This document shows positions 1-64,000 of a DNA stretch of 64,000 nucleotides, one piece after another. The stretch is from a virus. How positions within the stretch are numbered: position 1 is the first letter of the stretch; the number at the start of each line of letters is the position of its first letter. The stretch covers positions 32,001-96,000 of the IMG/VR virus record IMGVR_UViG_3300045988_142085. One strand, 5' to 3'. The notes below the pieces were generated by a model. It did not search any database and was not told where the DNA came from. It saw nothing but the letters and a program-made list of their open reading frames with translations. The position numbers and the translations under genes were made by a program.

Positions 1-252
1 ATCCACTTTCGTGATCTCTAATAGCCAAACAACGAGACTCCCGACGCTACTGCCTCTACCATAGCCAGTAGCGATCTTTTTATCTCGACAAAATTTACAA
101 TAGTCGAATACTATTAACAAGTATTCTTCCATGTTTAATTTAAATAATGTATTTAATTCGTCCTGCAAACGATCGACATATTCACCAGATAACTCTAGTT
201 TATTTAAACGATCCCAGCAGTAATCCGAAATGAATTTTTGAATATCGTTCAT
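1..252 (-). CDS. dnaE: DNA polymerase III alpha (DnaE-type) catalytic subunit, N-terminal part (runs off window); starts after the position of the PHP domain
   Basis: Minus-strand ORF from ATG at 252 with upstream AGGAAAGAAAGGTGG RBS. Translation ...FDYCKFCRDKKIATGYGRGSSVGSLVVWLLEITKVD matches the DnaE GPGRGSxAGSLVAYALxIT finger motif region. Confidence 0.6.
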   Translation of the reverse strand, partial: MNDIQKFISDYCWDRLNKLELSGEYVDRLQDELNTLFKLNMEEYLLIVFDYCKFCRDKKIATGYGRGSSVGSLVVWLLEITKVD

Positions 253-280
253 ACAGGCCACCTTTCTTTCCTAACAAAAA

Positions 281-308
281 AGAGCTCCAAAAAGGAGCTC
301 TTCATCAC
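281..308 (-). terminator. rho-independent terminator
   Basis: GAGCTCC-TTTTT-GGAGCTC hairpin followed by TTTTTTGTT on the minus strand. Confidence 0.5.
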
Positions 309-341
309 ATATAAATGTGCGTAAATACTTATATCTAATGA

Positions 342-512
342 TTAGGATAACTTAGAACTTACATTATATACATGATATTGAATTTGACCGAGAATCTCGA
401 ACATCTCTCTTGACGTATTAATGTTACTTGTCGTAACAAAAATATCGTTATTATCGGTAACTTCGATTGTAAATTTTTTATTTGTATTTTCTTTTTTAGA
501 TCGTTTTTTCAT
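342..512 (-). CDS. small hypothetical protein (56 aa)
   Basis: ATG-initiated minus ORF MKKRSKKENTNKKF..., below the ORF-track size cutoff. Sits between a terminator and an inverted repeat. Confidence 0.3.
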   Translation of the reverse strand: MKKRSKKENTNKKFTIEVTDNNDIFVTTSNINTSREMFEILGQIQYHVYNVSSKLS

Positions 513-529
513 AATAGACACCTGCTAAC

Positions 530-560
530 ACTAACAGCTAACATTAGCCGTTAATGTTAG
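530..560. promoter_or_regulatory. perfect 9-bp inverted repeat GCTAACATT-agccgtt-AATGTTAGC with adjacent GCTAACAC/TAACAGC direct repeats; candidate operator just upstream of the small ORF
   Basis: Read directly from the sequence. No function demonstrated. Confidence 0.25.
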
Positions 561-598
561 CATTTAATTCTATATGTATATTTTAACATATTTTTTGT

Positions 599-805
599 TT
601 ACCAGCAATCCGGACAAACAATTTTTTTAGTGTCTAAATCGTATACAGCGCAATCGTCGCAAATTACTTTGCCACACTTACTGCACACCATTTTATATTC
701 TTCTTCGCATGGCTGACCACATTGTTCACATCGGAAATACCCTTCAGGAACTGGAGGTTGATCCGACGTTAATTTGTGCCACCATGCTTTAATTTTTTTA
801 ATCAT
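599..805 (-). CDS. zinc-ribbon protein (four CxxC pairs)
   Basis: 68 aa with CEQCG...CSKCG...CDDC...CPDC. Confidence 0.6.
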   Translation of the reverse strand: MIKKIKAWWHKLTSDQPPVPEGYFRCEQCGQPCEEEYKMVCSKCGKVICDDCAVYDLDTKKIVCPDCW

Positions 806-1947
806 AGGCCATACCTTTTAAGCTCTTTCTCGAGAATTATTTTAGCAGCAGAATCTTCTTCGACACTCTTTATTGCTATACTCAGTTGATCTTTATATTT
901 ATTAAGAACACGTTGACGATTGTCTTCGTATTCATTACTAAAATCTTTAAGCACGTGTCGATAATATGGAACTTGTCTACCTTTAACAATACTAGGCAGT
1001 TCATATTTATATTTATTTGCCATATCGGCCAAATCTAAATCTTTGTCGAGCCATACAATATCGGGATACAGATCATATTTGCCGAACATTTCGATAGCTT
1101 GATCGACATCTTTTTCGCCATGCCAATCACGATCATATACGATAACGGGCTTCAGCCCTGTCGATTCGATTAGATTAACATGTTTATCGTCTAATATGGT
1201 TCCCATCGTGCAAACGCAATTTTGAAGACCATATTTGGTTGCCAAAATAACGTCGAAACAGCCTTCTGTTAAATAAATATAATCGAGACTATAATTAATT
1301 TTATTTAAACCATATAAATAACGACTCTTAGTAAAGAATTTGTTCTTATTATCGACAAAATATTTATTAGCAACTTCATCGTCGATAGCTCTTTTACAGA
1401 AGCTAACTAAATGATTATATGCATCATATAACGGAATAGTGATACGACCTCTAACGTCGTAACCTAAACCCCATTCACGAACATCGCTACCAACTAATCC
1501 ACGGCTTAAAATATACTTCTGAGCTTTTTCGCTTTGCTTAAGATCTTCGATATACCTTTGATTTTCCTTTTCATTCGATTCAAGATAAGCAGTTTCTTCA
1601 TTCTGAGGTTTTAATCCAGTAATTTGAATTGCTTTCTCGATGGCATCTTGGAAGCTTGCTTTTTTGTCGCCATGGTTCATCATCCACCAGATAAATGCTA
1701 TAGCATTACTGCCGAATAATCTTTTTTCGGTGTTTTGTTTACCGACATGACAACCAAAGCAAGCCCAAGTTTGAGCGCCATGTTTATTCCAAATTTTAAA
1801 ACTCGGAGTTTTATCGTTATGATCTGGATGAGGACAAGAAGCTTGCCATAAATTACCAACTTTTTGAACTTTGGTATATTGACTGGCAAGCTTAACAATG
1901 TCTATTTTTTCATTTAATCTTCGGATAAACTCTGTAGTATATTTCAT
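802..1947 (-). CDS. dnaG: DNA primase (DnaG-like, CHC2 zinc finger + Toprim)
   Basis: CPHPDHNDKTPSFKIW...CFGCHVGK zinc-binding motif. Toprim-like YLTEGCFDVI...DRDWHGEK. Confidence 0.8.
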   Translation of the reverse strand: MKYTTEFIRRLNEKIDIVKLASQYTKVQKVGNLWQASCPHPDHNDKTPSFKIWNKHGAQTWACFGCHVGKQNTEKRLFGSNAIAFIWWMMNHGDKKASFQDAIEKAIQITGLKPQNEETAYLESNEKENQRYIEDLKQSEKAQKYILSRGLVGSDVREWGLGYDVRGRITIPLYDAYNHLVSFCKRAIDDEVANKYFVDNKNKFFTKSRYLYGLNKINYSLDYIYLTEGCFDVILATKYGLQNCVCTMGTILDDKHVNLIESTGLKPVIVYDRDWHGEKDVDQAIEMFGKYDLYPDIVWLDKDLDLADMANKYKYELPSIVKGRQVPYYRHVLKDFSNEYEDNRQRVLNKYKDQLSIAIKSVEEDSAAKIILEKELKRYGL

Positions 1948-1962
1948 TATTTATCCTTAAAT

Positions 1963-2538
1963 TTATTTAACATAGAAAGCATCATCACGATCTTCATATC
2001 GAACATTAGTTAATTCTTTACCGTTAAGTAATACTTTACCGTCGACAAATTCAAGATCTTTTTTAAGATTAGACCAAGAGAATTTAGTAACAGTTTTAAA
2101 GTATTTTTCATCGTCAATACCTTTAACTTCTTTTTCGAGTTCGACATCATCGTGATCGATAAGTTTTTCTTGTTTACGATAGCCTGCAGTACCCTCGATA
2201 AATTTAACAGACTTTTTACCGGTTTGTTCAAGACTAGATTGAATGTACGGTTCTAACATTTGTTGTAACCGTTCAATTTCAAAATCGTAAGAACTGCATT
2301 TGCTATCGACAAACATTTTAACTTTATCTTTATAAAGTTTTAACATTCTTTCGGCTTCAGCAATGTCGTGTTCTTTTTGTTCTTGAAGCTCTTTAATGCG
2401 ACGAATCGTATAGTTTGCTTCATTGATAGTGCTGACAACAGCTAAATTTCGATTTTCCTCGTCGATGAAATTCTGAAGCTCTTCGGTAAAACCGAGTTCA
2501 GAATTCTTTTCATCTTCGATAAGATTTAATCCTAACAT
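1963..2538 (-). CDS. hypothetical protein (coiled-coil rich)
   Basis: 191-aa ORF between the primase and helicase genes. Confidence 0.5.
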   Translation of the reverse strand: MLGLNLIEDEKNSELGFTEELQNFIDEENRNLAVVSTINEANYTIRRIKELQEQKEHDIAEAERMLKLYKDKVKMFVDSKCSSYDFEIERLQQMLEPYIQSSLEQTGKKSVKFIEGTAGYRKQEKLIDHDDVELEKEVKGIDDEKYFKTVTKFSWSNLKKDLEFVDGKVLLNGKELTNVRYEDRDDAFYVK

Positions 2539-2539
2539 A

Positions 2540-2758
2540 CTAATTATCCTTTCTTATAATACGAGAATGATATCCTTCTTTTTTATTCACAATCTTTAAT
2601 GCGATTTCATCGTAGCTGTCAGTCGCTATTAACTGATATACGAATACTGTATCGTGATTGCTGCTTGCGCGTTCAATTCGTCCATGACGCTGAGTCTGGA
2701 TCAAATAACTATCGGCTGGTTCCATCTCGATGAGGTACTTAGCCGATTGGCAATTCAT
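2540..2758 (-). CDS. SF2 (SNF2/DEAD-like) helicase, exon 2 (motif VI)
   Basis: NCQSAKYLIEMEPADSYLIQTQRHGRIER equals SNF2 LNLQxA...QAxGRxxRIGQ motif VI. It continues helicase motif V (NAGAEG), which ends exon 1. Confidence 0.65.
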   Translation of the reverse strand: MNCQSAKYLIEMEPADSYLIQTQRHGRIERASSNHDTVFVYQLIATDSYDEIALKIVNKKEGYHSRIIRKDN

Positions 2759-3064
2759 CATTCTTGTGTTAACTTACTATTTCTAGTAAGATCGGACTCT
2801 ATCTTTAATTTTTTATTTAAAAATTATTTCCTGTTCAATGTATACATTGTTTACTTATATCTTATTAAGATACTTTCAATAGTCTCTGAACCTTTATCTT
2901 TGTCACCAAAGATACTTGGCTGCGGATTGTCCAATCTTAATCTTTTTTACTGTATCAAGATAATTACTCTTGCCCCATATTATATCACTATATATGGTTA
3001 GTAGATTAAGCTCTAAGGAGATCCCCGTCAATTTAGGAAATTTAAAGAGGGCATGAGTTTGTTC
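2759..3064 (-). mobile_element. group I-like intron (family B, ORF-less) in helicase gene
   Basis: Interrupts the motif V/VI junction. Contains GACTCTATC ... GATAGTCTCTGAAC (P7-like halves) shared with the recA and gyrB introns. Exon 1 ends in T; candidate 3' splice site after G of the ATG before AAT TGC. Confidence 0.6.
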
Positions 3065-4321
3065 ACCCTCTGCGCCAGCGTTAGAAGCAATTAGGACATT
3101 ACATTCTTGTGTATTATTAAATTTTTGTAATTGATTATATCGTTCTTCACTTGAGTGAGAGCCATTAATAAAGGCGATTTGAATTCCTTTAAAACGATTT
3201 TCTAAATACGTTTTAAGAATTCCTTGTGCTGTTCTATACTTACAGAACACAACAACTTTTTCACCTTCACTTAAAATACTCTCGACTAAGTCTAAGAACA
3301 ATTCAATCTTTTCAGATTTTTCGCCAGTCACATATTCTTGTGCCGCTTTACTATCGCTTAGTAATAATAACTCATCACTAATAGTAAGCTCTTGAGCAAA
3401 TGTTTGTTTCATTAAGATCATATTATCGATCTTATTAAATTCTTCATTCTTTCTAGCTTCTTCGATCGAATTAAACCGTTCAAGCATAACTTCTTGTTGT
3501 GCTTTAAGATCTTTGATTTCTTCGAGGAGCTTATCACTCATAGCTTGTACTTTTCTACCTAAAGAGCAAAATTTTTGAGCGACGACAAGTTTAGGTAAAT
3601 GACTGCTTACTTCTTCTTTCGTTCGGATAATTAAATTATGTTTAATTTTATCGGTTAATTCTCGTTCATTACGAGAACCGATAATATATCCGAGACTATT
3701 CTTTTTGACATATTGTTTATCGAATTTATTTATATTAGTAAACAAATCTTTTTTGATAAATCTATATATGCCAAATATATCTCGAGGATTTTTTTGAATC
3801 GGAGTTGCTGTTGCTCCGAAAGTATACTTTATATTATTAAATTTATATAGGCTTTTACTTCGTTTGGCTTGATAGCTTTTTACATATTGTACTTCGTCGG
3901 CAAAAATATATTCTAATTTCATTGCCAACAAACGTTCTCGAACTTTTTCGTCGTTAAGCGTTTCATAGTTACAAATAAGTAAATCGCCAACAAACTGATT
4001 ATCGAAGTTTTTCTTAGCCTTTGCTGAAGTTTCTAAAATGCTCGGAATCAGATCACTAAACTTCTGAACTTCATGGAACCATTGAACTTTTAAACTACTT
4101 TTAACTACGATTAATCCTGGACCTTTTATTTTCTTACGGTCTAAAAGTTCTAGATAAAGATCGATCGCTATTAAAGTTTTGCCAGCCCCGCAGCTTGCGA
4201 CGATTAAGCTACCTTCATCAATATCGAGAAGTTCTTTTACGGCTGTCTTTTGATAATTATAGAGTTCATATTTACATTTACCGATACCTTCGATGCTAAA
4301 ATTCGGACAATATAATAGCAA
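3065..4321 (-). CDS. SF2 helicase, exon 1 (Walker A GAGKT, DEAD-like motifs)
   Basis: SCGAGKTLIAI, FADEVQ, NVLIASNAGAEG. The ORF-track tail EQTHALF...KYLW is intron read-through. The first canonical start is TTG at 4321; the frame stays open about 75 codons upstream. Confidence 0.7.
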
Positions 4322-4551
4322 TCGATGGATATCGTTAACTTTCCATTTACCTTGTTCGACGAAGTTGGATGTCTTTCCGAGCCCATAAAGAATTTTATTT
4401 AAATCTTCTTTATTTAAATTTTGAGGAACGACAACATTATTTAATTTGTCAATTATCAGATTATCACCACCTTTAATAATATATAATACTATTATACACT
4501 ATTTAGATCTTAATCTTCAATTGATTTATCGAAATTTCAATACCGGCAACA

Positions 4552-4806
4552 TTAAGCTTTATACCGTCTTCTTGATGTTTCCGGTATGTATACTTTTTCC
4601 AGGGCTTTTTCAAGCTTTTGTAATTTTTCCATGTTTTGTTTGATGCATTCATGATCTGTATGTACCTTCAACAATCTTTTAATGCCGCCAATATATGACA
4701 TAATGTCAAGAATTTGTTGCCGAGTTGTATAATACTGATTTTTCAACATAGTTTCTTCCTCAGCAATAAATTGACTTATTTCATAGTTGATATCTCTTGT
4801 TAACAT
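4552..4806 (-). CDS. hypothetical protein
   Basis: 84-aa minus-strand ORF. Confidence 0.4.
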   Translation of the reverse strand: MLTRDINYEISQFIAEEETMLKNQYYTTRQQILDIMSYIGGIKRLLKVHTDHECIKQNMEKLQKLEKALEKVYIPETSRRRYKA

Positions 4807-7114
4807 ACTCGTTATACAATTCCCTTAACTGAATGATATTGCAATTAGGATCGTAATTCATTTCTTTTAAAAACTCAACGAATAACGCATCTTCTTGTTT
4901 AATTTTACCAAAGACTTCAGGAGTCTTTTCAGCGATACGTTTATTAATTTGATCTAATTTGGATAACTTAATTTCTTCTGGCATAGCTTCATCGAATAAA
5001 ATTTCTTTAAAAGATTGGAATGTTCTTCGACGACGTTTCCAAGTATTATAATGATCACATTTAACTTTATACATTTTGCCAGCATTATCGGTTATTACAT
5101 AGCCTTCGATATCTTGCATACCGCCAATAAGCTTCTCGACACCAAGCTCGAATTGATAAGGAGCGTAGACTATTTCTTCTTTAACAAAACTAAAAGTAGT
5201 TTCGTATGAAAGATCAATCGATTTATTTAACTCTTCTTTTAATGCCTCACTTAAATTTCGATCGATATTTCTACCGTTAGCAATATGTAAAACATTCGGT
5301 ACAAAATCTAAAAGATACATACGTTTTCGACCATGATAATTAACGATATGAGGATCGTCTGGATGAATTACTTCGAATATAGCAGAACAATTACTTTCTT
5401 TAAGAATTTTAATAACTTGTTCTTTAACTTCTTCAGAAACGAGATTCCAGACATCTTTAATATATCCAGCATGTTCGCTTTCTGTTGTAGACTTACTAGC
5501 AATAATTAATTTATCTAAACGATGATCCCAACTCAGAATGCCTAAGAAGCCATTTTCTTTCATTGCAAGTCTGACAGGATATTGTAATTCTTTAATTTCG
5601 TCTTCTTTATTATCACGTTCGCCAACATTAAAGAACTTATCGTAACTTCTTGCAAGAACTTCGCCAGTAATAGCGTCGACAAATAAACCTCTAGCTTTAA
5701 TAGTGATATCATTCCAAATAGAATGATAGAACACTTCTTCACTAAAGTTAAGACTTAACATATTGTTAGGTAATTTTTTAACTTTTACATGCCGACTATT
5801 AGCAATAGCATTTACTTCAAAGTCGTCGGTGCTATAATATTCACCTTTAAAGTCTTCGAGAAGCCTTTGATTTGTTTCGATGTAATTTTTATCGTAAACT
5901 TCGTTTCGAATACCGTTATATTCTTCGCCGTCTTTATTTAAAACAAAATATTTTAAGTATCCGCCGAATTCGACTTGGCCTTCCAAAGGAATATTATGCT
6001 CAGTACGTCTTGCACCACGATGACCGAAAATTTGATTAATCTTAGTATCGCTTTTTTCATAACACAACTCATAGAAAGAAGCTACATCGCTTTCGTAAGC
6101 ACCATGACCATTAATATACTGTTCAGCAGCCATAAGATCGACTGGTTGGGTCATTAAACCAGCATGGTTAACACAATATTTTTTATCGCCAAATTTAAAA
6201 TAGAATGCCGGAATCATATCGCGATATAAGATTCTTAACTTTTTAGATAGTTCTTTGTCGTTAATATATTCTTTTTGCCATTCTTTTAAAGTCGTTAATT
6301 TAAAGCAAGTCATACCATTATCTGTTCGTTGATCAGCTTCACCAAAGGCCCAATCAGCCCAATGTGCTTCATGATTACCTTCAAGAAGAATAACATTCTT
6401 TTTATCTTGAAGTTTAAATAATGTGTTAAGCACTTCTAAATTTTCGATACCACGATCAAAATAATCACCGACGAAAATATATAAATTTTTATCGTTATCG
6501 ATACTATATTTTTTGTCGTAAATTAATTTTTCTAATACGGTATTACAACCATGAATATCGCCGACACAAATAATCTGATCGTATACTTCAGATAGATCTT
6601 TATTTAAACCTTCAAAATCACTTCGGAATTTTAATGTATCTAACTTAGTAATACCAGATGGCATTTTGGTATTTATCCAGTTATTGTACATAGTACGAAT
6701 AACAGTTTCAGGAACATGATCGATTAATGGTCGTGTTTCATTTCTTTGAAGATATACTTCTAAATCTTGACGCTCTGGTTCCCAGTAGAATAATCGATAT
6801 TTATAGCGTTTAGCTAATTCTTTATACCGATTAATTTGTTTTGAATGCCATTTTTGAGAACTACAATGAGTGGCATCGATAATGGTCGGAGAACCAGTTT
6901 TCATTCGATTAACGAGCATTCTATCCATAAGTTCGAAGACTAAGGCATTATCTTTTTGACTAACGCCGACTTCGCCAGCAATGCTTAATTCTGGAGCTCT
7001 TAACATTAATCGAATAATATCAGGAGATATGGTATATGCACTAAGCCCAGCATCTTTAATAGCAGTACTCTTTCCAGATCCTGGACAGCCACGCATAATA
7101 ATTAAATCTCTCAT
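4781..7114 (-). CDS. Pnkp-like RNA repair enzyme: P-loop polynucleotide kinase + calcineurin-type phosphoesterase + RNA ligase-like domain
   Basis: N-terminal MRGCPGSGKST. Phosphoesterase motifs VGDIHGC, GDYFDRG, GNHE. C-terminal nucleotidyltransferase-like KENG motif region. Confidence 0.7.
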   Translation of the reverse strand: MRDLIIMRGCPGSGKSTAIKDAGLSAYTISPDIIRLMLRAPELSIAGEVGVSQKDNALVFELMDRMLVNRMKTGSPTIIDATHCSSQKWHSKQINRYKELAKRYKYRLFYWEPERQDLEVYLQRNETRPLIDHVPETVIRTMYNNWINTKMPSGITKLDTLKFRSDFEGLNKDLSEVYDQIICVGDIHGCNTVLEKLIYDKKYSIDNDKNLYIFVGDYFDRGIENLEVLNTLFKLQDKKNVILLEGNHEAHWADWAFGEADQRTDNGMTCFKLTTLKEWQKEYINDKELSKKLRILYRDMIPAFYFKFGDKKYCVNHAGLMTQPVDLMAAEQYINGHGAYESDVASFYELCYEKSDTKINQIFGHRGARRTEHNIPLEGQVEFGGYLKYFVLNKDGEEYNGIRNEVYDKNYIETNQRLLEDFKGEYYSTDDFEVNAIANSRHVKVKKLPNNMLSLNFSEEVFYHSIWNDITIKARGLFVDAITGEVLARSYDKFFNVGERDNKEDEIKELQYPVRLAMKENGFLGILSWDHRLDKLIIASKSTTESEHAGYIKDVWNLVSEEVKEQVIKILKESNCSAIFEVIHPDDPHIVNYHGRKRMYLLDFVPNVLHIANGRNIDRNLSEALKEELNKSIDLSYETTFSFVKEEIVYAPYQFELGVEKLIGGMQDIEGYVITDNAGKMYKVKCDHYNTWKRRRRTFQSFKEILFDEAMPEEIKLSKLDQINKRIAEKTPEVFGKIKQEDALFVEFLKEMNYDPNCNIIQLRELYNEYVNKRYQL

Positions 7115-7446
7115 TGTTTAAAGTCCTCCAGTTTCCAAATTTGTAATCCATTTTTAATAGCATATTCTAATTCTGTCATACAACCATTACTATGGATATA
7201 ATCACCACACATAACGATAGCATCACAATGTTTAAGTAAATCCATACAAATCTCTAAGCCATCTTCGTAATTTAGTTTACCATCTAAAGTACCGAAGTTA
7301 TGAATCGGGCTAATAAAAACAAAATTGCTTTTATATTTTAAAACGAGATCTGCTAAAATATGACTTACTTTATTTAAATTATCTTGAGCATCGCCATGGG
7401 TTAAAAATGGGTGACTAATATATACTAAAGTCTTTTTATTGTTCAT
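7111..7446 (-). CDS. nucleoside 2-deoxyribosyltransferase-like / DUF4406-like protein
   Basis: YISHPF...MCGDYIHSNGCMTELEYAIKNG fold signature. Confidence 0.45.
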   Translation of the reverse strand: MNNKKTLVYISHPFLTHGDAQDNLNKVSHILADLVLKYKSNFVFISPIHNFGTLDGKLNYEDGLEICMDLLKHCDAIVMCGDYIHSNGCMTELEYAIKNGLQIWKLEDFKQ

Positions 7447-7455
7447 ATTGCTTAC

Positions 7456-7956
7456 CTAAAAGAACTCGAAATAGATAGCATCATCATCTTCGATTTCTTC
7501 TTCGTTAACGACAATACCTTTTTCAATTCTTAATTTATGAGCGTAAGATTCATTCCAGTCGACAATGACAGTATTAAAATCTAGGTTATATTTTTTAGAT
7601 AAAGCAATAAATGCTTCTGTATCGACATCATATCGATGAGACATAATCATACTGATATAACAAATATCTTCTATGTGATTATAGGAAACATTGACTTTAT
7701 AAATATTGTTAGGAGGAAATGCTTCACCAATATTTAAAATATCGAGACATGATTTCTTAGTACTAGTATCTTCTTTTTTTACAAATTCTGCAATGCCAAA
7801 AGAATAATCTAGTTCATAATTATATTTTGTTTCAGACTTTATGCTTCCATCTTCATTTTCGATAATACAATTATCGATAAAATTTTCTTGAACGAATTTA
7901 TTCATGTTCTCAAATGAGCCACGAATATTCATTTTTCCGACTGCCCAATTTGCCAT
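7456..7956 (-). CDS. hypothetical protein
   Basis: 166-aa ORF. Confidence 0.5.
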   Translation of the reverse strand: MANWAVGKMNIRGSFENMNKFVQENFIDNCIIENEDGSIKSETKYNYELDYSFGIAEFVKKEDTSTKKSCLDILNIGEAFPPNNIYKVNVSYNHIEDICYISMIMSHRYDVDTEAFIALSKKYNLDFNTVIVDWNESYAHKLRIEKGIVVNEEEIEDDDAIYFEFF

Positions 7957-7959
7957 ATG

Positions 7960-8319
7960 TCACCTTACTTTTTTATATGTAATAATTTGATAATTTATAA
8001 CTGTTTGTAAAACATCTGGATCTGTACTAAGAACTCTGGTTGATTCTATTACTTTTCTATGAAATACGATATACCCTTTATGTTTCATATCCTTAATTGA
8101 AGCATTAACAAAAGAATCTGTTTCTTTATTCATATCATATTTAACAGTAATTTCGGCTGCGTTATTATATTTATTAATAATGTTAGTGTTGCGAGTATCG
8201 ACTAACTTATTTAATGGACTTTTATATACAACAGGATCAGGTGTATCTTGACCACAACCTACAGATATTAAAAGAATTGATATAATTAAAACGTATTTGA
8301 TTATATTTTTTATAAACAT
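7960..8319 (-). CDS. putative lipoprotein
   Basis: Signal peptide with lipobox LISVGC. Confidence 0.55.
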   Translation of the reverse strand: MFIKNIIKYVLIISILLISVGCGQDTPDPVVYKSPLNKLVDTRNTNIINKYNNAAEITVKYDMNKETDSFVNASIKDMKHKGYIVFHRKVIESTRVLSTDPDVLQTVINYQIITYKKVR

Positions 8320-8328
8320 TTTTAGGTC

Positions 8329-8775
8329 TTATTTCTTAATAGCATCAGCGATAATATTAACATAATCATTCAAATTAGTTTTAAATACTTCGTTTGCAGC
8401 ACTAATATTATCTGGTGTAACATAACTAGAAGCAATGATGGCAATCATCATTTCTTTAGAAGGAATAAAGACGATACAAATAAAACTAAAAATAGTCAAT
8501 ATAATTAAAGGGATTTTGAATTTATTCAAAAGATCCATATATTTTTTTGCGTTTAAATATTCTTCTTCTTTAGATTTGCTGTTGTAATTAAGTTCTTTAT
8601 ATCCAACTTCAAGATATGAATTATATGCATTTATTGCGCTCTTAGTTACAATAAAATTGAACAACCAAAGAGCATCAAAAAATAGAATAAAGAAGAAAGC
8701 AAAATGATTAAAATTATCTAAATTGATTAATGCTTGCAACCAAAATATGGTCCATGGACTAATAATAGGTTCCAT
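8329..8775 (-). CDS. membrane protein
   Basis: Predicted transmembrane segments. Confidence 0.5.
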   Translation of the reverse strand: MEPIISPWTIFWLQALINLDNFNHFAFFFILFFDALWLFNFIVTKSAINAYNSYLEVGYKELNYNSKSKEEEYLNAKKYMDLLNKFKIPLIILTIFSFICIVFIPSKEMMIAIIASSYVTPDNISAANEVFKTNLNDYVNIIADAIKK

Positions 8776-8788
8776 TATTTAAACCTTT

Positions 8789-9169
8789 CTATTTTTTTAA
8801 ATTTAAATCATTAGGATATTTACCATATGTATTATCCCAATCTTTAATCTTTTTATTTAATTCTGCAAAATAACGATAAGGATCGTTATAATCTTCAAGA
8901 TTAAATTCTAGATCTTTAATGTTATCAATTTCTTGATTCCAAGAGTAAATAATATCATACTTTAATTCATGAGCATATTGTGGTTCTACATTAGAAAATA
9001 CATATTCATATGTTTCAATAAAATCTTTAATAAAAGATGTTGGCAAATCGATATTTAAAATATCTTCAATTTCATCGAGAATATATTCACATTCCATATA
9101 TATTTCTCGATCATTAATTTCAACGCCATTAAGAGAACCTTTAAATTCTTGAATTATTTTTGCGTCCAT
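8789..9169 (-). CDS. hypothetical protein
   Basis: ORF. Confidence 0.5.
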   Translation of the reverse strand: MDAKIIQEFKGSLNGVEINDREIYMECEYILDEIEDILNIDLPTSFIKDFIETYEYVFSNVEPQYAHELKYDIIYSWNQEIDNIKDLEFNLEDYNDPYRYFAELNKKIKDWDNTYGKYPNDLNLKK

Positions 9170-9421
9170 TTATTCGACCTTTCCATTTATGACTGAATAA
9201 CCATACTCATTATAATAATGTTCGACTTCGACATATTCTTGATGCACAGTCACTACATATAAATAAGTAACGTCAACACTATAATTAAAAATATAAATAC
9301 GATTATTAAAATCTTTTTCATTGTAAGCAATTTCTGTTAAAAAGTCTTCATTAAAATTACGAATATCCTTTTTAATGGCATTTATTGCTCGTTTTTTATA
9401 ATGATCATGTAAAAATGACAT
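9170..9421 (-). CDS. hypothetical protein
   Basis: ORF. Confidence 0.45.
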   Translation of the reverse strand: MSFLHDHYKKRAINAIKKDIRNFNEDFLTEIAYNEKDFNNRIYIFNYSVDVTYLYVVTVHQEYVEVEHYYNEYGYSVINGKVE

Positions 9422-9424
9422 AAT

Positions 9425-9766
9425 TTAATCCGCAAATTTACAGATGCTTTCATCATCTGTATAATCTTTAATCCAAATTTGATAAGTTTCTTTGTTAATT
9501 AAATGACGAATATACTTTTCAATAGAACATGCTTCTAAGAAACCTTTTTTAGACTCCCAAATGATATTTCGAATGTCTTTTGTTTCATTATCAATAAATT
9601 CAATTCTAAATTCTAAAAAATCATTTTCATATAAATATGAAGTTATTAACTTAATATCTTTATCTATAGAGGACAAATGATCATTTAATAAATTTTGTTT
9701 TAATGTATATGATTTTACATAATTCTCATATGGAATATATAAATTAATTGTATACATAAAAATCAC
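9425..9766 (-). CDS. hypothetical protein
   Basis: ORF. Confidence 0.5.
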   Translation of the reverse strand: MIFMYTINLYIPYENYVKSYTLKQNLLNDHLSSIDKDIKLITSYLYENDFLEFRIEFIDNETKDIRNIIWESKKGFLEACSIEKYIRHLINKETYQIWIKDYTDDESICKFAD

Positions 9767-9786
9767 TTCCCTTATTTAAAAGAAAA

Positions 9787-9812
9787 GCCTCCCAATTAAG
9801 GGAGGCTATAAT
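9787..9812 (-). terminator. rho-independent terminator
   Basis: AGCCTCCC-TTAATT-GGGAGGCT hairpin plus T-run on the minus strand, downstream of the adhesin gene. Confidence 0.55.
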
Positions 9813-9815
9813 TAA

Positions 9816-12209
9816 TTATTTCTTTTCAAGCATAGAGCGAATTTCATTTAATTCTTCTTGCATACGAATATTATTATTTTCTAATTGACGGATTTGTTCT
9901 TCAAGTTCGTGACGAGTTACTTGTTTTTGACCGCCAGTTTTAAAGCTTACACCTAAATTGTATGCTACTTCACCGTCTAATGTAACACCACCATGAATCA
10001 TAGTGTTTTCATTAGGTTGGTATGCAGCGCCTACGGCAACCGCATTAGCATTACGATAATGTCCTACACTAGCTGCGAAGGACCATTTGTCTTTAGGATT
10101 ATAGTCTAAGAATTTAAGGCCCGCTAGTGCTGACGCTTTAGCTACACCTTTATTAACCTGCAAATCTGTATAATGATTAGCACGTTCTAACGCATTGCGG
10201 CCAACAGAATCAATTTTATTATCTAAAACTTTAATATCAGATGTGTTTTTAGCGATATCTTTAGTATTTTTATCAATAAGTTTAGAATTATCGCTAATAG
10301 CACCTTTGATATCTTTATTTTCACTTTCTAAAGTAGTAATGCGACCTTCATGATCACCTACTGTATGTTCAATAGCTCGAATGTCTGCAGTATTAGTAGC
10401 TACATTTTTTTTAACGCCATTAAGAGCATTATTAACTTTATTTAATTGAGATACATTAACAGCATCAGTATCTTTTGTACCAGCTGTAATGTCATGAATT
10501 TGTTGATTGCCTACAGTGATATTATTTGTAGTAAACTCAACACGTTTACCGTTGCTATCTGCAGTCATACCGTTCATAGTATAGCTTGCAGTATCTAAAG
10601 TATCTGTGTTCTCTAAACTAATACCACTAGCATCTACTTTAGCGTTTGTGCTTGTATTATCATTAAAGAAATGAGCTTTTTCTTTATTTACAACACTTCT
10701 AACTGGTTCTGCAGTTGCTCCAAAGTTAGCAGAGTTCATATTGTACAAATCTTTATTGACATTAACGGAGAATTCTTTACCACCGTCGATGTTTGTAGTT
10801 TCAGCAACAGTAGTATTTTTACCATCAGCAACAGTAGTGAAGTTTAAGCTATTGATAACAGCGTTTAACTGACTACCATTAACAGCATCTGTAGAATTAC
10901 CATCAATTCTACCTGCTGCTACATTTGTAATGGTACGTTTGTAGTCTACTACACCGCCTGCTCCGGCTTTATTTGTTGTACCAACAGAAATAGTGCTATC
11001 AGCTGTACCACCTGCAAATTCATATCGTTTACCATTAATATGAATATGATCTGTAGAAACAGCTTCTTCGGTAGTAGAATTAGTGCCTAATGCTACAGAG
11101 TTTTGCACATCGGCTACTGTATTATTACCTAATGCAATAGCATCTTGTGCAGCTGCTTTACCATGAGTACCTACAACAATAGCACCTTGTTTTTCAGTTT
11201 GAGAATTAGAACCAAAAATCAATTGTTCAGGGTCAGTGCCTACAGCTTTATTGTTGTAACCAACAATAGCACTTTGACTAGCATCAACTGTACCATTATT
11301 AGCACCTATTACTGTAGTATCATCACCATTTACAGTCGTATCACGACCAACAACGATAGAAGATACACCTTTAGCATTTACATTCGTACCGATATTTACA
11401 GTTTTAATACCATCTGCATGGATACCGTTGCCAATAGCTACGGAAGATTCGCCATTAGATTTTACCCCGTTACCAATAGCAATAGTGTCTTGAACCTTAG
11501 TTTCAACACCATTACCGATACCAATAGTATTAAAGTCAGTAGCAACTCCATTGCCGATACCAATGCTATTACCAAGGTTATTGACAACGTTATTTCCAAT
11601 ACCAACACTATTATCACTATTAGTAGTAACTGCAGTACCAATACCAACACTATCATTACTATTGGTAGTAACTACAGTACCGATAGCTACATTGTTTTTA
11701 GAATGAGCCTGCGTATATGAACCAAGAGCAAAAGAATCTTTACCCTCTGCTACAGTACCAGCACCAACAGCAAGTGCATTAGCACCATTAGCATATGCTC
11801 CATTGCCGATAGCTACAGTATTATCTGCAGCAGTACGAGCTTGAGAACCAATAGCGAACGTATTGTCTTTTAATGCTTGTGCACTAGAACCAATTGCAAC
11901 AGAGTTACGGCCAGTCGCTTTTGCGTATTCACCGCCAACTAAGCTATTAATGCCTTCTGCTATATTTTCAACACCATAAACTAATGCATTGTTAGCATTT
12001 ACAGTATTTTTATAACCAACTACAAATGAAGATCTACCATCTTCATTAATTGTGTTAGTATAACCATAAGCTTCAGCACCATAATGAGCGGCTGTAGAGT
12101 TTACAGTATTATCTAGACCTGCTGCCATAGCTGTGCTACCAACAATAGATGCCATAATTAAACCAGTTAGTAATGCTTTGTTTTGTAATTTCATAGTAAA
12201 AATCTCCAT
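9816..12209 (-). CDS. YadA-like trimeric autotransporter adhesin (signal peptide, head repeats, two neck/stalk motifs, beta-barrel anchor, C-terminal coiled-coil extension)
   Basis: N-terminal signal peptide ...STAMAAG. Dozens of NSVAIG/SVGIGT head repeats. TITNVAAGRIDGNSTDAVNGSQL motif. YadA anchor ...AVAVGAAYQPNENTMIHGGVTLDGEVAYNLGVSF, then 35 aa of heptad repeats. Confidence 0.8.
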   Translation of the reverse strand: MEIFTMKLQNKALLTGLIMASIVGSTAMAAGLDNTVNSTAAHYGAEAYGYTNTINEDGRSSFVVGYKNTVNANNALVYGVENIAEGINSLVGGEYAKATGRNSVAIGSSAQALKDNTFAIGSQARTAADNTVAIGNGAYANGANALAVGAGTVAEGKDSFALGSYTQAHSKNNVAIGTVVTTNSNDSVGIGTAVTTNSDNSVGIGNNVVNNLGNSIGIGNGVATDFNTIGIGNGVETKVQDTIAIGNGVKSNGESSVAIGNGIHADGIKTVNIGTNVNAKGVSSIVVGRDTTVNGDDTTVIGANNGTVDASQSAIVGYNNKAVGTDPEQLIFGSNSQTEKQGAIVVGTHGKAAAQDAIALGNNTVADVQNSVALGTNSTTEEAVSTDHIHINGKRYEFAGGTADSTISVGTTNKAGAGGVVDYKRTITNVAAGRIDGNSTDAVNGSQLNAVINSLNFTTVADGKNTTVAETTNIDGGKEFSVNVNKDLYNMNSANFGATAEPVRSVVNKEKAHFFNDNTSTNAKVDASGISLENTDTLDTASYTMNGMTADSNGKRVEFTTNNITVGNQQIHDITAGTKDTDAVNVSQLNKVNNALNGVKKNVATNTADIRAIEHTVGDHEGRITTLESENKDIKGAISDNSKLIDKNTKDIAKNTSDIKVLDNKIDSVGRNALERANHYTDLQVNKGVAKASALAGLKFLDYNPKDKWSFAASVGHYRNANAVAVGAAYQPNENTMIHGGVTLDGEVAYNLGVSFKTGGQKQVTRHELEEQIRQLENNNIRMQEELNEIRSMLEKK

Positions 12210-12224
12210 TATTTAAAAAAACAA

Positions 12225-13511
12225 TTATTTATTTTGATTTTTTAAAGCTTCGTTTTCTTGAATTAATGTATTAACGATAGCTTTTAAATCATCAATATCT
12301 TTTGCCATAGAAGCTGGGCTACGATATTCAATATCTTTAGCACCTACTTTATAGCTTACACCAGCATTAATTGCTGTATCTTTACCGTTAATGGATGCAC
12401 CTACAGTAAACATAATATTTGCATTTGGACGATAGGATACACCTAATGCTACAGCAGTATTGCCACGATAATGGCCAACACCAGCCATAGCATCTACTTT
12501 ATGATCTGGATTATAATCTAATGGATGTAATGCTGCCAAAGCAGATACGGATGCAATACCTTTGCGAGCTTCTTTTTGATTAGCATTAATTCTATTATCT
12601 AAAACACTTAAATTGTTTCTAATTTCAGTAACATTGTTATTACTTACGTTAGCTAATTCTTTAATAGCGTTAGTATTTATTTTAATGCCATTAGTATTAT
12701 TTTCTATTTCAGATACAACAGCATGTAATTGACTACCATTAACTGCATCTGTAGATGTGTCAGATACACGACCTGCTGCTACATTTGTAATGGTTTTTTC
12801 TTTATTTACATCACCAATAGACACAGTGCCTACAGGAGTAGTTCCAGCAACTGTATGAGCTTTATTATTAATCATAATAGAAGCTGTATTTACAATGGTA
12901 TCAGTTTTTGCATCGCTACCAAAAGCTACTGAATTGTCTATAGTAGCTTCTGCACCATTACCGATTGCTACTGAATTTTCAGCGATAGCTTTAGCTTTTT
13001 TACCGATAGCATATACATTATCGCTTTCTACTTCTGCATCTTCGCCAAATACAAAAGAATTTTTACCGGTAAGTTTTGCTCTTTCACCGCCGGCAAAAGA
13101 ATTTTCACTTCGGAAATCAATAGCATTGTTATGACCAAATACTAATGTACCACTAGAATGTGTTGCATTTTCATTGCCGCCAGAAATACTATTGTTCGCA
13201 TTAGTAATTGTATTGTGGTCACCAGCTACTATAGAATTTGCAGAATTGTTATTGTTACCTGTACCAAATGTTGCACTATTATGTGCATCGTGTTGGACCA
13301 TATTATTATAGCCACCAACTAAAATATTTCTTACGACGTTCCCGTCATTATGTTGGGTAACGTTGATATCTTCACCATACAAAATGGAATTGTTTGCTTC
13401 AGTAGTTGTGCTATAATGACCAACATTAAAATGTTGATTATTTTCTGCCGCCATAGTTGTACTTGCCAAAGACGCCAATACTAAACCTGTTAATAAAATT
13501 TTGTTATTCAT
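12225..13511 (-). CDS. YadA-like trimeric autotransporter adhesin (shorter paralogue)
   Basis: Signal peptide ...TTMAAEN, head repeats, TITNVAAGRVSDTSTDAVNGSQL, YadA anchor, C-terminal coiled-coil tail. Confidence 0.8.
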   Translation of the reverse strand: MNNKILLTGLVLASLASTTMAAENNQHFNVGHYSTTTEANNSILYGEDINVTQHNDGNVVRNILVGGYNNMVQHDAHNSATFGTGNNNNSANSIVAGDHNTITNANNSISGGNENATHSSGTLVFGHNNAIDFRSENSFAGGERAKLTGKNSFVFGEDAEVESDNVYAIGKKAKAIAENSVAIGNGAEATIDNSVAFGSDAKTDTIVNTASIMINNKAHTVAGTTPVGTVSIGDVNKEKTITNVAAGRVSDTSTDAVNGSQLHAVVSEIENNTNGIKINTNAIKELANVSNNNVTEIRNNLSVLDNRINANQKEARKGIASVSALAALHPLDYNPDHKVDAMAGVGHYRGNTAVALGVSYRPNANIMFTVGASINGKDTAINAGVSYKVGAKDIEYRSPASMAKDIDDLKAIVNTLIQENEALKNQNK

Positions 13512-13543
13512 ATTAAGAATATTCCTTTATTTGAAATAAAAAA

Positions 13544-14428
13544 TTATTTAAAAACTTTTTTAGTTTCTTCTTCTATATCTTTAAATATATAATAGAAATC
13601 TTTATCTAAATCTTCATAAAATATTGTTTTATTATTTTCATATTCTTCTAAATGAAAATCATCTAATATATATATACTATCATTATTTAATTTAGAAAAA
13701 CATTTTAAAGCAATATTTAGTATTTTATTTAATTTATCAGTATGTAAATGATTAAGATTAAGATGAATTTTGTCCATTTCTTCTTTATATATAGAAGTAA
13801 ATGTTGGCATATATTTTTTAAATAAATTCCACTCGTTTTCATTTCTATTATATATATTATGAATTAATACCGAAATGCCATAATATGTACAAAAATCGAA
13901 ATACATTTCTTCATCTTCGAAATCATTTACATTAGAAGAGTTATATTCTAGTACTTCTTCATTGCTTTCGATGACTTCTGTTACTGTTTGGAGAATACCG
14001 TCTTTTTCTTCGACACCAGTAATCTCGATTTGACCATTAAAATCGGCTAGATACTCACAACCTGGCTCGAAATCTTTTCCGTATATCGTTAATCCAAATC
14101 CGATAAAATCTTGAAGTGTACTAGTAACACCATATTCACTAATAGCTCTATTTAAATTATGTTGATTAAGCGTTAAACACCAATGGAAACTATTTTCAAA
14201 TGACCAACGTCCTATAGAAGAACAAATAACTTCTTCTGACTGAGCGTACTCAAAACCTTCATCGATTTCTGGATCATCGAGTAGATCGATAAAACCATAA
14301 TATCCTTGATAGATCTTTCCGAAATCTCGAATAAGATTAGCAAGTTTTAATCGGCCATCAGGAGTGTCTTTTAAGTTTCGATGGTAAAAAGTAACACAAC
14401 CGTCAAAACTCGATTCATTCGCCATCAA
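13544..14428 (-). CDS. hypothetical acidic protein
   Basis: 294-aa ORF. Confidence 0.5.
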   Translation of the reverse strand: MMANESSFDGCVTFYHRNLKDTPDGRLKLANLIRDFGKIYQGYYGFIDLLDDPEIDEGFEYAQSEEVICSSIGRWSFENSFHWCLTLNQHNLNRAISEYGVTSTLQDFIGFGLTIYGKDFEPGCEYLADFNGQIEITGVEEKDGILQTVTEVIESNEEVLEYNSSNVNDFEDEEMYFDFCTYYGISVLIHNIYNRNENEWNLFKKYMPTFTSIYKEEMDKIHLNLNHLHTDKLNKILNIALKCFSKLNNDSIYILDDFHLEEYENNKTIFYEDLDKDFYYIFKDIEEETKKVFK

Positions 14429-14442
14429 AATCCTCCTTAATT

Positions 14443-14478
14443 AAATAGGCGGCATCCTTAATAGAATACCGCCTATAA
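14443..14478 (-). terminator. rho-independent terminator after HU gene
   Basis: ATAGGCGG...CCGCCTAT hairpin followed by TTTAATTA on the minus strand. Confidence 0.5.
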
Positions 14479-14483
14479 ATTAA

Positions 14484-14762
14484 TTAAGCATTAACTGCGT
14501 CTTTAACAGTTTTGGATGCTTTAAATTTAAATGTTTTAGTTGCTGCAATGTGAATTTTTTCACCAGTTGCAGGATTATGGCCTTCACGAGCTGCGCGTTC
14601 GCCACGTTCGAAAGAGCCAAAACCAGAAATAGATACTTTTTCACCTTTAGCTACTTCATTAACGATAGTAGTAAACACTTCAGATACGATAGCTTCTGCT
14701 GCTACTTTAGTAGCTACTAATTCTTTTTCGACAAGTACTGTTGCAATTTCTTTTTTAGTCAT
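14484..14762 (-). CDS. hup: HU/IHF-family histone-like DNA-binding protein
   Basis: GFGSFERGERAAREGHNPATGEKIHIAATKTFKFKASKTVKDAVN matches the HU signature. Confidence 0.85.
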   Translation of the reverse strand: MTKKEIATVLVEKELVATKVAAEAIVSEVFTTIVNEVAKGEKVSISGFGSFERGERAAREGHNPATGEKIHIAATKTFKFKASKTVKDAVNA

Positions 14763-14810
14763 GTGGAATTTCCTCCATTAAAAACAAAAATATTATACAC
14801 TTAATATATA

Positions 14811-15650
14811 CTAAAAATCGACCATTGTCAATTTTTTGTTTTGTTTTTTAATAAAATTCTTTAATCGAACATTTTCTTGATTAAGGTCTTTTGCTAAAGA
14901 TATTAAAGTATCTACTTTAGACTGAATATCTTCGTTATTTTTAATATATTTATTAACCAACTCGGAGAGCTGAGCGACTTCTTTTTTAAGCCGTTCATTT
15001 TCTAATTGATACATATTAAGTTCGGCTTTAATGTTATTTTTCTTAGAGCCAGACTTAATAATTTGTTGTAAATTATAAGAAATTGCTTGCCTCGATACTC
15101 CGTATTGACTAGCGATATATTCTAAAGTGTGTCCTTTCAAATAAAGCTCGCTGCGCTTCTTTCGAACAGGATCTAAAGAATTTAAGTCGACATATTTCAT
15201 TCGATCTTTTCTTTCTTTAAGCTCTTTCTTAGAACAAATGTCTTGTTCTGAAAGTTTTTGTTTGCATTTTAAACAAACATTGCCTTTACTGTTTGGCCCA
15301 AGCAAAGTACCACACTCTTTACAGTATTTAGATTCTTTTTTATATTTAACAACAAGATTATCTAAATTAGTATTCTTATTGTCGCCATCTTTAAAGCTAA
15401 TAGAATATATCGGCTTTCCTTCGGCTAAAAAAGCTTTAGCTTTTAAATGAGACACAGCAAAACGTTTATTATCTGAACTTCTCATTACGACGTAGCCACG
15501 TCGCGGATCATAAGTTCCTTTATTGACGGTATAACCAAAATGATTGGTAAATTGTACTATTTTATCACGATAAACATAGAAACCATCGACAATGATACAA
15601 TCTCCATTTTCAAGATCGTCATTAACCTGTAATGATGTTAATCTAAACAT
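14811..15650 (-). CDS. free-standing HNH-family homing endonuclease with C-terminal HTH
   Basis: N-terminal IIVDGFYVYRD...HFGYTVNKGTYDP module. CxxC pair. C-terminal sigma-70 region-4-like HTH TLEYIASQYGVSRQAISYNLQ. Confidence 0.6.
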   Translation of the reverse strand: MFRLTSLQVNDDLENGDCIIVDGFYVYRDKIVQFTNHFGYTVNKGTYDPRRGYVVMRSSDNKRFAVSHLKAKAFLAEGKPIYSISFKDGDNKNTNLDNLVVKYKKESKYCKECGTLLGPNSKGNVCLKCKQKLSEQDICSKKELKERKDRMKYVDLNSLDPVRKKRSELYLKGHTLEYIASQYGVSRQAISYNLQQIIKSGSKKNNIKAELNMYQLENERLKKEVAQLSELVNKYIKNNEDIQSKVDTLISLAKDLNQENVRLKNFIKKQNKKLTMVDF

Positions 15651-15883
15651 TGCTTCACCCCGTCATAATATTCTTTCGGTGTAATGCCTCGAATATATTT
15701 ATAAATAATACTATGCTTAATTGCTTTATTAAGCTCTTTAATTCTCTTATCGTCTAGATTAGTTAAGTCAGACCAAGATACTTTTAAATAACGAGTAATT
15801 CTACATTCTTTTACTATATAGTAGAAAGAAATTTCTTGGCCGACAGTTTTACTAATTATCGATACATTATTTAACTTATCCAT
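15638..15883 (-). CDS. hypothetical protein
   Basis: ORF. Confidence 0.45.
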   Translation of the reverse strand: MDKLNNVSIISKTVGQEISFYYIVKECRITRYLKVSWSDLTNLDDKRIKELNKAIKHSIIYKYIRGITPKEYYDGVKQCLD

Positions 15884-16100
15884 TAGATCTCTTTTCCATT
15901 TCTAGCATATTATTATAATCAAATTCGTCGTAAGTATTCAACGCTACCCCGAGAATTGTATCTAGTTTATTCTTAATATGAAAATAAGCAGGATCATGGA
16001 TTTTAGCATAATAGTCTTTTTTGTGCTCTTCATTTAACCAGTCTAATAGATTAGCAGAAATGTTCTCGATAATTTCTAGACGAGTTTCTTTATTTGCCAT
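15876..16100 (-). CDS. hypothetical protein
   Basis: ORF. Confidence 0.45.
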   Translation of the reverse strand: MANKETRLEIIENISANLLDWLNEEHKKDYYAKIHDPAYFHIKNKLDTILGVALNTYDEFDYNNMLEMEKRSNG

Positions 16101-16915
16101 TATCTTAATCTTCCTCGATATTTAAACTTAATAGGAACGAGATCGTATTTCATAAATGGGCGAATATGCCCTTCTAGTCTTAACGCTTTTTGTCGATTTC
16201 GAATTCTACCAAAACTATAGTCACTAATTTCTAAATAACGAGATGTGCTAAAATATGGAGACGGCCATGTCCAAGATTCCCATAAAAATTTTTCTTTTTC
16301 ATATTTATTATTTAAAGTTTTAAATACTTCAAAGAAATCGTTATATAGTTTTTGTTTCTCTAACACATCACATTCAACTGGTTCACCATTAGGATATGTA
16401 TAAGCACTGTCAATATCTTCTAAGCTATCAGAATTAGTGCCGTATTCAGCTCCGATAACGATAATATATTTATCGTTAGTTTCTTTATCGGTAATGATAT
16501 ATTTACATAGACGACCATCATAATTTTTAATGCCGGGAGTTTCTGTCGTCATGATAATATGAATATCTTCATTTTCATATTCGATAGTATATTCTTTTTT
16601 ATCACGATATTTTAACCATACAATACTACAGTCTCGATTAAGCAGACTATCTAAACGATTCGGAATTAAAAGTTTATTTTGATGATCTATCAAGGTTAAA
16701 AAGCAACAATCATCTTTTAATACGGATAGAACAAAGTTTTTTCCAAAAACTGCTCCATGTCCATCGACAAGCCTAGCATCTTTATTAAAAGCTTTTACAG
16801 AATATCCTTTTTCTTTTAAAGAGTTGATATATTCTCTAGCTTTATTATTTTGATCTCTTGGTAGCAATAGCTCATCATTTTTCCAAATGTAACAGCCGTA
16901 ATCAATAAATGCCAT
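16100..16915 (-). CDS. hypothetical protein
   Basis: 271-aa ORF. Confidence 0.5.
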   Translation of the reverse strand: MAFIDYGCYIWKNDELLLPRDQNNKAREYINSLKEKGYSVKAFNKDARLVDGHGAVFGKNFVLSVLKDDCCFLTLIDHQNKLLIPNRLDSLLNRDCSIVWLKYRDKKEYTIEYENEDIHIIMTTETPGIKNYDGRLCKYIITDKETNDKYIIVIGAEYGTNSDSLEDIDSAYTYPNGEPVECDVLEKQKLYNDFFEVFKTLNNKYEKEKFLWESWTWPSPYFSTSRYLEISDYSFGRIRNRQKALRLEGHIRPFMKYDLVPIKFKYRGRLR

Positions 16916-16930
16916 TATATAACCTCCTTT

Positions 16931-17173
16931 CTAATATCCTAATAAAACTACTGTTATTTTTGTTATCAATATAATTAAAGCAAATATAATTAAAATAGTT
17001 AAAAATCCAAAAGATAATATCATTACAGCAATTGTTAATCTTCTTAAATATTTAAATGCTAAATTTTTATCAGCTTTTTCTTTATCGATAAAAAGATAGA
17101 ATAAATTTGAAAGTAATCCAATTAAAAAGATTATTAAGGATCCTGGAATAACAATTTGATTAGGATCTAACAT
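16931..17173 (-). CDS. small membrane protein
   Basis: Two hydrophobic helices. Confidence 0.45.
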   Translation of the reverse strand: MLDPNQIVIPGSLIIFLIGLLSNLFYLFIDKEKADKNLAFKYLRRLTIAVMILSFGFLTILIIFALIILITKITVVLLGY

Positions 17174-17475
17174 GTTTCACCACCTGTTTTCTTTAGTTCT
17201 CTATACTTTCTTCGCCAATTTAAATTATGGCTTCTTTCTCGTATAATACAATGAGCCAGTTCGTGAATAAAAGTATCTTCGATTTCACCGGCATCGAAAT
17301 TAATATTAATAATAGCTGGACCATTCTCGAAGAATATAGATTCTCCGTATACAGAATCTTTTTTAGTCTCTCCGATCATAACCTCAAGATCACAGCTATT
17401 TTTATATTTTTCAGCAATATGTTGAAACTCTTTTATTCGTTTTTTTCTTAATTTATGATCGTAATATATTTCCAT
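17167..17475 (-). CDS. putative zinc metallopeptidase (HExxH)
   Basis: FIHELAHCI motif. Confidence 0.45.
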   Translation of the reverse strand: MEIYYDHKLRKKRIKEFQHIAEKYKNSCDLEVMIGETKKDSVYGESIFFENGPAIININFDAGEIEDTFIHELAHCIIRERSHNLNWRRKYRELKKTGGETC

Positions 17476-17483
17476 TATTTTTT

Positions 17484-17513
17484 ACATAAAAAAAGACGAC
17501 CCACAAAGGGTCG
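17484..17513 (-). terminator. rho-independent terminator
   Basis: GGCGACCC-TTTGT-GGGTCGTC (one G.U pair) plus TTTTTTTAT on the minus strand. Confidence 0.5.
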
Positions 17514-17515
17514 CC

Positions 17516-17839
17516 TTAATCATAACCTACTAATTTATTGATACTATTTTTTATTCTCAAAGGAAACTTATCTAAAATTAACTGACTATATTTGTATGCT
17601 TTATACTCCCAGAAGATATCATGCCATTCTCTGTATGGTACTTTAGTTAGTAAACTTAATTTAGCTAACATACTGAATGGCATATCTTTTTTACAATTAC
17701 AAATTTTATTTAATTCTAATGGGCTAATATTTAATAGCTTAGAAAAATCTTTAACGGTATATCCACAAGATTTAATATATTCATTAAGAATTGATCCGGG
17801 ATTAATTACTTGACACATTATTTTTGGTACGCTGTCCAC
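17516..17839 (-). CDS. hypothetical protein
   Basis: ORF. Confidence 0.45.
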   Translation of the reverse strand: MDSVPKIMCQVINPGSILNEYIKSCGYTVKDFSKLLNISPLELNKICNCKKDMPFSMLAKLSLLTKVPYREWHDIFWEYKAYKYSQLILDKFPLRIKNSINKLVGYD

Positions 17840-18447
17840 ATGATAGTTCCACCATCAATATGGCCAGGGTTCATATCTTTAGTATGCACAATACCTTCGA
17901 CACGCTTATATTGAACACCGTAGTTAACATAAGCTTTATTATCGAGATATGTTGCACCGACTTTAACTTTTAATTTCTTTTCATGATTAATCTTGTAGAC
18001 ATCGACAGATTTTTCTTCTTCGATAATTTTAGTTTCGTCAGATTTTTCTTGAATTTTAGATTGAGTATCTTGAGAAATATAATTTGAACGTCCGCCACGA
18101 GCAACTTGTTGAACTTCTTTAACGACAGTTACAGGTTGTTCTCCTTGAATATATTGTGTTCGAACAATTTCTTGTACAATAGGAGTACTACGTTGAGAGA
18201 TTAAATCTCGACGTTCATTTTCAAATTTTAGCTTAGCGCCACCAGTTAATCGTGCTTGGTCTTCTAAACTATAAGTCGTAACATGGTATTTATCGTCATA
18301 ATATTTTTCTTGTAATTGATCGTATTTCTGTTTAAGACTTACTCCCCATGTAAGGACAGCAACAAAAACAATAATAATTGCTAAACACGCAAATACAAGC
18401 TTCTTATGTTCTTTAATCCACGTTACAAAAGAAGTAAATGTAAACAT
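17818..18447 (-). CDS. membrane-anchored hypothetical protein
   Basis: N-terminal TM helix. Confidence 0.5.
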   Translation of the reverse strand: MFTFTSFVTWIKEHKKLVFACLAIIIVFVAVLTWGVSLKQKYDQLQEKYYDDKYHVTTYSLEDQARLTGGAKLKFENERRDLISQRSTPIVQEIVRTQYIQGEQPVTVVKEVQQVARGGRSNYISQDTQSKIQEKSDETKIIEEEKSVDVYKINHEKKLKVKVGATYLDNKAYVNYGVQYKRVEGIVHTKDMNPGHIDGGTIMWTAYQK

Positions 18448-18512
18448 AATTCTAATCCTTATTTAAATAAAATTTAAACTTTATCATAAGCACTATGTAT
18501 ATTACCAATGAA

Positions 18513-20347
18513 TTAGAATACGTCGTTTAACTCGTTTACTTTTTCGACTTTAGGAGTTTCACTGTTATAAGATTTAAATACTTTATATTCGGCCGGGATT
18601 TCTTTAACAAAACGGCTTGGTTGCATACGTTTAGGCACACCACCAATAACACAATAATTAAAGTAACTAATCATTAGCATTTCTTTCGCACGAGTCATCG
18701 CTACATACCATAGGCGACGTTCTTCTTCGATGCCGTGTGGTTCGTCGTAAGAGAACATATGCGGGAATAGACTTTCATTGCCACCGATAATGAAGACAGC
18801 TTCAAACTCTAATCCTTTAGAGGCATGAATAGTCATCATGCTTACTGCATTTTTCTCTTCGTCGATTTCGACGTCCAAGCTAGTGGACATAGTTGCTTCA
18901 AGAACTTCCGGGATTGTTTCGAAAGCATCGGCAACACGAATTAATTCGCGAACGTTAACCATGCGCTCCATAGTATTGCCATATACTGGAGCAACATGAG
19001 ACTCTTGATAATTAAATAATTCTAAGTATTTACGAATGATAAGACCAGGTAATACATTTTCTTCGGCATAAGCTTTAAGTTCATTCCATTTAGATAAAAA
19101 TGTTTTCACGCCGGCATATGCTTTACCTTTAATATCGTTAAGATTAGAATTGGCTTTATTTAACACATTATTAGATTCCCCTACCATTAATTTATTAAAA
19201 GTAGCTTCACCGATACCGGCTTTAGGAATATTAATAATACGTTCTAATGCTTCTTCATCGCATTCATTTAATAATAATCTTAATACACATAACAAGTCTT
19301 TAACTTCTTTACGAGTACAGAATTGCACACCAGAAATTAAATCGTATGGGATAGCATTACGTAAGAAAGCTTTTTCTACTAGATCAAATTGTTTCTTAGT
19401 ACGAGCCAAGATAGCAATATCTTTATAATCAAAACCATTGCGTAATAAAGATTTAATACCGCGAACGATATAGTTAGCTTCATCTTTATCGGATTTAACT
19501 TCTTTAATAAATACAGGAGCACCTTTTTCTTGCTCAGAGAAGGCTTTTTTGTCGATAATCTTAGGATTGTTATCGACAACAGCATTGCTAGCTTCTACGA
19601 TAGTGGACGTAGAGCGATAGTTTTGTTCCAATACATATTGCTCGAAACCATCATCAACAAGAGACTGACATAAAAAATCAATATCAGCACCACGAAATGC
19701 ATAAATACTTTGATTATTATCCATTACTGCGCATAAATTACCATTCTCACGAATGATCCAATTGATATATTCCCAATCTTTACGCCCAGAATCTTGAAAT
19801 TCGTCAGCTATGACATATGTATATTTATTCCAAACATATTCCTGAACTTCGCTATACTTACTAATTAATTCTAAACCATAATTTGCTAAATCGCCGAAAT
19901 CCATCATATTATCGTTACGAAGTTTTTGTTGATATTTTTCGTAAACTAAAAATACTGTGAAGTGATCGTTTTGAATTATTTTATCGTTACGAGCAACGTC
20001 GACTGTAATACCGTGAGTTTTCCAGTCAGGAATTTGAGTTTTTGCGATATCGTATAACTTAGAATTTTTACCGCAAAACTCTTTAATAATTTTTTCTGTA
20101 TCGTCGCTATCTGCAATAGTAAAATTCTTTTCGTAGCCAACAAGATGAGCGAAACGACGAAGTAGCATAGAACTGAAAGCATGATATGTACAAATTGTAA
20201 CGGCCTTAGCTTGCGGGCCAATTTTGGCGATCATACGCTCTTTCATTTCCATTGCAGCTTTACGAGTAAAAGTAAACATAAGGATAGAACCAGGATTAAT
20301 ACCTTGTTCGATCATATATGCTGTACGAGTAACGATAGTGCTAGTTT
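18513..20347 (-). CDS. uvrD: UvrD/PcrA-like SF1 helicase, exon 2
   Basis: KTSTIVTRTAYMIEQGINPGSILMFTFTRKAAMEMKER equals UvrD GKTRVLTHRIAYLI...ITFTNKAAREMKER. Full SF1 motif set downstream. Confidence 0.8.
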
Positions 20348-20692
20348 TCAGATAGTTATTATCGCTGAGCTTTTTATCTCAGCCTCTGGAGATTTCTCTC
20401 ATTTTCATCGACTAGTCAGTTCTAGTCCAGCTTAGCGTACCTTTTCATCTCTTCCTAAATAGGACAAAAGTCTAAACAAGTGATGGGGCCTCTTGGAGAT
20501 ATTATATTCTTTATTTAAATAAAGGTTCAATCTCTACGCGTTGCGCCTGTTAATAATTTTAACTATTAACTTCGGTCTCTGATTAGCATATGTTTTTACA
20601 CTTAGCCTTCCAGTTTAATTCCCCATTAATAATCTAAGATCTTCGTTTAGAAGTTGATCTTAGACGGCAATAAATTTTTATAAAATTTCTTT
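20348..20692 (-). mobile_element. group I-like intron (family A, ORF-less) splitting the Walker A codons of uvrD
   Basis: Exon 1 ends ...GGA TCT GGT (GAGSG); exon 2 begins AAA ACT (KT). Intron ends CUG (omega G). Shares GGAAGGCUAAG...AUAUGCUAAUC...GCGCAACGCGUAGAGAUUGAACC core with the clpX, AAA and stop-codon introns. Confidence 0.7.
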
Positions 20693-20787
20693 ACCAGATC
20701 CAGCACCTGCATTAACGATAAATTTACCTTCAAATTTCTTCGCGACAGGCAGTTGTTGTTCATTTAAATTTTTTAATAATTCTGACA
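20693..20787 (-). CDS. uvrD: UvrD-like helicase, exon 1 (N-terminus through GAGSG of P-loop)
   Basis: ATG at 20787 with AGAGGA RBS. MSELLKNLNEQQLPVAKKFEGKFIVNAGAGSG. Confidence 0.7.
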
Positions 20788-20865
20788 TAGTATAATCCTC
20801 TCTAAATATTTTAATTACTTAGGCATACATCTTATTATATTATAGGCCATATGCCTAAATAATTA

Positions 20866-20897
20866 AAGCCGATAGAAATTAATCTATCGGCTCTTAT
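20866..20897 (-). terminator. rho-independent terminator
   Basis: AGCCGATAG...CTATCGGCT hairpin plus TTAATTATTT on the minus strand. Confidence 0.5.
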
Positions 20898-20903
20898 AAT
20901 ATA

Positions 20904-21083
20904 TTAAATATTGTTAATGAATTCAGGTACACCATCATAGAATTCTTTTTTCTTAGAATCTTCTTCGGTTTTACCGTTCAACATAATTTTTTGAATTTCT
21001 TCTTGACAAGTTTGACCTACAAAACCTTGAGTTTCATATTCAACAGTACCGTCAGCCTTAATAGTAACTTCGATTTTTTTCAT
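20904..21083 (-). CDS. small hypothetical protein (59 aa; start at internal ATG with AGGAGG RBS)
   Basis: TAGGAGGTTTTCAA-ATG-AAAAAAATC. The track ORF extends upstream but lacks an RBS there. Confidence 0.5.
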   Translation of the reverse strand: MKKIEVTIKADGTVEYETQGFVGQTCQEEIQKIMLNGKTEEDSKKKEFYDGVPEFINNI

Positions 21084-21092
21084 TTGAAAACC

Positions 21093-21125
21093 TCCTAAAA
21101 ATAAAATAGCGGGGAACGAGTCCCC
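21093..21125 (-). terminator. rho-independent terminator
   Basis: GCGGGGAC-TCGT-TCCCCGC hairpin plus TATTTTATTTTT on the minus strand. Confidence 0.6.
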
Positions 21126-21145
21126 GCATATCATTATTTAAATTA

Positions 21146-21562
21146 TTATGCCAAGCATTCCAATTTAATTTCTTGGTTACTTTGAGCAATGATATTAACC
21201 ATATAACCAGCAGAACGAGCAGCTTTAACTACTTTATAAGAGTTATAGATCATACCAAGCTTTTCACTAAATTGTTTAATATTAGTGCCAGAACCATAGA
21301 AATCACCACGAACTTCAACAGAAAAATCATCGTTAAATACGAGACCTACATGAGCTTTATGATTGCGATCATGGAAAGATACAGTAGCATTAACTTCACG
21401 TTGGTCACGAGGAATAACGATCATACCAGAAGCATCGAGAGTTTTACCGTCGAAATCGATATCGAAGTCTTTATTAAATTCTTTGTCCATCATTGCTTCC
21501 ATGAAATCTTTGCGAGATACATCTTTAAGAGTTTCTACTTTTTGTTTTAAATATTGAGACAT
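21146..21562 (-). CDS. hypothetical protein
   Basis: 138-aa ORF. Confidence 0.55.
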   Translation of the reverse strand: MSQYLKQKVETLKDVSRKDFMEAMMDKEFNKDFDIDFDGKTLDASGMIVIPRDQREVNATVSFHDRNHKAHVGLVFNDDFSVEVRGDFYGSGTNIKQFSEKLGMIYNSYKVVKAARSAGYMVNIIAQSNQEIKLECLA

Positions 21563-21626
21563 TATAATGTCCTCCTTTGAAAAATGTATAGATATCTATA
21601 TGCAAACGGCGACATGCCGTAATTGC

Positions 21627-21995
21627 TTAACTATTCTTACGAACAAATTCAAATTCTTTAGGAAAATATTTCTTAATGAATTCTTTTTTAACTGTATTTC
21701 TAATGTTTTCACTGTCAACACTATTATAATGCGGATTGCCAGGCGTGTCAAGAAATATGTTATTAACACTAGACAATAGATCGACTAAAGTACTATATAC
21801 AGGAACTGTTTGCTCAGTTAAGACTTTAAAATCTGAAATATTCTGAAGACAAATATTAACGTCTCGAATTAAGATATCGAGCTCTTTTTTCATTTGTTCT
21901 TCCGCTTTTTTATCTAACTTTTCAAACAGTAATTCTGCCTTTTTGCGATTACTTATTTGTCGATTACTATTAGGATCGAAAGTAACGATTGCCAA
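21627..21995 (-). CDS. hypothetical protein
   Basis: 122-aa ORF. Confidence 0.5.
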   Translation of the reverse strand: MAIVTFDPNSNRQISNRKKAELLFEKLDKKAEEQMKKELDILIRDVNICLQNISDFKVLTEQTVPVYSTLVDLLSSVNNIFLDTPGNPHYNSVDSENIRNTVKKEFIKKYFPKEFEFVRKNS

Positions 21996-22009
21996 ATTAA
22001 AAATCCTTT

Positions 22010-22549
22010 CTATTCAGTTAAATAATTAGATTTGCTAGACTTTTTTACTGGCTCGAGTAAGCTCGCTTTCTTTTCACTTGCATATACTGCAAATTTACGA
22101 GCATGTTCTTCGAGTGCTGCAATAGAATCAGAAGAACTTTTAGCTACAGGAACAATTGTCATTACGGCTTCTTCGATAAGACCTTGAGTAACTTCTTTAC
22201 GGTCATTAACGAATAATACGCGTTGAAGATTAATGATAGTTTGTTCGATCTCAGCACCAGTAAAACGATCGATAGCATTAACGAGATATTCTAAATCTGC
22301 TTTAGATTTGAATTTCAAGCCATATTTTTTAATATAAATAGATAGGATTTCTTGAGCTTCTTCATTATTAGGGATAGAGAAGTACCATTGAGTATCTAGA
22401 CGACCAGCACGCATTAATTCTGGAGGCAACTTGGTGATATCATTACTAGTGAATACAGAAAAGCTGTTTTCATTTTCATGCAGGAATGTCAATAAACGAC
22501 TCATTACACGAGCAAGAGTGCCAGCATCACTTTGATGGCTAGATGCATA
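22010..22549 (-). CDS. AAA+ ATPase, exon 2 (sensor / C-terminal helical part)
   Basis: YASSHQSDAGTLARVMSRLLTFL...TKLPPELMRAGRLD equals the AAA box VII/sensor-2 region. Preceded by omega G. Confidence 0.65.
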   Translation of the reverse strand, partial: YASSHQSDAGTLARVMSRLLTFLHENENSFSVFTSNDITKLPPELMRAGRLDTQWYFSIPNNEEAQEILSIYIKKYGLKFKSKADLEYLVNAIDRFTGAEIEQTIINLQRVLFVNDRKEVTQGLIEEAVMTIVPVAKSSSDSIAALEEHARKFAVYASEKKASLLEPVKKSSKSNYLTE

Positions 22550-24061
22550 CAAATGTTATTAACCTGTATATTTTTACATACAGCTCTGGAGGTTTTCCTC
22601 ATTTTCATCGATTAGTTAATTCTAATCCAGTTTAGCGTAACTTTTCACCTTAATTAAGATTCATAGGGTTGGGGCCTCTTGGTAGGATTATATCTTTTCA
22701 CCTACTACGCGTTGCGGCTGGCTTAACTTTGTTAAGCCTTCACCTCTGATTAGCATATTGTATATTAATACAACTTAGCCTTCCAGATTTTTTCCCCAAA
22801 GCTAGTCATCATCTTCTGAATCTGTTGATGACGACACGGCTATGCTATTTACAAATTGTCCTTTTTGATTTCTCATCCAAGGATGTTCTTTTTGATGGCA
22901 TTCTGTACATAATGAAAGACCATTTTTAAGATCATTAAATTCTATACTTTTAACAATGTCATCTAAATTATTATTATATTTTTGTACTATGCTATAAAGT
23001 TGTTCGATATGATGAACTATTATATCGGATCGTGATCCACATTTTTGACATGTATAATTGTCTCTTTTTAAACAAGAATTTTTCCAAATTTCATATTCTG
23101 TAGTGCTTCTTAAATAATGAGCAACTTCTGTATATGTTTCTTTTTCTTTATGTAAATATAATTTTTTATGCTCGTTACAACAAAAATGTTTTTTATGATT
23201 TTTAAATTTAGATTCTATTATTTCATATTTTTTATTACAATAATCACAAGAAACTTCAACACGTTTTTTTCGTGCCTCATGTGAACATTTACTAGAACAA
23301 TAGATATGTTTATTTTTTCCTTCAAAAAAATTTTTTAATGCGCCAATTGGCTTATTTATTTTTTCTCCGCAGAAATCACATTTTAATTCTTCTATTGTTT
23401 TTTTATTTTTTTCTTTTATATCTATTGCGTTATGATGCATACATTCTATTGAACAATATGATATATTTTGATTTCTTTTAGTTTGTTTTTTTACATAACT
23501 ATTTGGTAATTTAAATTTTTTTTGACAAAATTTACATGTAAACTCTGTAAAATTACCACGTATATCATTTTCTTTGTTGTAAATTTTGCAACATTCAGAA
23601 GAGCAGAAATAATGCTTTTTATTTTTTAATTTTTGCTGAACCTTAAATTCTTTTCCGCAACAATCACATTTTACATTTAATTGATTGCGCCCCCAATGTT
23701 TATCTTTACACTCTCGGGAACAAAATTTTATAGGTTGATTTTTTTTATTAGCATTTTTAATTTCTCGTTCACTTCTTTGAAACATATTACCACATTCAAG
23801 ACAAATATAATCATGATATACAATATTTTTATGCGCGTATTCATGCATACATTTCTTTGAACAAAATTGTGGTTCAAAATTTGGATTTTTTCTTTTTTGA
23901 AAATCAACTTCACATTTTCTTCTTTTAAAATCAGACATGCAGTTCTTGCATGCATAGTACAACCATATATTTTCTTTATTTTTCATAATTATCTCCTGTT
24001 AATATTCAGTATACATCTATATATTACAGGAGTTTCTTCAATTTGTAAATTTTAAAATTTA
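22550..24061 (-). mobile_element. group I-like intron (family A) carrying an HNH homing-endonuclease ORF, inserted after the Walker B region of the AAA ATPase gene
   Basis: Exon 1 ends GGC GGT directly before a TAA. The 3' 250 nt (22550-22800) is near-identical in architecture to the uvrD intron. HE ORF has its own AGGAG RBS 72 nt into the intron. Confidence 0.7.
22802..23986 (-). CDS. intron-encoded HNH endonuclease with N-terminal array of about 10 CxxC...CxxC zinc-ribbon modules
   Basis: C-terminal CQKCGSRSDIIVHHIEQL...SLCTECHQKEHPW (HNH). Repeated C-x2-C-x(12-20)-[CH]-x(2-4)-[CH] modules upstream. Confidence 0.7.
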   Translation of the reverse strand: MKNKENIWLYYACKNCMSDFKRRKCEVDFQKRKNPNFEPQFCSKKCMHEYAHKNIVYHDYICLECGNMFQRSEREIKNANKKNQPIKFCSRECKDKHWGRNQLNVKCDCCGKEFKVQQKLKNKKHYFCSSECCKIYNKENDIRGNFTEFTCKFCQKKFKLPNSYVKKQTKRNQNISYCSIECMHHNAIDIKEKNKKTIEELKCDFCGEKINKPIGALKNFFEGKNKHIYCSSKCSHEARKKRVEVSCDYCNKKYEIIESKFKNHKKHFCCNEHKKLYLHKEKETYTEVAHYLRSTTEYEIWKNSCLKRDNYTCQKCGSRSDIIVHHIEQLYSIVQKYNNNLDDIVKSIEFNDLKNGLSLCTECHQKEHPWMRNQKGQFVNSIAVSSSTDSEDDD

Positions 24062-25123
24062 ACCGCCGAGGACTTTTTCCGCTTCATCGATTAGGATAAC
24101 ACATTGTTTAAGTTCTCTTACTTGATTTAAGGCTCGTTCCATATTGCCTTCAGATGCGCCGACTAGACCTTGCATAATTTTACTTAAGTTAATATTTACT
24201 AATGGTACTTTTAACGTAGCTGCAATAATACTAGCTGCTACAGTTTTAGAACAACCAGGAACACCGAAAGCAATAAAGCCTTTAGGTTTCTTAATGCCGA
24301 GTTGTTTTGCTTCGTCTGTATAGAATTTAGGTAAAGTGGAAACATATTTTTTAAAAGCATGATAGCCACCCATGTCATTCAAAGACATTGTTGGATGAGA
24401 AATTTCTAACATACTTCCGTCGAAGTTTTCAGTTTTAAACTTATGAATATCGGCTACGCTTATATTACCAGATTTTGAACAATATTCTAAACATTGAAGC
24501 ATTTGAATATATGTTAAACCTAATAGTGCTTCGACACATTGTAATTTTTCGTCGCCAGTATGATACTTATTGAGATAAAGCTCGATTTCTTTAGCTGTCA
24601 AAGCATCTAAAGAAATACGATAAGCATAGTCAGCAAGCTCTTCAGGTGGAGCAAATGTTGCGACTACAAATACTGGAGCACCATTGCCTTTAAATGCCAA
24701 TACATCTAATAAAATTTTAGAATACATTGGATTTTTAAGGGCCATAGGTTCTACAAATAGATGAGGCGTATCTTTTTTATCTGGATTACCGACTTCTAAA
24801 AGATACTGATCATATTTATTTAAATCCGGTGTTACTTCACTTTTAATATCTTTAAGATAATTGAAGGAACACTGTTTATTATTTGCTACTAATTTTTTAA
24901 GATCGATAGATCCATAAGGATATCGTTGTGTACTAAGATATACTTTCTTAGTTTCAGAATTACCAAATGCAGCATCGAGAGAAAAATCTTCAAGATTTTG
25001 ACCTGCATCACTTAAAGAATTTAAAACGTAAGACATACCGCGTTCTAATTCTTCTGTTTGAATCCAAATTAATGGATTATATCCGCTTTTAAGACCAGAT
25101 TTAGATAACTTATTAAATTCCAT
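24062..25123 (-). CDS. AAA+ ATPase, exon 1 (Walker A GVPGCSKT, Walker B ILIDEAE)
   Basis: FGVPGCSKTVAASIIA...CVILIDEAEKVLGG. Confidence 0.7.
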
Positions 25124-25137
25124 ATTTTCCCTTCCTT

Positions 25138-25608
25138 TTAGCCTACGAATTGAACTTGTTCGTCTTCAGGTAATACTGTATTAATTTTTTCAATGAAATT
25201 GATTACATTAGCTGCTGTTTCAGATACATCGACTTTAGCAGCTCGTGTTGTAGAATCTTGAGGCCAAGATTCGATTTCTTTATACATAGCCTTAAAGTCT
25301 TTGTCACATAGCTCCCATACTTTTTCCATAAGATTACGAGCCAAGAATAAATTAATGAAATTTTGATATTCATTCATGTTTTCGAGTGCTACTTTTTTAA
25401 CGATAGCTTGTTTAATTAGTGTTTCAATTTCGTTATCCCAATCGAAATGATGCTCGACTTCGATATTTTCATCGTTGACAACACCAGTAATTTTAAGTAC
25501 AGCATCGTCTTTATCTATGGTTAATACAGAATTTAATTTAAATGCTTTTTCTTGCTGATCGAAATTAAAAGTCTTATTAAAATAAGTGTCTTTAATGATT
25601 ACTTCCAA
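25138..25608 (-). CDS. hypothetical protein
   Basis: 156-aa ORF. Confidence 0.5.
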   Translation of the reverse strand: MEVIIKDTYFNKTFNFDQQEKAFKLNSVLTIDKDDAVLKITGVVNDENIEVEHHFDWDNEIETLIKQAIVKKVALENMNEYQNFINLFLARNLMEKVWELCDKDFKAMYKEIESWPQDSTTRAAKVDVSETAANVINFIEKINTVLPEDEQVQFVG

Positions 25609-26204
25609 AACTCAACGCCTCCATCTTTTTTAATCCCCATATCGGAATATTGATTAATATTATTATATACTTTAATAGTTTTATTATCTAAACTATATTG
25701 ACTTAAGTCGACTACTTTTTGATTATTACTACCGATGAAACTACGCATTACATTCGTATGTGTATCGTCATAAATACGTTGATGTTCATCATATTGTCCA
25801 TCGACTAATACATCGATAGTATTAAATAATTCTTCATATTGCTCTGGATTTTCTTTTAACATATCTTCATATGTATGCCAACTAATCACAAGGATATGAT
25901 AATTATATTTTTTAAGTAGCTTACAAAGTTCGATTAAGCCTTCTAATTGATCTGTAGGTTCGCCGCCAACTATTGTTACGCTCTTAACGCTACACATGTC
26001 TTCTAGGCGATCTACGATAGATTGAATTGATACATGAGAACCTTGTTCTCGCTGCCATAGTTCATAATTAAAACAACCGCGACAAGGATCACCTTCTTCG
26101 GCTTTACGACAGCCAGCGAAGTATAGTTCACTCCTAAGATTATCTTGAACACTTGGGCCTGCAGTCCGAATGTTGATGCGATAATCGTATAAATTAATAT
26201 TCAT
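25599..26204 (-). CDS. nrdG: NrdG-like anaerobic ribonucleotide reductase activating protein (radical-SAM-related), atypical Cys spacing
   Basis: Aligns with T4 NrdG: GP..R..LF.AGC...C.GCFN..LW, VTIVGGEPTDQ, ILVISWHTYEDM, IDVLVDGQYDE, GSNNQ. Cluster motif here is C-x9-C-x2-C. Confidence 0.5.
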   Translation of the reverse strand: MNINLYDYRINIRTAGPSVQDNLRSELYFAGCRKAEEGDPCRGCFNYELWQREQGSHVSIQSIVDRLEDMCSVKSVTIVGGEPTDQLEGLIELCKLLKKYNYHILVISWHTYEDMLKENPEQYEELFNTIDVLVDGQYDEHQRIYDDTHTNVMRSFIGSNNQKVVDLSQYSLDNKTIKVYNNINQYSDMGIKKDGGVEFWK

Positions 26205-26206
26205 AC

Positions 26207-26245
26207 TAATTCTCCATAAATAAAAAAGCCAGACCCTTATCGGAT
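26207..26245 (-). terminator. rho-independent terminator
   Basis: GUCAGAUCC-GAUAA-GGGUCUGGC (two G.U pairs) plus UUUUUUAUUU on the minus strand. Confidence 0.45.
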
Positions 26246-26437
26246 CTGACTTTTCTCAACATCATGCTTACAATTTAGACATCGGAAGATATCTTTATTC
26301 TTAAGTTGTAAGAATTCTTTTTGTCGAGCATTATATCGAAACTCATAAGTTTCGACTTTCTCGAAAGTTCGTCCTCCACAACGAGGACATTTAAAATACA
26401 GTTTATCTTCAGGATCTGTAATTAACATATTATTCAC
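26237..26437 (-). CDS. zinc-ribbon protein
   Basis: CPRCGG...CLNCKH. Confidence 0.5.
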   Translation of the reverse strand: MNNMLITDPEDKLYFKCPRCGGRTFEKVETYEFRYNARQKEFLQLKNKDIFRCLNCKHDVEKSQIR

Positions 26438-27047
26438 CTAAGAAATCTAAGAATAAACCAGCATATTTTGCCGTTAATACATCGTTTGGATCAATACCTT
26501 TTTCTTGTGTAAATTCAATTAACTTTGTATTAAATTCTTTACCCATTTTATTTTTAAGGGTAACGATTTTCTTCATGTTAACAAAGTTTTTAATCATTTC
26601 GACATCTTCTGGTTTAAGGACGTCGATATCGAGATTAGCAGCACAACCTTTAAGGGCACTACTTACTGCTGATTTATATCCACTTGCATAGTCGAAACGA
26701 CCTTTTTTATCGGATTTACGCGGACAGTTAGAACCAATATCTTCTTTAACGATAGTAATTGGTTCGCCTTTTTTATTATAAGTATTAATAGTCAAACGAC
26801 CTTGAACATAAAAATACTGATCGCTAATATCTTCCTTGCCTTGAACTTTTTCTTTATCGTAAGCCTGATAAACTTCAGTCCAGCTTTTAATAATCTCGAA
26901 TGACCATTCGCCATCAAATAATTGATTAAGCAATACGGTAACATCACCGATACTTAAATATTTGGCACCTTGGTTTAAATATTGATTAGATTTAAAAAAG
27001 TTGGCATTGACATTATCGGTTCTGAAAATATCTTTTAATGTAATCAT
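26430..27047 (-). CDS. hypothetical protein
   Basis: 205-aa ORF. Confidence 0.5.
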   Translation of the reverse strand: MITLKDIFRTDNVNANFFKSNQYLNQGAKYLSIGDVTVLLNQLFDGEWSFEIIKSWTEVYQAYDKEKVQGKEDISDQYFYVQGRLTINTYNKKGEPITIVKEDIGSNCPRKSDKKGRFDYASGYKSAVSSALKGCAANLDIDVLKPEDVEMIKNFVNMKKIVTLKNKMGKEFNTKLIEFTQEKGIDPNDVLTAKYAGLFLDFLGE

Positions 27048-27113
27048 GACAAAATCCTTTCTGTTAAAATACTAATTTATACATAGTATTATAGCAGAAA
27101 GGATAGATTTTGT

Positions 27114-27914
27114 CTACTTATTTAGAACTTTTAATGCAGAACTTACGGTAATTAACAATTCTTTTTTGAATTGAATTTGTTTTAAAATTCCATCAAGGAA
27201 GTTATAACGACCACGAGTTTCAGCAATTAGCTGGAATAAATCGACAGTATTTTTACCGATTTTATATTTTTGAGCGGCAGTAACGCCAGATGCTTTACGC
27301 TCTGTTTCGTTAGAGCCTTTAGCATTAGTTGCTTTTACGACAGTAAGAACACCGTCTTCTTTATTTGTTAAATTATCTAACGCCGTTTTTGTTTCCATAA
27401 ACTTATCATGGATATAGCTATGTAAGCTATCTAGTTCAGATGATACTAATAACACAACGTTAGGTGGAATATTCGATTTAATTTTAATACCGTCGATACG
27501 AGTTAGGATTTCATTCTTAAGAGCCTCCCAATCAGGATCGGCAATCGGATTAGAGAAGAAATCAATGACGTTATTAAAAGAATCTCCCTTAGTTTTTTGT
27601 TTGTCTGTTTGTTCACAAGATACAGTTTCCTTTTCGACCTCATCGACAACAAGTTCTTCTTTAGCGTCAGAAACAGTTTCGTCGGTTTCAGCAACTGCTT
27701 CAGCCTTCTTTTCTTCTTCTTCGATTATAGGAGCAGCTTCTTTCTCAGGAGTTTCTTCTGCTAATAGATCGAGAGAGTCTTCTTTTGTGTCATCTACTGT
27801 GTCATCAGCTAAAAGATCGATAGGTTCTTCTTTTGTTTCCACAACTTCATTATCGTTTTCATTAACGATAATATCTTCCATATCGGCGAAAATATCAAAA
27901 CCTTTTTCACTCAT
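27114..27914 (-). CDS. hypothetical protein with acidic N-terminal region
   Basis: 266-aa ORF. Confidence 0.5.
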   Translation of the reverse strand: MSEKGFDIFADMEDIIVNENDNEVVETKEEPIDLLADDTVDDTKEDSLDLLAEETPEKEAAPIIEEEEKKAEAVAETDETVSDAKEELVVDEVEKETVSCEQTDKQKTKGDSFNNVIDFFSNPIADPDWEALKNEILTRIDGIKIKSNIPPNVVLLVSSELDSLHSYIHDKFMETKTALDNLTNKEDGVLTVVKATNAKGSNETERKASGVTAAQKYKIGKNTVDLFQLIAETRGRYNFLDGILKQIQFKKELLITVSSALKVLNK

Positions 27915-28553
27915 TTACTTTTCCCCTTTTATTAATTCAGGATGATGCTCTTTGATATCATCAATTAAAGCATCGATATCTTTCAATAATTCAGCTTGGA
28001 CAGCGTTTTTATTTTCTCCGTCGAAAGTAGCTAGATAATTCAAGCTATATAACGGGAAGAAATCGTTGCCAAGTAAATTAAATTTTTTACCATGCTCTTC
28101 TAAAATAGAAGGGCCATCTTTAAACATCTTTAATGAAATATTGCCAAAAAGAACAATCATTTTCGGCTTCATGTTATCTATTAAAGCGTTTAGATATTGT
28201 TTAGCGATAGCTTGTTCAGAAGTGTTAGGCGGGCGAACTTTTATTTCTTCGCCGACTTTAACTTCTGGGCAATACGGAATACAATCAATCCAGATACTAG
28301 ATTCTAATTTTAAATTCTTAGATTGAAGATATTTTAGAATATTATAGTATTTGGAATCTTTCCCGAGAACTACAGATTCGCTTGCCATCGGATCTTTAAT
28401 AAAGAGAATGTCACAACCGAATTCTTTATTTAAATTAATAGGAGTAGTTCTACGTTTAATACTCTCAGGAATAGGATATTGATTGTAAGCTTCAAGGAAC
28501 TCGCTATACAGTTCCTTCGCGCTATCTTTTCTATATTGTTTCAGTAGGCTCAT
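27915..28553 (-). CDS. hypothetical protein (weak resemblance to UDG-superfamily fold)
   Basis: 212-aa ORF. MIVLFGNISLKMF region only weakly UDG-like. Confidence 0.45.
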   Translation of the reverse strand: MSLLKQYRKDSAKELYSEFLEAYNQYPIPESIKRRTTPINLNKEFGCDILFIKDPMASESVVLGKDSKYYNILKYLQSKNLKLESSIWIDCIPYCPEVKVGEEIKVRPPNTSEQAIAKQYLNALIDNMKPKMIVLFGNISLKMFKDGPSILEEHGKKFNLLGNDFFPLYSLNYLATFDGENKNAVQAELLKDIDALIDDIKEHHPELIKGEK

Positions 28554-29157
28554 TTAACTTTTCCTTTAAAAGAGCAATCTCGGCTCTCAATAAATTATTT
28601 TCAGCTATTGCCTTATCTTTTTCTAATGTAGCAAGCTTAATAAGATGATCGGCTCCTTGAGCCTTTCTCCTGTCTTCGATCATAGTCTTAATCATCGACA
28701 TTATAATCTCTTGATCGACTACGACGAATACATCGTCATCTGTTTCATGAAAACAAAATTTTAAATAATAGAACTCTTTATCTTGAGATTCTCGCTTAAG
28801 CTTATCTAACCATTCTTTATGGATAGTAAATGTTTTCTTTCCGCGAGCTTTATCAGCTACTTTAGTTTTTAATTCTTCACTTATGCTAATAATACCTTTA
28901 ATCTCTTGATCGCCTTTAATCTTACCTGCTCCACTGTTAGGAGTCATACGATTAACAACGTCATGAATTAATGCTTCATTAGCATTGTGATTTTTCATCT
29001 CAAAAACAGAGCCCATCCTATTATCAGGACGGGCTTTGAATTTGACTTGTTTTCTTTTATTCTTTGCGAGTTCATTATCGTGTTTAATGCATTCGGTACA
29101 TTTATTACCGGTAATGCTTAAACATGAATACCAGTCGTCGCCAAATAAACAAGACAT
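28531..29157 (-). CDS. hypothetical protein (N-terminal Cys cluster)
   Basis: 208-aa ORF. Confidence 0.5.
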   Translation of the reverse strand: MSCLFGDDWYSCLSITGNKCTECIKHDNELAKNKRKQVKFKARPDNRMGSVFEMKNHNANEALIHDVVNRMTPNSGAGKIKGDQEIKGIISISEELKTKVADKARGKKTFTIHKEWLDKLKRESQDKEFYYLKFCFHETDDDVFVVVDQEIIMSMIKTMIEDRRKAQGADHLIKLATLEKDKAIAENNLLRAEIALLKEKLNEPTETI

Positions 29158-29159
29158 AA

Positions 29160-29765
29160 TTAACTTTCTTCTAGTTCTTCGAGCTTAGCTTCAGAATCAC
29201 GAATTTCTTCGACTTCTTTTTCGCTAAGATCTTCAAATGTACCAGAAACCATATTAAGCAACTTTTTAAACTTATCTGGATTAGCAAGCATATCTTCACG
29301 GAACGCCATTTTACCGTTCCATTTATCTAACACTTCTCCAGTGTTAGGATCAATTTGTTGCATCCATGCACCAGCTTTATGAATGATGCCCATATCGACT
29401 AATTCATCGAGCGTACTTAAAATTTGTTCAATGCCTTGACCAAATATAGCAAAGTAGCTAAATTTACGATACGGGAATTCACCTGGAATAGCGTGATTTT
29501 TAGTAATCTTACAGTTAATTTTAATACCGTCTTCTTTACCGATAGGATCACTATCTAAGATACTACCTTTACGCATTTCGACAATCATTATACTGCCGGT
29601 TCTAATTGCTAGACCACCAGCTAATACAAGATTGTCGCCATACATACTAAAACCACCGATATTCGTAGTCAAATGCTGGATGAGAATCATAGCCGTGTGA
29701 TATTTACTAATTAAAGAAACAAATTTTGCTATAATTCTACTATTCATACGCGCTTGGCTTTTTGC
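29160..29765 (-). CDS. recA: RecA/UvsX-like recombinase, exon 3 (C-terminal half)
   Basis: SQARMNSRIIAKF...NTNIGGFSMYGDNLVLAGGLAIRTGSIMIVEMRK equals RecA ARMMSQAMRKL...[29 protein letters not shown]. 5' boundary is approximate. Confidence 0.7.
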   Translation of the reverse strand, partial: AKSQARMNSRIIAKFVSLISKYHTAMILIQHLTTNIGGFSMYGDNLVLAGGLAIRTGSIMIVEMRKGSILDSDPIGKEDGIKINCKITKNHAIPGEFPYRKFSYFAIFGQGIEQILSTLDELVDMGIIHKAGAWMQQIDPNTGEVLDKWNGKMAFREDMLANPDKFKKLLNMVSGTFEDLSEKEVEEIRDSEAKLEELEES

Positions 29766-30137
29766 CGTGGACTATATCATTATCCTATTATATATAGGAT
29801 ACCTAGTTTTTGGATTTAATGGGATTTCACCAACCCTAGATTAGGGCCCTACTCCTTTTGCCATATTTATATCTTAGCGTCTGGCCAATGGGATAGTCTC
29901 TGAACTTTATTCCTTTAAGAATATTAGCTGCTGATTATCTATTGTTATGTCACTTAGCACTGTCTCTAGCTTTTATTTCAGCATATGACAAACTAATTAT
30001 TTTTTCTGTCTTTCGACAACATTCACATTTATTATTTCTAATTATGTTGTAGTTAATTAGTTATTAAGAACTTCCAGCAATTTACTAGGTTTTCACATTG
30101 TATTACTACAATATGCCTTCCAGCACGTGTTTGGAGG
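29766..30137 (-). mobile_element. group I-like intron (family B, ORF-less), recA intron 2
   Basis: Contains UUGCUGGAAG...GAGACUAUCC...GAUAUAGUCCACGG. Boundaries are uncertain to within about 10 nt. Confidence 0.55.
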
Positions 30138-30438
30138 CGACGCTTACGTCTTTAAGACTCTTATTAGCTTCGGATTCAGGAACCAAAGCTTTTAGAGTAT
30201 TAATACAGAACAAGTCTATAGCACCAGTTTGAATTAATGCTTCAGCTTGATCGATACAGTCTTCTGCAGTATGATCTCGATCATATTGAATGAAATAAAA
30301 TCGTTCTGGATCGATACCAAATTGATTGACCATATAATCTAAGCTTAAAGATGCTTCACTTTCAATCCATAAGGCAAAATGTCCTTCTGGATTTTCACGA
30401 TGCATTTTACCGATTGTTTCAAGCACTAAACTAGTTTT
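30138..30438 (-). CDS. recA: RecA/UvsX-like recombinase, exon 2
   Basis: KTSLVLETIGKMHRENPEGHFALWIESEASL...IDLFCINTLKALVPESE equals RecA KTTLTLQ...AFIDAEHALD...VDVIVVDSVAALTPKAE. Confidence 0.7.
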
Positions 30439-30652
30439 CCTTTATACCCTCGGTTTCCCGATATTTATTAGGGGAGTAGACTATATCATCATCTTAATTA
30501 AGATGTTCTGCGCTTCCGTTACGAATGTAACGTACTCCTTTCGGATAGTCGTTGGGGCGCAATTAAGCTGCCTGCTGATTACCTCGATGGGCTTCCCAGC
30601 ATATCACAGAATTTGCATATAATTATCACTAATTATAGGGGCAAAATTAATT
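30439..30652 (-). mobile_element. group I-like intron (family B, about 214 nt), recA intron 1, in Walker A codons
   Basis: Exon 1 ends ...GAC TCG GGT (ADSG); exon 2 begins AAA ACT AGT (KTS). Intron ends ...AAAGG. Contains CGACUAUCCGAAAGGAGUA ... GAUAUAGUCUACUCC (P7-like). Confidence 0.65.
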
Positions 30653-30922
30653 ACCCGAGTCTGCAACGCCAGCGATAGTCGTAATTTTCCCAATCGGAAA
30701 ACCACCGCCAGTTGCTGCATTAAAGTTAACAGATGGTGTCGGAATAAATCGAATATTAAGCTGTTCCTGAACTTTAGGATCACTTAATCGACCGACAACC
30801 ATGTTGTTCTTTTTCTTAGCCAAGTTAGCCATTACAAGATCTAATCGCTTACGTCTTTCGACGTCAGTTAAGACTTGAGAATTGCTAGCTTCGACAATTG
30901 GTTCAGCTTTCTTTCTTGCCAC
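30653..30922 (-). CDS. recA: RecA/UvsX-like recombinase, exon 1 (N-terminus to GVADSG of P-loop)
   Basis: ...NAATGGGFPIGKITTIAGVADSG equals RecA LG.GGLPRGRIVEIYGPESSG. Confidence 0.7.
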
Positions 30923-31238
30923 TTGTACTTCCTTTCTTGTCCTTAAATGACTTAATGATATTATCTAAAAGATTGATAGCTTGAACGTAATCTTTATTAA
31001 TTTCGCCAGTAGCTTCTTCATAAAGATTATTTCGTTCTACTAAGTATCTTAATGATACACCAAGTACGGGTACAATTGCAAGGTCTTTTTCTGTTCCTTC
31101 AGCATTAAGAAGTTCTTCGATAACTTCAGAAAAAGCTTGAATAATTTGCTTATTCTTTTCTGTAATATCGCCTTCTAATACTTCTGAGAACATACCGACA
31201 TAAGATGCTAAACTCTGTTTAATTGCGTCGAGTTTCAA
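30903..31238 (-). CDS. hypothetical protein
   Basis: ORF. Confidence 0.5.
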   Translation of the reverse strand: MKLDAIKQSLASYVGMFSEVLEGDITEKNKQIIQAFSEVIEELLNAEGTEKDLAIVPVLGVSLRYLVERNNLYEEATGEINKDYVQAINLLDNIIKSFKDKKGSTSGKKES

Positions 31239-31990
31239 TATTTTACACCTTTCACGAGTTCGTATTCTTCATACTCAAGTCCGTTAAATAATGGATGTAT
31301 TTTATACATACCATTATACTTTTTCTTGTATAATTCGAAATCTTTATATTTAAGTAAGGTAATTTTGTAATCGACGCCTAAAATATTATTATTTAAATTT
31401 GACATAACTAATGCAAATTTAAGTTTAGTTTTACCTAATGGTTTAGGAACTTTGCCTAGCTTACGCATAGGACCGTCGTCAATTAATTTAACGTTATTAA
31501 ATTCATCGATTAATAATAGGCTATTAATCGACATATCTTCGTTAAATTTATTAACGACTCTATATATTTCTTCTTTCGGCTCGAGCTTAACAAAATTAGC
31601 CTTACCTGATGATTTTTCTGTAATCCGAAGATGTTCGGTTTTAAATCCGATATCGACAATTAGCATACGATTTTGCGTCGTTAAACAGTAAAAGTAATTA
31701 GTATATATCGGGCAAATACTGCAAATAGCATCGCCTTCTTCCAATTTGATTACTTTCTTTGTTCTTGTGATATCGAACATAACGCCAGGAACACATTTAT
31801 AATAGCCGTGTTTTGTTACGATAAGATAGTTAACATCTCTATCGTAATTCAAATAATTATTGTCTTTTGTATAAAAATAATATACACGATCTTCTATCTT
31901 TAAATATGTTTCTGGATTTTGTGCTACACGAAATACTTCGGCACCAGAAAAACGAATAATAGGTTTATTTAGATTTATCATCTGGTTCAC
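31235..31990 (-). CDS. hypothetical protein
   Basis: 251-aa ORF. Confidence 0.5.
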   Translation of the reverse strand: MNQMINLNKPIIRFSGAEVFRVAQNPETYLKIEDRVYYFYTKDNNYLNYDRDVNYLIVTKHGYYKCVPGVMFDITRTKKVIKLEEGDAICSICPIYTNYFYCLTTQNRMLIVDIGFKTEHLRITEKSSGKANFVKLEPKEEIYRVVNKFNEDMSINSLLLIDEFNNVKLIDDGPMRKLGKVPKPLGKTKLKFALVMSNLNNNILGVDYKITLLKYKDFELYKKKYNGMYKIHPLFNGLEYEEYELVKGVKY

Positions 31991-33422
31991 CTATCAATGT
32001 TAAACGCTTATCGTTTTTAAAATATTTTTTAAGAACATTTTGGAGCTCACGTTTAACCTCTTCTAAAATAGAAGTGCTATTTTTTAGAATACCTTTAATT
32101 TCTTTATTACGAGCTTCCAGCTCTGCGATCTTAGTATCGTAATCTCGTTGACTTAACTTAGTAAAGTCATTGATTTTCATACCAAGAATATAATCGGCCG
32201 CTTCTTCGCTTATACTAAGAAGCTTCATTAATTCACTTTTAGGTTCGTCGCTAGTTTTAATTAGTTCTAAAATCTTAGCACTATTAGCGATCGCCAATTT
32301 AATATTGTTGTATCTAAATAATAGTTTATTATTTTTATTTAACTCTAATGTTAATTTATTCTTAACAATATTATGATAATGAATTAATAGCTTCTTAACA
32401 ATAGAAACTAATGGCATATGCTCGATAACTTTATTATTATAAATAATAGTAAAGATACTGTTAAAGCTATCTTCTAATTTAGTCTTTTTAAAAACTTGTT
32501 TAATTAAGTCATCGACAGATTGACCACGTGCTGGTTTAATACTAATATTAAGAACGCCTTTTGCCGAGAAATTTTTAAACTCTCCACAAAGTTTATTTTC
32601 TCTTAATTTTTTTAAACCAGACATGATAACACTAACATTAGTTGTGTATGGTATTGATGTAAATACTAATTCTTTTTTATTTTTAATTGTATATTGGCCA
32701 CGGATAACGAACTTACCTTTGCCATTTTCATATACGGATTCTATATCGTCAGGATTCATAATAATCCCTTCGGTCGGGAAATCTGGTCCTTTGATATACT
32801 TCATTAAGAATTTAGTATTAATATCTTTACCTTTGTTAACCTGATCGATAGTCTTAATTAAGGCCGTAATGACTTCTGTCGCATTATGAGACGGAATCAT
32901 AGAGCTTACACCAGCAGCAATACCGTTAGTATAGTTACACAAAATATTCGGGAAAAATCCTCCTAAATATTTTGGTTCTAATCCTTCGTTGTCATACGTT
33001 GGCATCCATGGTACCGTAGCTTCATTAGTGTCTCCTAGGAGCAGATCTCCAGTCTTACTAAGTCTACTCTCGACGTACCTCATGGCTGCAGGTGGATCAT
33101 TTTCTATACTGCCAAAATTGCCACTACCATCTCCTAATGGATATCTGGCAGAAAATGTCGCCGTCATATTAACGAGAGCGCCATAAGGACCATCTAAGCT
33201 ATGTGGATGATATTGGCCGACAGTATCGCCGATAACTTTAGCAGCTTTTTTAAACGGTTTATTGTTATTTAAACCTAAATTGTTCATCGACAATAATACA
33301 CGTCGTTGAACTGGTTTTAAGCCGTCATTAAGTAACGGGATAGCTCGCTCGTATACAATGTGATTAGCATATTTACTAAAATTTTTAACGAGCAAGTCGC
33401 TTAATTCAATTTCAATTTCCAT
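31965..33422 (-). CDS. type II DNA topoisomerase, A-type (GyrA/ParC/T4 gp52-like) subunit
   Basis: NDGLKPVQRRVLLSMNNLGL...GQYHPHSLDGPYGALVNMTATFSARYPLGDGSGNFGS. Confidence 0.8.
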   Translation of the reverse strand: MEIEIELSDLLVKNFSKYANHIVYERAIPLLNDGLKPVQRRVLLSMNNLGLNNNKPFKKAAKVIGDTVGQYHPHSLDGPYGALVNMTATFSARYPLGDGSGNFGSIENDPPAAMRYVESRLSKTGDLLLGDTNEATVPWMPTYDNEGLEPKYLGGFFPNILCNYTNGIAAGVSSMIPSHNATEVITALIKTIDQVNKGKDINTKFLMKYIKGPDFPTEGIIMNPDDIESVYENGKGKFVIRGQYTIKNKKELVFTSIPYTTNVSVIMSGLKKLRENKLCGEFKNFSAKGVLNISIKPARGQSVDDLIKQVFKKTKLEDSFNSIFTIIYNNKVIEHMPLVSIVKKLLIHYHNIVKNKLTLELNKNNKLLFRYNNIKLAIANSAKILELIKTSDEPKSELMKLLSISEEAADYILGMKINDFTKLSQRDYDTKIAELEARNKEIKGILKNSTSILEEVKRELQNVLKKYFKNDKRLTLIGEPDDKSK

Positions 33423-34002
33423 TGCTAATTACCTTGATATCTTTAACGAGTACTTCATATGTCTCACGTTCACACTGATTAACTTTATCCCAGTATTTTC
33501 GATTAACGAACATACCTGTGATTTCAACATTCGTCTTTAACGGAATATCTCGTAAGATATTCGCATTAAGATTATGCCCGACACACGGGATAAAATCTTT
33601 TTCGGTGCCGTTATTGCGTTCGACCATTACAATATCATTACAGATATTATGACCATCTTTATTCGTAACTTTATTAATTTTAACGATTTTACCTTTAAGC
33701 TTCGTTTCGTTAAATTGAGACACGTGTTGATTAGCCTGGGTTAAATAACCATATACGATTAATTTAACTCCATTATCTGTTTTAATATTTTTAGTTCGAA
33801 TTTCACCGAATGCGTTAATGTGAGAACCATCTTTAAGATTGTATACTAAACGAACATTATCTTTAAAGTATACTGGAATTTTAATACTTCTTTTTTTAAC
33901 TTTCATTGATACGAAAGCTTTATATATATCTTGACCGTGAACATCTTGATGAGACACTTCAATCTCATCAATTGTTCCGGCTATATTTAGAAAATTATTC
34001 AC
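33412..34002 (-). CDS. hypothetical protein
   Basis: 196-aa ORF. Confidence 0.5.
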   Translation of the reverse strand: MNNFLNIAGTIDEIEVSHQDVHGQDIYKAFVSMKVKKRSIKIPVYFKDNVRLVYNLKDGSHINAFGEIRTKNIKTDNGVKLIVYGYLTQANQHVSQFNETKLKGKIVKINKVTNKDGHNICNDIVMVERNNGTEKDFIPCVGHNLNANILRDIPLKTNVEITGMFVNRKYWDKVNQCERETYEVLVKDIKVISNGN

Positions 34003-34478
34003 TTTTTAATATACTTTCTAAATTCTAATTTAAATCCTGACTTCTCGTCAGTATCTTCTTTAGCATTAACTAGAGTAAAACCTCTAGTAATTTTATTGTA
34101 TGGGAACAACGTATCGCCGACTTTAAAATCTTCGACAACTGTTAAATAAACAGCGTCGCAATATTTTAAAAAGTCTCGATAAATTGTTCCGCCGCCAATA
34201 ATATAATAATCGTATCCTTCGAGCATAGCTGCTCTACATTCTTCGACCGAAGAAAATACTCGTACACCGGGATACGAAAAACCACTTTTACTAATTACCC
34301 AGTGTTCTCGATTAGGGAGAAGCCCAGGCAAACTTTCGAAGGTTTTTCGGCCCATTACGATAATTTTATTTAAAGTCTTCTTCTTAAAGAATGCAAGATC
34401 TTTAGGAATATGATATAGCAATTCATTATTCTTACCGATGTAATGAAATAAATTCATGCATCCGATCATATAGATCAT
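33999..34478 (-). CDS. folA: dihydrofolate reductase
   Basis: IVMGRKTFESLPGLLPNREHWVISKS...IIGGGTIY. Confidence 0.75.
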   Translation of the reverse strand: MIYMIGCMNLFHYIGKNNELLYHIPKDLAFFKKKTLNKIIVMGRKTFESLPGLLPNREHWVISKSGFSYPGVRVFSSVEECRAAMLEGYDYYIIGGGTIYRDFLKYCDAVYLTVVEDFKVGDTLFPYNKITRGFTLVNAKEDTDEKSGFKLEFRKYIKK

Positions 34479-35416
34479 ACAGCTACCTCGAAAGGAATTT
34501 TACCGCTATGCTCATAGTCTTCGAGAATTAAATCATCGATTTTAAAATCGTAAAAGCTTTTTACACGAGATTTAATTTCGACTTTTGGAGCATAATGGCT
34601 TCTATTTCCGACTTGAATAAATGCACCACGCAAATGATTTTCATAAACATGGGCATCGTTAATCATGATCGTAAACAAACCTGGTTTAAGATCACAGGTT
34701 TGCGCCATGAGTAATAATAGGAACGCATATTGGGCCATATTATATGGTAAGCCTACTAATGTATCGGAGCTACGAATATTTAATAATAAATTAAGTTTTC
34801 CGTTAGTGACATTCCATTCAGTTAAGAATGCACAAGGCTGCAATGCCATATTATTTAAATCTTCGACGTTCCATAGACTAACTACCATACGACGACTATC
34901 TTTATTAAAATGAAGATCGTAGATTAATTTATCGACTTGATTCATATAGATTTCTCCATTTTTACCGAGTCGATAATTTTTAATTTTACCTTCTTTTTTT
35001 AACTTAGCTACGTTTTCAGCTAATACGTCAAAATATTTATATTCTTTTCCTAGCTGATAACCGTAAGCTAAACCGATAGTACCGTCTTTACGTTCCCATT
35101 CATCCCAAATGGTAACATTATATTTACTACGTAATATTTCAACACTATTACTTTGATCTTGCCAGATCCACAGCATTTCTTTAATAGCTGTTTTAAGTCC
35201 GACAAATTTTGTCGTTAATAAAGGAAATTCATCTTCGAGATCGAATTGAAGCATCTTATGCGGTAAGCTAAAAGCATTAACACCGGTACGATTTTCTTTT
35301 AATTCGCCTTTTTCGATGATTTCACTGATCAACGGAATATACTGCCCGTCGGCTTCGTTCCGATAATCTTTATTAACGTCTTTAATAGTTTTAATTAATT
35401 GTTTAATGAAGCCCAC
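34475..35416 (-). CDS. thyA: thymidylate synthase (ThyA family; PCA instead of PCH at the catalytic Cys)
   Basis: FPLLTTK, EMLWIWQDQSN, DSRRMVVSLWN, QPCAF, GLPYNMAQY, NDAHVYENH. Confidence 0.75.
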   Translation of the reverse strand: MGFIKQLIKTIKDVNKDYRNEADGQYIPLISEIIEKGELKENRTGVNAFSLPHKMLQFDLEDEFPLLTTKFVGLKTAIKEMLWIWQDQSNSVEILRSKYNVTIWDEWERKDGTIGLAYGYQLGKEYKYFDVLAENVAKLKKEGKIKNYRLGKNGEIYMNQVDKLIYDLHFNKDSRRMVVSLWNVEDLNNMALQPCAFLTEWNVTNGKLNLLLNIRSSDTLVGLPYNMAQYAFLLLLMAQTCDLKPGLFTIMINDAHVYENHLRGAFIQVGNRSHYAPKVEIKSRVKSFYDFKIDDLILEDYEHSGKIPFEVAV

Positions 35417-35797
35417 TTAGTCAACTCCAAAATTATTTAACACAAGATTCTTTCTAGCTTCCGAATCTTTCCCCATGATATCAGATACCATCTTAGCACA
35501 CTTTTCAGCGTCTTCGATAGTAATCTTATATAAATGTCTTTTCTTAGGATCCAAGGTAGATTCCCATAATTGATCGGGATTCATTTCTCCTAATCCTTTT
35601 ATATATTGCACATGCCATTGGTCTTTTTCTTTATATTTAGCTAGCTCTTCTTTCGTATAGATATATTTATGACTATTGCCTTTAACAAGTCTAAACAAAG
35701 GAGGAGCAGCTGCATAAATATAACCGTTCTCGATTAATTCTCGATAATGATTATAGAAGAACGTAGCCCAAAGGCAAATAATATGAGCCCCGTCGTC
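35417..35797 (-). CDS. gyrB: type II topoisomerase B-type (GyrB/gp39-like) subunit, exon 4 (Toprim end + tail)
   Basis: DDGAHIICLWATFFYNHYRELIENGYIYAAAPPLFRL...KGLGEMNPDQLWESTLDP equals GyrB VDGSHIRTLLLTFF...YIAQPPLYK...KGLGEM. Confidence 0.7.
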   Translation of the reverse strand, partial: DDGAHIICLWATFFYNHYRELIENGYIYAAAPPLFRLVKGNSHKYIYTKEELAKYKEKDQWHVQYIKGLGEMNPDQLWESTLDPKKRHLYKITIEDAEKCAKMVSDIMGKDSEARKNLVLNNFGVD

Positions 35798-36099
35798 CGA
35801 CCGTACCCTCGGTTTCCCGATACTTCATAAAGGGACTAGACTATATTTTTATCCGTTCTGGATAGCACCTCTATAGTCGTTACACATTTACGATATTTTT
35901 TTAATATCGACTTAGCACGGTATTGCCATTGCTAGCCATTTCTGGCCCATCAGGTTCTCTTGATTATAGGAGCGCCTTCGCACATAATGTCTTATTCAAC
36001 TCCAACCGTAAGCATATTATTAGTTAATATACACCGCCTTGATAGCGTTAGGGTGCTTGTAATCTCTTGCATTCCTGCAAGGACGACTAATTTTTATTA
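35798..36099 (-). mobile_element. group I-like intron (family B, ORF-less), gyrB intron 3
   Basis: Exon 3 ends ...ATG TCA GAT GCT GAT before TAA. Intron ends GGUACGGUCG (omega G) before GAC GAC GGG. 3' region near-identical to the recA intron 1 3' region (CCGAGGGUA...). Confidence 0.65.
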
Positions 36100-36315
36100 A
36101 TCAGCATCTGACATTACGACAATCTTGTTATATTTTAAATCTTCGATATTGAATGATTTATCGATGCCGCAACCTAATGCGTTAACAAGGTCTAATAGTT
36201 TGTCAGACGTAACAGTACCGCCATTCTTTTCAGTATTCATTACTTTACCGAAAATAGGTAGCACAGCTTGATATTCGGGGTCACGTGCTTGCTTACTAGA
36301 GCCTCCGGCAGAATC
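36100..36315 (-). CDS. gyrB: GyrB-like subunit, exon 3 (Toprim DxD core); no start codon, absent from the ORF track
   Basis: Minus translation DSAGGSSKQARDPEYQAVLPIFGKVMNTEKNGG...KIVVMSDAD equals GyrB DSAGGSAKQGRDR.FQAILPLRGKILNVEK...IIIMTDAD. Confidence 0.65.
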
Positions 36316-36624
36316 TTAAGAGATATTTGTTTGGACTATATCTTACTTGTTAAAGCAAGTCCTACCGTTTCGATTTTTTAAAAATCTACTCTACTCAGTT
36401 CATATATATACTATATGCTTTTCGATAGTCTCTGAACGCGTTACAGATATCCGTTTTTTTTCCGTTCTGTAATTTCGCTGCGGATAATTTATAGTTTTGA
36501 CAATGTTACTATACCTAAGCCATTACGCTTTGCCATTATTATATCACTATAATAATTTAGTTGCCAATACTAATTTAAACTTCCCCGCAATTAGATAGGT
36601 TTAACGAGAGCGATTCTGTCTTTT
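36316..36624 (-). mobile_element. group I-like intron (family B, ORF-less), gyrB intron 2
   Basis: Lies between ...ELFIVEG and DSAGG. Contains UUGGACUAUAUC ... CGAUAGUCUCUGAACG. Exact junction ambiguous (the simplest omega-G model drops one Gly). Confidence 0.55.
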
Positions 36625-37503
36625 ACCCTCGACAATAAACAGTTCGCATTTTTTAGGGTCGTCACTATGACAATCGCTAAGTTTTTCTACGACAGTAGAT
36701 TTTAATGCTTTTTTCTGTTTACGTGCATTTTCTCTTGCCTTTTTAGCATCGAGTCTAGCTTTAATACTAAGATTAATTTTACTAGTCAATTGCTTAGCAA
36801 AAGTTTTTTTCTTTTTGAGCTCTTCTCCGAAAGACTCGGAAATTAATTCTTTAACTTGATCTCGAATCTCGGGCATCTGTAAATATAGTTTATTTTGACC
36901 TTCGAATTTTGGTTCGATAGTCTTAATATTTACGATAGCTACAAGACCTTCGATCGCATCGTCTTGTGTTAAATCTTTAATATTTAACTCTTTTAATGCT
37001 TGTACTATACCAGCTTTAAACCCATTTAAATGATCGCCGCCGTTTAAAGTATTGATATTATTTACAAACGTTAAAATCGTATTAGAATATAATCCATCAC
37101 AATAATTTAATACGACATGAACAGATGTATTATCTTTTTCTCCTTTAAATTCTAACGCTTTACCGATAGTTTCTTTAGGAGTAATATCTTTTAGATAATC
37201 TAAAAGAGTCGAAGATTTTAAGTTTACCCATTCTTCGCCTAAATTATATTTGATGGTAAGACCTTCGTTAAGATAACTTAACTGCTTAAGTTTCTTTTCG
37301 AGATCTTTAATATTAATAGGATCTGGATAGATTTCAGGATCTAATCGATATTCAATACGGGTACCCGTCTTTTTGGACTTTCGTCCTTTTTTAAGTTCTT
37401 GACTTAAGATACCTTTTTTAAAGCCAATAGACCATTCATATCCATCACGCCATACTGTGGCATTAAAATATTCGGAAACCGCATTAACGCAAGAACTCCC
37501 AAC
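36625..37503 (-). CDS. gyrB: GyrB-like subunit, exon 2 (transducer domain to start of Toprim)
   Basis: VGSSCVNAVSEYFNATVWRDGYEW... equals GyrB [23 protein letters not shown]... Ends CELFIVEG. Confidence 0.7.
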
Positions 37504-37804
37504 CAAAATCTTCAATAAAGAACGCTACTTCTTTATCAGTTCTCTTATGAACTTCTTTATGTTTCCATAAAGTTGAGACTATATCTTCTTAGACTTCCAC
37601 TTCGAGCACCAATAACTTGTGCCCTACTCCCTTACGGGATAGTCGTTGAACTTTATATATATACTTTTTAATATATATCTTAGCTGCTGATTACCCGCCC
37701 ATACGGGCTTTCCAGCAATTCAAAAGTTTTTACAACGGCATTTATTTACCGTTTAAGCCACCAGTAGCAGAGACCTGTCCGCTAAGTGAAACGAATTTTC
37801 CTCC
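37504..37804 (-). mobile_element. group I-like intron (family B, ORF-less), gyrB intron 1
   Basis: Exon 1 ends ...TTG CAT GCT (U). Intron ends ...GAUUUUG (omega G). Exon 2 is GTT GGG AGT, restoring SLHAVGSSCVNAVS, which matches [14 protein letters not shown]. Core UUGCUGGAAAGCCC...CGACUAUCCCGUAAGGGAGUA...GAUAUAGUCUCAAC. Confidence 0.7.
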
Positions 37805-38077
37805 AGCATGCAAAGAGCCTACCGCCAATTGTATTTGAGGAATGCCATATTTTTCATTAAGTGCGACTGGGATACCACGACCTTCGTCAGTGATAATCAT
37901 TACTTGAGTTTCGGGATTGTATTCTACAGTTATACATTTACCGAACCCAGTAACGAATTCGTCGACAGCATTGTCGATAATTTCGTGAGCACAATGATTT
38001 GGGCCATTCAAGTACATTTCTTTTCGTAGTCGAACATTGTCCGGATATTCGAGTACTAAAATTTCTTGTTCAGCCAT
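37805..38077 (-). CDS. gyrB: GyrB-like subunit, exon 1 (GHKL ATPase N-terminus)
   Basis: GPNHCAHEIIDNAVDE...ITDEGRGIP...GSLHA. Confidence 0.7.
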
Positions 38078-38457
38078 TAATATACGTGGTCCTCATCTGC
38101 AATTAAATCATAATATCGATATAATAATGCACGAACTGTTTCATTAATAGATTCGTGTAGGCTAACATCTTTATTTAAAGTTACCTCTGCTTTAAATTTT
38201 CTAGGTTTAACAATTAAACCATTAGATGTAGTTAGCATATCGACACGTCCATGTCTACCAGAAATACCAATTCTAAATACGAATTGGAACAGTCGTCCAT
38301 CATAATCGACTTGATATGGTGTACCATATTTTTGTTTAGATAAAGCTTCGCCGACGTGGCCGGCAATATTATCTAAATCACTTTTAAGCTCTTGCTCTTT
38401 TTTAATAGCATCTTCCCAGGCTTTAATTCCCTGGTCGATATTATCTAAATAATCCAT
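38077..38457 (-). CDS. hypothetical protein
   Basis: 126-aa ORF. Confidence 0.5.
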   Translation of the reverse strand: MDYLDNIDQGIKAWEDAIKKEQELKSDLDNIAGHVGEALSKQKYGTPYQVDYDGRLFQFVFRIGISGRHGRVDMLTTSNGLIVKPRKFKAEVTLNKDVSLHESINETVRALLYRYYDLIADEDHVY

Positions 38458-38486
38458 GTATATCCTTTCTTTTTAAAAAGAAAAAC

Positions 38487-38516
38487 TGGGTGCAGCGATC
38501 ACCACTACACCCAGTA
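38487..38516 (-). terminator. rho-independent terminator after ssb
   Basis: CTGGGTG...CACCCAG hairpin plus TTTTTCTTTTT on the minus strand. Confidence 0.5.
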
Positions 38517-38525
38517 TACCATAGA

Positions 38526-38945
38526 TTAGCCAAGTAAATCTACAATAGGTTTCGCTTCTGCTTTTGGAGCATCGGCAAAGCTATCAAAGTTAGAAGCTTC
38601 GGATGCACCAGAGCCATCACGATGTTCATAATACATGCTGTCTACGATTACGTCAGTAGTATATACTTTAGTACCGTCTTCCTTTTCATAGGAACCAGTG
38701 CGGATAGCACCTTGTACAATAATTTGTTGACCTTGGTTTTTGTGAATTAAATCAGCAGTCATACCGAATGCTGTGCATGTAATGCTATCCCAATCTGGAT
38801 ATTCAGCATCTTTTGCTTTAAAATTACGTTGGCAAGACAAAGAGAAACGTAGCACGGATTTCTTTTCACCTTCACCTGGTTTGTAGCTATAAATACCTTT
38901 ACCTTCAGAATTAACACGGCCTTGAATAATTACTTGATTCAACAT
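38526..38945 (-). CDS. ssb: single-stranded DNA-binding protein (OB fold)
   Basis: MLNQVIIQGRV...EKEDGTKVYTTDVIV plus a flexible acidic/Gly-rich tail. Confidence 0.7.
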   Translation of the reverse strand: MLNQVIIQGRVNSEGKGIYSYKPGEGEKKSVLRFSLSCQRNFKAKDAEYPDWDSITCTAFGMTADLIHKNQGQQIIVQGAIRTGSYEKEDGTKVYTTDVIVDSMYYEHRDGSGASEASNFDSFADAPKAEAKPIVDLLG

Positions 38946-39007
38946 AATAATAATTTCCTTTCGATAATTAAAAATTATTTAAATAAATATATATCTTAAG
39001 CATTTAA

Positions 39008-39916
39008 TTATGCTTTAAGAACAGATAAGATGGCTTCGATATTATAACGATTCAATTGCTTAACATCGTTTAATACGCCGCCAGACAATGCTTCCATAGC
39101 TTCTACGATTTGCTCGTCGCTGTAGCGATTAATTTCTTCACGCAAATCTAAGTAGTGAGCTAAGTAATCTAAGTAATACGGAGTAATATTAGACAAAGAA
39201 ACTTGATTTCTATCTTCGTCTTCAAGAATTTCGTCGAGATATCCTTGTAGTACTTTTTGATTCCCAGCATCTTCTTTAACAAATGTTTTTACTTTAGCAA
39301 TTTGACCAGCGAGATCTTTAGCGATTTGTGTCGTCATTTCATCTTCGCGTTTATATTTACTAACGTAGCAATCGAGCTGGCGCTCGTCGAATTTAAGAGC
39401 TTCGACAACTTCAGGATCGGCTTCATCTTTTTCTTCGAGCTCAGCTGTTTCTTCAGCAAAAGATTTAAAACCGTTATCGGCTTCATAGTCTACGTCTTCA
39501 GAACCCAATAATTCCATTGGAGATGCAACTTCGATAGGATTGCCGTCAAAATCAGTAACCGGAATTTCTTCCTTTACTTCTTCTGCAGAAGCTGGTTCTT
39601 TAATAATGACTTTTGGCTCTTCAGCTTCAATAGCAACTGGTTTACTTTCAGGTTCTTCCTTGACCAATTCAGCTTTGGGCTTCCGGCCACGCTTTTTAGG
39701 TTTTTCTTCTTTTACTTCCTCAACCTTATCGGTTGCTTCAGCTTTCCCAGCTACTTCATGTTTTACAGCATGAGCGTCGAGAGAAGAAATAATACCACTG
39801 TTATACATATCCAACAATAATTTACTGGATGCTGTATTAAAAGTGGCAGGATCTTCGTCTAACAGACGTTTAGCAATGACCAATAAATGATCAAATGCTT
39901 TTTCAGTGTAATTCAA
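39008..39916 (-). CDS. hypothetical acidic protein
   Basis: 302-aa ORF. Confidence 0.5.
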   Translation of the reverse strand: MNYTEKAFDHLLVIAKRLLDEDPATFNTASSKLLLDMYNSGIISSLDAHAVKHEVAGKAEATDKVEEVKEEKPKKRGRKPKAELVKEEPESKPVAIEAEEPKVIIKEPASAEEVKEEIPVTDFDGNPIEVASPMELLGSEDVDYEADNGFKSFAEETAELEEKDEADPEVVEALKFDERQLDCYVSKYKREDEMTTQIAKDLAGQIAKVKTFVKEDAGNQKVLQGYLDEILEDEDRNQVSLSNITPYYLDYLAHYLDLREEINRYSDEQIVEAMEALSGGVLNDVKQLNRYNIEAILSVLKA

Positions 39917-40728
39917 TTACTTTGCCTCCTTATTTAAATAATATGAATATTTATTATTAACATCTTCCGAAGTAATACGAATTTCTTTCGTATTCTCATC
40001 GATGTCGAATAATTTATCGTCGACTAAACCTTGTACGACGCTTTTAAGTGCACGAGCACCTGTTTTTCGATCGTAGGCAAGTTTAGCAATAGTATCGACA
40101 GTATCGTCATCGAAAGTAATTTCGATATCATACATGCCGATCAATTCTTTAATTTGTTTAAAGATTGCGTGTTTTGGAGTCGTTAAAATTTGTTTTAAGT
40201 CTTCCACACTCAATTCTTTAAGCGGGCAAATTACTGGTAATCGACCTAATAATTCTGGAATAATACCAAAGTTATCGAGATCTTCAGGTAAGATATAATC
40301 GATTACGTCGTTATACTTAGATTTTTCTTCCAATACGTCTTTAGATGCTTCACTAGAGAAACCGAGGCCCGTATCTAAATCTTTATTTAACCTTGCCGCA
40401 ATCTTCTTTTCAATACCGGTAAATGCACCACCACAAATAAATAAAATATTAGTAGTATCAATTTCAACAGTAGGAGATGACATAGCAAATCCACCTTGTT
40501 GATCGTTAGACTTAATAGCGACTTTGCCGCCTTCAACGAGTTTTAATAACTCATATTGTACGTCACGACCACCGATATCACTACCTTGAGAGCCAGCATT
40601 TTTAGGATCTCGAGCAGCAATTTTATCGATTTCATCGATATAGACAATACCTTGTTGAGTTCGTTCGACATCGTTACCGGCTTCACGGTATAGTTTGGCT
40701 AAGATGCTATTAACGTCTTCACCAACGA
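39917..40728 (-). CDS. clpX: ClpX ATPase, exon 3
   Basis: FVGEDVNSILAKLYREAGNDVERTQQGIVYIDEIDKIA...ILFICGGAF...GRLPVICPLKEL...RKTGARALKSVV equals the ClpX core. Confidence 0.75.
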
Positions 40729-41967
40729 CAATTTGTTACCCTATAGGCTTTTTATCCTATAGCTCTTACAGTTACCTGTAAGTTCAGCGTACATTTTTTC
40801 AGTAAAAATATTATACAAACTGAAGTGATCACTCTTGGGAATATTTTATTCTTATCATTAAGGTTCAATTCCTACGCGTTACGGTGTCAAAAGCCTTTTA
40901 AAACTTTTGATTACCTCGGTATTTTCCACATGGGTGCTTCACCGATTTTGATCACTTTAATTACTCTGACTTATTTGTACTTTCATCAGAGAGGGCTCGT
41001 TTTAAAGATAAATATCTTTTCATTTTTCTATCGAGAAAAATAGAAGCATTAGAATATAAATAATCATAAAAAGATAATGTTAAATTTTTCTTATAAAGAA
41101 CTAATTTTTTATATGTGATATAATCATCTATTTTAAATTCAAAATTTGACAGTATTTGATTAATTGATTCTGCTAATAAAGAAGAACCAACAACTATAAC
41201 TGTTTGAATTTTTTTTATATTTTTAGTGATATATCCATTTCCATCAAAATATCCACGGATAAAACTTGAAATAAGATTTTCTTTTATATTTGGCATAAAA
41301 GCATTTTCTGTTTTATTATAAACTACACCTAATTTAAATAAATCTTCTACTAATTCTTTTGACACAATAGATACAACAGATGTTTTTCTATTTTTTCTAT
41401 GCTTAATTTCTAAATTTTTGGCGCCAATATCATTAATAAATTTATTTAAATGGTTATCATCAACAGAGCTTAACTCAATTGATAATCTATTTTTATAAAC
41501 ATTACCATCAGCCATAATAAAACCCAGCCAATATGCTTGTTTTTCTGACTCTATTTCCTTAAAAAAACTTTTATCAAACGTTACATTAGGTCTTTTATAA
41601 GTAAATCTCATATTAACATTTTTCTTTTTTAAGTATGCTGAAAATGATTTAACAGAAATTTTTAATTGTTCTGCTACTTTATACATAGGAATATTTTCTT
41701 CTACATATAGTCTTAATCCTTCAACATATCTAGGATCTTCTATTTCAAAATGGACATTTTTTTTAATTTCTATTCCATTTCGTTTAAAATATCTTCTTAA
41801 AGAACCTACATCTACATTATATTTTTTTGCTAAAGTAGAAGTAGATACTCCTTTATTTTCAGTATATTCTTTTATTGCTTTTTTATATTTATCTTCATTT
41901 TTATATCGTGTCATATTATGACCCTCCTTATGGTCATAATTATATTACACAATATATTTGTCTGTCA
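40729..41967 (-). mobile_element. group I-like intron (family A) with LAGLIDADG homing-endonuclease ORF, clpX intron 2
   Basis: Exon 2 ends ...TCG GGG T. Intron ends CAAAUUG (omega G). 3' part contains ACGCGUAGGAAUUGAACCUUAAUGAUAAGAAUAAAAUAUUCCCAAGAG (family A core). HE ORF has an AAGGAGGG RBS 50 nt into the intron. Confidence 0.65.
40961..41914 (-). CDS. intron-encoded double-motif LAGLIDADG homing endonuclease with N-terminal HTH-like repeats
   Basis: YWLGFIMADGNV and IRGYFDGNGYI motifs. Confidence 0.75.
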   Translation of the reverse strand: MTRYKNEDKYKKAIKEYTENKGVSTSTLAKKYNVDVGSLRRYFKRNGIEIKKNVHFEIEDPRYVEGLRLYVEENIPMYKVAEQLKISVKSFSAYLKKKNVNMRFTYKRPNVTFDKSFFKEIESEKQAYWLGFIMADGNVYKNRLSIELSSVDDNHLNKFINDIGAKNLEIKHRKNRKTSVVSIVSKELVEDLFKLGVVYNKTENAFMPNIKENLISSFIRGYFDGNGYITKNIKKIQTVIVVGSSLLAESINQILSNFEFKIDDYITYKKLVLYKKNLTLSFYDYLYSNASIFLDRKMKRYLSLKRALSDESTNKSE

Positions 41968-42052
41968 ACCCCGATTTGGTGAGACTACTTGCATCGACAA
42001 TAACACATGGTCGACCAAGATATTTTGCTAATTGTTTAATTAAGAATGTTTT
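41968..42052 (-). CDS. clpX: ClpX, exon 2 (28 codons: KTFLIKQLAKYLGRPCVIVDASSLTKSG)
   Basis: Equals ClpX [30 protein letters not shown]. No start codon, so not in the ORF track. Confidence 0.65.
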
Positions 42053-42350
42053 CAGTTGTGTTATCGTAAAAGTTTTTTATCTTCTACTTCTTATAGTTTC
42101 CTATAAGCTCAGCATACCTTTTTAGCGTATATTTTTTTACCAAACGCTAGAGCGGCCTCGTGGTAGAATTATATTCTTATTTTAAAAATAAGGTTCATCT
42201 ACTATGCGTTGCCCCTGACTAGAATATTATTTCTAGCCTTCGGTTCAGATTAGCATATGCACTTTATGCACTTAGCCTTCCTGCTTAATTCCGCTCAAAT
42301 AATCCAGAAGTTCATGGTTTTTTCTTCTAGAACGGCAAACTTTTACAGCC
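42053..42350 (-). mobile_element. group I-like intron (family A, ORF-less), clpX intron 1, in Walker A codons
   Basis: Exon 1 ends ...TGC GGT (GSSGCG). Intron is GGCUGUAAAAGUUUGCCG...AACACAACUG (omega G). Exon 2 begins AAA ACA (KT). Core GGAAGGCUAAG...GCAUAUGCUAAUC...UAGUCAGGGGCAACGCAUAGUAGAUGAACC. Confidence 0.75.
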
Positions 42351-42776
42351 ACCGCAACCCGAGGACCCCAGCATTAATATATTTGATTTCTCAACATCGA
42401 TTCCAACATCTTTTTTCTTAAACGCATTATATTCGAGAAGCTTAGTATGATTAGTAATCGCGACACTAAGAATTTTCTTAGCGTTATCCTGATTGATTAC
42501 ACTTTCATCCAAGTAGGCTTTAATTTCTTTAGGCTTAACATCAGACTTTTGAACTTTAGAAGATTTTTTCTTTTTAGGTTTTTCATCGTCTTCACCATCT
42601 AAAGATAAGCCTAAGATGTCATCGATATCAAAATCACCTTCATCGTCTTGAACTTGAGATGCCATTTTCATGACGCATTCTTGACAAATAGCGATATTTT
42701 TATTAACGGAAGACTGAAAAGTAATATTGTGACTTTTTTGATCGTCGATATCTTTACCGCAATAACTACATTTCAT
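42351..42776 (-). CDS. clpX: ClpX, exon 1 (zinc-binding domain to GSSGCG of P-loop)
   Basis: CSYCGK...CQEC zinc-binding domain. KEIKAYLDESVINQDNAKKILSVAITNH...SNILMLGSSGCG. Confidence 0.75.
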
Positions 42777-42777
42777 A

Positions 42778-43350
42778 TTACTTTTTCTCCTTCGCTTTAA
42801 TGATTTCGTCGATAAGACCCATATCGAGAGCCTGTTGAGCTTCTAGATAATTATCGCGTTCACATGCTTCATGAATTTGTTCGTAGGTAATTTTACCGTT
42901 AGATTTCTCAGCATATTTACGTTCCAACTTTTCGCGTAAGCGCTCAATATGTTTAGCGACAATCTGAATATCGGTCTGTTGACCTTGTACACCAGTTAAT
43001 GGCTGATGAATCATAACTTCGGTGTTTTCGAGAACACTTCGTTTGTCGCCCATACTCAATAAAAAGCTAGCCATACTAGCACACATGCCCATACCGACAG
43101 TATGAACTGGACAATTAATGGTACGCATAGTATCGTAAATTGCCATACCGGCCGTAATACTGCCACCAGGACTATTAATATATAGTTTAATAGGCTTACG
43201 ACTACTTTCGTTCGCTAAATATAACATTGCAGGAACGACAAAGTTAGCTAATTCGTCATTAATTTGGCCCGTGATAAATAACACACGGTCTTCTAAAAGT
43301 TTATCGAAAAGGTTTACGCGAACACCTTCAGAATCTTTAATTACGGACAC
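42778..43350 (-). CDS. clpP: ClpP protease subunit
   Basis: VLFITGQINDELANFVVPAMLYL...IKLYINSPGGSITAGMAIYDTM...HTVGMGMCASMASFLL...MIHQP. Confidence 0.85.
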   Translation of the reverse strand: MSVIKDSEGVRVNLFDKLLEDRVLFITGQINDELANFVVPAMLYLANESSRKPIKLYINSPGGSITAGMAIYDTMRTINCPVHTVGMGMCASMASFLLSMGDKRSVLENTEVMIHQPLTGVQGQQTDIQIVAKHIERLREKLERKYAEKSNGKITYEQIHEACERDNYLEAQQALDMGLIDEIIKAKEKK

Positions 43351-44017
43351 GTCCTACCTCCTCAAAATTATTATTTAAAATAGTTTTTACAGCGAATACG
43401 ATCTTTTTAAATGTCGACATATTTTCTGTAAAAATAATAGCTTTATATCGCACTACTTCTTTTTGTTCAGGAGTAGCGACAGCTTCTTTTACTTTTTTAG
43501 CAGCTTTTTGTTTTTGTTCTTGATAATCGGTTTGTTTATTTTTACGTTTTTCAAGAACTTTGGCAATCTTTTCTGCACGAACTGCATCAGAATCTTTTTT
43601 AATCTTATTAGCAGACGCTTCGATTAACTTTAATTCAAGTTCGGTAAACAACTCAGATTCTACAAGTAACTTTTTAGTTCTTGGTCGTAAAATACCGATA
43701 CCACTTAAAAATAATTGCTGTACGTTACTATCGCTAAAACCGGCTACACGAATAGTCGTTTTAAGATTATTATTATAATCTTGATTAATTAATATCCATA
43801 GTTTAGCAATACTAACAGCACTTAAATTATTCCATTCTTTACACCAAGGATATTTCTTATAGCTCTCTTGAGCGATCATAGCACTAAAGCTAGAATAGGA
43901 TTCTTTAGACCAATCTAGTTTAGTAAGATCTTTAATCCTTGTGTAAAACTTAGAGATTCTTTCTTCTCGTTCACCGAACAAGATTACAGCACCTTGTTCT
44001 ATAATATTTGAACGCAT
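43337..44017 (-). CDS. hypothetical protein
   Basis: 226-aa ORF. Confidence 0.5.
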   Translation of the reverse strand: MRSNIIEQGAVILFGEREERISKFYTRIKDLTKLDWSKESYSSFSAMIAQESYKKYPWCKEWNNLSAVSIAKLWILINQDYNNNLKTTIRVAGFSDSNVQQLFLSGIGILRPRTKKLLVESELFTELELKLIEASANKIKKDSDAVRAEKIAKVLEKRKNKQTDYQEQKQKAAKKVKEAVATPEQKEVVRYKAIIFTENMSTFKKIVFAVKTILNNNFEEVGRVRN

Positions 44018-44028
44018 TAAGTTCCTCC

Positions 44029-44062
44029 TTTGTTAAATAAAAAAGACTCCTTACGGAGTCTT
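44029..44062 (-). terminator. rho-independent terminator
   Basis: AAGACTCC-GTAA-GGAGTCTT hairpin plus TTTTATTT on the minus strand. Confidence 0.55.
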
Positions 44063-44068
44063 TAAAAT

Positions 44069-44671
44069 TTATTTTTTCTTATGACGAAGCATTTGAAGAA
44101 TTTGTTCACCTTCGTCAATTTTATCTTTATTATCTGGATTGTTATTAAAGAAATCCATAATTTGACGCATTAACAACGGTGTTTCATCTTCGCCGAAGAA
44201 TGCTTGGTCGTAAATATCGTCTTCTTTAATTAAATAATTATAACGATTATGGATACGATCGTATTCTGCACGAGCATCAATATTATGGTCGGCATCACCA
44301 CGCATTTTCATACGTTCACGACATGTAGACTCTAGAGTATTTAAATAAAAAGCATAAACATATTCAGGGAATAGTTCTTTAAGTTCTTTAGTGCCGGCCT
44401 CATCGAGAACGACAATATAATTTAAATCTTTATTTAAATCTTCCAAATAGTCTTTACTAATACCGTATGTTTCACCATTAATTACAGTACGACAAATATA
44501 GTCTTCGTCATTCCAATCTTCTTTGTCGACAAAGAAATACTGATCGACTGGATCGTTTAAACGACGAGATCTTGTTGTCGAAGTAATAATACGGTAAAAA
44601 CCTTTTACTTCGAATAAACCAGCTAAAGTACTTTTGCCACAGCCACTCGGGCCAGATAAAACGATTATCAT
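44069..44671 (-). CDS. gmk: guanylate kinase-like (d)NMP kinase
   Basis: IIVLSGPSGCGKSTL...TTRSRRLNDPVDQYFFV. Confidence 0.65.
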   Translation of the reverse strand: MIIVLSGPSGCGKSTLAGLFEVKGFYRIITSTTRSRRLNDPVDQYFFVDKEDWNDEDYICRTVINGETYGISKDYLEDLNKDLNYIVVLDEAGTKELKELFPEYVYAFYLNTLESTCRERMKMRGDADHNIDARAEYDRIHNRYNYLIKEDDIYDQAFFGEDETPLLMRQIMDFFNNNPDNKDKIDEGEQILQMLRHKKK

Positions 44672-44727
44672 AAATATAACCTCGCTTTAAAAAAAATATA
44701 TATATTTTATTTATATATTATACCATA

Positions 44728-45201
44728 TTATTTGACTTGTGTCACGACCGTTTTTCCGTCTTTAAATTCGACACAAAAACGCCGATCTGCATACTTCTGT
44801 AATACGTAATCAGCAAATGGTTTATATTTATTGATATCGTTCTCATTAAAATTATGCCGTACTTGATTAATAATCAAGACCGACAATTTTTTATTATTAT
44901 AAATAAATTCTTGAATTTTATAGATGTTATTTCTTGGTTGTCCGCAAAGAGAGAAAAAATCGTCGATAATTAATAAATCGACTTCGTTAACGATTTCTTC
45001 GACATCTTCTAAATTATTTGTAACGGCAACATAATAATCGCCGTCAAAATTATGTTGATGTAAGGCATCAACCCATAACGTAATAGGATACTTCTTAGCA
45101 ACTTCATGAGCCAGAAAACTTTTTCCACTTTGGCTCATTCCGTATAGTTCTACAACATTATTATTTAACGCTTTAATAATTTTATTAACAGACTTATTCA
45201 T
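44728..45201 (-). CDS. P-loop NTPase, hypothetical
   Basis: GMSQSGKS Walker A, LLIIDD Walker B-like. Confidence 0.5.
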   Translation of the reverse strand: MNKSVNKIIKALNNNVVELYGMSQSGKSFLAHEVAKKYPITLWVDALHQHNFDGDYYVAVTNNLEDVEEIVNEVDLLIIDDFFSLCGQPRNNIYKIQEFIYNNKKLSVLIINQVRHNFNENDINKYKPFADYVLQKYADRRFCVEFKDGKTVVTQVK

Positions 45202-45616
45202 CTGGAGTAAACTTCCTTACAAAATTAACTCTTAAGATAGCACTAAAATCTTCGAACATATGAATTAACAGTTCTTCAATATTTTTGCACACGTAGGTGT
45301 TTTCAAATAATTCACCTAAATACAAGAACTGATGTTTGCTCCAGTCAACTTTTTCAATACCGAAATCACTTACAACTGTAGTCGGTACACCGCCACCGAT
45401 AACGGAACAAATTCGTAATTCGTCGACCATAATAAATAATTCTGTTTCATTTAAAGCGATATATAATTTTTCTTGTCGTTTCTCTCCGCATGAAGCGTCA
45501 AAAATAGCTACAATAGCTTTTCTGACATCTTCTAAAGTATTTGCATCTTCTTTAATTTTGAGCGTCTTAATACATTCCTTAATATGATTTACGACGTTCT
45601 CTTTAATATATAGCAT
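45194..45616 (-). CDS. hypothetical protein
   Basis: ORF. Confidence 0.5.
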   Translation of the reverse strand: MLYIKENVVNHIKECIKTLKIKEDANTLEDVRKAIVAIFDASCGEKRQEKLYIALNETELFIMVDELRICSVIGGGVPTTVVSDFGIEKVDWSKHQFLYLGELFENTYVCKNIEELLIHMFEDFSAILRVNFVRKFTPDE

Positions 45617-45918
45617 TAATTATTGATAGTAATCCTATTATTTAAATAATCTTTAACCAAATCCCAAGATTTATAGAAGTCTTTATACATGTTGAACGAA
45701 ATTCTAAAAATATCTATGCATTCGTTAACTAAAGCATCTTGTCGACCTATTGTGTTTGTTATGGCTTCTAAAATTAACATAACTTCGATCTGTTCTGCTT
45801 CAACGAGCGGACGAGTCTTCGTAAAGTAATTTAACTGGCACAATCTAACGAATAAATCGATAATATATTCCTTGGGATTATCTAAGAGTAAAATTTGATT
45901 TGATTTTAAAATTTTCAT
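45616..45918 (-). CDS. hypothetical protein
   Basis: ORF. Confidence 0.45.
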   Translation of the reverse strand: MKILKSNQILLLDNPKEYIIDLFVRLCQLNYFTKTRPLVEAEQIEVMLILEAITNTIGRQDALVNECIDIFRISFNMYKDFYKSWDLVKDYLNNRITINN

Positions 45919-46235
45919 TAGTCAATTTTATTATAATAATCCTCGATTAAACTTAAATCGAAATCGGCATTAAGATCGATTTCATTGATTTCTAGTTTCG
46001 CAGGATTATTATAACATTGAATGAGTAGTTTTGCCAAGAACTCAAATTCTTTATAATTATCTTTTAAACCATTTTCTTTAACGATGGCTACGACATTTTG
46101 TGTAGGCTGATTGCCCATTAAAATATCTTCGCCGACTTTTGGTCGCTGATTAGGTTTAAAGCTATTAAAGACCTTGGCAATATGCTGAACCGATAAATAT
46201 AGGTTAAGCAACTGTTCTCGTTGTTCAGGTTGCAT
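45918..46235 (-). CDS. hypothetical protein
   Basis: ORF. Confidence 0.45.
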   Translation of the reverse strand: MQPEQREQLLNLYLSVQHIAKVFNSFKPNQRPKVGEDILMGNQPTQNVVAIVKENGLKDNYKEFEFLAKLLIQCYNNPAKLEINEIDLNADFDLSLIEDYYNKID

Positions 46236-46261
46236 TCTTTTCTCCCAATAAAAAACCGACC

Positions 46262-46636
46262 CTATTTCTCTAGGATCGGTAAATATTTAACAGATTCGAT
46301 AGCTGGTGCCATCATTGTATCACGCAATTCAATATCGTGACCTTTGCTTTGCATATATTTAATTTTTTTACGGAAATCGTTTATGATAGATTCTAATATA
46401 TCTTTATCGAAAACTTTTTCGCCAATACGCTTAGCAATAATATTATTTAATGCAACATCGATATCTTTATATGTTTCATTTTCTTTAAGAGAACGATCGC
46501 GGTTAATAACGCTATAATTAGTATAACCTAATAAATATAATTTAATCACTAAGTTAATTAAATTAGTATTGTTCTCGATATAAGATACGATGTTATGAGA
46601 GGTTAAAATTTCGCTATATAAATTATCTAGATTCAT
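46262..46636 (-). CDS. hypothetical protein
   Basis: ORF. Confidence 0.45.
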   Translation of the reverse strand: MNLDNLYSEILTSHNIVSYIENNTNLINLVIKLYLLGYTNYSVINRDRSLKENETYKDIDVALNNIIAKRIGEKVFDKDILESIINDFRKKIKYMQSKGHDIELRDTMMAPAIESVKYLPILEK

Positions 46637-47022
46637 GGCTTCTTTTTACAGCAACAACAGCAGTCATTGTTAGTATTATTATTACTGTTTTCACGACGAG
46701 ACGGACGCCCAGTATATTCATCGAACTGAGAAAACTCTTGTTTATGTTCGTTAATATACTTAATAGCATTTTCCTTATCGGTAATACCGTGTTTGTGAAA
46801 TTTATATTCTAAATCTGATACTGTCGTCATCATATTGTTTTTGTAGCAGTAATAGACTAATTCTTGTAAGTCGGTATATTTTAAAAATTTAGCCGGATTA
46901 CCTTGACGCCATCTTTTCCATTTTTCAGCAAAAGAAGGTTCGTCGATAGTAGACGGCATCGGAATATAACCTTTATAAGAATTGGTCTTAGATTTAGACG
47001 TCGACCGCCATAAAATTGCCAT
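46633..47022 (-). CDS. hypothetical protein with C-terminal poly-Cys tail (CCCCCKKKP)
   Basis: ORF. Confidence 0.45.
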   Translation of the reverse strand: MAILWRSTSKSKTNSYKGYIPMPSTIDEPSFAEKWKRWRQGNPAKFLKYTDLQELVYYCYKNNMMTTVSDLEYKFHKHGITDKENAIKYINEHKQEFSQFDEYTGRPSRRENSNNNTNNDCCCCCKKKP

Positions 47023-47026
47023 TTAT

Positions 47027-47650
47027 TTAACCTTTCTTCATTAGTTTTACTAAATATAATTTAAATCCGATACTTAATCCAGTAACAGTACTTAACAAAC
47101 TTAATATAGTAAAGAATAATGTAAATACGATCGGTAACGGATTAGATACGGTATAAATATTAGAATTATAAAAAGCACAGCTAAATACAGCTAAAATAAC
47201 TGTTATAATATTAATGATACCGACATAGATCGGATATGCCATAGCAGCCATTAAATTATATTTTTCACGTGTGCTTTTAGCTCTAACATTGTTAGTTTCA
47301 ATTAAGATGCCGATATAATTAATGCTGTTAATAATCATTAAGACTAGCATCATCGTAACAGAACTAACAGCTAATTTAAAATGTGTTGCATCGTTTGCCA
47401 TATGACTTACGATTAAACTGATTAAGCATAAGGCAGTAATAATGAGTGCAACAATAAATTCACGTTTTAAAAACGTTTCATGTACATTTAAAAACCGTAA
47501 ATATCCAAAAATATTACGATCTTTAAATAAATCTTTTTCTTCCACGGTGCCTCCTATTAGGGCATATAGAATACAAAGTACGCCGATAAACGGCATAAAA
47601 TTTATAAATCCTTGCAATATCCACAGCAAGAAAAGATATAATATTATCAT
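47027..47650 (-). CDS. multi-pass membrane protein
   Basis: Six predicted hydrophobic helices. Confidence 0.5.
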   Translation of the reverse strand: MIILYLFLLWILQGFINFMPFIGVLCILYALIGGTVEEKDLFKDRNIFGYLRFLNVHETFLKREFIVALIITALCLISLIVSHMANDATHFKLAVSSVTMMLVLMIINSINYIGILIETNNVRAKSTREKYNLMAAMAYPIYVGIINIITVILAVFSCAFYNSNIYTVSNPLPIVFTLFFTILSLLSTVTGLSIGFKLYLVKLMKKG

Positions 47651-47728
47651 TAAAATTTCTCCGCTAAAAACAAAGTTTCTAGCACTAAGTTGTGTGAGGT
47701 GAAGTGGACACAGAGGCCTGAAAAGTTT

Positions 47729-48049
47729 TTACGCTACGACGTATACTTCGCCATATTGGCGTCCGAATTGGATAGCCTCATCATAGCTGTCGACAAAAAT
47801 ATCGACTACGCCATGAATACCGGGAGCCATTCGGTCAGCTACAACATAATTGTAACCGTTGATATTTAGTACTGTGCCTAAAGCAAAATCGTTGCTCGCA
47901 ACGGCACCAACGTAAGGATACTCACCGTTGGCCATTACTGACCCAGTGTGAGTATAAGCGGTAAGTTCCATCGCATTAGCATTTGGAATACTCAATAAGC
48001 CTAATACCAATGCAAAAGATGCTACTAAAAACTTTAATTTATTAATCAT
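47729..48049 (-). CDS. secreted 3D-domain protein (MltA/YuiC-like, putative cell-wall hydrolase module)
   Basis: Signal peptide ...PNANA. TAYTHTGSVMANGEYPYVGAVASNDFALGTVLNINGYNYVVADRMAPGIHGVVDIFVDS 3D-domain signature. Confidence 0.55.
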   Translation of the reverse strand: MINKLKFLVASFALVLGLLSIPNANAMELTAYTHTGSVMANGEYPYVGAVASNDFALGTVLNINGYNYVVADRMAPGIHGVVDIFVDSYDEAIQFGRQYGEVYVVA

Positions 48050-48203
48050 AGTTAAAAGTCTCCTAACTTCTGTTCGTCTTCCTATTATTATTTAAAAATT
48101 TAAATAATAAGTTGTAGGGCGACATGAAATTAGTAAACTTTGAATGCTATTCACCTAAACAAACAAAGCCACTATTTGAAATACTTGTTTTTACGATATT
48201 GTA

Positions 48204-48518
48204 CTATCGAGGGCCAAGTGGAGGTCGATGATCTTCAAACAAAATTTGTACTGGATCTGGCAATGCCCAGATTAAAAAAATACTGAATACCAGCAAAACA
48301 ATAGACCACGTTAATAAATTCTCCACTTCTTTTCTGTGTTTTCCTTGCTCCTTAGCAAGACTGAATACTCCAGCAATTATTAACGAAATACATGCGCCTG
48401 AAGTAAATACGGCTACAAACGTTAATATCTGGATTACAGATACCACAAGGAGTTCGTCTTGAGTCATATAATACGAATTCCTTTCACAACAAAAACTTTT
48501 GCTAAAACAATTTAGCAC
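48204..48518 (-). CDS. small membrane protein
   Basis: Two to three TM helices. Confidence 0.45.
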   Translation of the reverse strand: MLNCFSKSFCCERNSYYMTQDELLVVSVIQILTFVAVFTSGACISLIIAGVFSLAKEQGKHRKEVENLLTWSIVLLVFSIFLIWALPDPVQILFEDHRPPLGPR

Positions 48519-48566
48519 TAAGTCTTTAGCAAGAGAAATAGTGCTAGCACTATTTATATTACATGG

Positions 48567-48764
48567 TTATGGCATGATTGCCACATCGCAAGGACATTCC
48601 CAATCGACATCTTCAGAATTCAACCAGTTTATAATATACTGATTGCCATCTTTATCTAAACCTTCTGAACAAAATTTGTCGCCGATGAGAATAGGATCTG
48701 TTACAAAATCTAATACATATATTTCTTGAAAATACTTTAACTTCATTCCTTTGCGAAATCCCAT
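48567..48764 (-). CDS. hypothetical protein
   Basis: ORF. Confidence 0.4.
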   Translation of the reverse strand: MGFRKGMKLKYFQEIYVLDFVTDPILIGDKFCSEGLDKDGNQYIINWLNSEDVDWECPCDVAIMP

Positions 48765-49306
48765 TCAGCTGCCTGAATTACTGGTTCTGGACAGAACACA
48801 GAATTAAATGGATCTTCTCCTTTCACACAGAATAGGGAGTTCTTAACAACGATTTTACAATCTGGAGCAAGTACTTTTAATAGATATTGTAACACACCAC
48901 GATACCAGTAGTCTTCTTCTCCAGAATCCTTACAAAATTCTTTAAATAAGTAAAGAATATAGTCTGGGCAATTTTCTTTAAAATATTTAAATTGAAAATC
49001 GCTTAAAGATTTTTTACCGTTAATATCTGGAATATCGGCCGGAGAAAATTCAATTAGATTAGGAGACTCGTCCCGAATTTCTTCGTATGGTTCATCGAAA
49101 TTATCTTGAATATATTGCAAGAAAATAGTGCCGACTAAATCGGTTGGCACACGAATGATTTTATCTTCGCTATTTTTTTGCTTTGTAATTTTATCGAACA
49201 ACCATTCAAAGAAGTCTTCTTGAGTCATATGTTTTTCTAAATACTCGACAGCTTTTGCTGGAGACTTAGGATCTATAAGTTTTTTAAGAGCTTCTTTGTC
49301 AATCAT
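48743..49306 (-). CDS. hypothetical protein (paralogue of 49701-50183)
   Basis: Shared LIDPxxPxKAxEYLExxMTxxxxxxW...YIQD...EPY architecture. Confidence 0.5.
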   Translation of the reverse strand: MIDKEALKKLIDPKSPAKAVEYLEKHMTQEDFFEWLFDKITKQKNSEDKIIRVPTDLVGTIFLQYIQDNFDEPYEEIRDESPNLIEFSPADIPDINGKKSLSDFQFKYFKENCPDYILYLFKEFCKDSGEEDYWYRGVLQYLLKVLAPDCKIVVKNSLFCVKGEDPFNSVFCPEPVIQAAEWDFAKE

Positions 49307-49309
49307 TAT

Positions 49310-49723
49310 TTAACCTTTCTTTGCTTTAATATATCTACTAGGAACAGTAACCATGATAAGTTCTGGTGTAACAATAACATGATTTAGACCTTTAGATTTT
49401 AAATAAATGCATTCATGCTCTTTATTGCCTTCAGTAAGGATTACTTTGTCGCCAAATTTAAAATTATGTTCATCGATTTCACCATTAGCAAAATCTTTAA
49501 TACTGTATATAGTATTTTCTTTTAATTTTGGATACGCTTTAAACATTTCACTCGTTAAAAAATTAACGTTAGGATTAAATTCTTTATTAGGACAAGTGAA
49601 TACAATGCCGTACATATCGTCGATATAAAATTGTTCAAAGCCTTCGTTAATAAGACTTTCTAAAAACCATTTAAGGTTATCGTTAATTTCGATTTTCATA
49701 TTAATCTTCCTTTGCAAAAACAA
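49310..49723 (-). CDS. hypothetical protein
   Basis: ORF. Confidence 0.5.
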   Translation of the reverse strand: MFLQRKINMKIEINDNLKWFLESLINEGFEQFYIDDMYGIVFTCPNKEFNPNVNFLTSEMFKAYPKLKENTIYSIKDFANGEIDEHNFKFGDKVILTEGNKEHECIYLKSKGLNHVIVTPELIMVTVPSRYIKAKKG

Positions 49724-50183
49724 AATCGTCGATATCTACAAGTTTTTCAGGTAAAAAAAGATCTACCATGTCAGTATCTTTTTTCTCAGCATACAAATTT
49801 CCTGTAAATTTAAATTTTTTAGCAGATCCATTATGCTTTTTAAGAATATCTTGAGTTAGGCTAAAGAAATATTCTTTAGACCATTTCTGATTATTTAAAA
49901 CTTCTGAATAGTCTTTAAAATAAATATTGACAGGCTCATTATCTTCAAAATGGTCTTTAAATATATCATATGGTTCTTGACAGGCATCTTGAATATAATC
50001 CATGAAAATATTAAACATAATTGTAATAGGAAGTTTAATCACTTCATTATCTTTTTGATCGATTATTTTTTCTGTAATCCAATCAATATATTCTTTTTCT
50101 GTCATATTTTGTTCAAGATATTCTAAAGCTTTGTCAGGATTATCAGGATCAATCAAAGATTTTAAAATAATTTTATTGATCAT
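49701..50183 (-). CDS. hypothetical protein (paralogue of 48743-49306)
   Basis: See the paralogue entry. Confidence 0.5.
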   Translation of the reverse strand: MINKIILKSLIDPDNPDKALEYLEQNMTEKEYIDWITEKIIDQKDNEVIKLPITIMFNIFMDYIQDACQEPYDIFKDHFEDNEPVNIYFKDYSEVLNNQKWSKEYFFSLTQDILKKHNGSAKKFKFTGNLYAEKKDTDMVDLFLPEKLVDIDDFVFAKED

Positions 50184-58303: not shown

Positions 58304-58586
58304 AATTTTCTAATAGCGTAGCGGTAATCGTTAAGAAGTCTTCCTTGTCGCTATTTTCATAATAGAAATTAATAGCAGAAGCTTTCTCGTAAATGTTCCA
58401 GTCAATCGCACAAGAATTTAATACGTCGCCATTCCATTCTAATGTAATCATAATATTCTTATCTCGATTAACAGTGATATCGAGATAATAATTACCTTGT
58501 TCTGTATGAATGAAATTGCCATTATTTAACCTTTCATCGATTAAATTTAATAATTTAATTTGCATATTAACAAGATTATTATTCAT
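58293..58586 (-). CDS. hypothetical protein
   Basis: ORF. Confidence 0.45.
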   Translation of the reverse strand: MNNNLVNMQIKLLNLIDERLNNGNFIHTEQGNYYLDITVNRDKNIMITLEWNGDVLNSCAIDWNIYEKASAINFYYENSDKEDFLTITATLLENYEI

Positions 58587-59160
58587 CTATTTCTTTATCT
58601 CCTTTAAATTCAGGATAATAATTAATATTATTAGCTTTAGGATGACCATTAATCAGTAAAAGCGCAGCCAAAACAATTTCAAGATTATTTTTATATAAAT
58701 TTTCAAAACTAATATGAATATTCTTAGGACCATTTCTTGTAAAATGGAACAAAAAAATTGACCTTGAACTTGTATCTGTTACAAGAGCTAATAATGGTGA
58801 AATATATCTATTTATTCCGACAACTTTTTTTAATGTTATTTGATAGTAAAAATCTTCGTAGCCTTGTCCTTTTTCAAAATATAATTCATAAGTAGAATCA
58901 TTATATTTAAATTTATTTGAACAGACTTTAATAAATTGATCTTTACTTAGTTTTGGTAAAATAACATAAAAAATATAGTTATATAAATGTTTACGATTTT
59001 GATCTGCTATTGCTAATTCTTTTCTATACCTTATTGTATATATCTTATTTCTTAATTTAGATATACCGTTAGTGATACTTTTAAAATCGACAATAAGAAT
59101 AGTAATAAAGCATATTATAAAAATAGCTTGTGTTACTTGAAAAACAACTTCTTCACTCAT
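58579..59160 (-). CDS. membrane-anchored hypothetical protein
   Basis: N-terminal TM helix. Confidence 0.45.
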   Translation of the reverse strand: MSEEVVFQVTQAIFIICFITILIVDFKSITNGISKLRNKIYTIRYRKELAIADQNRKHLYNYIFYVILPKLSKDQFIKVCSNKFKYNDSTYELYFEKGQGYEDFYYQITLKKVVGINRYISPLLALVTDTSSRSIFLFHFTRNGPKNIHISFENLYKNNLEIVLAALLLINGHPKANNINYYPEFKGDKEIDE

Positions 59161-59438
59161 AATGCCGGATTAAGAATATCGTATAATAAAGTTAAATCTT
59201 TAACGTTAATATACTTATTCGTTTTATTGTTATAAATAGCGCGTTTAGGTAAATCTTTACAAGGATATTCGATACCGAGATTTAGGATATTTTTCTTATC
59301 TTTAGATACTAAAATATCACCACTATCAAATTTCTTTTTATCTCGGTTATCGATACGAATATCATAACCATCGATCGCTAATTTTTTAACGCCTTTGATG
59401 GGTTCTAATTTATTAACGAGTTCTACAATTTTACCCAT
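59157..59438 (-). CDS. hypothetical protein
   Basis: ORF. Confidence 0.45.
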   Translation of the reverse strand: MGKIVELVNKLEPIKGVKKLAIDGYDIRIDNRDKKKFDSGDILVSKDKKNILNLGIEYPCKDLPKRAIYNNKTNKYINVKDLTLLYDILNPAL

Positions 59439-59440
59439 AA

Positions 59441-59839
59441 TTATTCCTCCGTTTCTTCTAACACCATTTTTAAAATATATAATTGATTTGCTAAATTCTT
59501 TTCTAGTGCCGGTATAACTTCTAAAAATTCTTTGTTTAAATCTTCGAAATATATTCCTGCAGATTCTAATTTATCTGCAGCAAAAACAATATTGATACTA
59601 CCAGATTCACATTTTCCTGTTTTTTGATTAACAAAAACTATATCTAAAGTATAGCTAATAGTTTCTATACCGACATAAATACTAATAGTATTAATTTGTA
59701 TTCCGACAGTGTCTAAATCAATAAGATATATAATGTCATCTTGTAACGCATAATATGATAACGACATTAATTTATCCATGAATTTAGGTGTTAAGTTTTT
59801 TAAATATTTTATATCTAATAATATTTCGGACATTCGCAT
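59441..59839 (-). CDS. hypothetical protein
   Basis: ORF. Confidence 0.45.
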   Translation of the reverse strand: MRMSEILLDIKYLKNLTPKFMDKLMSLSYYALQDDIIYLIDLDTVGIQINTISIYVGIETISYTLDIVFVNQKTGKCESGSINIVFAADKLESAGIYFEDLNKEFLEVIPALEKNLANQLYILKMVLEETEE

Positions 59840-60177
59840 TTCTTTTCAAAATATTTCCTATGATAACATAAAGCTAAAATTATTTTAAATAATTTAAATG
59901 GATTGTCGCCGCACATCATAGCATAATTATCTACAACAATATGATCTTTAATAATTTCGATACCGTAAATATATCGCCTACGGTCGTTGTTCTTAGAATA
60001 TAACGATACTTTAGATGTGCCGGCATACTTATCAAATCGAAACCAATCTTTATCAAATTTATAATAATTGCTAAGATAATGATTAGTATACAGTACCTCT
60101 TCAGCTATTTTAAACATAGCTTTAGATTTAATTTTTTCAGAATTTAACTGTTCAAAATCGATCATAATGTACACCAC
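59815..60177 (-). CDS. hypothetical protein
   Basis: ORF. Confidence 0.45.
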   Translation of the reverse strand: MVYIMIDFEQLNSEKIKSKAMFKIAEEVLYTNHYLSNYYKFDKDWFRFDKYAGTSKVSLYSKNNDRRRYIYGIEIIKDHIVVDNYAMMCGDNPFKLFKIILALCYHRKYFEKKCECPKYY

Positions 60178-60749
60178 ATAATTAAATTTTGCATCGTTCC
60201 ATTCACTAATAAATTCATTTTATTTGTATGTTCTCCAAGATTATAAACGACATAATATATTTTATTATCTAACGCATATATCAACATAAACGCAATAGGA
60301 TATTCTTCTTTAATAAACGATAACGATATTAATGCACTACCGTCTAAGCTTTCAACTTCAACACAATATTTATTATATTTAAATAATACTTGTCCTTCGT
60401 CCAAGTTGCAACAATTTAACGATAAATTTTCATAAATTTCTTGATTTACTTTATACTCATTAATCTTAATAGCTTTTTTAATCTCAGATATTGCAGTTAA
60501 AACATTTATTTTTGTTTTAGGATTATCACTAATTAAATTATTATTACTATCAATAGCAAATCTTAAAGTAAGATTGTCGAAATTATCACGAAGCTCGAAC
60601 AGTACTCCGATATTATTTTCATTAAAATATACTGACTCACAATGTAGATAACAATATATATTGTTGTACGGAATAGTAAGAAAATTGTCTTCTATTCTTA
60701 AAAAGCTTAAAAAATCTTGAAGTATAATTAATTCGTTTTTTGTAAACAT
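60162..60749 (-). CDS. hypothetical protein
   Basis: ORF. Confidence 0.45.
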   Translation of the reverse strand: MFTKNELIILQDFLSFLRIEDNFLTIPYNNIYCYLHCESVYFNENNIGVLFELRDNFDNLTLRFAIDSNNNLISDNPKTKINVLTAISEIKKAIKINEYKVNQEIYENLSLNCCNLDEGQVLFKYNKYCVEVESLDGSALISLSFIKEEYPIAFMLIYALDNKIYYVVYNLGEHTNKMNLLVNGTMQNLIMWCTL

Positions 60750-61384
60750 TCTAATTTATAAGCCTTAATATAATTAATATACAAATAAAGAAAATATCTC
60801 TTTAGCCTTTTGTCGATAAGTTTGTCATTCTTACTGATCGAAACATAAGCGTATTTACGATCTTTAGTATATTCAATAGTTATACAATTACTTTTATTTT
60901 TACCAAAATCAGTTTTTCGTATATGAAAATGACCGCCATATGCACTTAAGCTTATTGCTTTATGATATAGAACATTTTCAAATACTACTTCATAATGAGG
61001 AAATGCATTCGTCGGCCAATTTATACTATTAGAAATATCGAGAGCAAAACAAGTTTGATTACCTAATATTTCTTTAATATTATTTAAAATAATATCGAAG
61101 AATAATTCAGTTCGTAAATTATAGTCAAAAGCTTTTAGATAGATTTTCTTTTCAGTTTCATCGAGGCGCAAATGATAAGTAGCAACAGTAGCACCATTTT
61201 TATTTAACTCGACAATATCATAAAGATATTCATTACGTTTATCAGGATATAGTTTTCTAAACAAATATGTCATACCGTCATAATGTTTAGTTTTGCCGTT
61301 CATATTATAATCGACTAGTGCAACGAAAGCATTGCGAGCTTCTTGCTTGTTAAAGACTACTTCTTTCCAACTCAGATAGCTCAC
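60728..61384 (-). CDS. hypothetical protein
   Basis: ORF. Confidence 0.45.
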   Translation of the reverse strand: MSYLSWKEVVFNKQEARNAFVALVDYNMNGKTKHYDGMTYLFRKLYPDKRNEYLYDIVELNKNGATVATYHLRLDETEKKIYLKAFDYNLRTELFFDIILNNIKEILGNQTCFALDISNSINWPTNAFPHYEVVFENVLYHKAISLSAYGGHFHIRKTDFGKNKSNCITIEYTKDRKYAYVSISKNDKLIDKRLKRYFLYLYINYIKAYKLECLQKTN

Positions 61385-61976
61385 CTGCTTTCATACAATA
61401 TCCTAATAATAAATTAATAATAGCTAATACAAAATTCTGATTAGTTCTAGGCTTAGGAAATGCAACGATAACTTCATTGCCGAAAAATCTTGTTACATAG
61501 AAAAAATCTTTTGTTTTAAATTTACTATGTTTAACTTGGTAGAAACCAAGATTTCTTGGAACGATATTAACGAATTTCTCATATTGAATAATTTTATCTA
61601 AACAAGTTCTTCTTATATTTTTAGAATATTTAATCGTTCTAACGATAAATATATTTAAAAAATCATTCCATATCTCTCGTTGATATTCTTGAAAAATAGG
61701 ACTATCACATTGGACAAAGTTTCTTGGAACGTTATAAATAAAAGTTAATTTATATTTACTTTTTGTTATACTGTCCCAAATTGAAACTTTAATATTTAAC
61801 CAAATTCCGTTGCCATAACTAATAACTTCTTTACAAGAATATAATAATCTTCCATCAGAAGACTTATAACTAAATTCCCTTTGCCATTTTGTATAGCCCA
61901 TTAATGCGACTAGTCGACTTCTAATTTGACGAGCAAATTTTTTATCGTATTGAACTCTCATCGCAGTGCACCACAA
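61350..61976 (-). CDS. hypothetical protein
   Basis: ORF. Confidence 0.45.
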   Translation of the reverse strand: MWCTAMRVQYDKKFARQIRSRLVALMGYTKWQREFSYKSSDGRLLYSCKEVISYGNGIWLNIKVSIWDSITKSKYKLTFIYNVPRNFVQCDSPIFQEYQREIWNDFLNIFIVRTIKYSKNIRRTCLDKIIQYEKFVNIVPRNLGFYQVKHSKFKTKDFFYVTRFFGNEVIVAFPKPRTNQNFVLAIINLLLGYCMKAGELSELERSSL

Positions 61977-62034
61977 ACGAACACTGCGACAAGCATTAAC
62001 AATAAGATGCAGACTAAAGTACTTTCATCTTTCA

Positions 62035-62409
62035 TTATTTAACGTCCTCACAGAATTTAAAATTAAGATAATCGGCTAATACAACACCGATCATACTATG
62101 CAATACAACGCTAGTGTAATCATTAGAATATTCTTCTTCTGTGATATTATCATATAAAGATAGCTCAACAGCTAAGAATTCTTTATGACGACTAATGTTA
62201 ATATCCATGTAATTATTTTCACTAGCTACAGTTAAATAAAAAGATTTTAATTCTTTATTAATGTCGCTAATATAAGCAACAGACCAATATTGGCCCCACT
62301 GAGGAATGCTAGTGAACGTGTCATTTCTTCTAGTAAGCTCTTTATGCAATTTTTTAAATAAATCTTTACATTGTTTTTTATTATTCAAATTAATTTCAGT
62401 AGTAACCAT
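62035..62409 (-). CDS. hypothetical protein
   Basis: ORF. Confidence 0.45.
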   Translation of the reverse strand: MVTTEINLNNKKQCKDLFKKLHKELTRRNDTFTSIPQWGQYWSVAYISDINKELKSFYLTVASENNYMDINISRHKEFLAVELSLYDNITEEEYSNDYTSVVLHSMIGVVLADYLNFKFCEDVK

Positions 62410-62474
62410 AATAAGCCTCCATTAAATAAGTAACATTTTTATATATACTAAATTAAATAATAAACATAAAAATA

Positions 62475-62500
62475 CCGCCTATTTTATAATAGACGGTTAA
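62475..62500 (-). terminator. rho-independent terminator
   Basis: ACCGUCUAUU-AUAAAA-UAGGCGGU (one G.U pair) plus AUUUUUAUGUUUAUU on the minus strand. Confidence 0.45.
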
Positions 62501-62504
62501 ACAA

Positions 62505-62822
62505 TTAATCTTTTAATAACTGACCAATAATTTCTGGTAACAATTCCATAAGATCTTCAAAGTCTAAACAATATCGTGGTTCACAATCCGGAATAATATG
62601 AATCCCGTTATGATCTAAAAATGTATAGATATAAGCATCATCAACCAAACCTTCGTTATTGTCGATACCTAACTTAAAATGATCGTATTTGGGATAACTA
62701 ATATTATTATCGATACGCATGCTATAGACATTTTCTGCGCCACGATTATTATTTAAATTATTTACTAACATACGATATTTATCAGCATTAAGCTCTAAAT
62801 ATCGATAATCGATTGTAATCAT
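62505..62822 (-). CDS. hypothetical protein
   Basis: ORF. Confidence 0.45.
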   Translation of the reverse strand: MITIDYRYLELNADKYRMLVNNLNNNRGAENVYSMRIDNNISYPKYDHFKLGIDNNEGLVDDAYIYTFLDHNGIHIIPDCEPRYCLDFEDLMELLPEIIGQLLKD

Positions 62823-63037
62823 TTTTTCTTTTCCTTCGGTTGTTTAGTTTTAAAATTATTATATTTTAAACCATCTGGAGTAATTTGTACAGGCGACTGT
62901 TTAAACGTAATTTCTTTACCTTGATCTTGTTCGACTTTATAAGGGAATACATATCCGTTATATTCAGGTACATCGGTAGCTATAGCACCAACAGCAATTA
63001 AACTTAAAACACATAATAAAATAAATTTTTTATTCAT
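62819..63037 (-). CDS. small secreted/membrane protein
   Basis: N-terminal signal/TM segment. Confidence 0.45.
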   Translation of the reverse strand: MNKKFILLCVLSLIAVGAIATDVPEYNGYVFPYKVEQDQGKEITFKQSPVQITPDGLKYNNFKTKQPKEKKK

Positions 63038-63039
63038 AA

Positions 63040-63110
63040 TTCACCTTCTGACTGATGCGGTTGAGCGGATAACGCTGAAAGGAACCGCGAAAAGATTTCG
63101 GGCCGGAGGC
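63040..63110 (-). terminator. rho-independent terminator (two hairpins)
   Basis: GGCCUCCGGCC hairpin plus CGAAAUCUUUUCG, then a GCGGUUCC...CAACCGC stem on the minus strand. Shares the ...CCGAAAUC(A)UUUU motif with the 55975-56020 terminator. Confidence 0.45.
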
Positions 63111-63112
63111 CA

Positions 63113-63421
63113 CTATCTAAAAACAAGTTTCAATATTTCTTTCATTACATTGCCGCCTCTTTCAGAATTAAATACAATTCTATTACTAGAAACAGCAAAC
63201 TGATATTCAAAAAATGTAGGTTCATATATATTATAATTTTCATTAATTTCTTTAATAAAATCACATTGAATATCTAAATGAAAATTATTCATTCCTTCGT
63301 TTTTTTCTAGTGACCGAACTGGGCTTGTAACAGTTACGCCAGGTAGTTCAATTTCTTTATGTGCTTTAAGATAATTAATAACTTCGTCGATAACACAACC
63401 ATTCTTTAATTGAATGTACAA
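63113..63421 (-). CDS. hypothetical protein
   Basis: ORF. Confidence 0.45.
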   Translation of the reverse strand: MYIQLKNGCVIDEVINYLKAHKEIELPGVTVTSPVRSLEKNEGMNNFHLDIQCDFIKEINENYNIYEPTFFEYQFAVSSNRIVFNSERGGNVMKEILKLVFR

Positions 63422-63495
63422 ATTATGACACCACCTTTATCTAAATTTCACTATACACAATTTCTAAGAATAATTTAAATTCTAACCATAGTAAA

Positions 63496-63885
63496 CTAAA
63501 TGTAGTCAGCATAATTAATCCTTTTGCTTTCATTAAGATCACGATACATTTTATATATTAGATATTTAGCGAAAGTCTTGTTGAATAATCTTTTATTAGT
63601 AGAATTATGTTGAGTTATACTCATATGCAATATTTTATCGAAAATACAATCGTCGAAATCTATCGTTATTTTAAGTTTAAATGGGCAGAATGCCTCATTA
63701 AACGCTATCTTATATCGAACTTCTATTGTAAAATATCGAAACAAATCAGACATATTTTCATGAATAGGAATAGTTACTTCAAAATATTTATTATTCATAA
63801 ATATGAGACTAGACATAGTCATACTTCTCGTCGATATGTTATGCATATGATTGTGTATTTCCATTAACATTTTATATAAAAGCAT
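63496..63885 (-). CDS. hypothetical protein
   Basis: ORF. Confidence 0.45.
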   Translation of the reverse strand: MLLYKMLMEIHNHMHNISTRSMTMSSLIFMNNKYFEVTIPIHENMSDLFRYFTIEVRYKIAFNEAFCPFKLKITIDFDDCIFDKILHMSITQHNSTNKRLFNKTFAKYLIYKMYRDLNESKRINYADYI

Positions 63886-63887
63886 AA

Positions 63888-64000
63888 CTACACATTCATT
63901 TCGAAATAAGATACTGAAATAGTATGGCCTTTTTCATTTTTAACGATATGATTTTCGTTTGTAGTCGGACTTAACAAATCTTTACGATTAGATAATTGTT
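63888..64000 (-). CDS. hypothetical protein, C-terminal fragment (enters the window from beyond 64000)
   Basis: Open minus frame ...KNEKGHTISVSYFEMNV ending at TAG 63888-63890. Confidence 0.3.
   Translation of the reverse strand, partial: QLSNRKDLLSPTTNENHIVKNEKGHTISVSYFEMNV

Follow-up and report, generated by a model that had tools for sequence, protein, structure and literature searches.

Two tandem genes for Veillonella-type trimeric autotransporter adhesins on a probable jumbo-phage genome

The Eib trimeric autotransporter adhesins (TAAs) of E. coli are reportedly carried on lambdoid prophages, and these prophage-borne TAAs confer serum resistance. Veillonella is a bridging species in dental plaque that relies on TAAs to co-aggregate with streptococci and Actinomyces. 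The adhesive roles of these host TAAs have been described, the V. parvula adhesins being 2,000-3,100 aa long, where shorter adhesins are apparently masked by longer ones (PMC11633186). Only the TAAs of Proteobacteria end with the membrane anchor; a periplasmic domain follows the anchor in 99.8% of the TAAs of Negativicutes, 96% of those of Synergistia and 62% of those of Fusobacteriia (Dorison 2026, bioRxiv 10.64898/2026.01.22.700529). This domain was first noted by Béchon 2020 (PMC7549365). It is defined as more than 10 residues after the barrel, and domains of the short type, below 100 aa, consist largely of coiled coil (Dorison 2026). For VtaA, VtaE and VtaF of V. parvula the domain is required for stability and protects the adhesin from degradation; trimerization and secretion are possible without it and in that respect it is not essential (Dorison 2026). 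The coiled-coil-only domain shows no apparent peptidoglycan binding in V. parvula, and a coil combined with SLH is a type reported from Negativicutes alone (Dorison 2026). A literature search for TAAs in jumbo phages or Veillonella phages found none, and Yahara 2021 and the 2020 oral-phageome preprint leave adhesins unmentioned.

The window, i.e., the whole 64,000-nucleotide stretch that was analysed, is part of a 236,270-bp contig, ENA ERZ27263288 k119_70580, and carries on its minus strand two complete TAA genes in tandem, as the initial annotation had proposed. According to the ORF list TAA-S has 428 aa and TAA-L is a 797-aa ORF, and in both the Pfam domains YadA_head, YadA_stalk and YadA_anchor exceed the gathering thresholds. 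TAA-L probably starts at Met6 of its ORF: GGAG is located 9 nt upstream of this second ATG (12194), and an independent gene call on the source contig gives 792 aa. The cassette is closed by an intrinsic terminator hairpin 9 nt past the TAA-L stop (Table 1). An identical hairpin lies 3' of the last TAA gene in the related locus L001, despite the swapped gene order there. In the promoter scan, sigma-70-like matches were not enriched over shuffles, and a candidate intergenic 9-mer, TAAGATATA, was not significant and had no copy near the TAA cassette. The 294-aa ORF upstream was considered as a helper protein and rejected; it has no Pfam or PHROG match and is missing from all related loci.

Table 1. 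Features of the TAA cassette (positions in the window; residues of TAA-L are numbered from the start of the 797-aa ORF).
Feature	Coordinates	Strand	Basis
TAA-S gene	12225..13511	-	ORF; Pfam head, stalk and anchor above threshold; AAGGA ribosome-binding site 11 nt before ATG
TAA-S signal peptide, aa 1-21 (apparent cleavage between MNNKILLTGLVLASLASTTMA and AE)	13449..13511	-	Inspection: basic n-region, 13-residue hydrophobic core, T-M-A cleavage motif
TAA-S passenger head, YadA head repeats, aa 22-235	12807..13448	-	Pfam PF05658; aligns with UspA1 and other TAA head structures
TAA-S neck/stalk connector (TITNVAAGR..STDAVNGSQL), aa 240-283	12663..12794	-	Pfam PF05662, E=3.7e-12
TAA-S coiled-coil stalk and barrel-lumen helix, aa 284-332	12516..12662	-	AF2 helix H34-101 (model from aa 226)
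TAA-S YadA-type membrane anchor, four β-strands, aa 333-388	12348..12515	-	Pfam PF03895, E=1.3e-15; AF2; Foldseek
TAA-S periplasmic domain, short linker and 27-residue heptad helix, aa 389-428	12228..12347	-	AF2 helix H174-200; heptad test
TAA-L gene (797-aa ORF, likely protein 792 aa)	9816..12209	-	ORF; GGAG; Pfam
TAA-L signal peptide, ORF aa 6-29 (apparent cleavage between MKLQNKALLTGLIMASIVGSTAMA and AG)	12123..12194	-	Inspection
TAA-L passenger head repeats, aa 30-420	10950..12122	-	Pfam PF05658, six stretches, E=9e-16
TAA-L first neck/stalk connector, aa 426-466	10812..10934	-	Pfam PF05662
TAA-L middle passenger, second neck (aa ~570-595) and coiled-coil stalk, aa 467-701	10107..10811	-	Second PF05662 stretch; AF2 helix H4-97
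TAA-L YadA-type membrane anchor, aa 702-756	9942..10106	-	Pfam PF03895, E=1e-09; AF2 four strands; aligns with YadA 2LME and CbpF 9GH4 anchors
TAA-L periplasmic domain, linker and ~31-residue heptad helix, aa 757-797	9819..9941	-	AF2 helix H167-197; heptad test; CbpF alignment extends into tail
Intrinsic terminator, hairpin AGCCTCCC-TTAATT-GGGAGGCT and T-run	9786..9807	-	Terminator scan

By domains and protomer fold TAA-S and TAA-L are type Vc (YadA-like) trimeric autotransporter adhesins. The cleavable Sec signal peptides, the YadA head repeats and the anchor with four β-strands per monomer, all listed in the initial annotation, were recovered in both proteins. The signal peptides were assigned by inspection, from apparent n-, h- and c-regions and an A-x-A-like site. 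PF05658 scores above its gathering threshold in both heads, which align to the solved head structures of UspA1, BpaC and other TAAs. The anchor is recognized by PF03895. In the AF2 monomer models of both C-termini a long helix leads into four β-strands, which a linker of low confidence connects to a terminal helix of 27 or 31 residues. When the TAA-S model was compared by Foldseek, the five best PDB matches were anchor protomers of Hia, AtaA and YadA, four of them with an rmsd of 2.0-2.7 Å and a target TM of 0.69-0.78. For proteins of this type a homotrimer with a 12-strand barrel and a surface-exposed passenger would be expected. One assignment had to be changed: the motif TITNVAAGR..STDAVNGSQL, which had been taken for the stalk/anchor junction, is the neck/stalk connector PF05662, and between its end and the anchor lie ~50 aa in TAA-S and ~236 aa in TAA-L. 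The middle region of TAA-L (aa 467-701) is ~42% identical to Veillonella chromosomal TAAs.

TAA-like head and stalk modules might also be used by the phage particle for cell binding, as virion fibres, and TAA-S does match phrog_26246 ('tail protein') and phrog_17426 ('adhesin', tail category). However, the anchor itself is part of these PHROG matches, which makes those families true TAAs as well. Furthermore, an apparent cleavable Sec signal peptide is present in both proteins, together with a full outer-membrane β-barrel anchor and a periplasmic domain, a combination that is incompatible with cytoplasmic virion assembly. The genes are placed in the replication region, whereas a tail fibre would be encoded in the structural module and lack both export signal and membrane anchor. 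We consider a role as virion fibre highly improbable.

The anchor ends at aa 388 of 428 in TAA-S and at aa 756 of 797 in TAA-L, leaving tails of 40 and 41 residues. A tail of this size had been described as 35-40 residues of heptads; its presence was confirmed, but it starts with a non-heptad linker of ~8-13 aa and only the following 27-33 aa are heptads, with a periodicity above at least 99% of shuffles. Judged by the definition of Dorison 2026, both tails are periplasmic domains of the short coiled-coil type (40 and 41 aa, heptads, C-terminal helices in AF2). Their proposed periplasmic location agrees with what was described for Negativicutes TAAs (Béchon 2020, Dorison 2026). The idea that the tail is unusual was not upheld. 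As the phage proteins follow the rule of the Negativicutes (99.8% with this domain), the tail is no novelty; it is the ordinary, already described periplasmic domain of the host lineage's adhesins, and since the post-anchor coil has been both described and tested in that lineage, it adds nothing new by itself. The tail is kept in all anchor-bearing phage homologues (239/239; for TAA-S 119/119). Anchor and tail are the most conserved parts, with identities across the phage homologues of 0.90-0.92 compared to 0.77-0.87 for the head. This strong conservation of the tail is consistent with the stabilising role known from V. parvula.

The contig carries a replication module of the virulent-phage type. 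The genes of the window include those for a primase, helicases, topoisomerase II, PNK/RNA ligase, thymidylate synthase, Gam and HNH, all on the same strand, and belong to ~100 co-directional genes that encode mostly phage-family replication and nucleotide-metabolism proteins. An IS-type transposase is also encoded in the window; tRNA genes, which could give a clue to the host, were not found within it. Homologues of the TAAs occur on IMG/VR viral contigs and in nr entries named Caudoviricetes sp. Nearly all of the best 120 homologues of each TAA are located on metagenomic contigs of 203-260 kb, and contigs of ~225-238 and ~251-260 kb recur across many samples. The replication module, the recurrent contig sizes and the third-party labels point to a phage-type jumbo replicon of ~236 kb, in line with the earlier assignment as phage DNA. 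Alternatively, the contig could be a Veillonella plasmid, a chromosomal island or an assembly chimera with ordinary bacterial TAA genes, a reading that would suit the transposase, the binning of some homologues into bacterial MAGs and the result that no virion structural gene was seen within the 64-kb window, whether for capsid, portal or terminase. Against it stand the GC content (31.5% here, while the Veillonella DNA on either side of the L010/L011 TAA island has ~0.40), the long co-directional array of phage-family genes, the recurrence of the two contig sizes and the relatives in IMG/VR and under Caudoviricetes labels, and we regard such a bacterial origin of the contig as very unlikely.

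The TAA cassette was found in hundreds of related metagenomic contigs of 203-260 kb, where gene order is swapped and heads are variable, and it was present in 10/10 related phage loci examined, with 1-3 copies. Many of the copies in sister phages bear a coil and SLH. The cassette sits in an accessory, rearranging region among the replication genes. With 11 kb as megablast query, 50,697 phage records yielded no match, and tblastn of TAA-S against phage records retrieved only three bacterial contigs filed as phage. What is new here is only that an apparently widespread jumbo-phage clade keeps Veillonella-type adhesin genes.

The host lineage of these adhesins was judged from the similarity of the anchor and tail. 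In a genome scan with patterns derived from this TAA subfamily, which the scan thus favoured, the best matches were a Veillonella MAG (71%) and Veillonella rogosae (69%), followed by Megasphaera, Acidaminococcaceae and Dialister. The named homologue clusters are Megasphaera, Veillonella ratti and Succiniclasticum. The phage host is thus most probably Veillonella, which agrees with the diderm host expected in the initial annotation; the comparison with Veillonella or Fusobacterium TAAs suggested there was the right lead. The SLH-bearing TAAs of the sister phages also serve as a host-lineage marker for this clade of uncultured jumbo phages. A Fusobacterium host had been suggested by the best PDB anchor match, CbpF, by the low GC and by a PNK/RNA ligase with 36-38% identity to Fusobacterium phages. 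It was rejected because anchor and tail are far closer to Veillonella, the named relatives are all Negativicutes and the sisters have SLH tails.

Signs of exchange between phage and host were found. Together with the fact that the closest bacterial homologues are TAAs of the host lineage, this would be expected if the genes were recently captured host DNA without function for the phage. However, the ORFs have stayed intact in hundreds of diverged phage genomes, with identities as low as ~50%, and anchor and tail are never missing; the pattern of barrel and tail is as expected under purifying selection. Low GC3 was also considered as a sign of recent capture and rejected, as it points in the opposite direction: the GC3 of the phage TAAs is 0.16 and lies below the ~0.31 of typical Veillonella TAAs, therefore the capture is not recent. 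Functionless, freshly acquired genes are hardly credible here.

Our main reading, to which we give a probability of about 0.6, is that two complete type Vc TAAs of the Negativicutes (Veillonella) kind form an accessory cassette of a ~236-kb jumbo phage that most probably infects Veillonella, and would be exported to the outer membrane of the infected cell, whose adhesive surface they would change. Its basis is the observed architecture, protomer fold, lineage affinity and clade-wide conservation. During infection both genes would be transcribed up to the hairpin terminator (9786-9807), and the proteins would cross the inner membrane via Sec by means of their short classical signal peptides. 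Three chains with four strands each would form the 12-strand barrel, inserted by the BAM machinery of the host, and the passenger would be displayed on the surface of the infected cell. The 40-residue tail would stay in the periplasm, the location given in the literature, as a short trimeric coiled coil. By analogy with VtaA, VtaE and VtaF it may guard the adhesin from degradation starting at the C-terminus and would not act as a peptidoglycan anchor. The displayed heads, variable among related phages, could alter the adhesion of the infected cell to kin cells, to streptococci or Actinomyces, or to surfaces. This may hold the cell within the biofilm beside fresh hosts, which would benefit the phage.

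Manipulation of aggregation or biofilm and control of superinfection, both proposed earlier for these genes, are plausible roles. The phage TAAs are short (428-792 aa) and shorter adhesins are apparently masked, which argues against long-range aggregation. With the same proteins and the same export the benefit might instead be superinfection exclusion or surface shielding: close to the outer membrane, densely packed short TAAs would hide the phage receptor or protect the cell against rival phages or factors of the host. The serum resistance conferred by Eib is a precedent, variable heads and copy number fit an arms race, and the cassette lies in the accessory region described above. In addition, proteins of this size would sit beneath the host adhesins of 2,000-3,100 aa, for which masking is documented (PMC11633186). 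On the other hand, no TAA is known to cause superinfection exclusion, and in their head repeats the two proteins are similar to ordinary adhesive heads; we consider exclusion or shielding rather unlikely.

Altered adhesion of the infected cell, our preferred reading, can be extended to a more speculative and doubtful proposal. A widespread, human-associated clade of Veillonella jumbo phages might use fast-evolving adhesins of the host type, between one and at least three in each genome and with a coiled-coil or SLH periplasmic domain, to re-wire the adhesion of infected cells, gluing the cell to kin or partners so that the burst meets fresh hosts. It might in addition carry adhesin cassettes into the chromosomes of Veillonella, for which the low-GC TAA island of V. 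rogosae is a hint. If both were true, phages would be direct architects of the co-aggregation networks of dental plaque. If an abundant jumbo-phage clade adds its adhesins to infected cells or swaps cassettes with its host, the architecture of the biofilm and the diversity of adhesins would come under the direct influence of phages.

Compared to known systems, the phage TAAs resemble VtaA, VtaE and VtaF of V. parvula in their coiled-coil periplasmic domain (PMC7549365, Dorison 2026); over anchor and tail they share 40-45% identity with V. parvula TAAs. They differ from the Vta adhesins in being encoded by a probable jumbo phage and in their length (428-792 aa vs 2,000-3,100 aa), and they have a short classical signal peptide instead of the ESPR of long Negativicutes TAAs. 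CbpF of Fusobacterium nucleatum (PDB 9GH4/9GH5) is likewise a short TAA (489 aa) whose chain runs past the anchor into a heptad tail, and in HMMER residues 690-795 of TAA-L align to 357-468 of the CbpF chain, through the tail. However, CbpF belongs to the Fusobacteriia lineage and reaches 41-47 bits in the anchor region, whereas the anchor and tail of V. rogosae give a 170-bit tblastn match. The Eib TAAs of E. coli (EibD, PDB 2XQH) are also short, encoded in phage genomes and displayed on the outer membrane, and thus provide a precedent for phage-borne TAAs, as do the PHROG families 10464, 8062, 26246 and 17426, whose TAA profiles end at the anchor. Unlike the TAAs described here, which have a tail and lie in the replication region of a jumbo replicon, Eib proteins are proteobacterial, are found on temperate prophages and end with the anchor. 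The match of EibD to the phage TAAs is a weak, generic head match (E=9e-4), and the latter are not of the Eib type. In OmpM of diderm Firmicutes (PMC10628300) and in the TpgA-AtaA complex (PDB 9VNJ) a periplasmic coiled coil or partner joins the outer-membrane barrel to a peptidoglycan-binding module. This arrangement is mirrored by the sister-phage TAAs with coil and SLH, whereas TAA-S and TAA-L have the coil without SLH.

The two tandem genes TAA-S and TAA-L encode complete, conserved trimeric autotransporter adhesins (TAAs) of host type, which have an export signal, an anchor and a periplasmic domain, on a phage-type replicon. Both ORFs lie where the initial annotation had placed them, on the minus strand, and their YadA-type nature was confirmed by Pfam, PDB search, AF2 models and, for TAA-S, Foldseek. 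YadA_head, YadA_stalk and YadA_anchor are over the curated thresholds in both proteins, and the PDB sequence search matched UspA1, BpaC, Hia, YadA and other TAAs. The true start of TAA-L is most likely Met6 (ATG at 12194), which is preceded by GGAG, and an independent gene call gives a protein of 792 aa. In AF2 monomer models the C-terminal regions of both proteins show a long stalk/lumen helix, four β-strands and a low-confidence linker, and end in a helix of 27 residues in TAA-S and 31 in TAA-L (pLDDT 69 and 81). In Foldseek the TAA-S model superposes on the anchor protomers of Hia, AtaA and YadA, four of five at rmsd 2.0-2.7 Å, and besides TAA anchor protomers there was no match under E=0.09. 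A role in the virion conflicts with the presence of a signal peptide and a barrel. The motif TITNVAAGR..STDAVNGSQL, formerly read as the stalk/anchor junction, is actually the neck/stalk connector and lies far upstream of the anchor.

Positions of the adhesin genes, neighbouring elements and related loci
Feature	Position	Strand	Remarks
TAA-S	12225-13511	minus	428-aa ORF, upstream of TAA-L
TAA-L	9816-12209	minus	797-aa ORF
Strong hairpin terminator	9786-9807		3' of TAA-L
119-aa ORF with lipobox LISVGC and 148-aa multi-pass membrane protein	7960-8775	minus	downstream of cassette
777-aa polynucleotide kinase/phosphatase/RNA ligase fusion	4781-7114	minus	phrog_8238, E=4e-158
GGCGG...CCGCC hairpin	14429-14483	minus	between HU-like gene (14484-14762) and 294-aa ORF
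Sigma-70-like promoter match TTGACA-17-TATATT	14803-14831	minus	best in region; just upstream of HU
Topoisomerase II genes and endonucleases	31965-33422, 36601-37515, 22802-23986, 40961-41914	minus	
403-aa transposase	51780-52991	minus	phrog_506, E=2e-39; within phage genome
Low-GC island, Veillonella rogosae JCM 15642 (NZ_PPCX01000010)	L010:3500-6900		~3.4 kb, TAA 764 aa
Low-GC island, Veillonella MAG	L011:4900-6900		~2 kb, TAA 294 aa
SLH-type sister-phage TAAs	L090:6001-11196; also P0139, P0396, related clusters		anchor, coiled coil, SLH; 238-310 kb contigs

The anchor ends at residue 388 in TAA-S and 756 in TAA-L, followed by tails of 40 and 41 residues, respectively. The heptad-repeat tail proposed to follow the anchor does exist, with a heptad periodicity of its helices above at least 99% of shuffles, but a short non-heptad linker comes first. 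It is also not unusual, as a short periplasmic domain has already been described (Béchon et al., 2020, PMC7549365; Dorison et al., 2026, bioRxiv 10.64898/2026.01.22.700529). An extra coiled-coil or SLH domain past the YadA anchor is found in all Veillonella TAAs and in some TAAs of other Negativicutes, Synergistetes and Fusobacteria (Béchon et al., 2020). Among 12,394 surveyed TAAs, periplasmic domains longer than 10 residues were present in 99.8% of those from Negativicutes, 96% from Synergistia and 62% from Fusobacteriia, and almost never in Proteobacteria (Dorison et al., 2026). According to that study, which does not mention phage, the short form has <100 aa and is mostly coiled coil, whereas the long form is a short coil followed by SLH (Negativicutes) or OmpA (Streptobacillus). 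VtaA, VtaE or VtaF of V. parvula is degraded and no longer functions when its coiled coil is removed; neither trimerization nor secretion strictly requires the domain, and the coil appears not to bind peptidoglycan (Dorison et al., 2026). The tails of TAA-S and TAA-L are textbook short periplasmic domains.

All 239 anchor-bearing phage homologues (239/239) have kept the tail, and conservation is highest in anchor and tail (pairwise identity 0.90-0.92 versus 0.77-0.87 for the head). The number of tandem TAAs in related phage loci varies from one to three, and complete copies have 420-842 aa. In three of these loci (L001, L005 and L006) the order of S-type and L-type genes is reversed, yet the same hairpin ends the cassette; in these three, HU lies directly upstream of the cassette. 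The flanking genes are rearranged between related phages, and only the present phage has the upstream 294-aa ORF. In a 256-kb sister phage an SLH-type TAA is followed by an 881-aa TAA adjoining NAD-dependent DNA ligase and ThyX. Some SLH-type clusters of sister jumbo phages have 340-350 members, and such tails could mark the host lineage of these uncultured phages.

The replicon is a 236,270-bp contig. The window has a GC content of 31.5% and ~100 co-directional genes, including primase, helicases, both topoisomerase II subunits, the kinase/phosphatase/ligase fusion, thymidylate synthase, a Gam-like protein and HNH endonucleases; ARAGORN detected no tRNA genes in these 64 kb (1-64000) of jumbo-phage genome. 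For each TAA the top 120 homologues come from metagenomes, mostly from contigs of 203-260 kb; several are labelled Caudoviricetes sp., and nine relatives are on IMG/VR viral contigs. GenBank phage records include no genuine relative. Because no virion structural gene lies within the 64-kb window, a non-phage origin of the replicon stays a rival, although an unlikely one.

Searching the TAA-S anchor and tail against 1.84 billion cluster representatives yielded 3,650 matches; of the top 150 alignments, nearly all reach into the tail. Many matches extend into an SLH domain, several on 238-310 kb phage-like contigs. Relatives that carry a name come from Succiniclasticum, Megasphaera and Veillonella ratti. 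When GTDB species genomes were scanned with patterns derived from this subfamily, Veillonella rogosae JCM 15642 (69%), a Veillonella MAG (71%) and a further Veillonella (54%) came out on top, and almost all others among the best 79 loci were Negativicutes; that Fusobacterium is missing follows in part from this choice of patterns. The bit scores agree with the Veillonella affinity (170 for V. rogosae versus 41-47 for CbpF). Furthermore, coil and SLH are combined in 40 of 120 phage homologues of the TAA-L family, a combination reported from Negativicutes only (Dorison et al., 2026). Veillonella is therefore the most probable host.

The GC3 of the phage TAAs (~0.16-0.17) is below that of surrounding phage genes (0.23-0.27) and typical Veillonella TAAs (median 0.31). 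The overall GC of the TAA genes (0.34-0.36) is above that of their surroundings despite the lower GC3; the contrast in GC3 with the surrounding genes may reflect codon choice in the repeat-rich passengers. The closest V. rogosae TAA has a phage-like GC3 and lies in a low-GC island of a chromosomal adhesin cluster. In this and the MAG island the GC is 0.22-0.35 versus 0.40 in the flanks, the TAAs have a GC3 of 0.14-0.15, and they share 69-71% identity with the TAA-S anchor and tail, which hints at a possible phage-to-host adhesin transfer.

Downstream of the cassette, the 119-aa ORF likely encodes a lipoprotein and recurs in three related phages with 70-72% conservation, whereas the 148-aa membrane protein has no counterpart in any related locus examined. 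Neither has family matches; both are possibly further envelope-modifying genes. The 777-aa fusion, whose closest cultured relatives are the Fusobacterium phages Fnu1, FNU2, FNU3 and phiKSUM (36-38%), probably serves tRNA-repair counter-defence. The topoisomerase II genes appear fragmented, as a 304-aa ORF covers only 156-445 of the 661-position large-subunit profile. Several HNH/homing-type endonucleases lie nearby, and mobile endonucleases or introns may have split the genes. Identical copies of such an IS element, if present in Veillonella genomes, could provide an independent host link.

During infection the TAA genes would be expressed and the proteins would enter the envelope via the host Sec and BAM systems, where the tail, from the literature on V. 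parvula, would sit in the periplasm and stabilise the adhesin. Through their TAAs, Veillonella cells auto-aggregate, co-aggregate with streptococci and Actinomyces, and bind surfaces (PMC11633186). The main rival sees the selective benefit in receptor masking or superinfection exclusion; in its favour, the phage TAAs are short compared with host adhesins of 2,000-3,100 aa, which appear to mask shorter ones (PMC11633186). As adhesins, the phage TAAs would alter adhesion of the infected cell.

Prophage Eib proteins are a precedent for phage-borne TAAs, and several PHROG families provide further ones. No published account was found of a jumbo-phage clade that conserves TAAs, or of TAAs in Veillonella phages. 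TAA-S and TAA-L are new members of the Negativicutes TAA family with periplasmic domains, while the tail itself was already known. The initial annotation had pointed to Veillonella and Fusobacterium TAAs for comparison, and tail counterparts are present in both (CbpF alignment; Béchon et al., 2020): CbpF of F. nucleatum (9GH4/9GH5) provides the top PDB match for the anchor, and the TAA-L alignment extends into a comparable CbpF tail.

Follow-up and report, generated by a model that had tools for sequence, protein, structure and literature searches.

In the window (i.e. the whole 64,000-nt stretch of viral DNA analysed), three predicted group I introns, belonging to two ribozyme classes, split the Walker A motif (P-loop) of uvrD, clpX and recA, all on the minus strand, exactly between the codons for Gly (GGT) and Lys (AAA). 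The most likely explanation, which we hold with modest confidence, is homing driven by endonucleases, with the sites filtered by the need for GGU| in splicing and by conservation of the motif.

Junctions and ribozyme families

The junctions can be read directly as GGA TCT GGT|AAA ACT AGC in uvrD (GAGSG|KTS), GGT TGC GGT|AAA ACA TTC in clpX (GSSGCG|KTF) and GAC TCG GGT|AAA ACT AGT in recA (GVADSG|KTS), and are fixed independently by intron-less alleles of close relatives, which lack the insertion to the nucleotide. The introns end in ...CTG, ...CTG and ...AGG, respectively, and in all three the last base of the 5' exon is U and the last base of the intron is G. After splicing, Pfam matches span the junction in each protein (UvrD-helicase, 1–264 of 271; AAA_2, 3–166 of 166; RecA, 2–261 of 262), which confirms that splicing would restore full-length UvrD, ClpX and RecA. 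A sequence-only reading of the window had reported the same GGT|AAAAC position in three unrelated ATPase genes. Both the direct reading and the intron-less alleles bear out the position; the genes are indeed non-orthologous, but all encode P-loop NTPases that are deeply homologous in that loop.

The same reading assigned the uvrD and clpX introns to one family and the recA intron to another, and described all three as ORF-less. The first assignment agrees with the GGAAGGCTAAG / GCAACGCGTAG core common to the uvrD intron and clpX intron 1 (family A), the second with the Rfam group I match of recA intron 1 (family B; 64.8 bits), and no sense-strand ORF is present in the uvrD intron, clpX intron 1 or recA intron 1. 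The uvrD and clpX introns gave no Rfam match in 340–380-nt stretches, even at E ≤ 10. In an alignment (A2) of 25 family A introns from at least 15 sites, P3, P4, P7, P7.1 and the 3' hairpin pair in 625 of 625 cells, compensatory changes occur in 18 of 25 pairs and 0 of 500 shuffles match the observed value. Such covariation lends support to a group I P3/P7 core in family A, which is IA-like with a GCGUA/UACGC P7; its P4–P5 motif is also present in canonical GACUA/UAGUC introns. Within family A, the uvrD and clpX introns differ in sub-type, one with a long P9 and the other with a short one. To judge from their sequences, all three elements are genuine group I introns, and they fall into two ribozyme classes.

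In P1, the internal guide sequence (IGS) GCCG pairs with UGGU in the uvrD intron, GCCGU with GCGGU in clpX intron 1 and GCCC with GGGU in recA intron 1, and these hairpins are the minimum-free-energy folds. Nearly all of the introns here, in either class, have an IGS that starts with GCC, and in family A it is essentially constant though host genes vary; the 5' junction is GGT in every readable family A intron, across more than a dozen genes. P1 thus involves GGU, as had been proposed, but P10 pairing with AAAAC amounts to only 2–4 bp (uvrD, 2 bp; clpX, 3 bp; recA, 4 bp, UUUU with AAAA), and the P10 guide mismatches AAA in several relatives. The 3' exon begins with AAR at about 6 of 17 family A sites, and family A introns also occupy GGU|AAR outside P-loops (gyrB GG|KF, DnaE YG|KI and tape-measure protein VG|KS).

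The window holds at least 10 introns (Table 1), and GGT or GGGT precedes 8 of 10. The GAG GGT|AAAAG junction that had been noted in gyrB is present at intron 2, in a Toprim site (EG|DSAGG) and not in a Walker A motif. The intron of the AAA+ ATPase gene sits just past Walker B (DEAEKVLGG|YASS), and the Walker A motif of the SNF2-like helicase (ASCGAGKT, GGC AAA) is uninterrupted. The junction of recA intron 2 was placed from intron-less alleles; its 5' exon ends in C, not U.

Table 1. Exons and introns in the window (positions counted from its first letter)
Feature	Position	Strand	Remarks
uvrD exon 1	20693..20788	-	ends GGA TCT GGT; Pfam UvrD-helicase over junction
uvrD intron	20349..20692	-	family A group I (predicted), 344 nt, ORF-less
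uvrD exon 2	18513..20348	-	begins AAA ACT AGC (KTS)
clpX exon 1	42351..42776	-	ends GGT TGC GGT (GSSGCG)
clpX intron 1	42053..42350	-	family A group I (predicted), 298 nt, ORF-less
clpX exon 2	41968..42052	-	KTFLIKQ...TKSG plus first base of Phe codon
clpX intron 2	40729..41967	-	family-A-like ribozyme; LAGLIDADG ORF 41914..40961; junction GGG T|TC
clpX exon 3	39917..40728	-	
recA exon 1	30653..30922	-	ends GAC TCG GGT (GVADSG)
recA intron 1	30439..30652	-	family B canonical group I (predicted), 214 nt, ORF-less; Rfam RF00028, 64.8 bits
recA exon 2	30134..30438	-	begins AAA ACT AGT (KTS)
recA intron 2	29758..30133	-	group I, 376 nt; Rfam 44.7 bits, below threshold
recA exon 3	29160..29757	-	
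gyrB intron 1	37504..37747	-	family B; AAC GGT|GTT GGG; Rfam 94.2 bits
gyrB intron 2	36316..36624	-	GAG GGT|AAAAG junction; P1 CGAGGGU/GCUCUCG
gyrB intron 3	35798..36099	-	GCT GAT|GAC GAC
AAA+ ATPase gene intron	22550..24061	-	family A; HNH-like ORF 23986..22802
SNF2-like helicase intron	2759..3064	-	group I; GCA GAG GGT|ATG AAT; Rfam 66.2 bits

Chance, motif and codon usage

Seven canonical Walker A motifs occur in the window, and those interrupted are exactly the three with GGT for the Gly before the Lys; the other four, with GGC or GGA, are uninterrupted (i.e. 3/3 GGT-type versus 0/4 non-GGT occupied). The coding strand of the window has 677 GGT sites, and the probability that at least three of eight GGT-following introns fall on the three P-loop sites (among ∼680 GGT sites) is of the order of 1e-5. 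It is very improbable that the interruptions are not introns, or that they share a position by chance. The failure of Rfam to recognize the uvrD and clpX elements would fit such an artefact, but this occupancy, the precise intron-less alleles, the restored domains, the covariation and the invariant U at –1 and G at the 3' end all speak against it.

The 8-nt identity GGT|AAAAC is largely forced, because the P-loop motif and the codon bias (GGT, 52% of Gly codons; AAA, 82%; ACT plus ACA, 81%) together predict GGT AAA AC[TA]. Four further in-frame GGTAAAAC sites, all in non-P-loop genes of the window, carry no intron. None of the four uninterrupted Walker A motifs uses GGT, although this codon makes up 52% of Gly codons.

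Alleles in related phages and routes of spread

Because the survey of other contigs started from a single motif, its site frequencies are biased; its counts are lower bounds. Within it, the G|K boundary of uvrD, clpX and recA is occupied in many related phages, and family-A-type introns occupy it in an SNF2-like helicase (L033, GSMGTG|KTIMAM) and a DnaB-like helicase (L386, AGTGVG|KTRLS). The same phosphodiester bond is thus occupied in at least five genes, in line with the earlier description of the P-loop as a recurrent landing site. In related ∼230-kb phages, versions of the same intron that contain a LAGLIDADG ORF occur at all three window sites (uvrD: L063, L194 and L195; clpX: L015, L038, L087, L118 and L222; recA: L022, L166 and L167). 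The ORF is also present at the SNF2-like site of L033 and decayed at the DnaB-like site of L386. It lies in the P1 loop, between the intron 5' end and the IGS, and this architecture and position are common to both ribozyme classes; in L020 and L041 just a remnant of its 3' end remains. The window introns are evidently ORF-less versions of these putative endonuclease-bearing introns.

Other relatives lack the introns. The uvrD intron is precisely absent from L172–L180 and L196, and clpX intron 1 from L199–L211; recA intron 1 is absent from L139–L157 and present in L158–L165, and recA introns 1 and 2 occur in all combinations of presence and absence among phages 91–93% DNA-identical at recA. Occupancy is not deterministic, because a perfect GGT|AAAAC or TGT GGT|AAG site is empty in some clpX alleles (L201, L204, L217 and L221). 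In recA, intron-less alleles have GGA, GGG or GGC (19 of 19) and intron-plus alleles all have TCG GGT; upstream of the insertion, the two differ at every synonymous third position of eight consecutive codons, and 3' flank markers are shuffled between alleles, so tract ends vary. A similarly localized flank haplotype block is found in uvrD and clpX. The diverged synonymous haplotype of intron-plus alleles looks like co-conversion, while part of these blocks could reflect selection on P1 (–1, –4) or resistance mutations of empty alleles instead.

The sequence-only reading took the lack of ORFs as a sign of reverse splicing rather than endonuclease homing. Intron RNA would then reverse-splice into transcripts at GGU|AAA(AC), recognized by the IGS and P10, and reverse transcription and recombination would fix the insertion without an endonuclease; intron RNAs would be expected to reverse-splice into GGUAAAAC in vitro. 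The near-constant family A IGS amid diverse host genes, P1–GGU pairing in all three introns, P10 able to pair two to four A's, the AAR starts of 3' exons, the commonness of ORF-less copies and the use of one string by two ribozyme classes agree with this route. However, each site has versions of its intron that carry an endonuclease ORF, intron presence is polymorphic among phages ∼92% DNA-identical at recA, the in-frame GGTAAAAC sites are empty and true P-loops alone are filled, and P10 is weak in uvrD and mismatched in relatives. The flank haplotype, which reaches well past the 4 nt needed for P1, also speaks against it, because an intron that reverse-spliced into the recipient's own RNA should not alter the surrounding exon sequence. 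A reverse transcriptase was not seen, and direct experimental evidence for the pathway is absent according to a review (PMC3984707). We regard this route as quite unlikely.

The endonucleases at P-loop sites are 29–41% identical to each other; in a neighbour-joining (NJ) tree those of uvrD, recA and SNF2 group together without bootstrap support, and that of clpX lies elsewhere. Such deep divergence would be expected if unrelated endonuclease/intron lineages had each settled in the most conserved stretch of a gene, without transfer between P-loops, and if GGT|AAAAC were a by-product of motif and codon bias, which alone predicts it. The two family A sub-types and the separate class of the recA ribozyme fit this too, as do the established general preference of homing endonucleases for critical, conserved codons (PMC3984707, PMC12908238) and the known clustering of inteins in P-loops (PMC4760082). 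Nevertheless, such independent colonization appears doubtful: the exact G|K bond is used in at least five genes rather than positions scattered over the motif, the recA endonuclease has its best non-self match in the uvrD enzyme, which in turn matches the SNF2 and recA enzymes best (self excluded), both ribozyme classes have the same endonuclease architecture and P1-loop position, and family A prefers GGU|AAR generally. P-loop-to-P-loop transfer of one endonuclease lineage may have occurred; it is not demonstrated, because of this low identity and the unsupported clade.

Under the favoured explanation, homing with two filters, the window introns would be endonuclease-less derivatives of mobile introns with a LAGLIDADG gene in the P1 loop, which come and go in the ∼230-kb phage clade at the DNA level: a double-strand break at an empty site would be repaired from an intron-plus allele, co-converting short exon flanks. 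The G|K boundary would recur in non-orthologous ATPases since two filters coincide there. (i) For splicing, an IGS starting with GCC would need a 5' exon that ends in ...GGU| (two G–C pairs and a U·G wobble), and a short stretch of U residues immediately 5' of the IGS would favour an A-rich 3' exon (P10), so that only Gly-GGT sites before A-rich codons would splice well. (ii) For conservation, endonuclease targeting and intron persistence would favour the most invariant codons common to many genomes, and among replication and repair proteins no invariant Gly-Lys would be as common as that of the P-loop, GK[T/S]. We infer the relative weight of the two filters, and the activity and specificity of the endonucleases are predictions. 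New P-loop insertions probably began with rare endonuclease cleavage of similar P-loop sequences, or with a resident intron acquiring an endonuclease gene; a move between P-loops would succeed because the IGS already suits the new site. Because none of the three window introns has an endonuclease ORF, they could move at present only if a co-infecting relative provided the enzyme in trans.

Comparison with known systems

Phage group I introns with homing endonucleases include those of T4 td, nrdB and nrdD, SPO1/SP82 DNA polymerase, Twort nrdE and orf142, and ΦPA3 RNAP (PMC3984707, PMC12908238). Like these, the window introns and their relatives combine a predicted self-splicing group I core with an endonuclease ORF in a peripheral loop, ORF-less derivatives, sites at functionally critical codons, sporadic presence in close relatives and apparent flank co-conversion. 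Unlike them, they number at least 10 in six genes within about 40 kb, use one motif's codon boundary in several non-orthologous genes and with two ribozyme classes, and are known from sequence alone. The uvrD intron shares about 70% nucleotide identity over 83–85% with introns of the Bacillus jumbo phages AR9 and PBS1 (gyrA) and with a region of Yersinia phage phiR1-37, which have the same ribozyme class. The AR9 gyrA CDS is annotated as joined from three pieces; its intron differs in host gene and in site, which is not a P-loop. No close relative of the window phage was found in the phage collection searched (UvrD ≤37% protein identity).

Nuclear rDNA group I introns, for which spread by reverse splicing is considered (Roman & Woodson; Bhattacharya et al. 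2005, PMC1299323), likewise comprise related introns at different sites with a common short IGS-complementary string. The case made for them draws on ORF-less introns in rRNA, whereas endonuclease-bearing alleles and flank haplotypes here point to DNA-level homing.

Inteins occupy the P-loops of many non-orthologous ATPases (e.g. DnaB site b, MCM site a and RFC-S site a), and target conservation is the accepted explanation (Novikova et al. 2016, PMC4760082). Inteins splice at the protein level and need Cys, Ser or Thr at C-extein +1, whereas the introns here would splice as RNA and need GGU at 5' exon –1; the exact G|K position would therefore be set by RNA pairing. The P-loop introns described here appear to be the intron counterpart of P-loop inteins.

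Introns at Walker A junctions and their host genes

The genes of the window all lie on the minus strand, and at least ten group I introns occur within about 40 kb of it: three in gyrB, two each in recA and clpX, and one each in uvrD, an AAA+ gene and a SNF2-like helicase gene (hereafter I1–I3 for the order within a gene). The sequence-only reading had placed three of them, from two families, at the same GGT/AAAAC position in the Walker A codons of uvrD, clpX and recA. This is borne out by direct reading of the junctions (coordinates were set by script), by restored Pfam domains and by intron-less alleles. In all three introns (i.e. uvrD, clpX I1 and recA I1), U is the last base of the 5' exon and G the last base of the intron, and the uvrD and clpX I1 introns both end in CUG. 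Exon joining yields GAGSG/KTS (uvrD), GSSGCG/KTF (clpX) and GVADSG/KTS (recA), where the slash marks the junction, and the spliced proteins match UvrD-helicase, AAA_2/ClpB_D2-small and RecA, with the whole profile covered across the junctions. For uvrD and clpX I1, splicing restores the host ORF, and the insertion is missing to the nucleotide in alleles of close relatives (94–99% protein identity over the queried segment). An artefact is hardly credible as the source of this pattern. Gene callers would truncate uvrD, clpX, recA, gyrB and other genes in this phage clade.

Features of the window (window coordinates; the slash marks a splice junction)
Feature	Position	Strand	Detail
Intron-bearing region	2759-42350	minus	at least ten group I introns
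uvrD intron	20692..20349	minus	...GGA TCT GGT / intron / AAA ACT AGC
clpX I1	42350..42053	minus	...GGT TGC GGT / intron / AAA ACA TTC
recA I1	30652..30439	minus	...GAC TCG GGT / intron / AAA ACT AGT
recA I2	29758-30133	minus	GCC TC/C...AAAAAG/C CAA
gyrB I2	36316-36624	minus	...CUCUUAA/GAUUCU at the 3' end
clpX I2 ORF	40961-41914		LAGLIDADG_3
AAA+ intron ORF	22802-23986	minus	394 aa
Uninterrupted Walker A	44653	minus	GPSGCGKS
Uninterrupted Walker A	7090	minus	GCPGSGKS
Uninterrupted Walker A	4198	minus	ASCGAGKT
Uninterrupted Walker A	45141	minus	GMSQSGKS
Empty in-frame sites	50466, 31435, 21448, 20975		GGTAAAAC
Stretches lacking a coding-strand ORF of at least 90 aa	4321-4781, 15650-16100, 52991-53765, 55628-56026		could hold further introns or RNA genes

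Eight of the ten introns, from both ribozyme classes, directly follow GGT or GGGT (uvrD, clpX I1 and I2, recA I1, AAA+, gyrB I1 and I2, and SNF2), i.e. they stand after a Gly GGT codon (in one case after GGG T) within a conserved motif; the exceptions are gyrB I3 (GAT/) and recA I2. The spliced window contains seven in-frame GGTAAAAC strings (encoding GKT); introns occupy the three in true P-loops and none of the four located in other proteins. The Gly before Lys is GGC or GGA in all four uninterrupted canonical Walker A motifs, though GGT makes up 52% of Gly codons.

The window has a G+C content of 31.5%. A megablast search of the region against deposited phages returned no near match, and the spliced UvrD shares at most 37% protein identity with UvrD of Bacillus jumbo phages. 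A clade of ∼200–236 kb IMG/VR contigs, several of them from human-microbiome samples, is 91–93% identical in DNA at the recA locus, and we accordingly assign the window to an uncultivated jumbo phage.

Two ribozyme classes and their insertion sites

The recA I1 intron (family B) matches the Rfam group I model RF00028 at 64.8 bits, against a gathering threshold of 50 bits, over the full model (1–253), and the same model finds gyrB I1 and the SNF2 intron. No RF00028 match was found for the uvrD and clpX I1 introns (family A), even when 340–380-nt stretches were searched alone at E ≤ 10, which returned noise only. The P7 helix of family A reads GCGUA/UACGC versus GACUA/UAGUC in the canonical core, which probably explains the miss; we read it as a limit of model coverage rather than as evidence against a group I fold.

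A covariation alignment of 25 family A members from at least 15 insertion sites allowed helices P3, P4, P7, P7.1 and a 3' hairpin to be assigned. The 25 proposed pairs are paired in 625 of 625 cells and 18 of them show compensatory changes; none of 500 shuffles reaches the observed value, and every slid control falls far short of it. The crossing of P3 and P7 creates the pseudoknot typical of group I introns, in agreement with a core topology in which this pseudoknot encloses P4-P6 and P8 stands between P3' and P7'. Between the P7 5' strand and P3' comes P7.1 (helix 4; 5 bp, each of them covarying), which has a further hairpin inside it in a subset. Family A thus has a subgroup IA-like architecture, with extra helices between P7 and P3'. 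Its P4-P5 motif (GGAAGGCUAAG...AUAUGCUAAUC) is shared with introns that have the canonical GUUCAGAGACUA...GAUAUAGUCC core. Copies ∼70% identical are present in gyrA of phages AR9 and PBS1, with a similar match in phiR1-37, and the annotation of AR9 gyrA gives a CDS in three joined pieces. Four lines of evidence (i.e. precise absence, the P4-P5 motif, covariation and the AR9/PBS1 copies) show that the uvrD and clpX I1 elements are group I introns. Given this evidence, family A is an already existing class that is only poorly covered by Rfam, whose group I model misses a widespread type of intron. A group II or other intron type is ruled out by the P3/P7 covariation, U(-1) and the terminal G. 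Guanosine-dependent self-splicing is predicted for both families.

The survey of family A was seeded on one motif and its matches are partly listed, so that site proportions are indicative only. More than 118 IMG/VR contigs contain the motif, as do 20 MAG contigs of Clostridia, Sarcina or Bacilli; the MAG contigs show no similarity to the window. The family A core (P7) is carried by 70 of the 142 matches examined, and these 70 form 22 clusters by 3' exon. Site clusters were curated by hand, the automatic caller (U-1, 3' G, P1/P10 score and ORF continuity) having given many false pairs. Sites include Walker A of clpX (G/KT; at least 11 loci, with 3' exon AAAAC or AAGAC) and of uvrD (at least seven loci), a second clpX site (SG/Y or F, then VG), an AAA+ gene just after Walker B (GG/Y), a structural gene (PV/S), gyrA (HG/T and HG/D), gyrB (HAGG/KF), DnaE (DYG/KIA), a tape-measure protein (IVG/KSA), a dUTPase, a terminase-like gene and a tail gene. 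The 3' exon starts with AAR at about 6 of 17 family A sites, which by a rough estimate is above the expectation from the frequency of Lys after Gly.

The view of the P-loop as a recurrent landing site not only holds but extends to other P-loop genes, i.e. to Walker A of a SNF2-like helicase (locus L033; GGC ACG GGT / AAA ACT ATT, GSMGTG/KTIMAM) and of a DnaB-like helicase (locus L386; GTA GGT / AAA ACC CGA, AGTGVG/KTRLS). The latter was the one real family A intron among 120 matches in a pattern scan of viral contigs (GATAACA N2-5 TGAAAAC) that otherwise returned chance hits. With recA and its other ribozyme class included, at least five non-orthologous ATPase genes accordingly have an intron at the Gly–Lys bond of the P-loop.

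Polymorphism, endonucleases and the route of spread

Intron-less alleles, which the sequence-only reading had suggested looking for, were found in relatives at uvrD (L172–L180 and L196), clpX (L199–L211) and recA. All four combinations of recA I1 and I2 presence occur among phages 91–93% identical, and vertical descent from an intron in a common P-loop ancestor is ruled out by polymorphism among phages ∼92% identical. The recA P-loop Gly is GGA, GGG or GGC in 19 of 19 intron-less alleles, while all intron-plus alleles read TCG GGT. The RecA proteins are 99–100% identical over the 147-aa query, yet the third positions of eight of eight upstream codons differ between intron-plus and intron-less alleles; P1 accounts for positions -1 and -4 only. 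The haplotype block linked to the intron spans ∼22 nt on the 5' side and has variable ends on the 3' side, where markers are shared in varied combinations. Blocks of the same type occur at uvrD and clpX, with homogeneous intron-plus alleles and several synonymous versions among intron-less ones; GGT and AAA occur together in none of the uvrD intron-less alleles compared. This pattern is what co-conversion from a diverged donor would predict, perhaps alongside selection for empty sites that cannot be cut. The avoidance of GGT, both in the uninterrupted Walker A motifs and in the 19 recA alleles, may represent synonymous 'immunity' to intron invasion.

None of the three window introns contains an endonuclease ORF, as had been noted from the sequence, but relatives carry a LAGLIDADG ORF of 300–390 aa at the identical junctions of uvrD (L063, L194 and L195), clpX (L015, L038, L087, L118 and L222) and recA (L022, L166 and L167). 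The SNF2-like locus L033 also has one and the DnaB-like locus L386 a decayed one. LAGLIDADG_3 (Pfam) was detected in the proteins of L033 and L166 as well as in the clpX I2 ORF of the window. In both ribozyme classes, the ORF occupies the P1 loop and its final codons are read through the internal guide sequence (IGS; ...YLDRKY...), and in relatives the frame runs on into P2, so that protein-coding and ribozyme functions overlap. A C-terminal ...(Y/F)L(D/K/E)RKY is conserved in these proteins (e.g. L015, L038, L166, L063 and clpX I2). Only a remnant of the ORF 3' end is left in alleles L020 and L041, and the window copies have lost the whole ORF while keeping the same intron 5' start and IGS. 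Such remnant and ORF-less alleles are what the decay stage of a homing cycle would be expected to produce.

Other ORF arrangements were also observed. The L033 enzyme has additional N-terminal HTH_7-type domains. The AAA+ intron ORF of the window encodes numerous CxxC pairs and, at the C-terminal end, an HNH-like CTECHQKEH motif, and has no Pfam match at E ≤ 0.001; in relatives this intron occurs with the ORF (L005 and L060) or without it (L026, L040 and L057). Two introns in one gene of L104 each carry a LAGLIDADG ORF in a core loop after the P7 5' strand, not in P1. L002 and related loci have two introns close together in their structural gene, the first of family A and the next a canonical group I intron that carries an ORF of its own.

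At every family A site with a readable 5' junction, GGT closes the 5' exon and the IGS starts with GCC. P1 is the minimum-free-energy hairpin in five of five folded 5' regions (UGGU/GCCG in uvrD, GCGGU/GCCGU in clpX, GGGU/GCCC in recA, AACGGU/GCCGUU in gyrB I1 and CGAGGGU/GCUCUCG in gyrB I2). In uvrD and clpX, the final U of the 5' exon forms a U·G pair with the IGS. P10 pairs with the 3' exon AAAAC over only 2 bp in uvrD, 3 bp in clpX and 4 bp in recA, and at these sites in relatives its guide is often, in several of them, mismatched to AAA. RNA pairing thus specifies GGU in all three introns, and the AAAAC half of the shared string only weakly.

Several other junctions depart from the usual end rules. 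Keeping EGDSAGG in gyrB I2 gives a terminal A instead of the near-universal G, and a frameshift would result if the intron were taken to end in G; P10 is unusually strong here (AGAAUC/GAUUCU, 6 bp). Among its relatives (L279–L293), L279, L280, L283, L285 and L289 share the ...AA/GAU end, and others have canonical ...UUUG/GAC or ...CAG/GAC ends. In recA I2, whose junction is set by intron-less alleles (L139, L158 and L160), C rather than U ends the 5' exon, and the Rfam score (44.7 bits) is below threshold. The tail gene of L042 and L082 is another case where both end rules are not satisfied together: its frame needs either 5' exon G with intron G or 5' exon U with intron U (GGC GG(T)/...AAG(T)/GTC).

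The sequence-only reading had favoured reverse splicing or IGS-directed transposition into a short conserved string over endonuclease homing. Its expectation that the IGS pairs with GGU is upheld, but we regard this route as distinctly improbable: AAAAC is only weakly paired, LAGLIDADG-bearing alleles exist at the identical junctions, the four matching GGTAAAAC sites in the window are unoccupied, and recipient flanks, which should stay unchanged, differ in haplotype. Flank blocks are not predicted by reverse splicing into the recipient's own transcript.

On balance, we think it probable that endonuclease-driven homing at the DNA level maintains and spreads each intron inside its gene, and that the three window copies in Walker A are survivors without an ORF. 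Under endonuclease homing, the recurrent Gly–Lys position would reflect two filters acting jointly: (i) splicing, which would need GGU/ for P1 and an A-rich start for P10; and (ii) conservation, which would favour both the endonuclease target and persistence. New P-loop sites would probably arise from rare ectopic cleavage at look-alike P-loop DNA to which the IGS already fits. Cleavage of the intron-less allele at or near the insertion site is predicted.

The LAGLIDADG proteins are all homologous, with 29–44% identity between sites. The best non-self match of the recA enzyme is the uvrD enzyme (41%, 112 bits), those of the uvrD enzyme are the SNF2 (118 bits) and recA (112 bits) enzymes, and the clpX enzyme is nearest to that of the second clpX site. 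A neighbour-joining tree of 14 representatives gives no supported P-loop-site clade, and groups uvrD, recA and SNF2 without bootstrap support. Because of this divergence and lack of support, it is at most possible that one endonuclease lineage moved from P-loop to P-loop and from one ribozyme scaffold to the other. The same two observations favour the main alternative for recurrence between genes, i.e. independent colonization of the most conserved Gly-Lys, which we nevertheless judge unlikely. A bolder, rather doubtful extension of homing is that a LAGLIDADG lineage in the P1 loop of two group I scaffolds recognizes P-loop-coding DNA as such (GGN...GGT AAA AC), hops among uvrD, clpX, recA, SNF2-like and DnaB-like genes, and drives a synonymous-codon arms race. 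If so, 'home' would be a protein motif rather than a gene, and the arms race would leave empty P-loops avoiding GGT or AAA.

Relation to known mobile elements

Phage group I introns have long been noted to favour replication and repair genes, and the GGU/ splicing need together with target conservation offers a concrete, testable reason for this preference. The elements described here belong to a known kind, i.e. mobile group I introns with LAGLIDADG endonucleases. Homing endonucleases target codons of critical residues, and ectopic moves may involve reverse splicing (with no direct evidence reported) or relaxed endonuclease specificity (PMC3984707, PMC12908238); the preference of phage group I introns for certain genes was still 'mysterious' to the authors of a 2025 paper (PMC12350094). 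A full-text literature search of incomplete coverage returned no account of repeated group I intron insertion at the Walker A Gly–Lys bond. The relatives provide natural matched allele sets at several P-loop sites (intron-plus with endonuclease, intron-plus without, and intron-less), usable for measuring endonuclease specificity, ectopic homing and target-site resistance, and the distribution of P-loop sites looks worth a systematic survey. Inteins recurrently insert in P-loops of non-orthologous ATPases, including RecA, UvrD, SNF2-type and DnaB proteins (PMC4760082). The group I introns parallel this site distribution and form its RNA-intron counterpart, fixed to one phosphodiester bond between the Gly and Lys codons.

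Follow-up and report, generated by a model that had tools for sequence, protein, structure and literature searches.

It is well established that mobile group I introns occupy conserved sites in phage genes, and among those carrying homing endonucleases we compare the present locus with td of phage T4 and its endonuclease I-TevI, with the DNA polymerase genes of SPO1 and Bastille, and with Twort (PMC3984707, PMC3073962). Several group I introns in a single phage gene are also known, for example in Twort (PMC3073962), and phage-encoded ClpX and ClpP have already been reported in jumbo phages (PMC6102473, PMC7824862). In this light the clpX case described here is fairly ordinary. The initial annotation had called unusual a virus that brings its own ClpXP and makes it dependent on two splicing reactions; that view has to be tempered, both elements having been described, and for the intron-split clpX itself we found no report in the literature.

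The window that we analysed, a stretch of 64,000 nt, derives from an uncultured phage of ~236 kb which carries a cellular-type clpP, and then clpX, among its replication genes (Table 1). The phage-encoded ClpP-ClpX operon recognised in the initial annotation is borne out: every close relative has clpP immediately before clpX, the pair is conserved across the clade, and the region corresponds to the replication module of the phage. The genes do not overlap as had been proposed; instead, a single base separates the TAA stop of clpP (42780-42778) from the ATG of clpX (42776-42774). We also found clpX interrupted twice where this had been predicted, with exon 1 ending inside Walker A (...GSSGCG), insertions of 298 nt and 1239 nt (given before as 1.24 kb), and between them an 85-nt micro-exon of 28 codons. 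The warning that this micro-exon would be an annotation trap was justified, since the public annotation of the 236-kb source contig breaks clpX up into ORFs of 149 aa and 188 aa and overlooks the micro-exon. A megablast search of deposited phages gave no match to the clpX region, and 24 kb of the window retrieved intron-core snippets only; there being no close sequenced relative among deposited phages, the comparison was drawn from IMG/VR.

Table 1. Features of the clpP-clpX locus and position of the related helicase intron in the window.
Feature	Position	Strand	Remarks
clpP, 190 aa, GTG start	43350-42778	minus	Pfam CLP_protease, E 1.5e-62
clpX exon 1, 142 codons	42776-42351	minus	Cys4 zinc-binding N-domain, linker, first half of Walker A (GSSGCG)
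Intron 1, 298 nt, group I intron (structural model), ORF-less	42350-42053	minus	last base G at 42053
clpX exon 2, 85-nt micro-exon	42052-41968	minus	28 codons + 1 base, KTFLIKQLAKYLGRPCVIVDASSLTKSG
Intron 2, 1239 nt, group I intron (structural model), ORF in P1 loop	41967-40729	minus	
Putative LAGLIDADG homing endonuclease gene, 317 aa, encoded in intron 2	41914-40961	minus	AAGGAGG upstream
Promoter-like site and hairpin	41968-41905	minus	TTGACA-18-TATAAT at 41968-41939
clpX exon 3, including stop codon	40728-39917	minus	
Third intron of the clpX-intron family, 344 nt, in a UvrD/PcrA-type helicase gene	20692-20349	minus	nhmmer E 1.7e-18

When the three exons are joined they form one open frame, encoding a ClpX of 440 aa. 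Only this spliced protein passes the cut-offs of the NCBIfam equivalog models for ClpX, with 398 against 359 bits on NF003745 and 372.3 against 370.75 on TIGR00382. The alignment with solved ClpX runs without gaps through both junctions (...LGSSGCGKTFL... and ...LTKSGFVGEDV...) and locates CxxC...CxxC, GSSGCGKT, IVYIDEIDK, GFVG (the pore-1 Tyr being replaced by Phe) and the LGF docking loop. Exon 2 begins with the KT of Walker A and ends one base into the Phe codon that follows the G of the pore-1 loop, and exon 3 supplies (F)VGEDV of the pore-1 loop, Walker B, the LGF ClpP-docking loop and the small AAA+ domain.

The ClpP aligns end to end with solved ClpP (E 5.6e-52), with the Ser/His/Asp motifs ASMAS, IHQP and RDNY at the catalytic positions, and scores 211 bits on Pfam CLP_protease, whose gathering score is 20.2. 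Its scores stay under the curated NCBIfam ClpP cut-offs (229.7 against 249 on the subfamily model, 196.7 against 308.6 on the equivalog model) and its top PHROG families are labelled 'head maturation protease', as would be expected if the product were a ClpP-fold prohead maturation protease with no ClpX partner. We consider this unlikely, given that it reaches 230 bits on ClpP models and 117 on the ClpP-related head-maturation model, and that the match to cellular ClpP is full-length, N-terminal region included. Furthermore, the gene sits in the replication module one base away from clpX, a pairing kept in all relatives, and the phage ClpX retains the loop for docking ClpP.

The clpX introns are polymorphic within the phage population. 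Among IMG/VR phage contigs whose ClpX is 98% identical, clpX contains neither insertion, one of them or both, and other IMG/VR relatives have an intron at site 1 only, at site 2 only, or at both. Intron-less clpX genes are found at 98% (L008, L009, L012), 91% (L010, L011) and 68% (L013 and others) amino acid identity; intron 1 is absent from L008, L009, L012 and L020-L023, and intron 2 from L008-L019 and others. The arrangement of two introns flanking the same micro-exon recurs in L025, L028, L042 and L037. At the intron 2 site, relatives may carry ORF-less forms of 278-284 nt, and the site 1 intron occurs in them as a 1.5-kb form with an ORF and as a 0.4-kb form with the ORF deleted. This grid of alleles (none, either or both introns, with or without the endonuclease gene), drawn from phages 98% identical in ClpX, offers material on homing, endonuclease loss and intron decay.

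The empty sites define the junctions to the base. Exon 1 ends in T and the empty-site alleles run straight on into AAA ACN, joining precisely at the predicted bases in both places, GGT|AAA at site 1 and GGGT|TCGT at site 2. The predicted spliced junctions are ...GGTTGCGGT|AAAACATTC... for site 1 and ...AAATCGGGGT|TCGTTGGTGAA... for site 2; at the latter, the natural intron-less allele L008 reads AAAAGTGGGT|TCGTAGGCGAAG, an L008-type target being AAAAGTGGGTTCGTAGGCGAAG, and the junction GGG T|TC GTT put forward in the initial annotation is exactly that of the intron-less alleles. A T precedes the intron at every occupied site, the last base of the intron is always G, and all 26 of the 26 occupied sites show an intron end ...CTG or ...TTG right before the exon. 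The exon sequence flanking occupied sites shows synonymous differences from the empty alleles, which fits co-conversion.

Both clpX insertions are modelled as group I introns, and the model is strongly supported by covariation. They are homologous members of one RNA family with group I architecture (P2-P9.1, a P3/P7 pseudoknot and P10). The P1 of each comprises 5 bp including a U·G, UGCGGU/GCCGU in intron 1, with the internal guide GCCGU at 42336-42332, and CGGGGU/GCCCU in intron 2, with the internal guide AACGA|GCCCU at 41001-40992 and a ribozyme core at ~41001-40729. Since MAFFT misaligned P4-P6 when site-1 and site-2 introns were combined, the sites were analysed separately. In alignment A1 (site 1, 11 sequences) 99.1% of the cells are paired and 12 pairs show compensatory changes, against 30-43% and 0-3 pairs in slid controls; in A2 (site 2, 15 sequences) the values are 99.4% and 11 pairs, against 33-43% and 0-3 pairs. 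Over the family (A3, 38 sequences, 52% identity) 96.3% of the cells are paired, 41 of the 48 pairs are compensatory, and covariation amounts to 0.705 compared with 0.08-0.15 in slid controls. Taken over the three alignments, the slid controls pair 30-44% of the cells. Supplied with no structure, RNAalifold returned P3, P4, P5, P6, P7.1, P8, P9 and P9.1, compensatory changes being present in 45/50 pairs, an agreement that refers to the nested helices. In P7 one pair covaries (GC/AU) and the other four do not vary.

The 5-bp P10 of intron 2 covaries with the 3' exon (ACGA/UCGU and ACAA/UUGU), whereas that of intron 1 comprises only 3 bp (79% of cells paired). Intron 1 has short P4 and P5 helices, 3 bp each, which are invariant in the site-1 set, the sole support for its P4 being a by-eye comparison with the helicase copy (CAG/CUG versus CUG/CAG); a first reading of this P4 as AGCA/UGCU was discarded, as L028 breaks it and CAG/CUG seems, by eye, to covary in the helicase copy. 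Some site-1 alleles (L015, L032) have a P1 of 3 bp. Subgroup IA group I introns possess an extra P7.1/P7.1a or P7.2 between P7 and P3'. The clpX introns have in common P7.1 with a nested hairpin between P7 and the P3' strand, as well as P9.1, and their P7.1 covaries strongly; a reading of the helix layout would tentatively place them in this subgroup. The first phage introns of IA1-like and IA3-like type were described in 2025 (PMC11878797).

Rfam RF00028 gave no match to either clpX intron with E values up to 10, nor any in 18 related loci (external homologues and 11 further loci), although it does match three other introns in the window with 65-94 bits. The P7 pairing is left out of this model, whose coverage of subtypes is reported to be incomplete (PMC6125680, PMC11878797); the model is a detection tool, and a match to it is not a defining property of group I introns. 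RF00028 being blind to the clpX introns, their group I assignment rests on the covariation-backed structural model. Weak matches to other Rfam entries (cow-rumen-4, a microRNA and a snoRNA) were dismissed as chance or as due to the Shine-Dalgarno hairpin. A group II intron was rejected, 298 nt being too short and there being neither a GUGYG 5' end nor a reverse transcriptase, as was an intein, in view of in-frame stops in the insertions which leave no read-through translation.

The silence of Rfam, together with automatic gene calls that show only fragments, could also be taken to mean that clpX is dead and that the insertions are debris of mobile elements, never removed, so that nothing but fragments is made. 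Such a reading seems extremely improbable to us: the three exons share one reading frame, no ClpX motif is damaged, identity to the uninterrupted alleles is 98-99%, the insertions retain a covarying ribozyme fold, the guide sequences track the exon sequence, and the double-intron layout is shared with the four relatives named above.

Intron 2 contains, as the initial annotation had it, a double-LAGLIDADG ORF with its own ribosome binding site. The predicted protein has the motifs YWLGFIMADGNV and FIRGYFDGNGY and an N-terminal helix-turn-helix region, so that two LAGLIDADG motifs stand in one chain (GFIMADGN and GYFDGNG) with both catalytic acidic residues intact. It matches Pfam LAGLIDADG_3 in two stretches (E 6.7e-11), LAGLIDADG_WhiA, and PHROG 4645 endonuclease (E 2e-49); a search of solved structures by sequence retrieved nothing useful. 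Intact orthologues are present in L020, L023, L035, L037, L038 and L042. The last ~40 nt of the ORF overlap the internal guide and P2, and translation could thus interfere with splicing. At the other end, the promoter-like motif agrees with the consensus in 12/12 positions, its -35 box lying across the 5' splice site, and is retained in other ORF-bearing copies; 3' of it a hairpin (-16.1 kcal/mol, z -3.7) pairs the Shine-Dalgarno of the endonuclease gene. From these motifs, the promoter and the hairpin may control expression of the endonuclease.

The LAGLIDADG protein might be mainly a maturase rather than a driver of homing, or a host factor might be needed, splicing being in either case protein-aided. 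In organelles, LAGLIDADG proteins with a second role as maturases are known (PMC3073962), intron 1 has short P4 and P5 helices, and this ORF-less intron is separated by just 85 nt from a related one that carries an ORF. Nevertheless, we judge a need for protein quite unlikely, as ORF-less copies occur alone at either site, in clpX genes without any LAGLIDADG gene (L021, L022, L027, L030, L034, L039-L041), indicating that the RNA persists without a cis-encoded protein. The intact acidic residues also speak against a maturase, and homing would be expected to give the patchy presence and absence seen between phages of 98% identity.

Our computations thus cover the exon structure, the exact junctions, the presence/absence polymorphism, the RNA fold with its covariation and the intact endonuclease motifs, and we regard it as very likely that two homologous mobile group I introns split the phage clpX and that splicing restores the 440-aa ClpX. 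We propose that the introns entered clpX in the two motifs that are most conserved, Walker A (GxxGxG|KT) and the pore-1 loop (G|FVG). In each intron the internal guide would base-pair with the 3' end of the upstream exon, forming P1 with the U·G at the splice site, and also with the 5' end of the downstream exon, forming P10; the P3-P9 core with its P3/P7 pseudoknot would then excise the intron and ligate the exons. The LAGLIDADG enzyme of intron 2 would cut the intron-less clpX of co-infecting relatives, whose repair would copy in intron 2 together with nearby exon sequence, and intron 1 is, on this view, derived from a form with a related LAGLIDADG gene of its own, which it has lost. What we infer in this proposal is that the introns splice in vivo, that the endonuclease is active and drives homing, and what role the phage ClpXP plays.

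Two introns with a homologous core could also cross-pair, the micro-exon being skipped sometimes or always and the output of clpX being regulated or abolished; exon skipping involving similar group I introns has been reported in a Twort gene that has three introns (Landthaler and Shub 1999, as cited in PMC3073962). We regard this as improbable here. Exon 1 (426 nt, phase 0) joined onto exon 3, which opens with two bases of a codon, would produce a frameshift and lose the KT of Walker A, giving a useless product, and the guides differ (GCCGU and GCCCU), each fitting its own exon.

The third intron of this family in the window splits the UvrD/PcrA-type helicase gene also in Walker A (GSG|KT), with the same guide GCCGU as intron 1, and in the spliced N-terminus of the helicase the match to Pfam UvrD-helicase (E 1.9e-41) spans the junction. 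Insertions in Walker A are seen in clpX and in the helicase gene of the window, and there are probable cases in other viral contigs. The family amounts to at least 120 copies in IMG/VR viral contigs, often several per phage, with further members in deposited phage genomes, where they split tape-measure and DNA-polymerase genes. Some blastn matches to the family fall in C. difficile phages. Tentatively, these at least 120 IMG/VR copies may represent a large clade undetected by Rfam, of which one lineage may repeatedly colonise the Walker A codons GGN|AAA AC(N) (G|KT) of unrelated ATPase genes, re-using the guide GCCGU. If so, a protein motif common to many genes would serve as a portable homing site, and the intron could move from gene to gene and not just from genome to genome. 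A complete ClpX and a complete UvrD helicase are recorded as fragments because gene callers and Rfam miss the introns, and the same family is unannotated in at least 120 viral contigs; a covariance model from alignments of the A1-A3 type would mend many phage annotations.

The clpX introns resemble the known phage group I introns in having a self-splicing-type RNA lodged where the codons of an essential-type gene are most conserved, an endonuclease ORF in a peripheral loop whose end reaches the core helices, a Shine-Dalgarno sequence in a hairpin, ORF-less as well as ORF-bearing variants, and several similar introns per gene with short exons between them. They differ in that the ORF is in the P1 loop, which places the 5' splice site ~1 kb from the guide, in that the endonuclease is a LAGLIDADG protein instead of the GIY-YIG or HNH enzymes usual in phages, and in that the family escapes RF00028. 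In relatives with 68-75% identity clpP has a 2.2-kb insertion with tnpA and tnpB-like ORFs, recalling IStrons (a group I intron combined with an IS200/IS605 element); unlike these, the two clpX introns of the window carry no transposase. Cellular-type Clp proteins are likewise encoded by large phages such as Agrobacterium phage Atu_ph07, whose clpX, too, is found close to topoisomerase genes (PMC6102473), Bacillus phage G (gp258), PA5oct and Lak. The present ClpX shows less than 45% identity to any deposited phage ClpX (tblastn), and in contrast to the Clp genes of those jumbo phages, clpP and clpX form here a tight pair in which clpX is interrupted.

The clpX gene of this phage is split into three exons, as the initial annotation had proposed. 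In the unspliced frame exon 1 is followed by seven unrelated codons and a stop, and joining the three segments gives a 440-codon open frame whose product passes both ClpX equivalog cut-offs of NCBIfam (NF003745, 398 bits with a cut-off of 359; TIGR00382, 372.3 bits with a cut-off of 370.75). This product aligns to the best solved ClpX at E 6.5e-79, both junctions being free of gaps. Intron 1 breaks the Walker A motif (GSSGCG|KT) and intron 2 the pore-1 loop (G|FVG, equivalent to GYVG of E. coli). The warning that the micro-exon is an annotation trap proved justified: on a 236-kb metagenomic contig with an identical match to the endonuclease protein, the public annotation breaks clpX into pieces and lacks the micro-exon. 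Our literature search returned no paper connecting clpX with a group I intron.

According to PHROG matches, the window belongs to a phage module for replication and nucleotide metabolism, with genes for RNA ligase/kinase, helicases, topoisomerase II, SSB and HNH, and the nearest isolated phages show a protein identity of only ~35%. All genes of the clpP-clpX region are on the minus strand, with clpP directly upstream of clpX in every close relative. The clpP product aligns over its full length to solved ClpP structures (E 5.6e-52) and contains the Ser, His and Asp catalytic motifs. The two genes had been thought to overlap, but they merely adjoin, a single base separating the clpP stop (42780-42778) from the clpX ATG (42776). 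ClpX and ClpP have previously been reported in jumbo phages (PMC6102473, PMC7824862).

Coordinates of genes, exons and introns in the window
Feature	Positions	Strand	Remarks
clpP	43350-42778	minus	190-codon ORF; Pfam CLP_protease, E 1.5e-62
clpX exon 1	42776-42351	minus	Cys4 N-terminal domain, ends ...NILMLGSSGCG
clpX intron 1 (site 1)	42350-42053	minus	298 nt
clpX exon 2 (micro-exon)	42052-41968	minus	KTFLIKQLAKYLGRPCVIVDASSLTKSG
clpX intron 2 (site 2)	41967-40729	minus	1239 nt
clpX exon 3	40728-39917	minus	(F)VGEDVNSILAKLYREAG..., stop at 39917
Promoter-like site	41968-41939		perfect TTGACA-18-TATAAT, starting at the last exon base
cow-rumen-4 motif	41917-41963	minus	weak Rfam match (29 bits, E 0.05), coinciding with the Shine-Dalgarno hairpin of the LAGLIDADG gene
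Third family intron	20349-20692	minus	344 nt; UvrD/PcrA-type helicase, exons 20788-20693 and 20348-18513
Rfam-detected group I intron	37555-37780	minus	65-94 bits for the three; interrupts topoisomerase II gene
Rfam-detected group I intron	30457-30662	minus	
Rfam-detected group I intron	2773-3094	minus	
Transposase-like ORF	51780-52991	minus	PHROG 506
Free-standing HNH endonuclease ORF	22802-23986	minus	

No deposited phage was similar to the clpP-clpX region at the DNA level. Scanning IMG/VR with the spliced ClpX yielded 35 close loci, the longest of their contigs measuring 232 kb. Mapping the protein back onto them revealed every combination of intron presence and absence among these relatives (numbered with L). 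The gene is uninterrupted in L008, L009 and L012 (98% amino acid identity), in L010 and L011 (91%) and in seven loci at ~68%; it has an insertion at site 1 only in L015, L016, L030-L034 and L036, at site 2 only in L020-L023, L027, L035 and L038-L041, and at both in L025, L028, L042, probably L037, and the window. At every occupied site the last exon base is T and the last inserted base is G. The empty alleles read through as ...GGN|AAR ACN... (site 1) and ...GGGT|TCGT... (site 2), exactly at the junctions proposed earlier. Exon bases beside occupied and empty sites differ synonymously (TCACCAAATCGGGGT vs TAACAAAAAGTGGGT), a trace expected of co-conversion in the course of homing. In relatives at 68-75%, clpP is itself interrupted by 1.9-2.2 kb, at one position in L013 (3467-5650), L017, L032 and L033 and at a second in L019, L029 and L031; Rfam detected no ribozyme there. 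The L013 insert contains a tnpB-like ORF (369 aa) as well as an IS200/IS605-type tnpA (144 aa), which would fit either an IStron or a simple IS insertion.

A search of the clpX region with Rfam gave no intron match with E values of up to 10 allowed. Introns 1 and 2 are similar to each other over their 3' 200 nt. Related sequences interrupt the tape-measure and DNA-polymerase genes of phages of Staphylococcus, Clostridium, Clostridioides and Alicyclobacillus, where an endonuclease ORF usually lies immediately upstream of them. Rfam found nothing on these homologues either, and its Intron_gpI model matched none of 11 further loci with copies of the family. A pattern taken from the conserved 3' part retrieved at least 120 stretches in IMG/VR (L087-L206), nearly all significant homologues by nhmmer; some loci contain two or three copies (L087, L128). 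The secondary structure was drawn by hand and comprises P1 (internal guide with 5' exon) and P2 to P7, followed by P7.1 with a nested hairpin, the P3 3' strand, P8, the P7 3' strand, which makes the P3/P7 pseudoknot, P9, P9.1 and a terminal G, with P10 formed by the guide and the 3' exon. In each of the two clpX introns of the window, P1 consists of 5 bp, including the U·G pair at the splice site. In the alignments of site 1 (11 sequences) and site 2 (15 sequences), 99.1% and 99.4% of cells are paired and 12 and 11 pairs show compensatory double changes, compared to 30-43% and 33-43% paired, and 0-3 pairs each, in slid controls. The family alignment, built from the pattern matches (38 sequences, 52% mean identity), has 96.3% of cells paired, compensatory changes in 41 of 48 pairs, and a covariation score of 0.705 vs 0.08-0.15 in slid controls. 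From this alignment RNAalifold, supplied with no structure, returned the same nested helices (45 of 50 pairs compensatory). The P10 of intron 2 (AACGA/UCGUU) covaries with the exon, becoming ACAA/UUGU in the 72% clade. This modelled layout marks both clpX insertions as group I introns, which to judge by the P7.1 region may belong to subgroup IA. The single Rfam model is known to fall short of group I diversity, phage variants being under-represented (PMC6125680; PMC11878797).

The two-motif LAGLIDADG ORF assigned to the second intron is indeed there, with 317 codons and an N-terminal helix-turn-helix region. Comparison with ORF-less forms of 278-284 nt at site 2 locates it in the P1 loop: site 2 introns run from the 5' splice site through TGACA and either ~5 nt or ~1 kb to the guide (A)ACGAGCCCU. 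The ORF extends with its final codons into the guide and P2; overlap with the intron core and tight ORF control are known in other group I introns (PMC3984707; PMC3073962). A hairpin pairing the Shine-Dalgarno sequence of the gene (-16.1 kcal/mol, z -3.7) could restrict translation from read-through pre-mRNA, as with I-TevI. At site 1, six relatives carry 1.5-kb forms with a related LAGLIDADG ORF of 381-386 codons and four carry 400-nt forms with the ORF deleted and the promoter-like leader retained; the window intron is the shortest form, both ORF and leader being absent.

The third family copy, which Rfam does not detect, breaks the Walker A motif of the helicase (GSG|KT) and has the GGT|AAAAC context and the guide GCCGU in common with clpX site 1. 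With the exons joined, the N-terminal part of the helicase gives a match to Pfam UvrD-helicase (E 1.9e-41). Thus, three Rfam-detected introns and three family copies make at least six group I introns in 64 kb. In other genes (L166, L119, L181, L113, L111, L117) the 3' exons start AAAAC... or GGTAAAAC... (KT or GKT). Since the 3' exons of several family copies encode these residues, there are hints that Walker A codons may be a recurrent target. The topoisomerase intron of the window is missing from L008; a family intron lies in the topoisomerase gene of L012 (9459-9763), L026 (3460-3716), L010 (8833-9089) and L011 (10557-10813), and the equivalent window site, near 37783-37803, is unoccupied. 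Tape-measure and DNA polymerase genes called as two CDSs around an endonuclease gene occur in the deposited phages L002 (Staphylococcus phage 6ec), L006 (Alicyclobacillus phage MMB025), L005, L003 and L004; these splits look like unannotated introns because the family ribozyme core stands just before the second CDS. The transposase-like and HNH endonuclease ORFs are further selfish elements in the window.

Self-splicing and endonuclease-driven homing are the standard mechanism of phage group I introns, and on sequence grounds we propose that the clpX introns would follow it. The observation made on clpX in the initial annotation is confirmed and its interpretation supported, with the refinements that the introns are of group I and mutually homologous and that clpP does not overlap clpX. 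The novelty is modest: clpX as host gene, the insertions in the Walker A motif and pore loop, the placement of the ORF within the P1 loop, a family of introns missed by the usual detector, and a well-sampled presence/absence series. A precedent exists in phage Twort, one gene of which has both several similar introns and an internal exon of short length and showed exon skipping (PMC3073962). The clpX gene resembles it in both features, and skipping of its micro-exon would be unproductive because the frame shifts.
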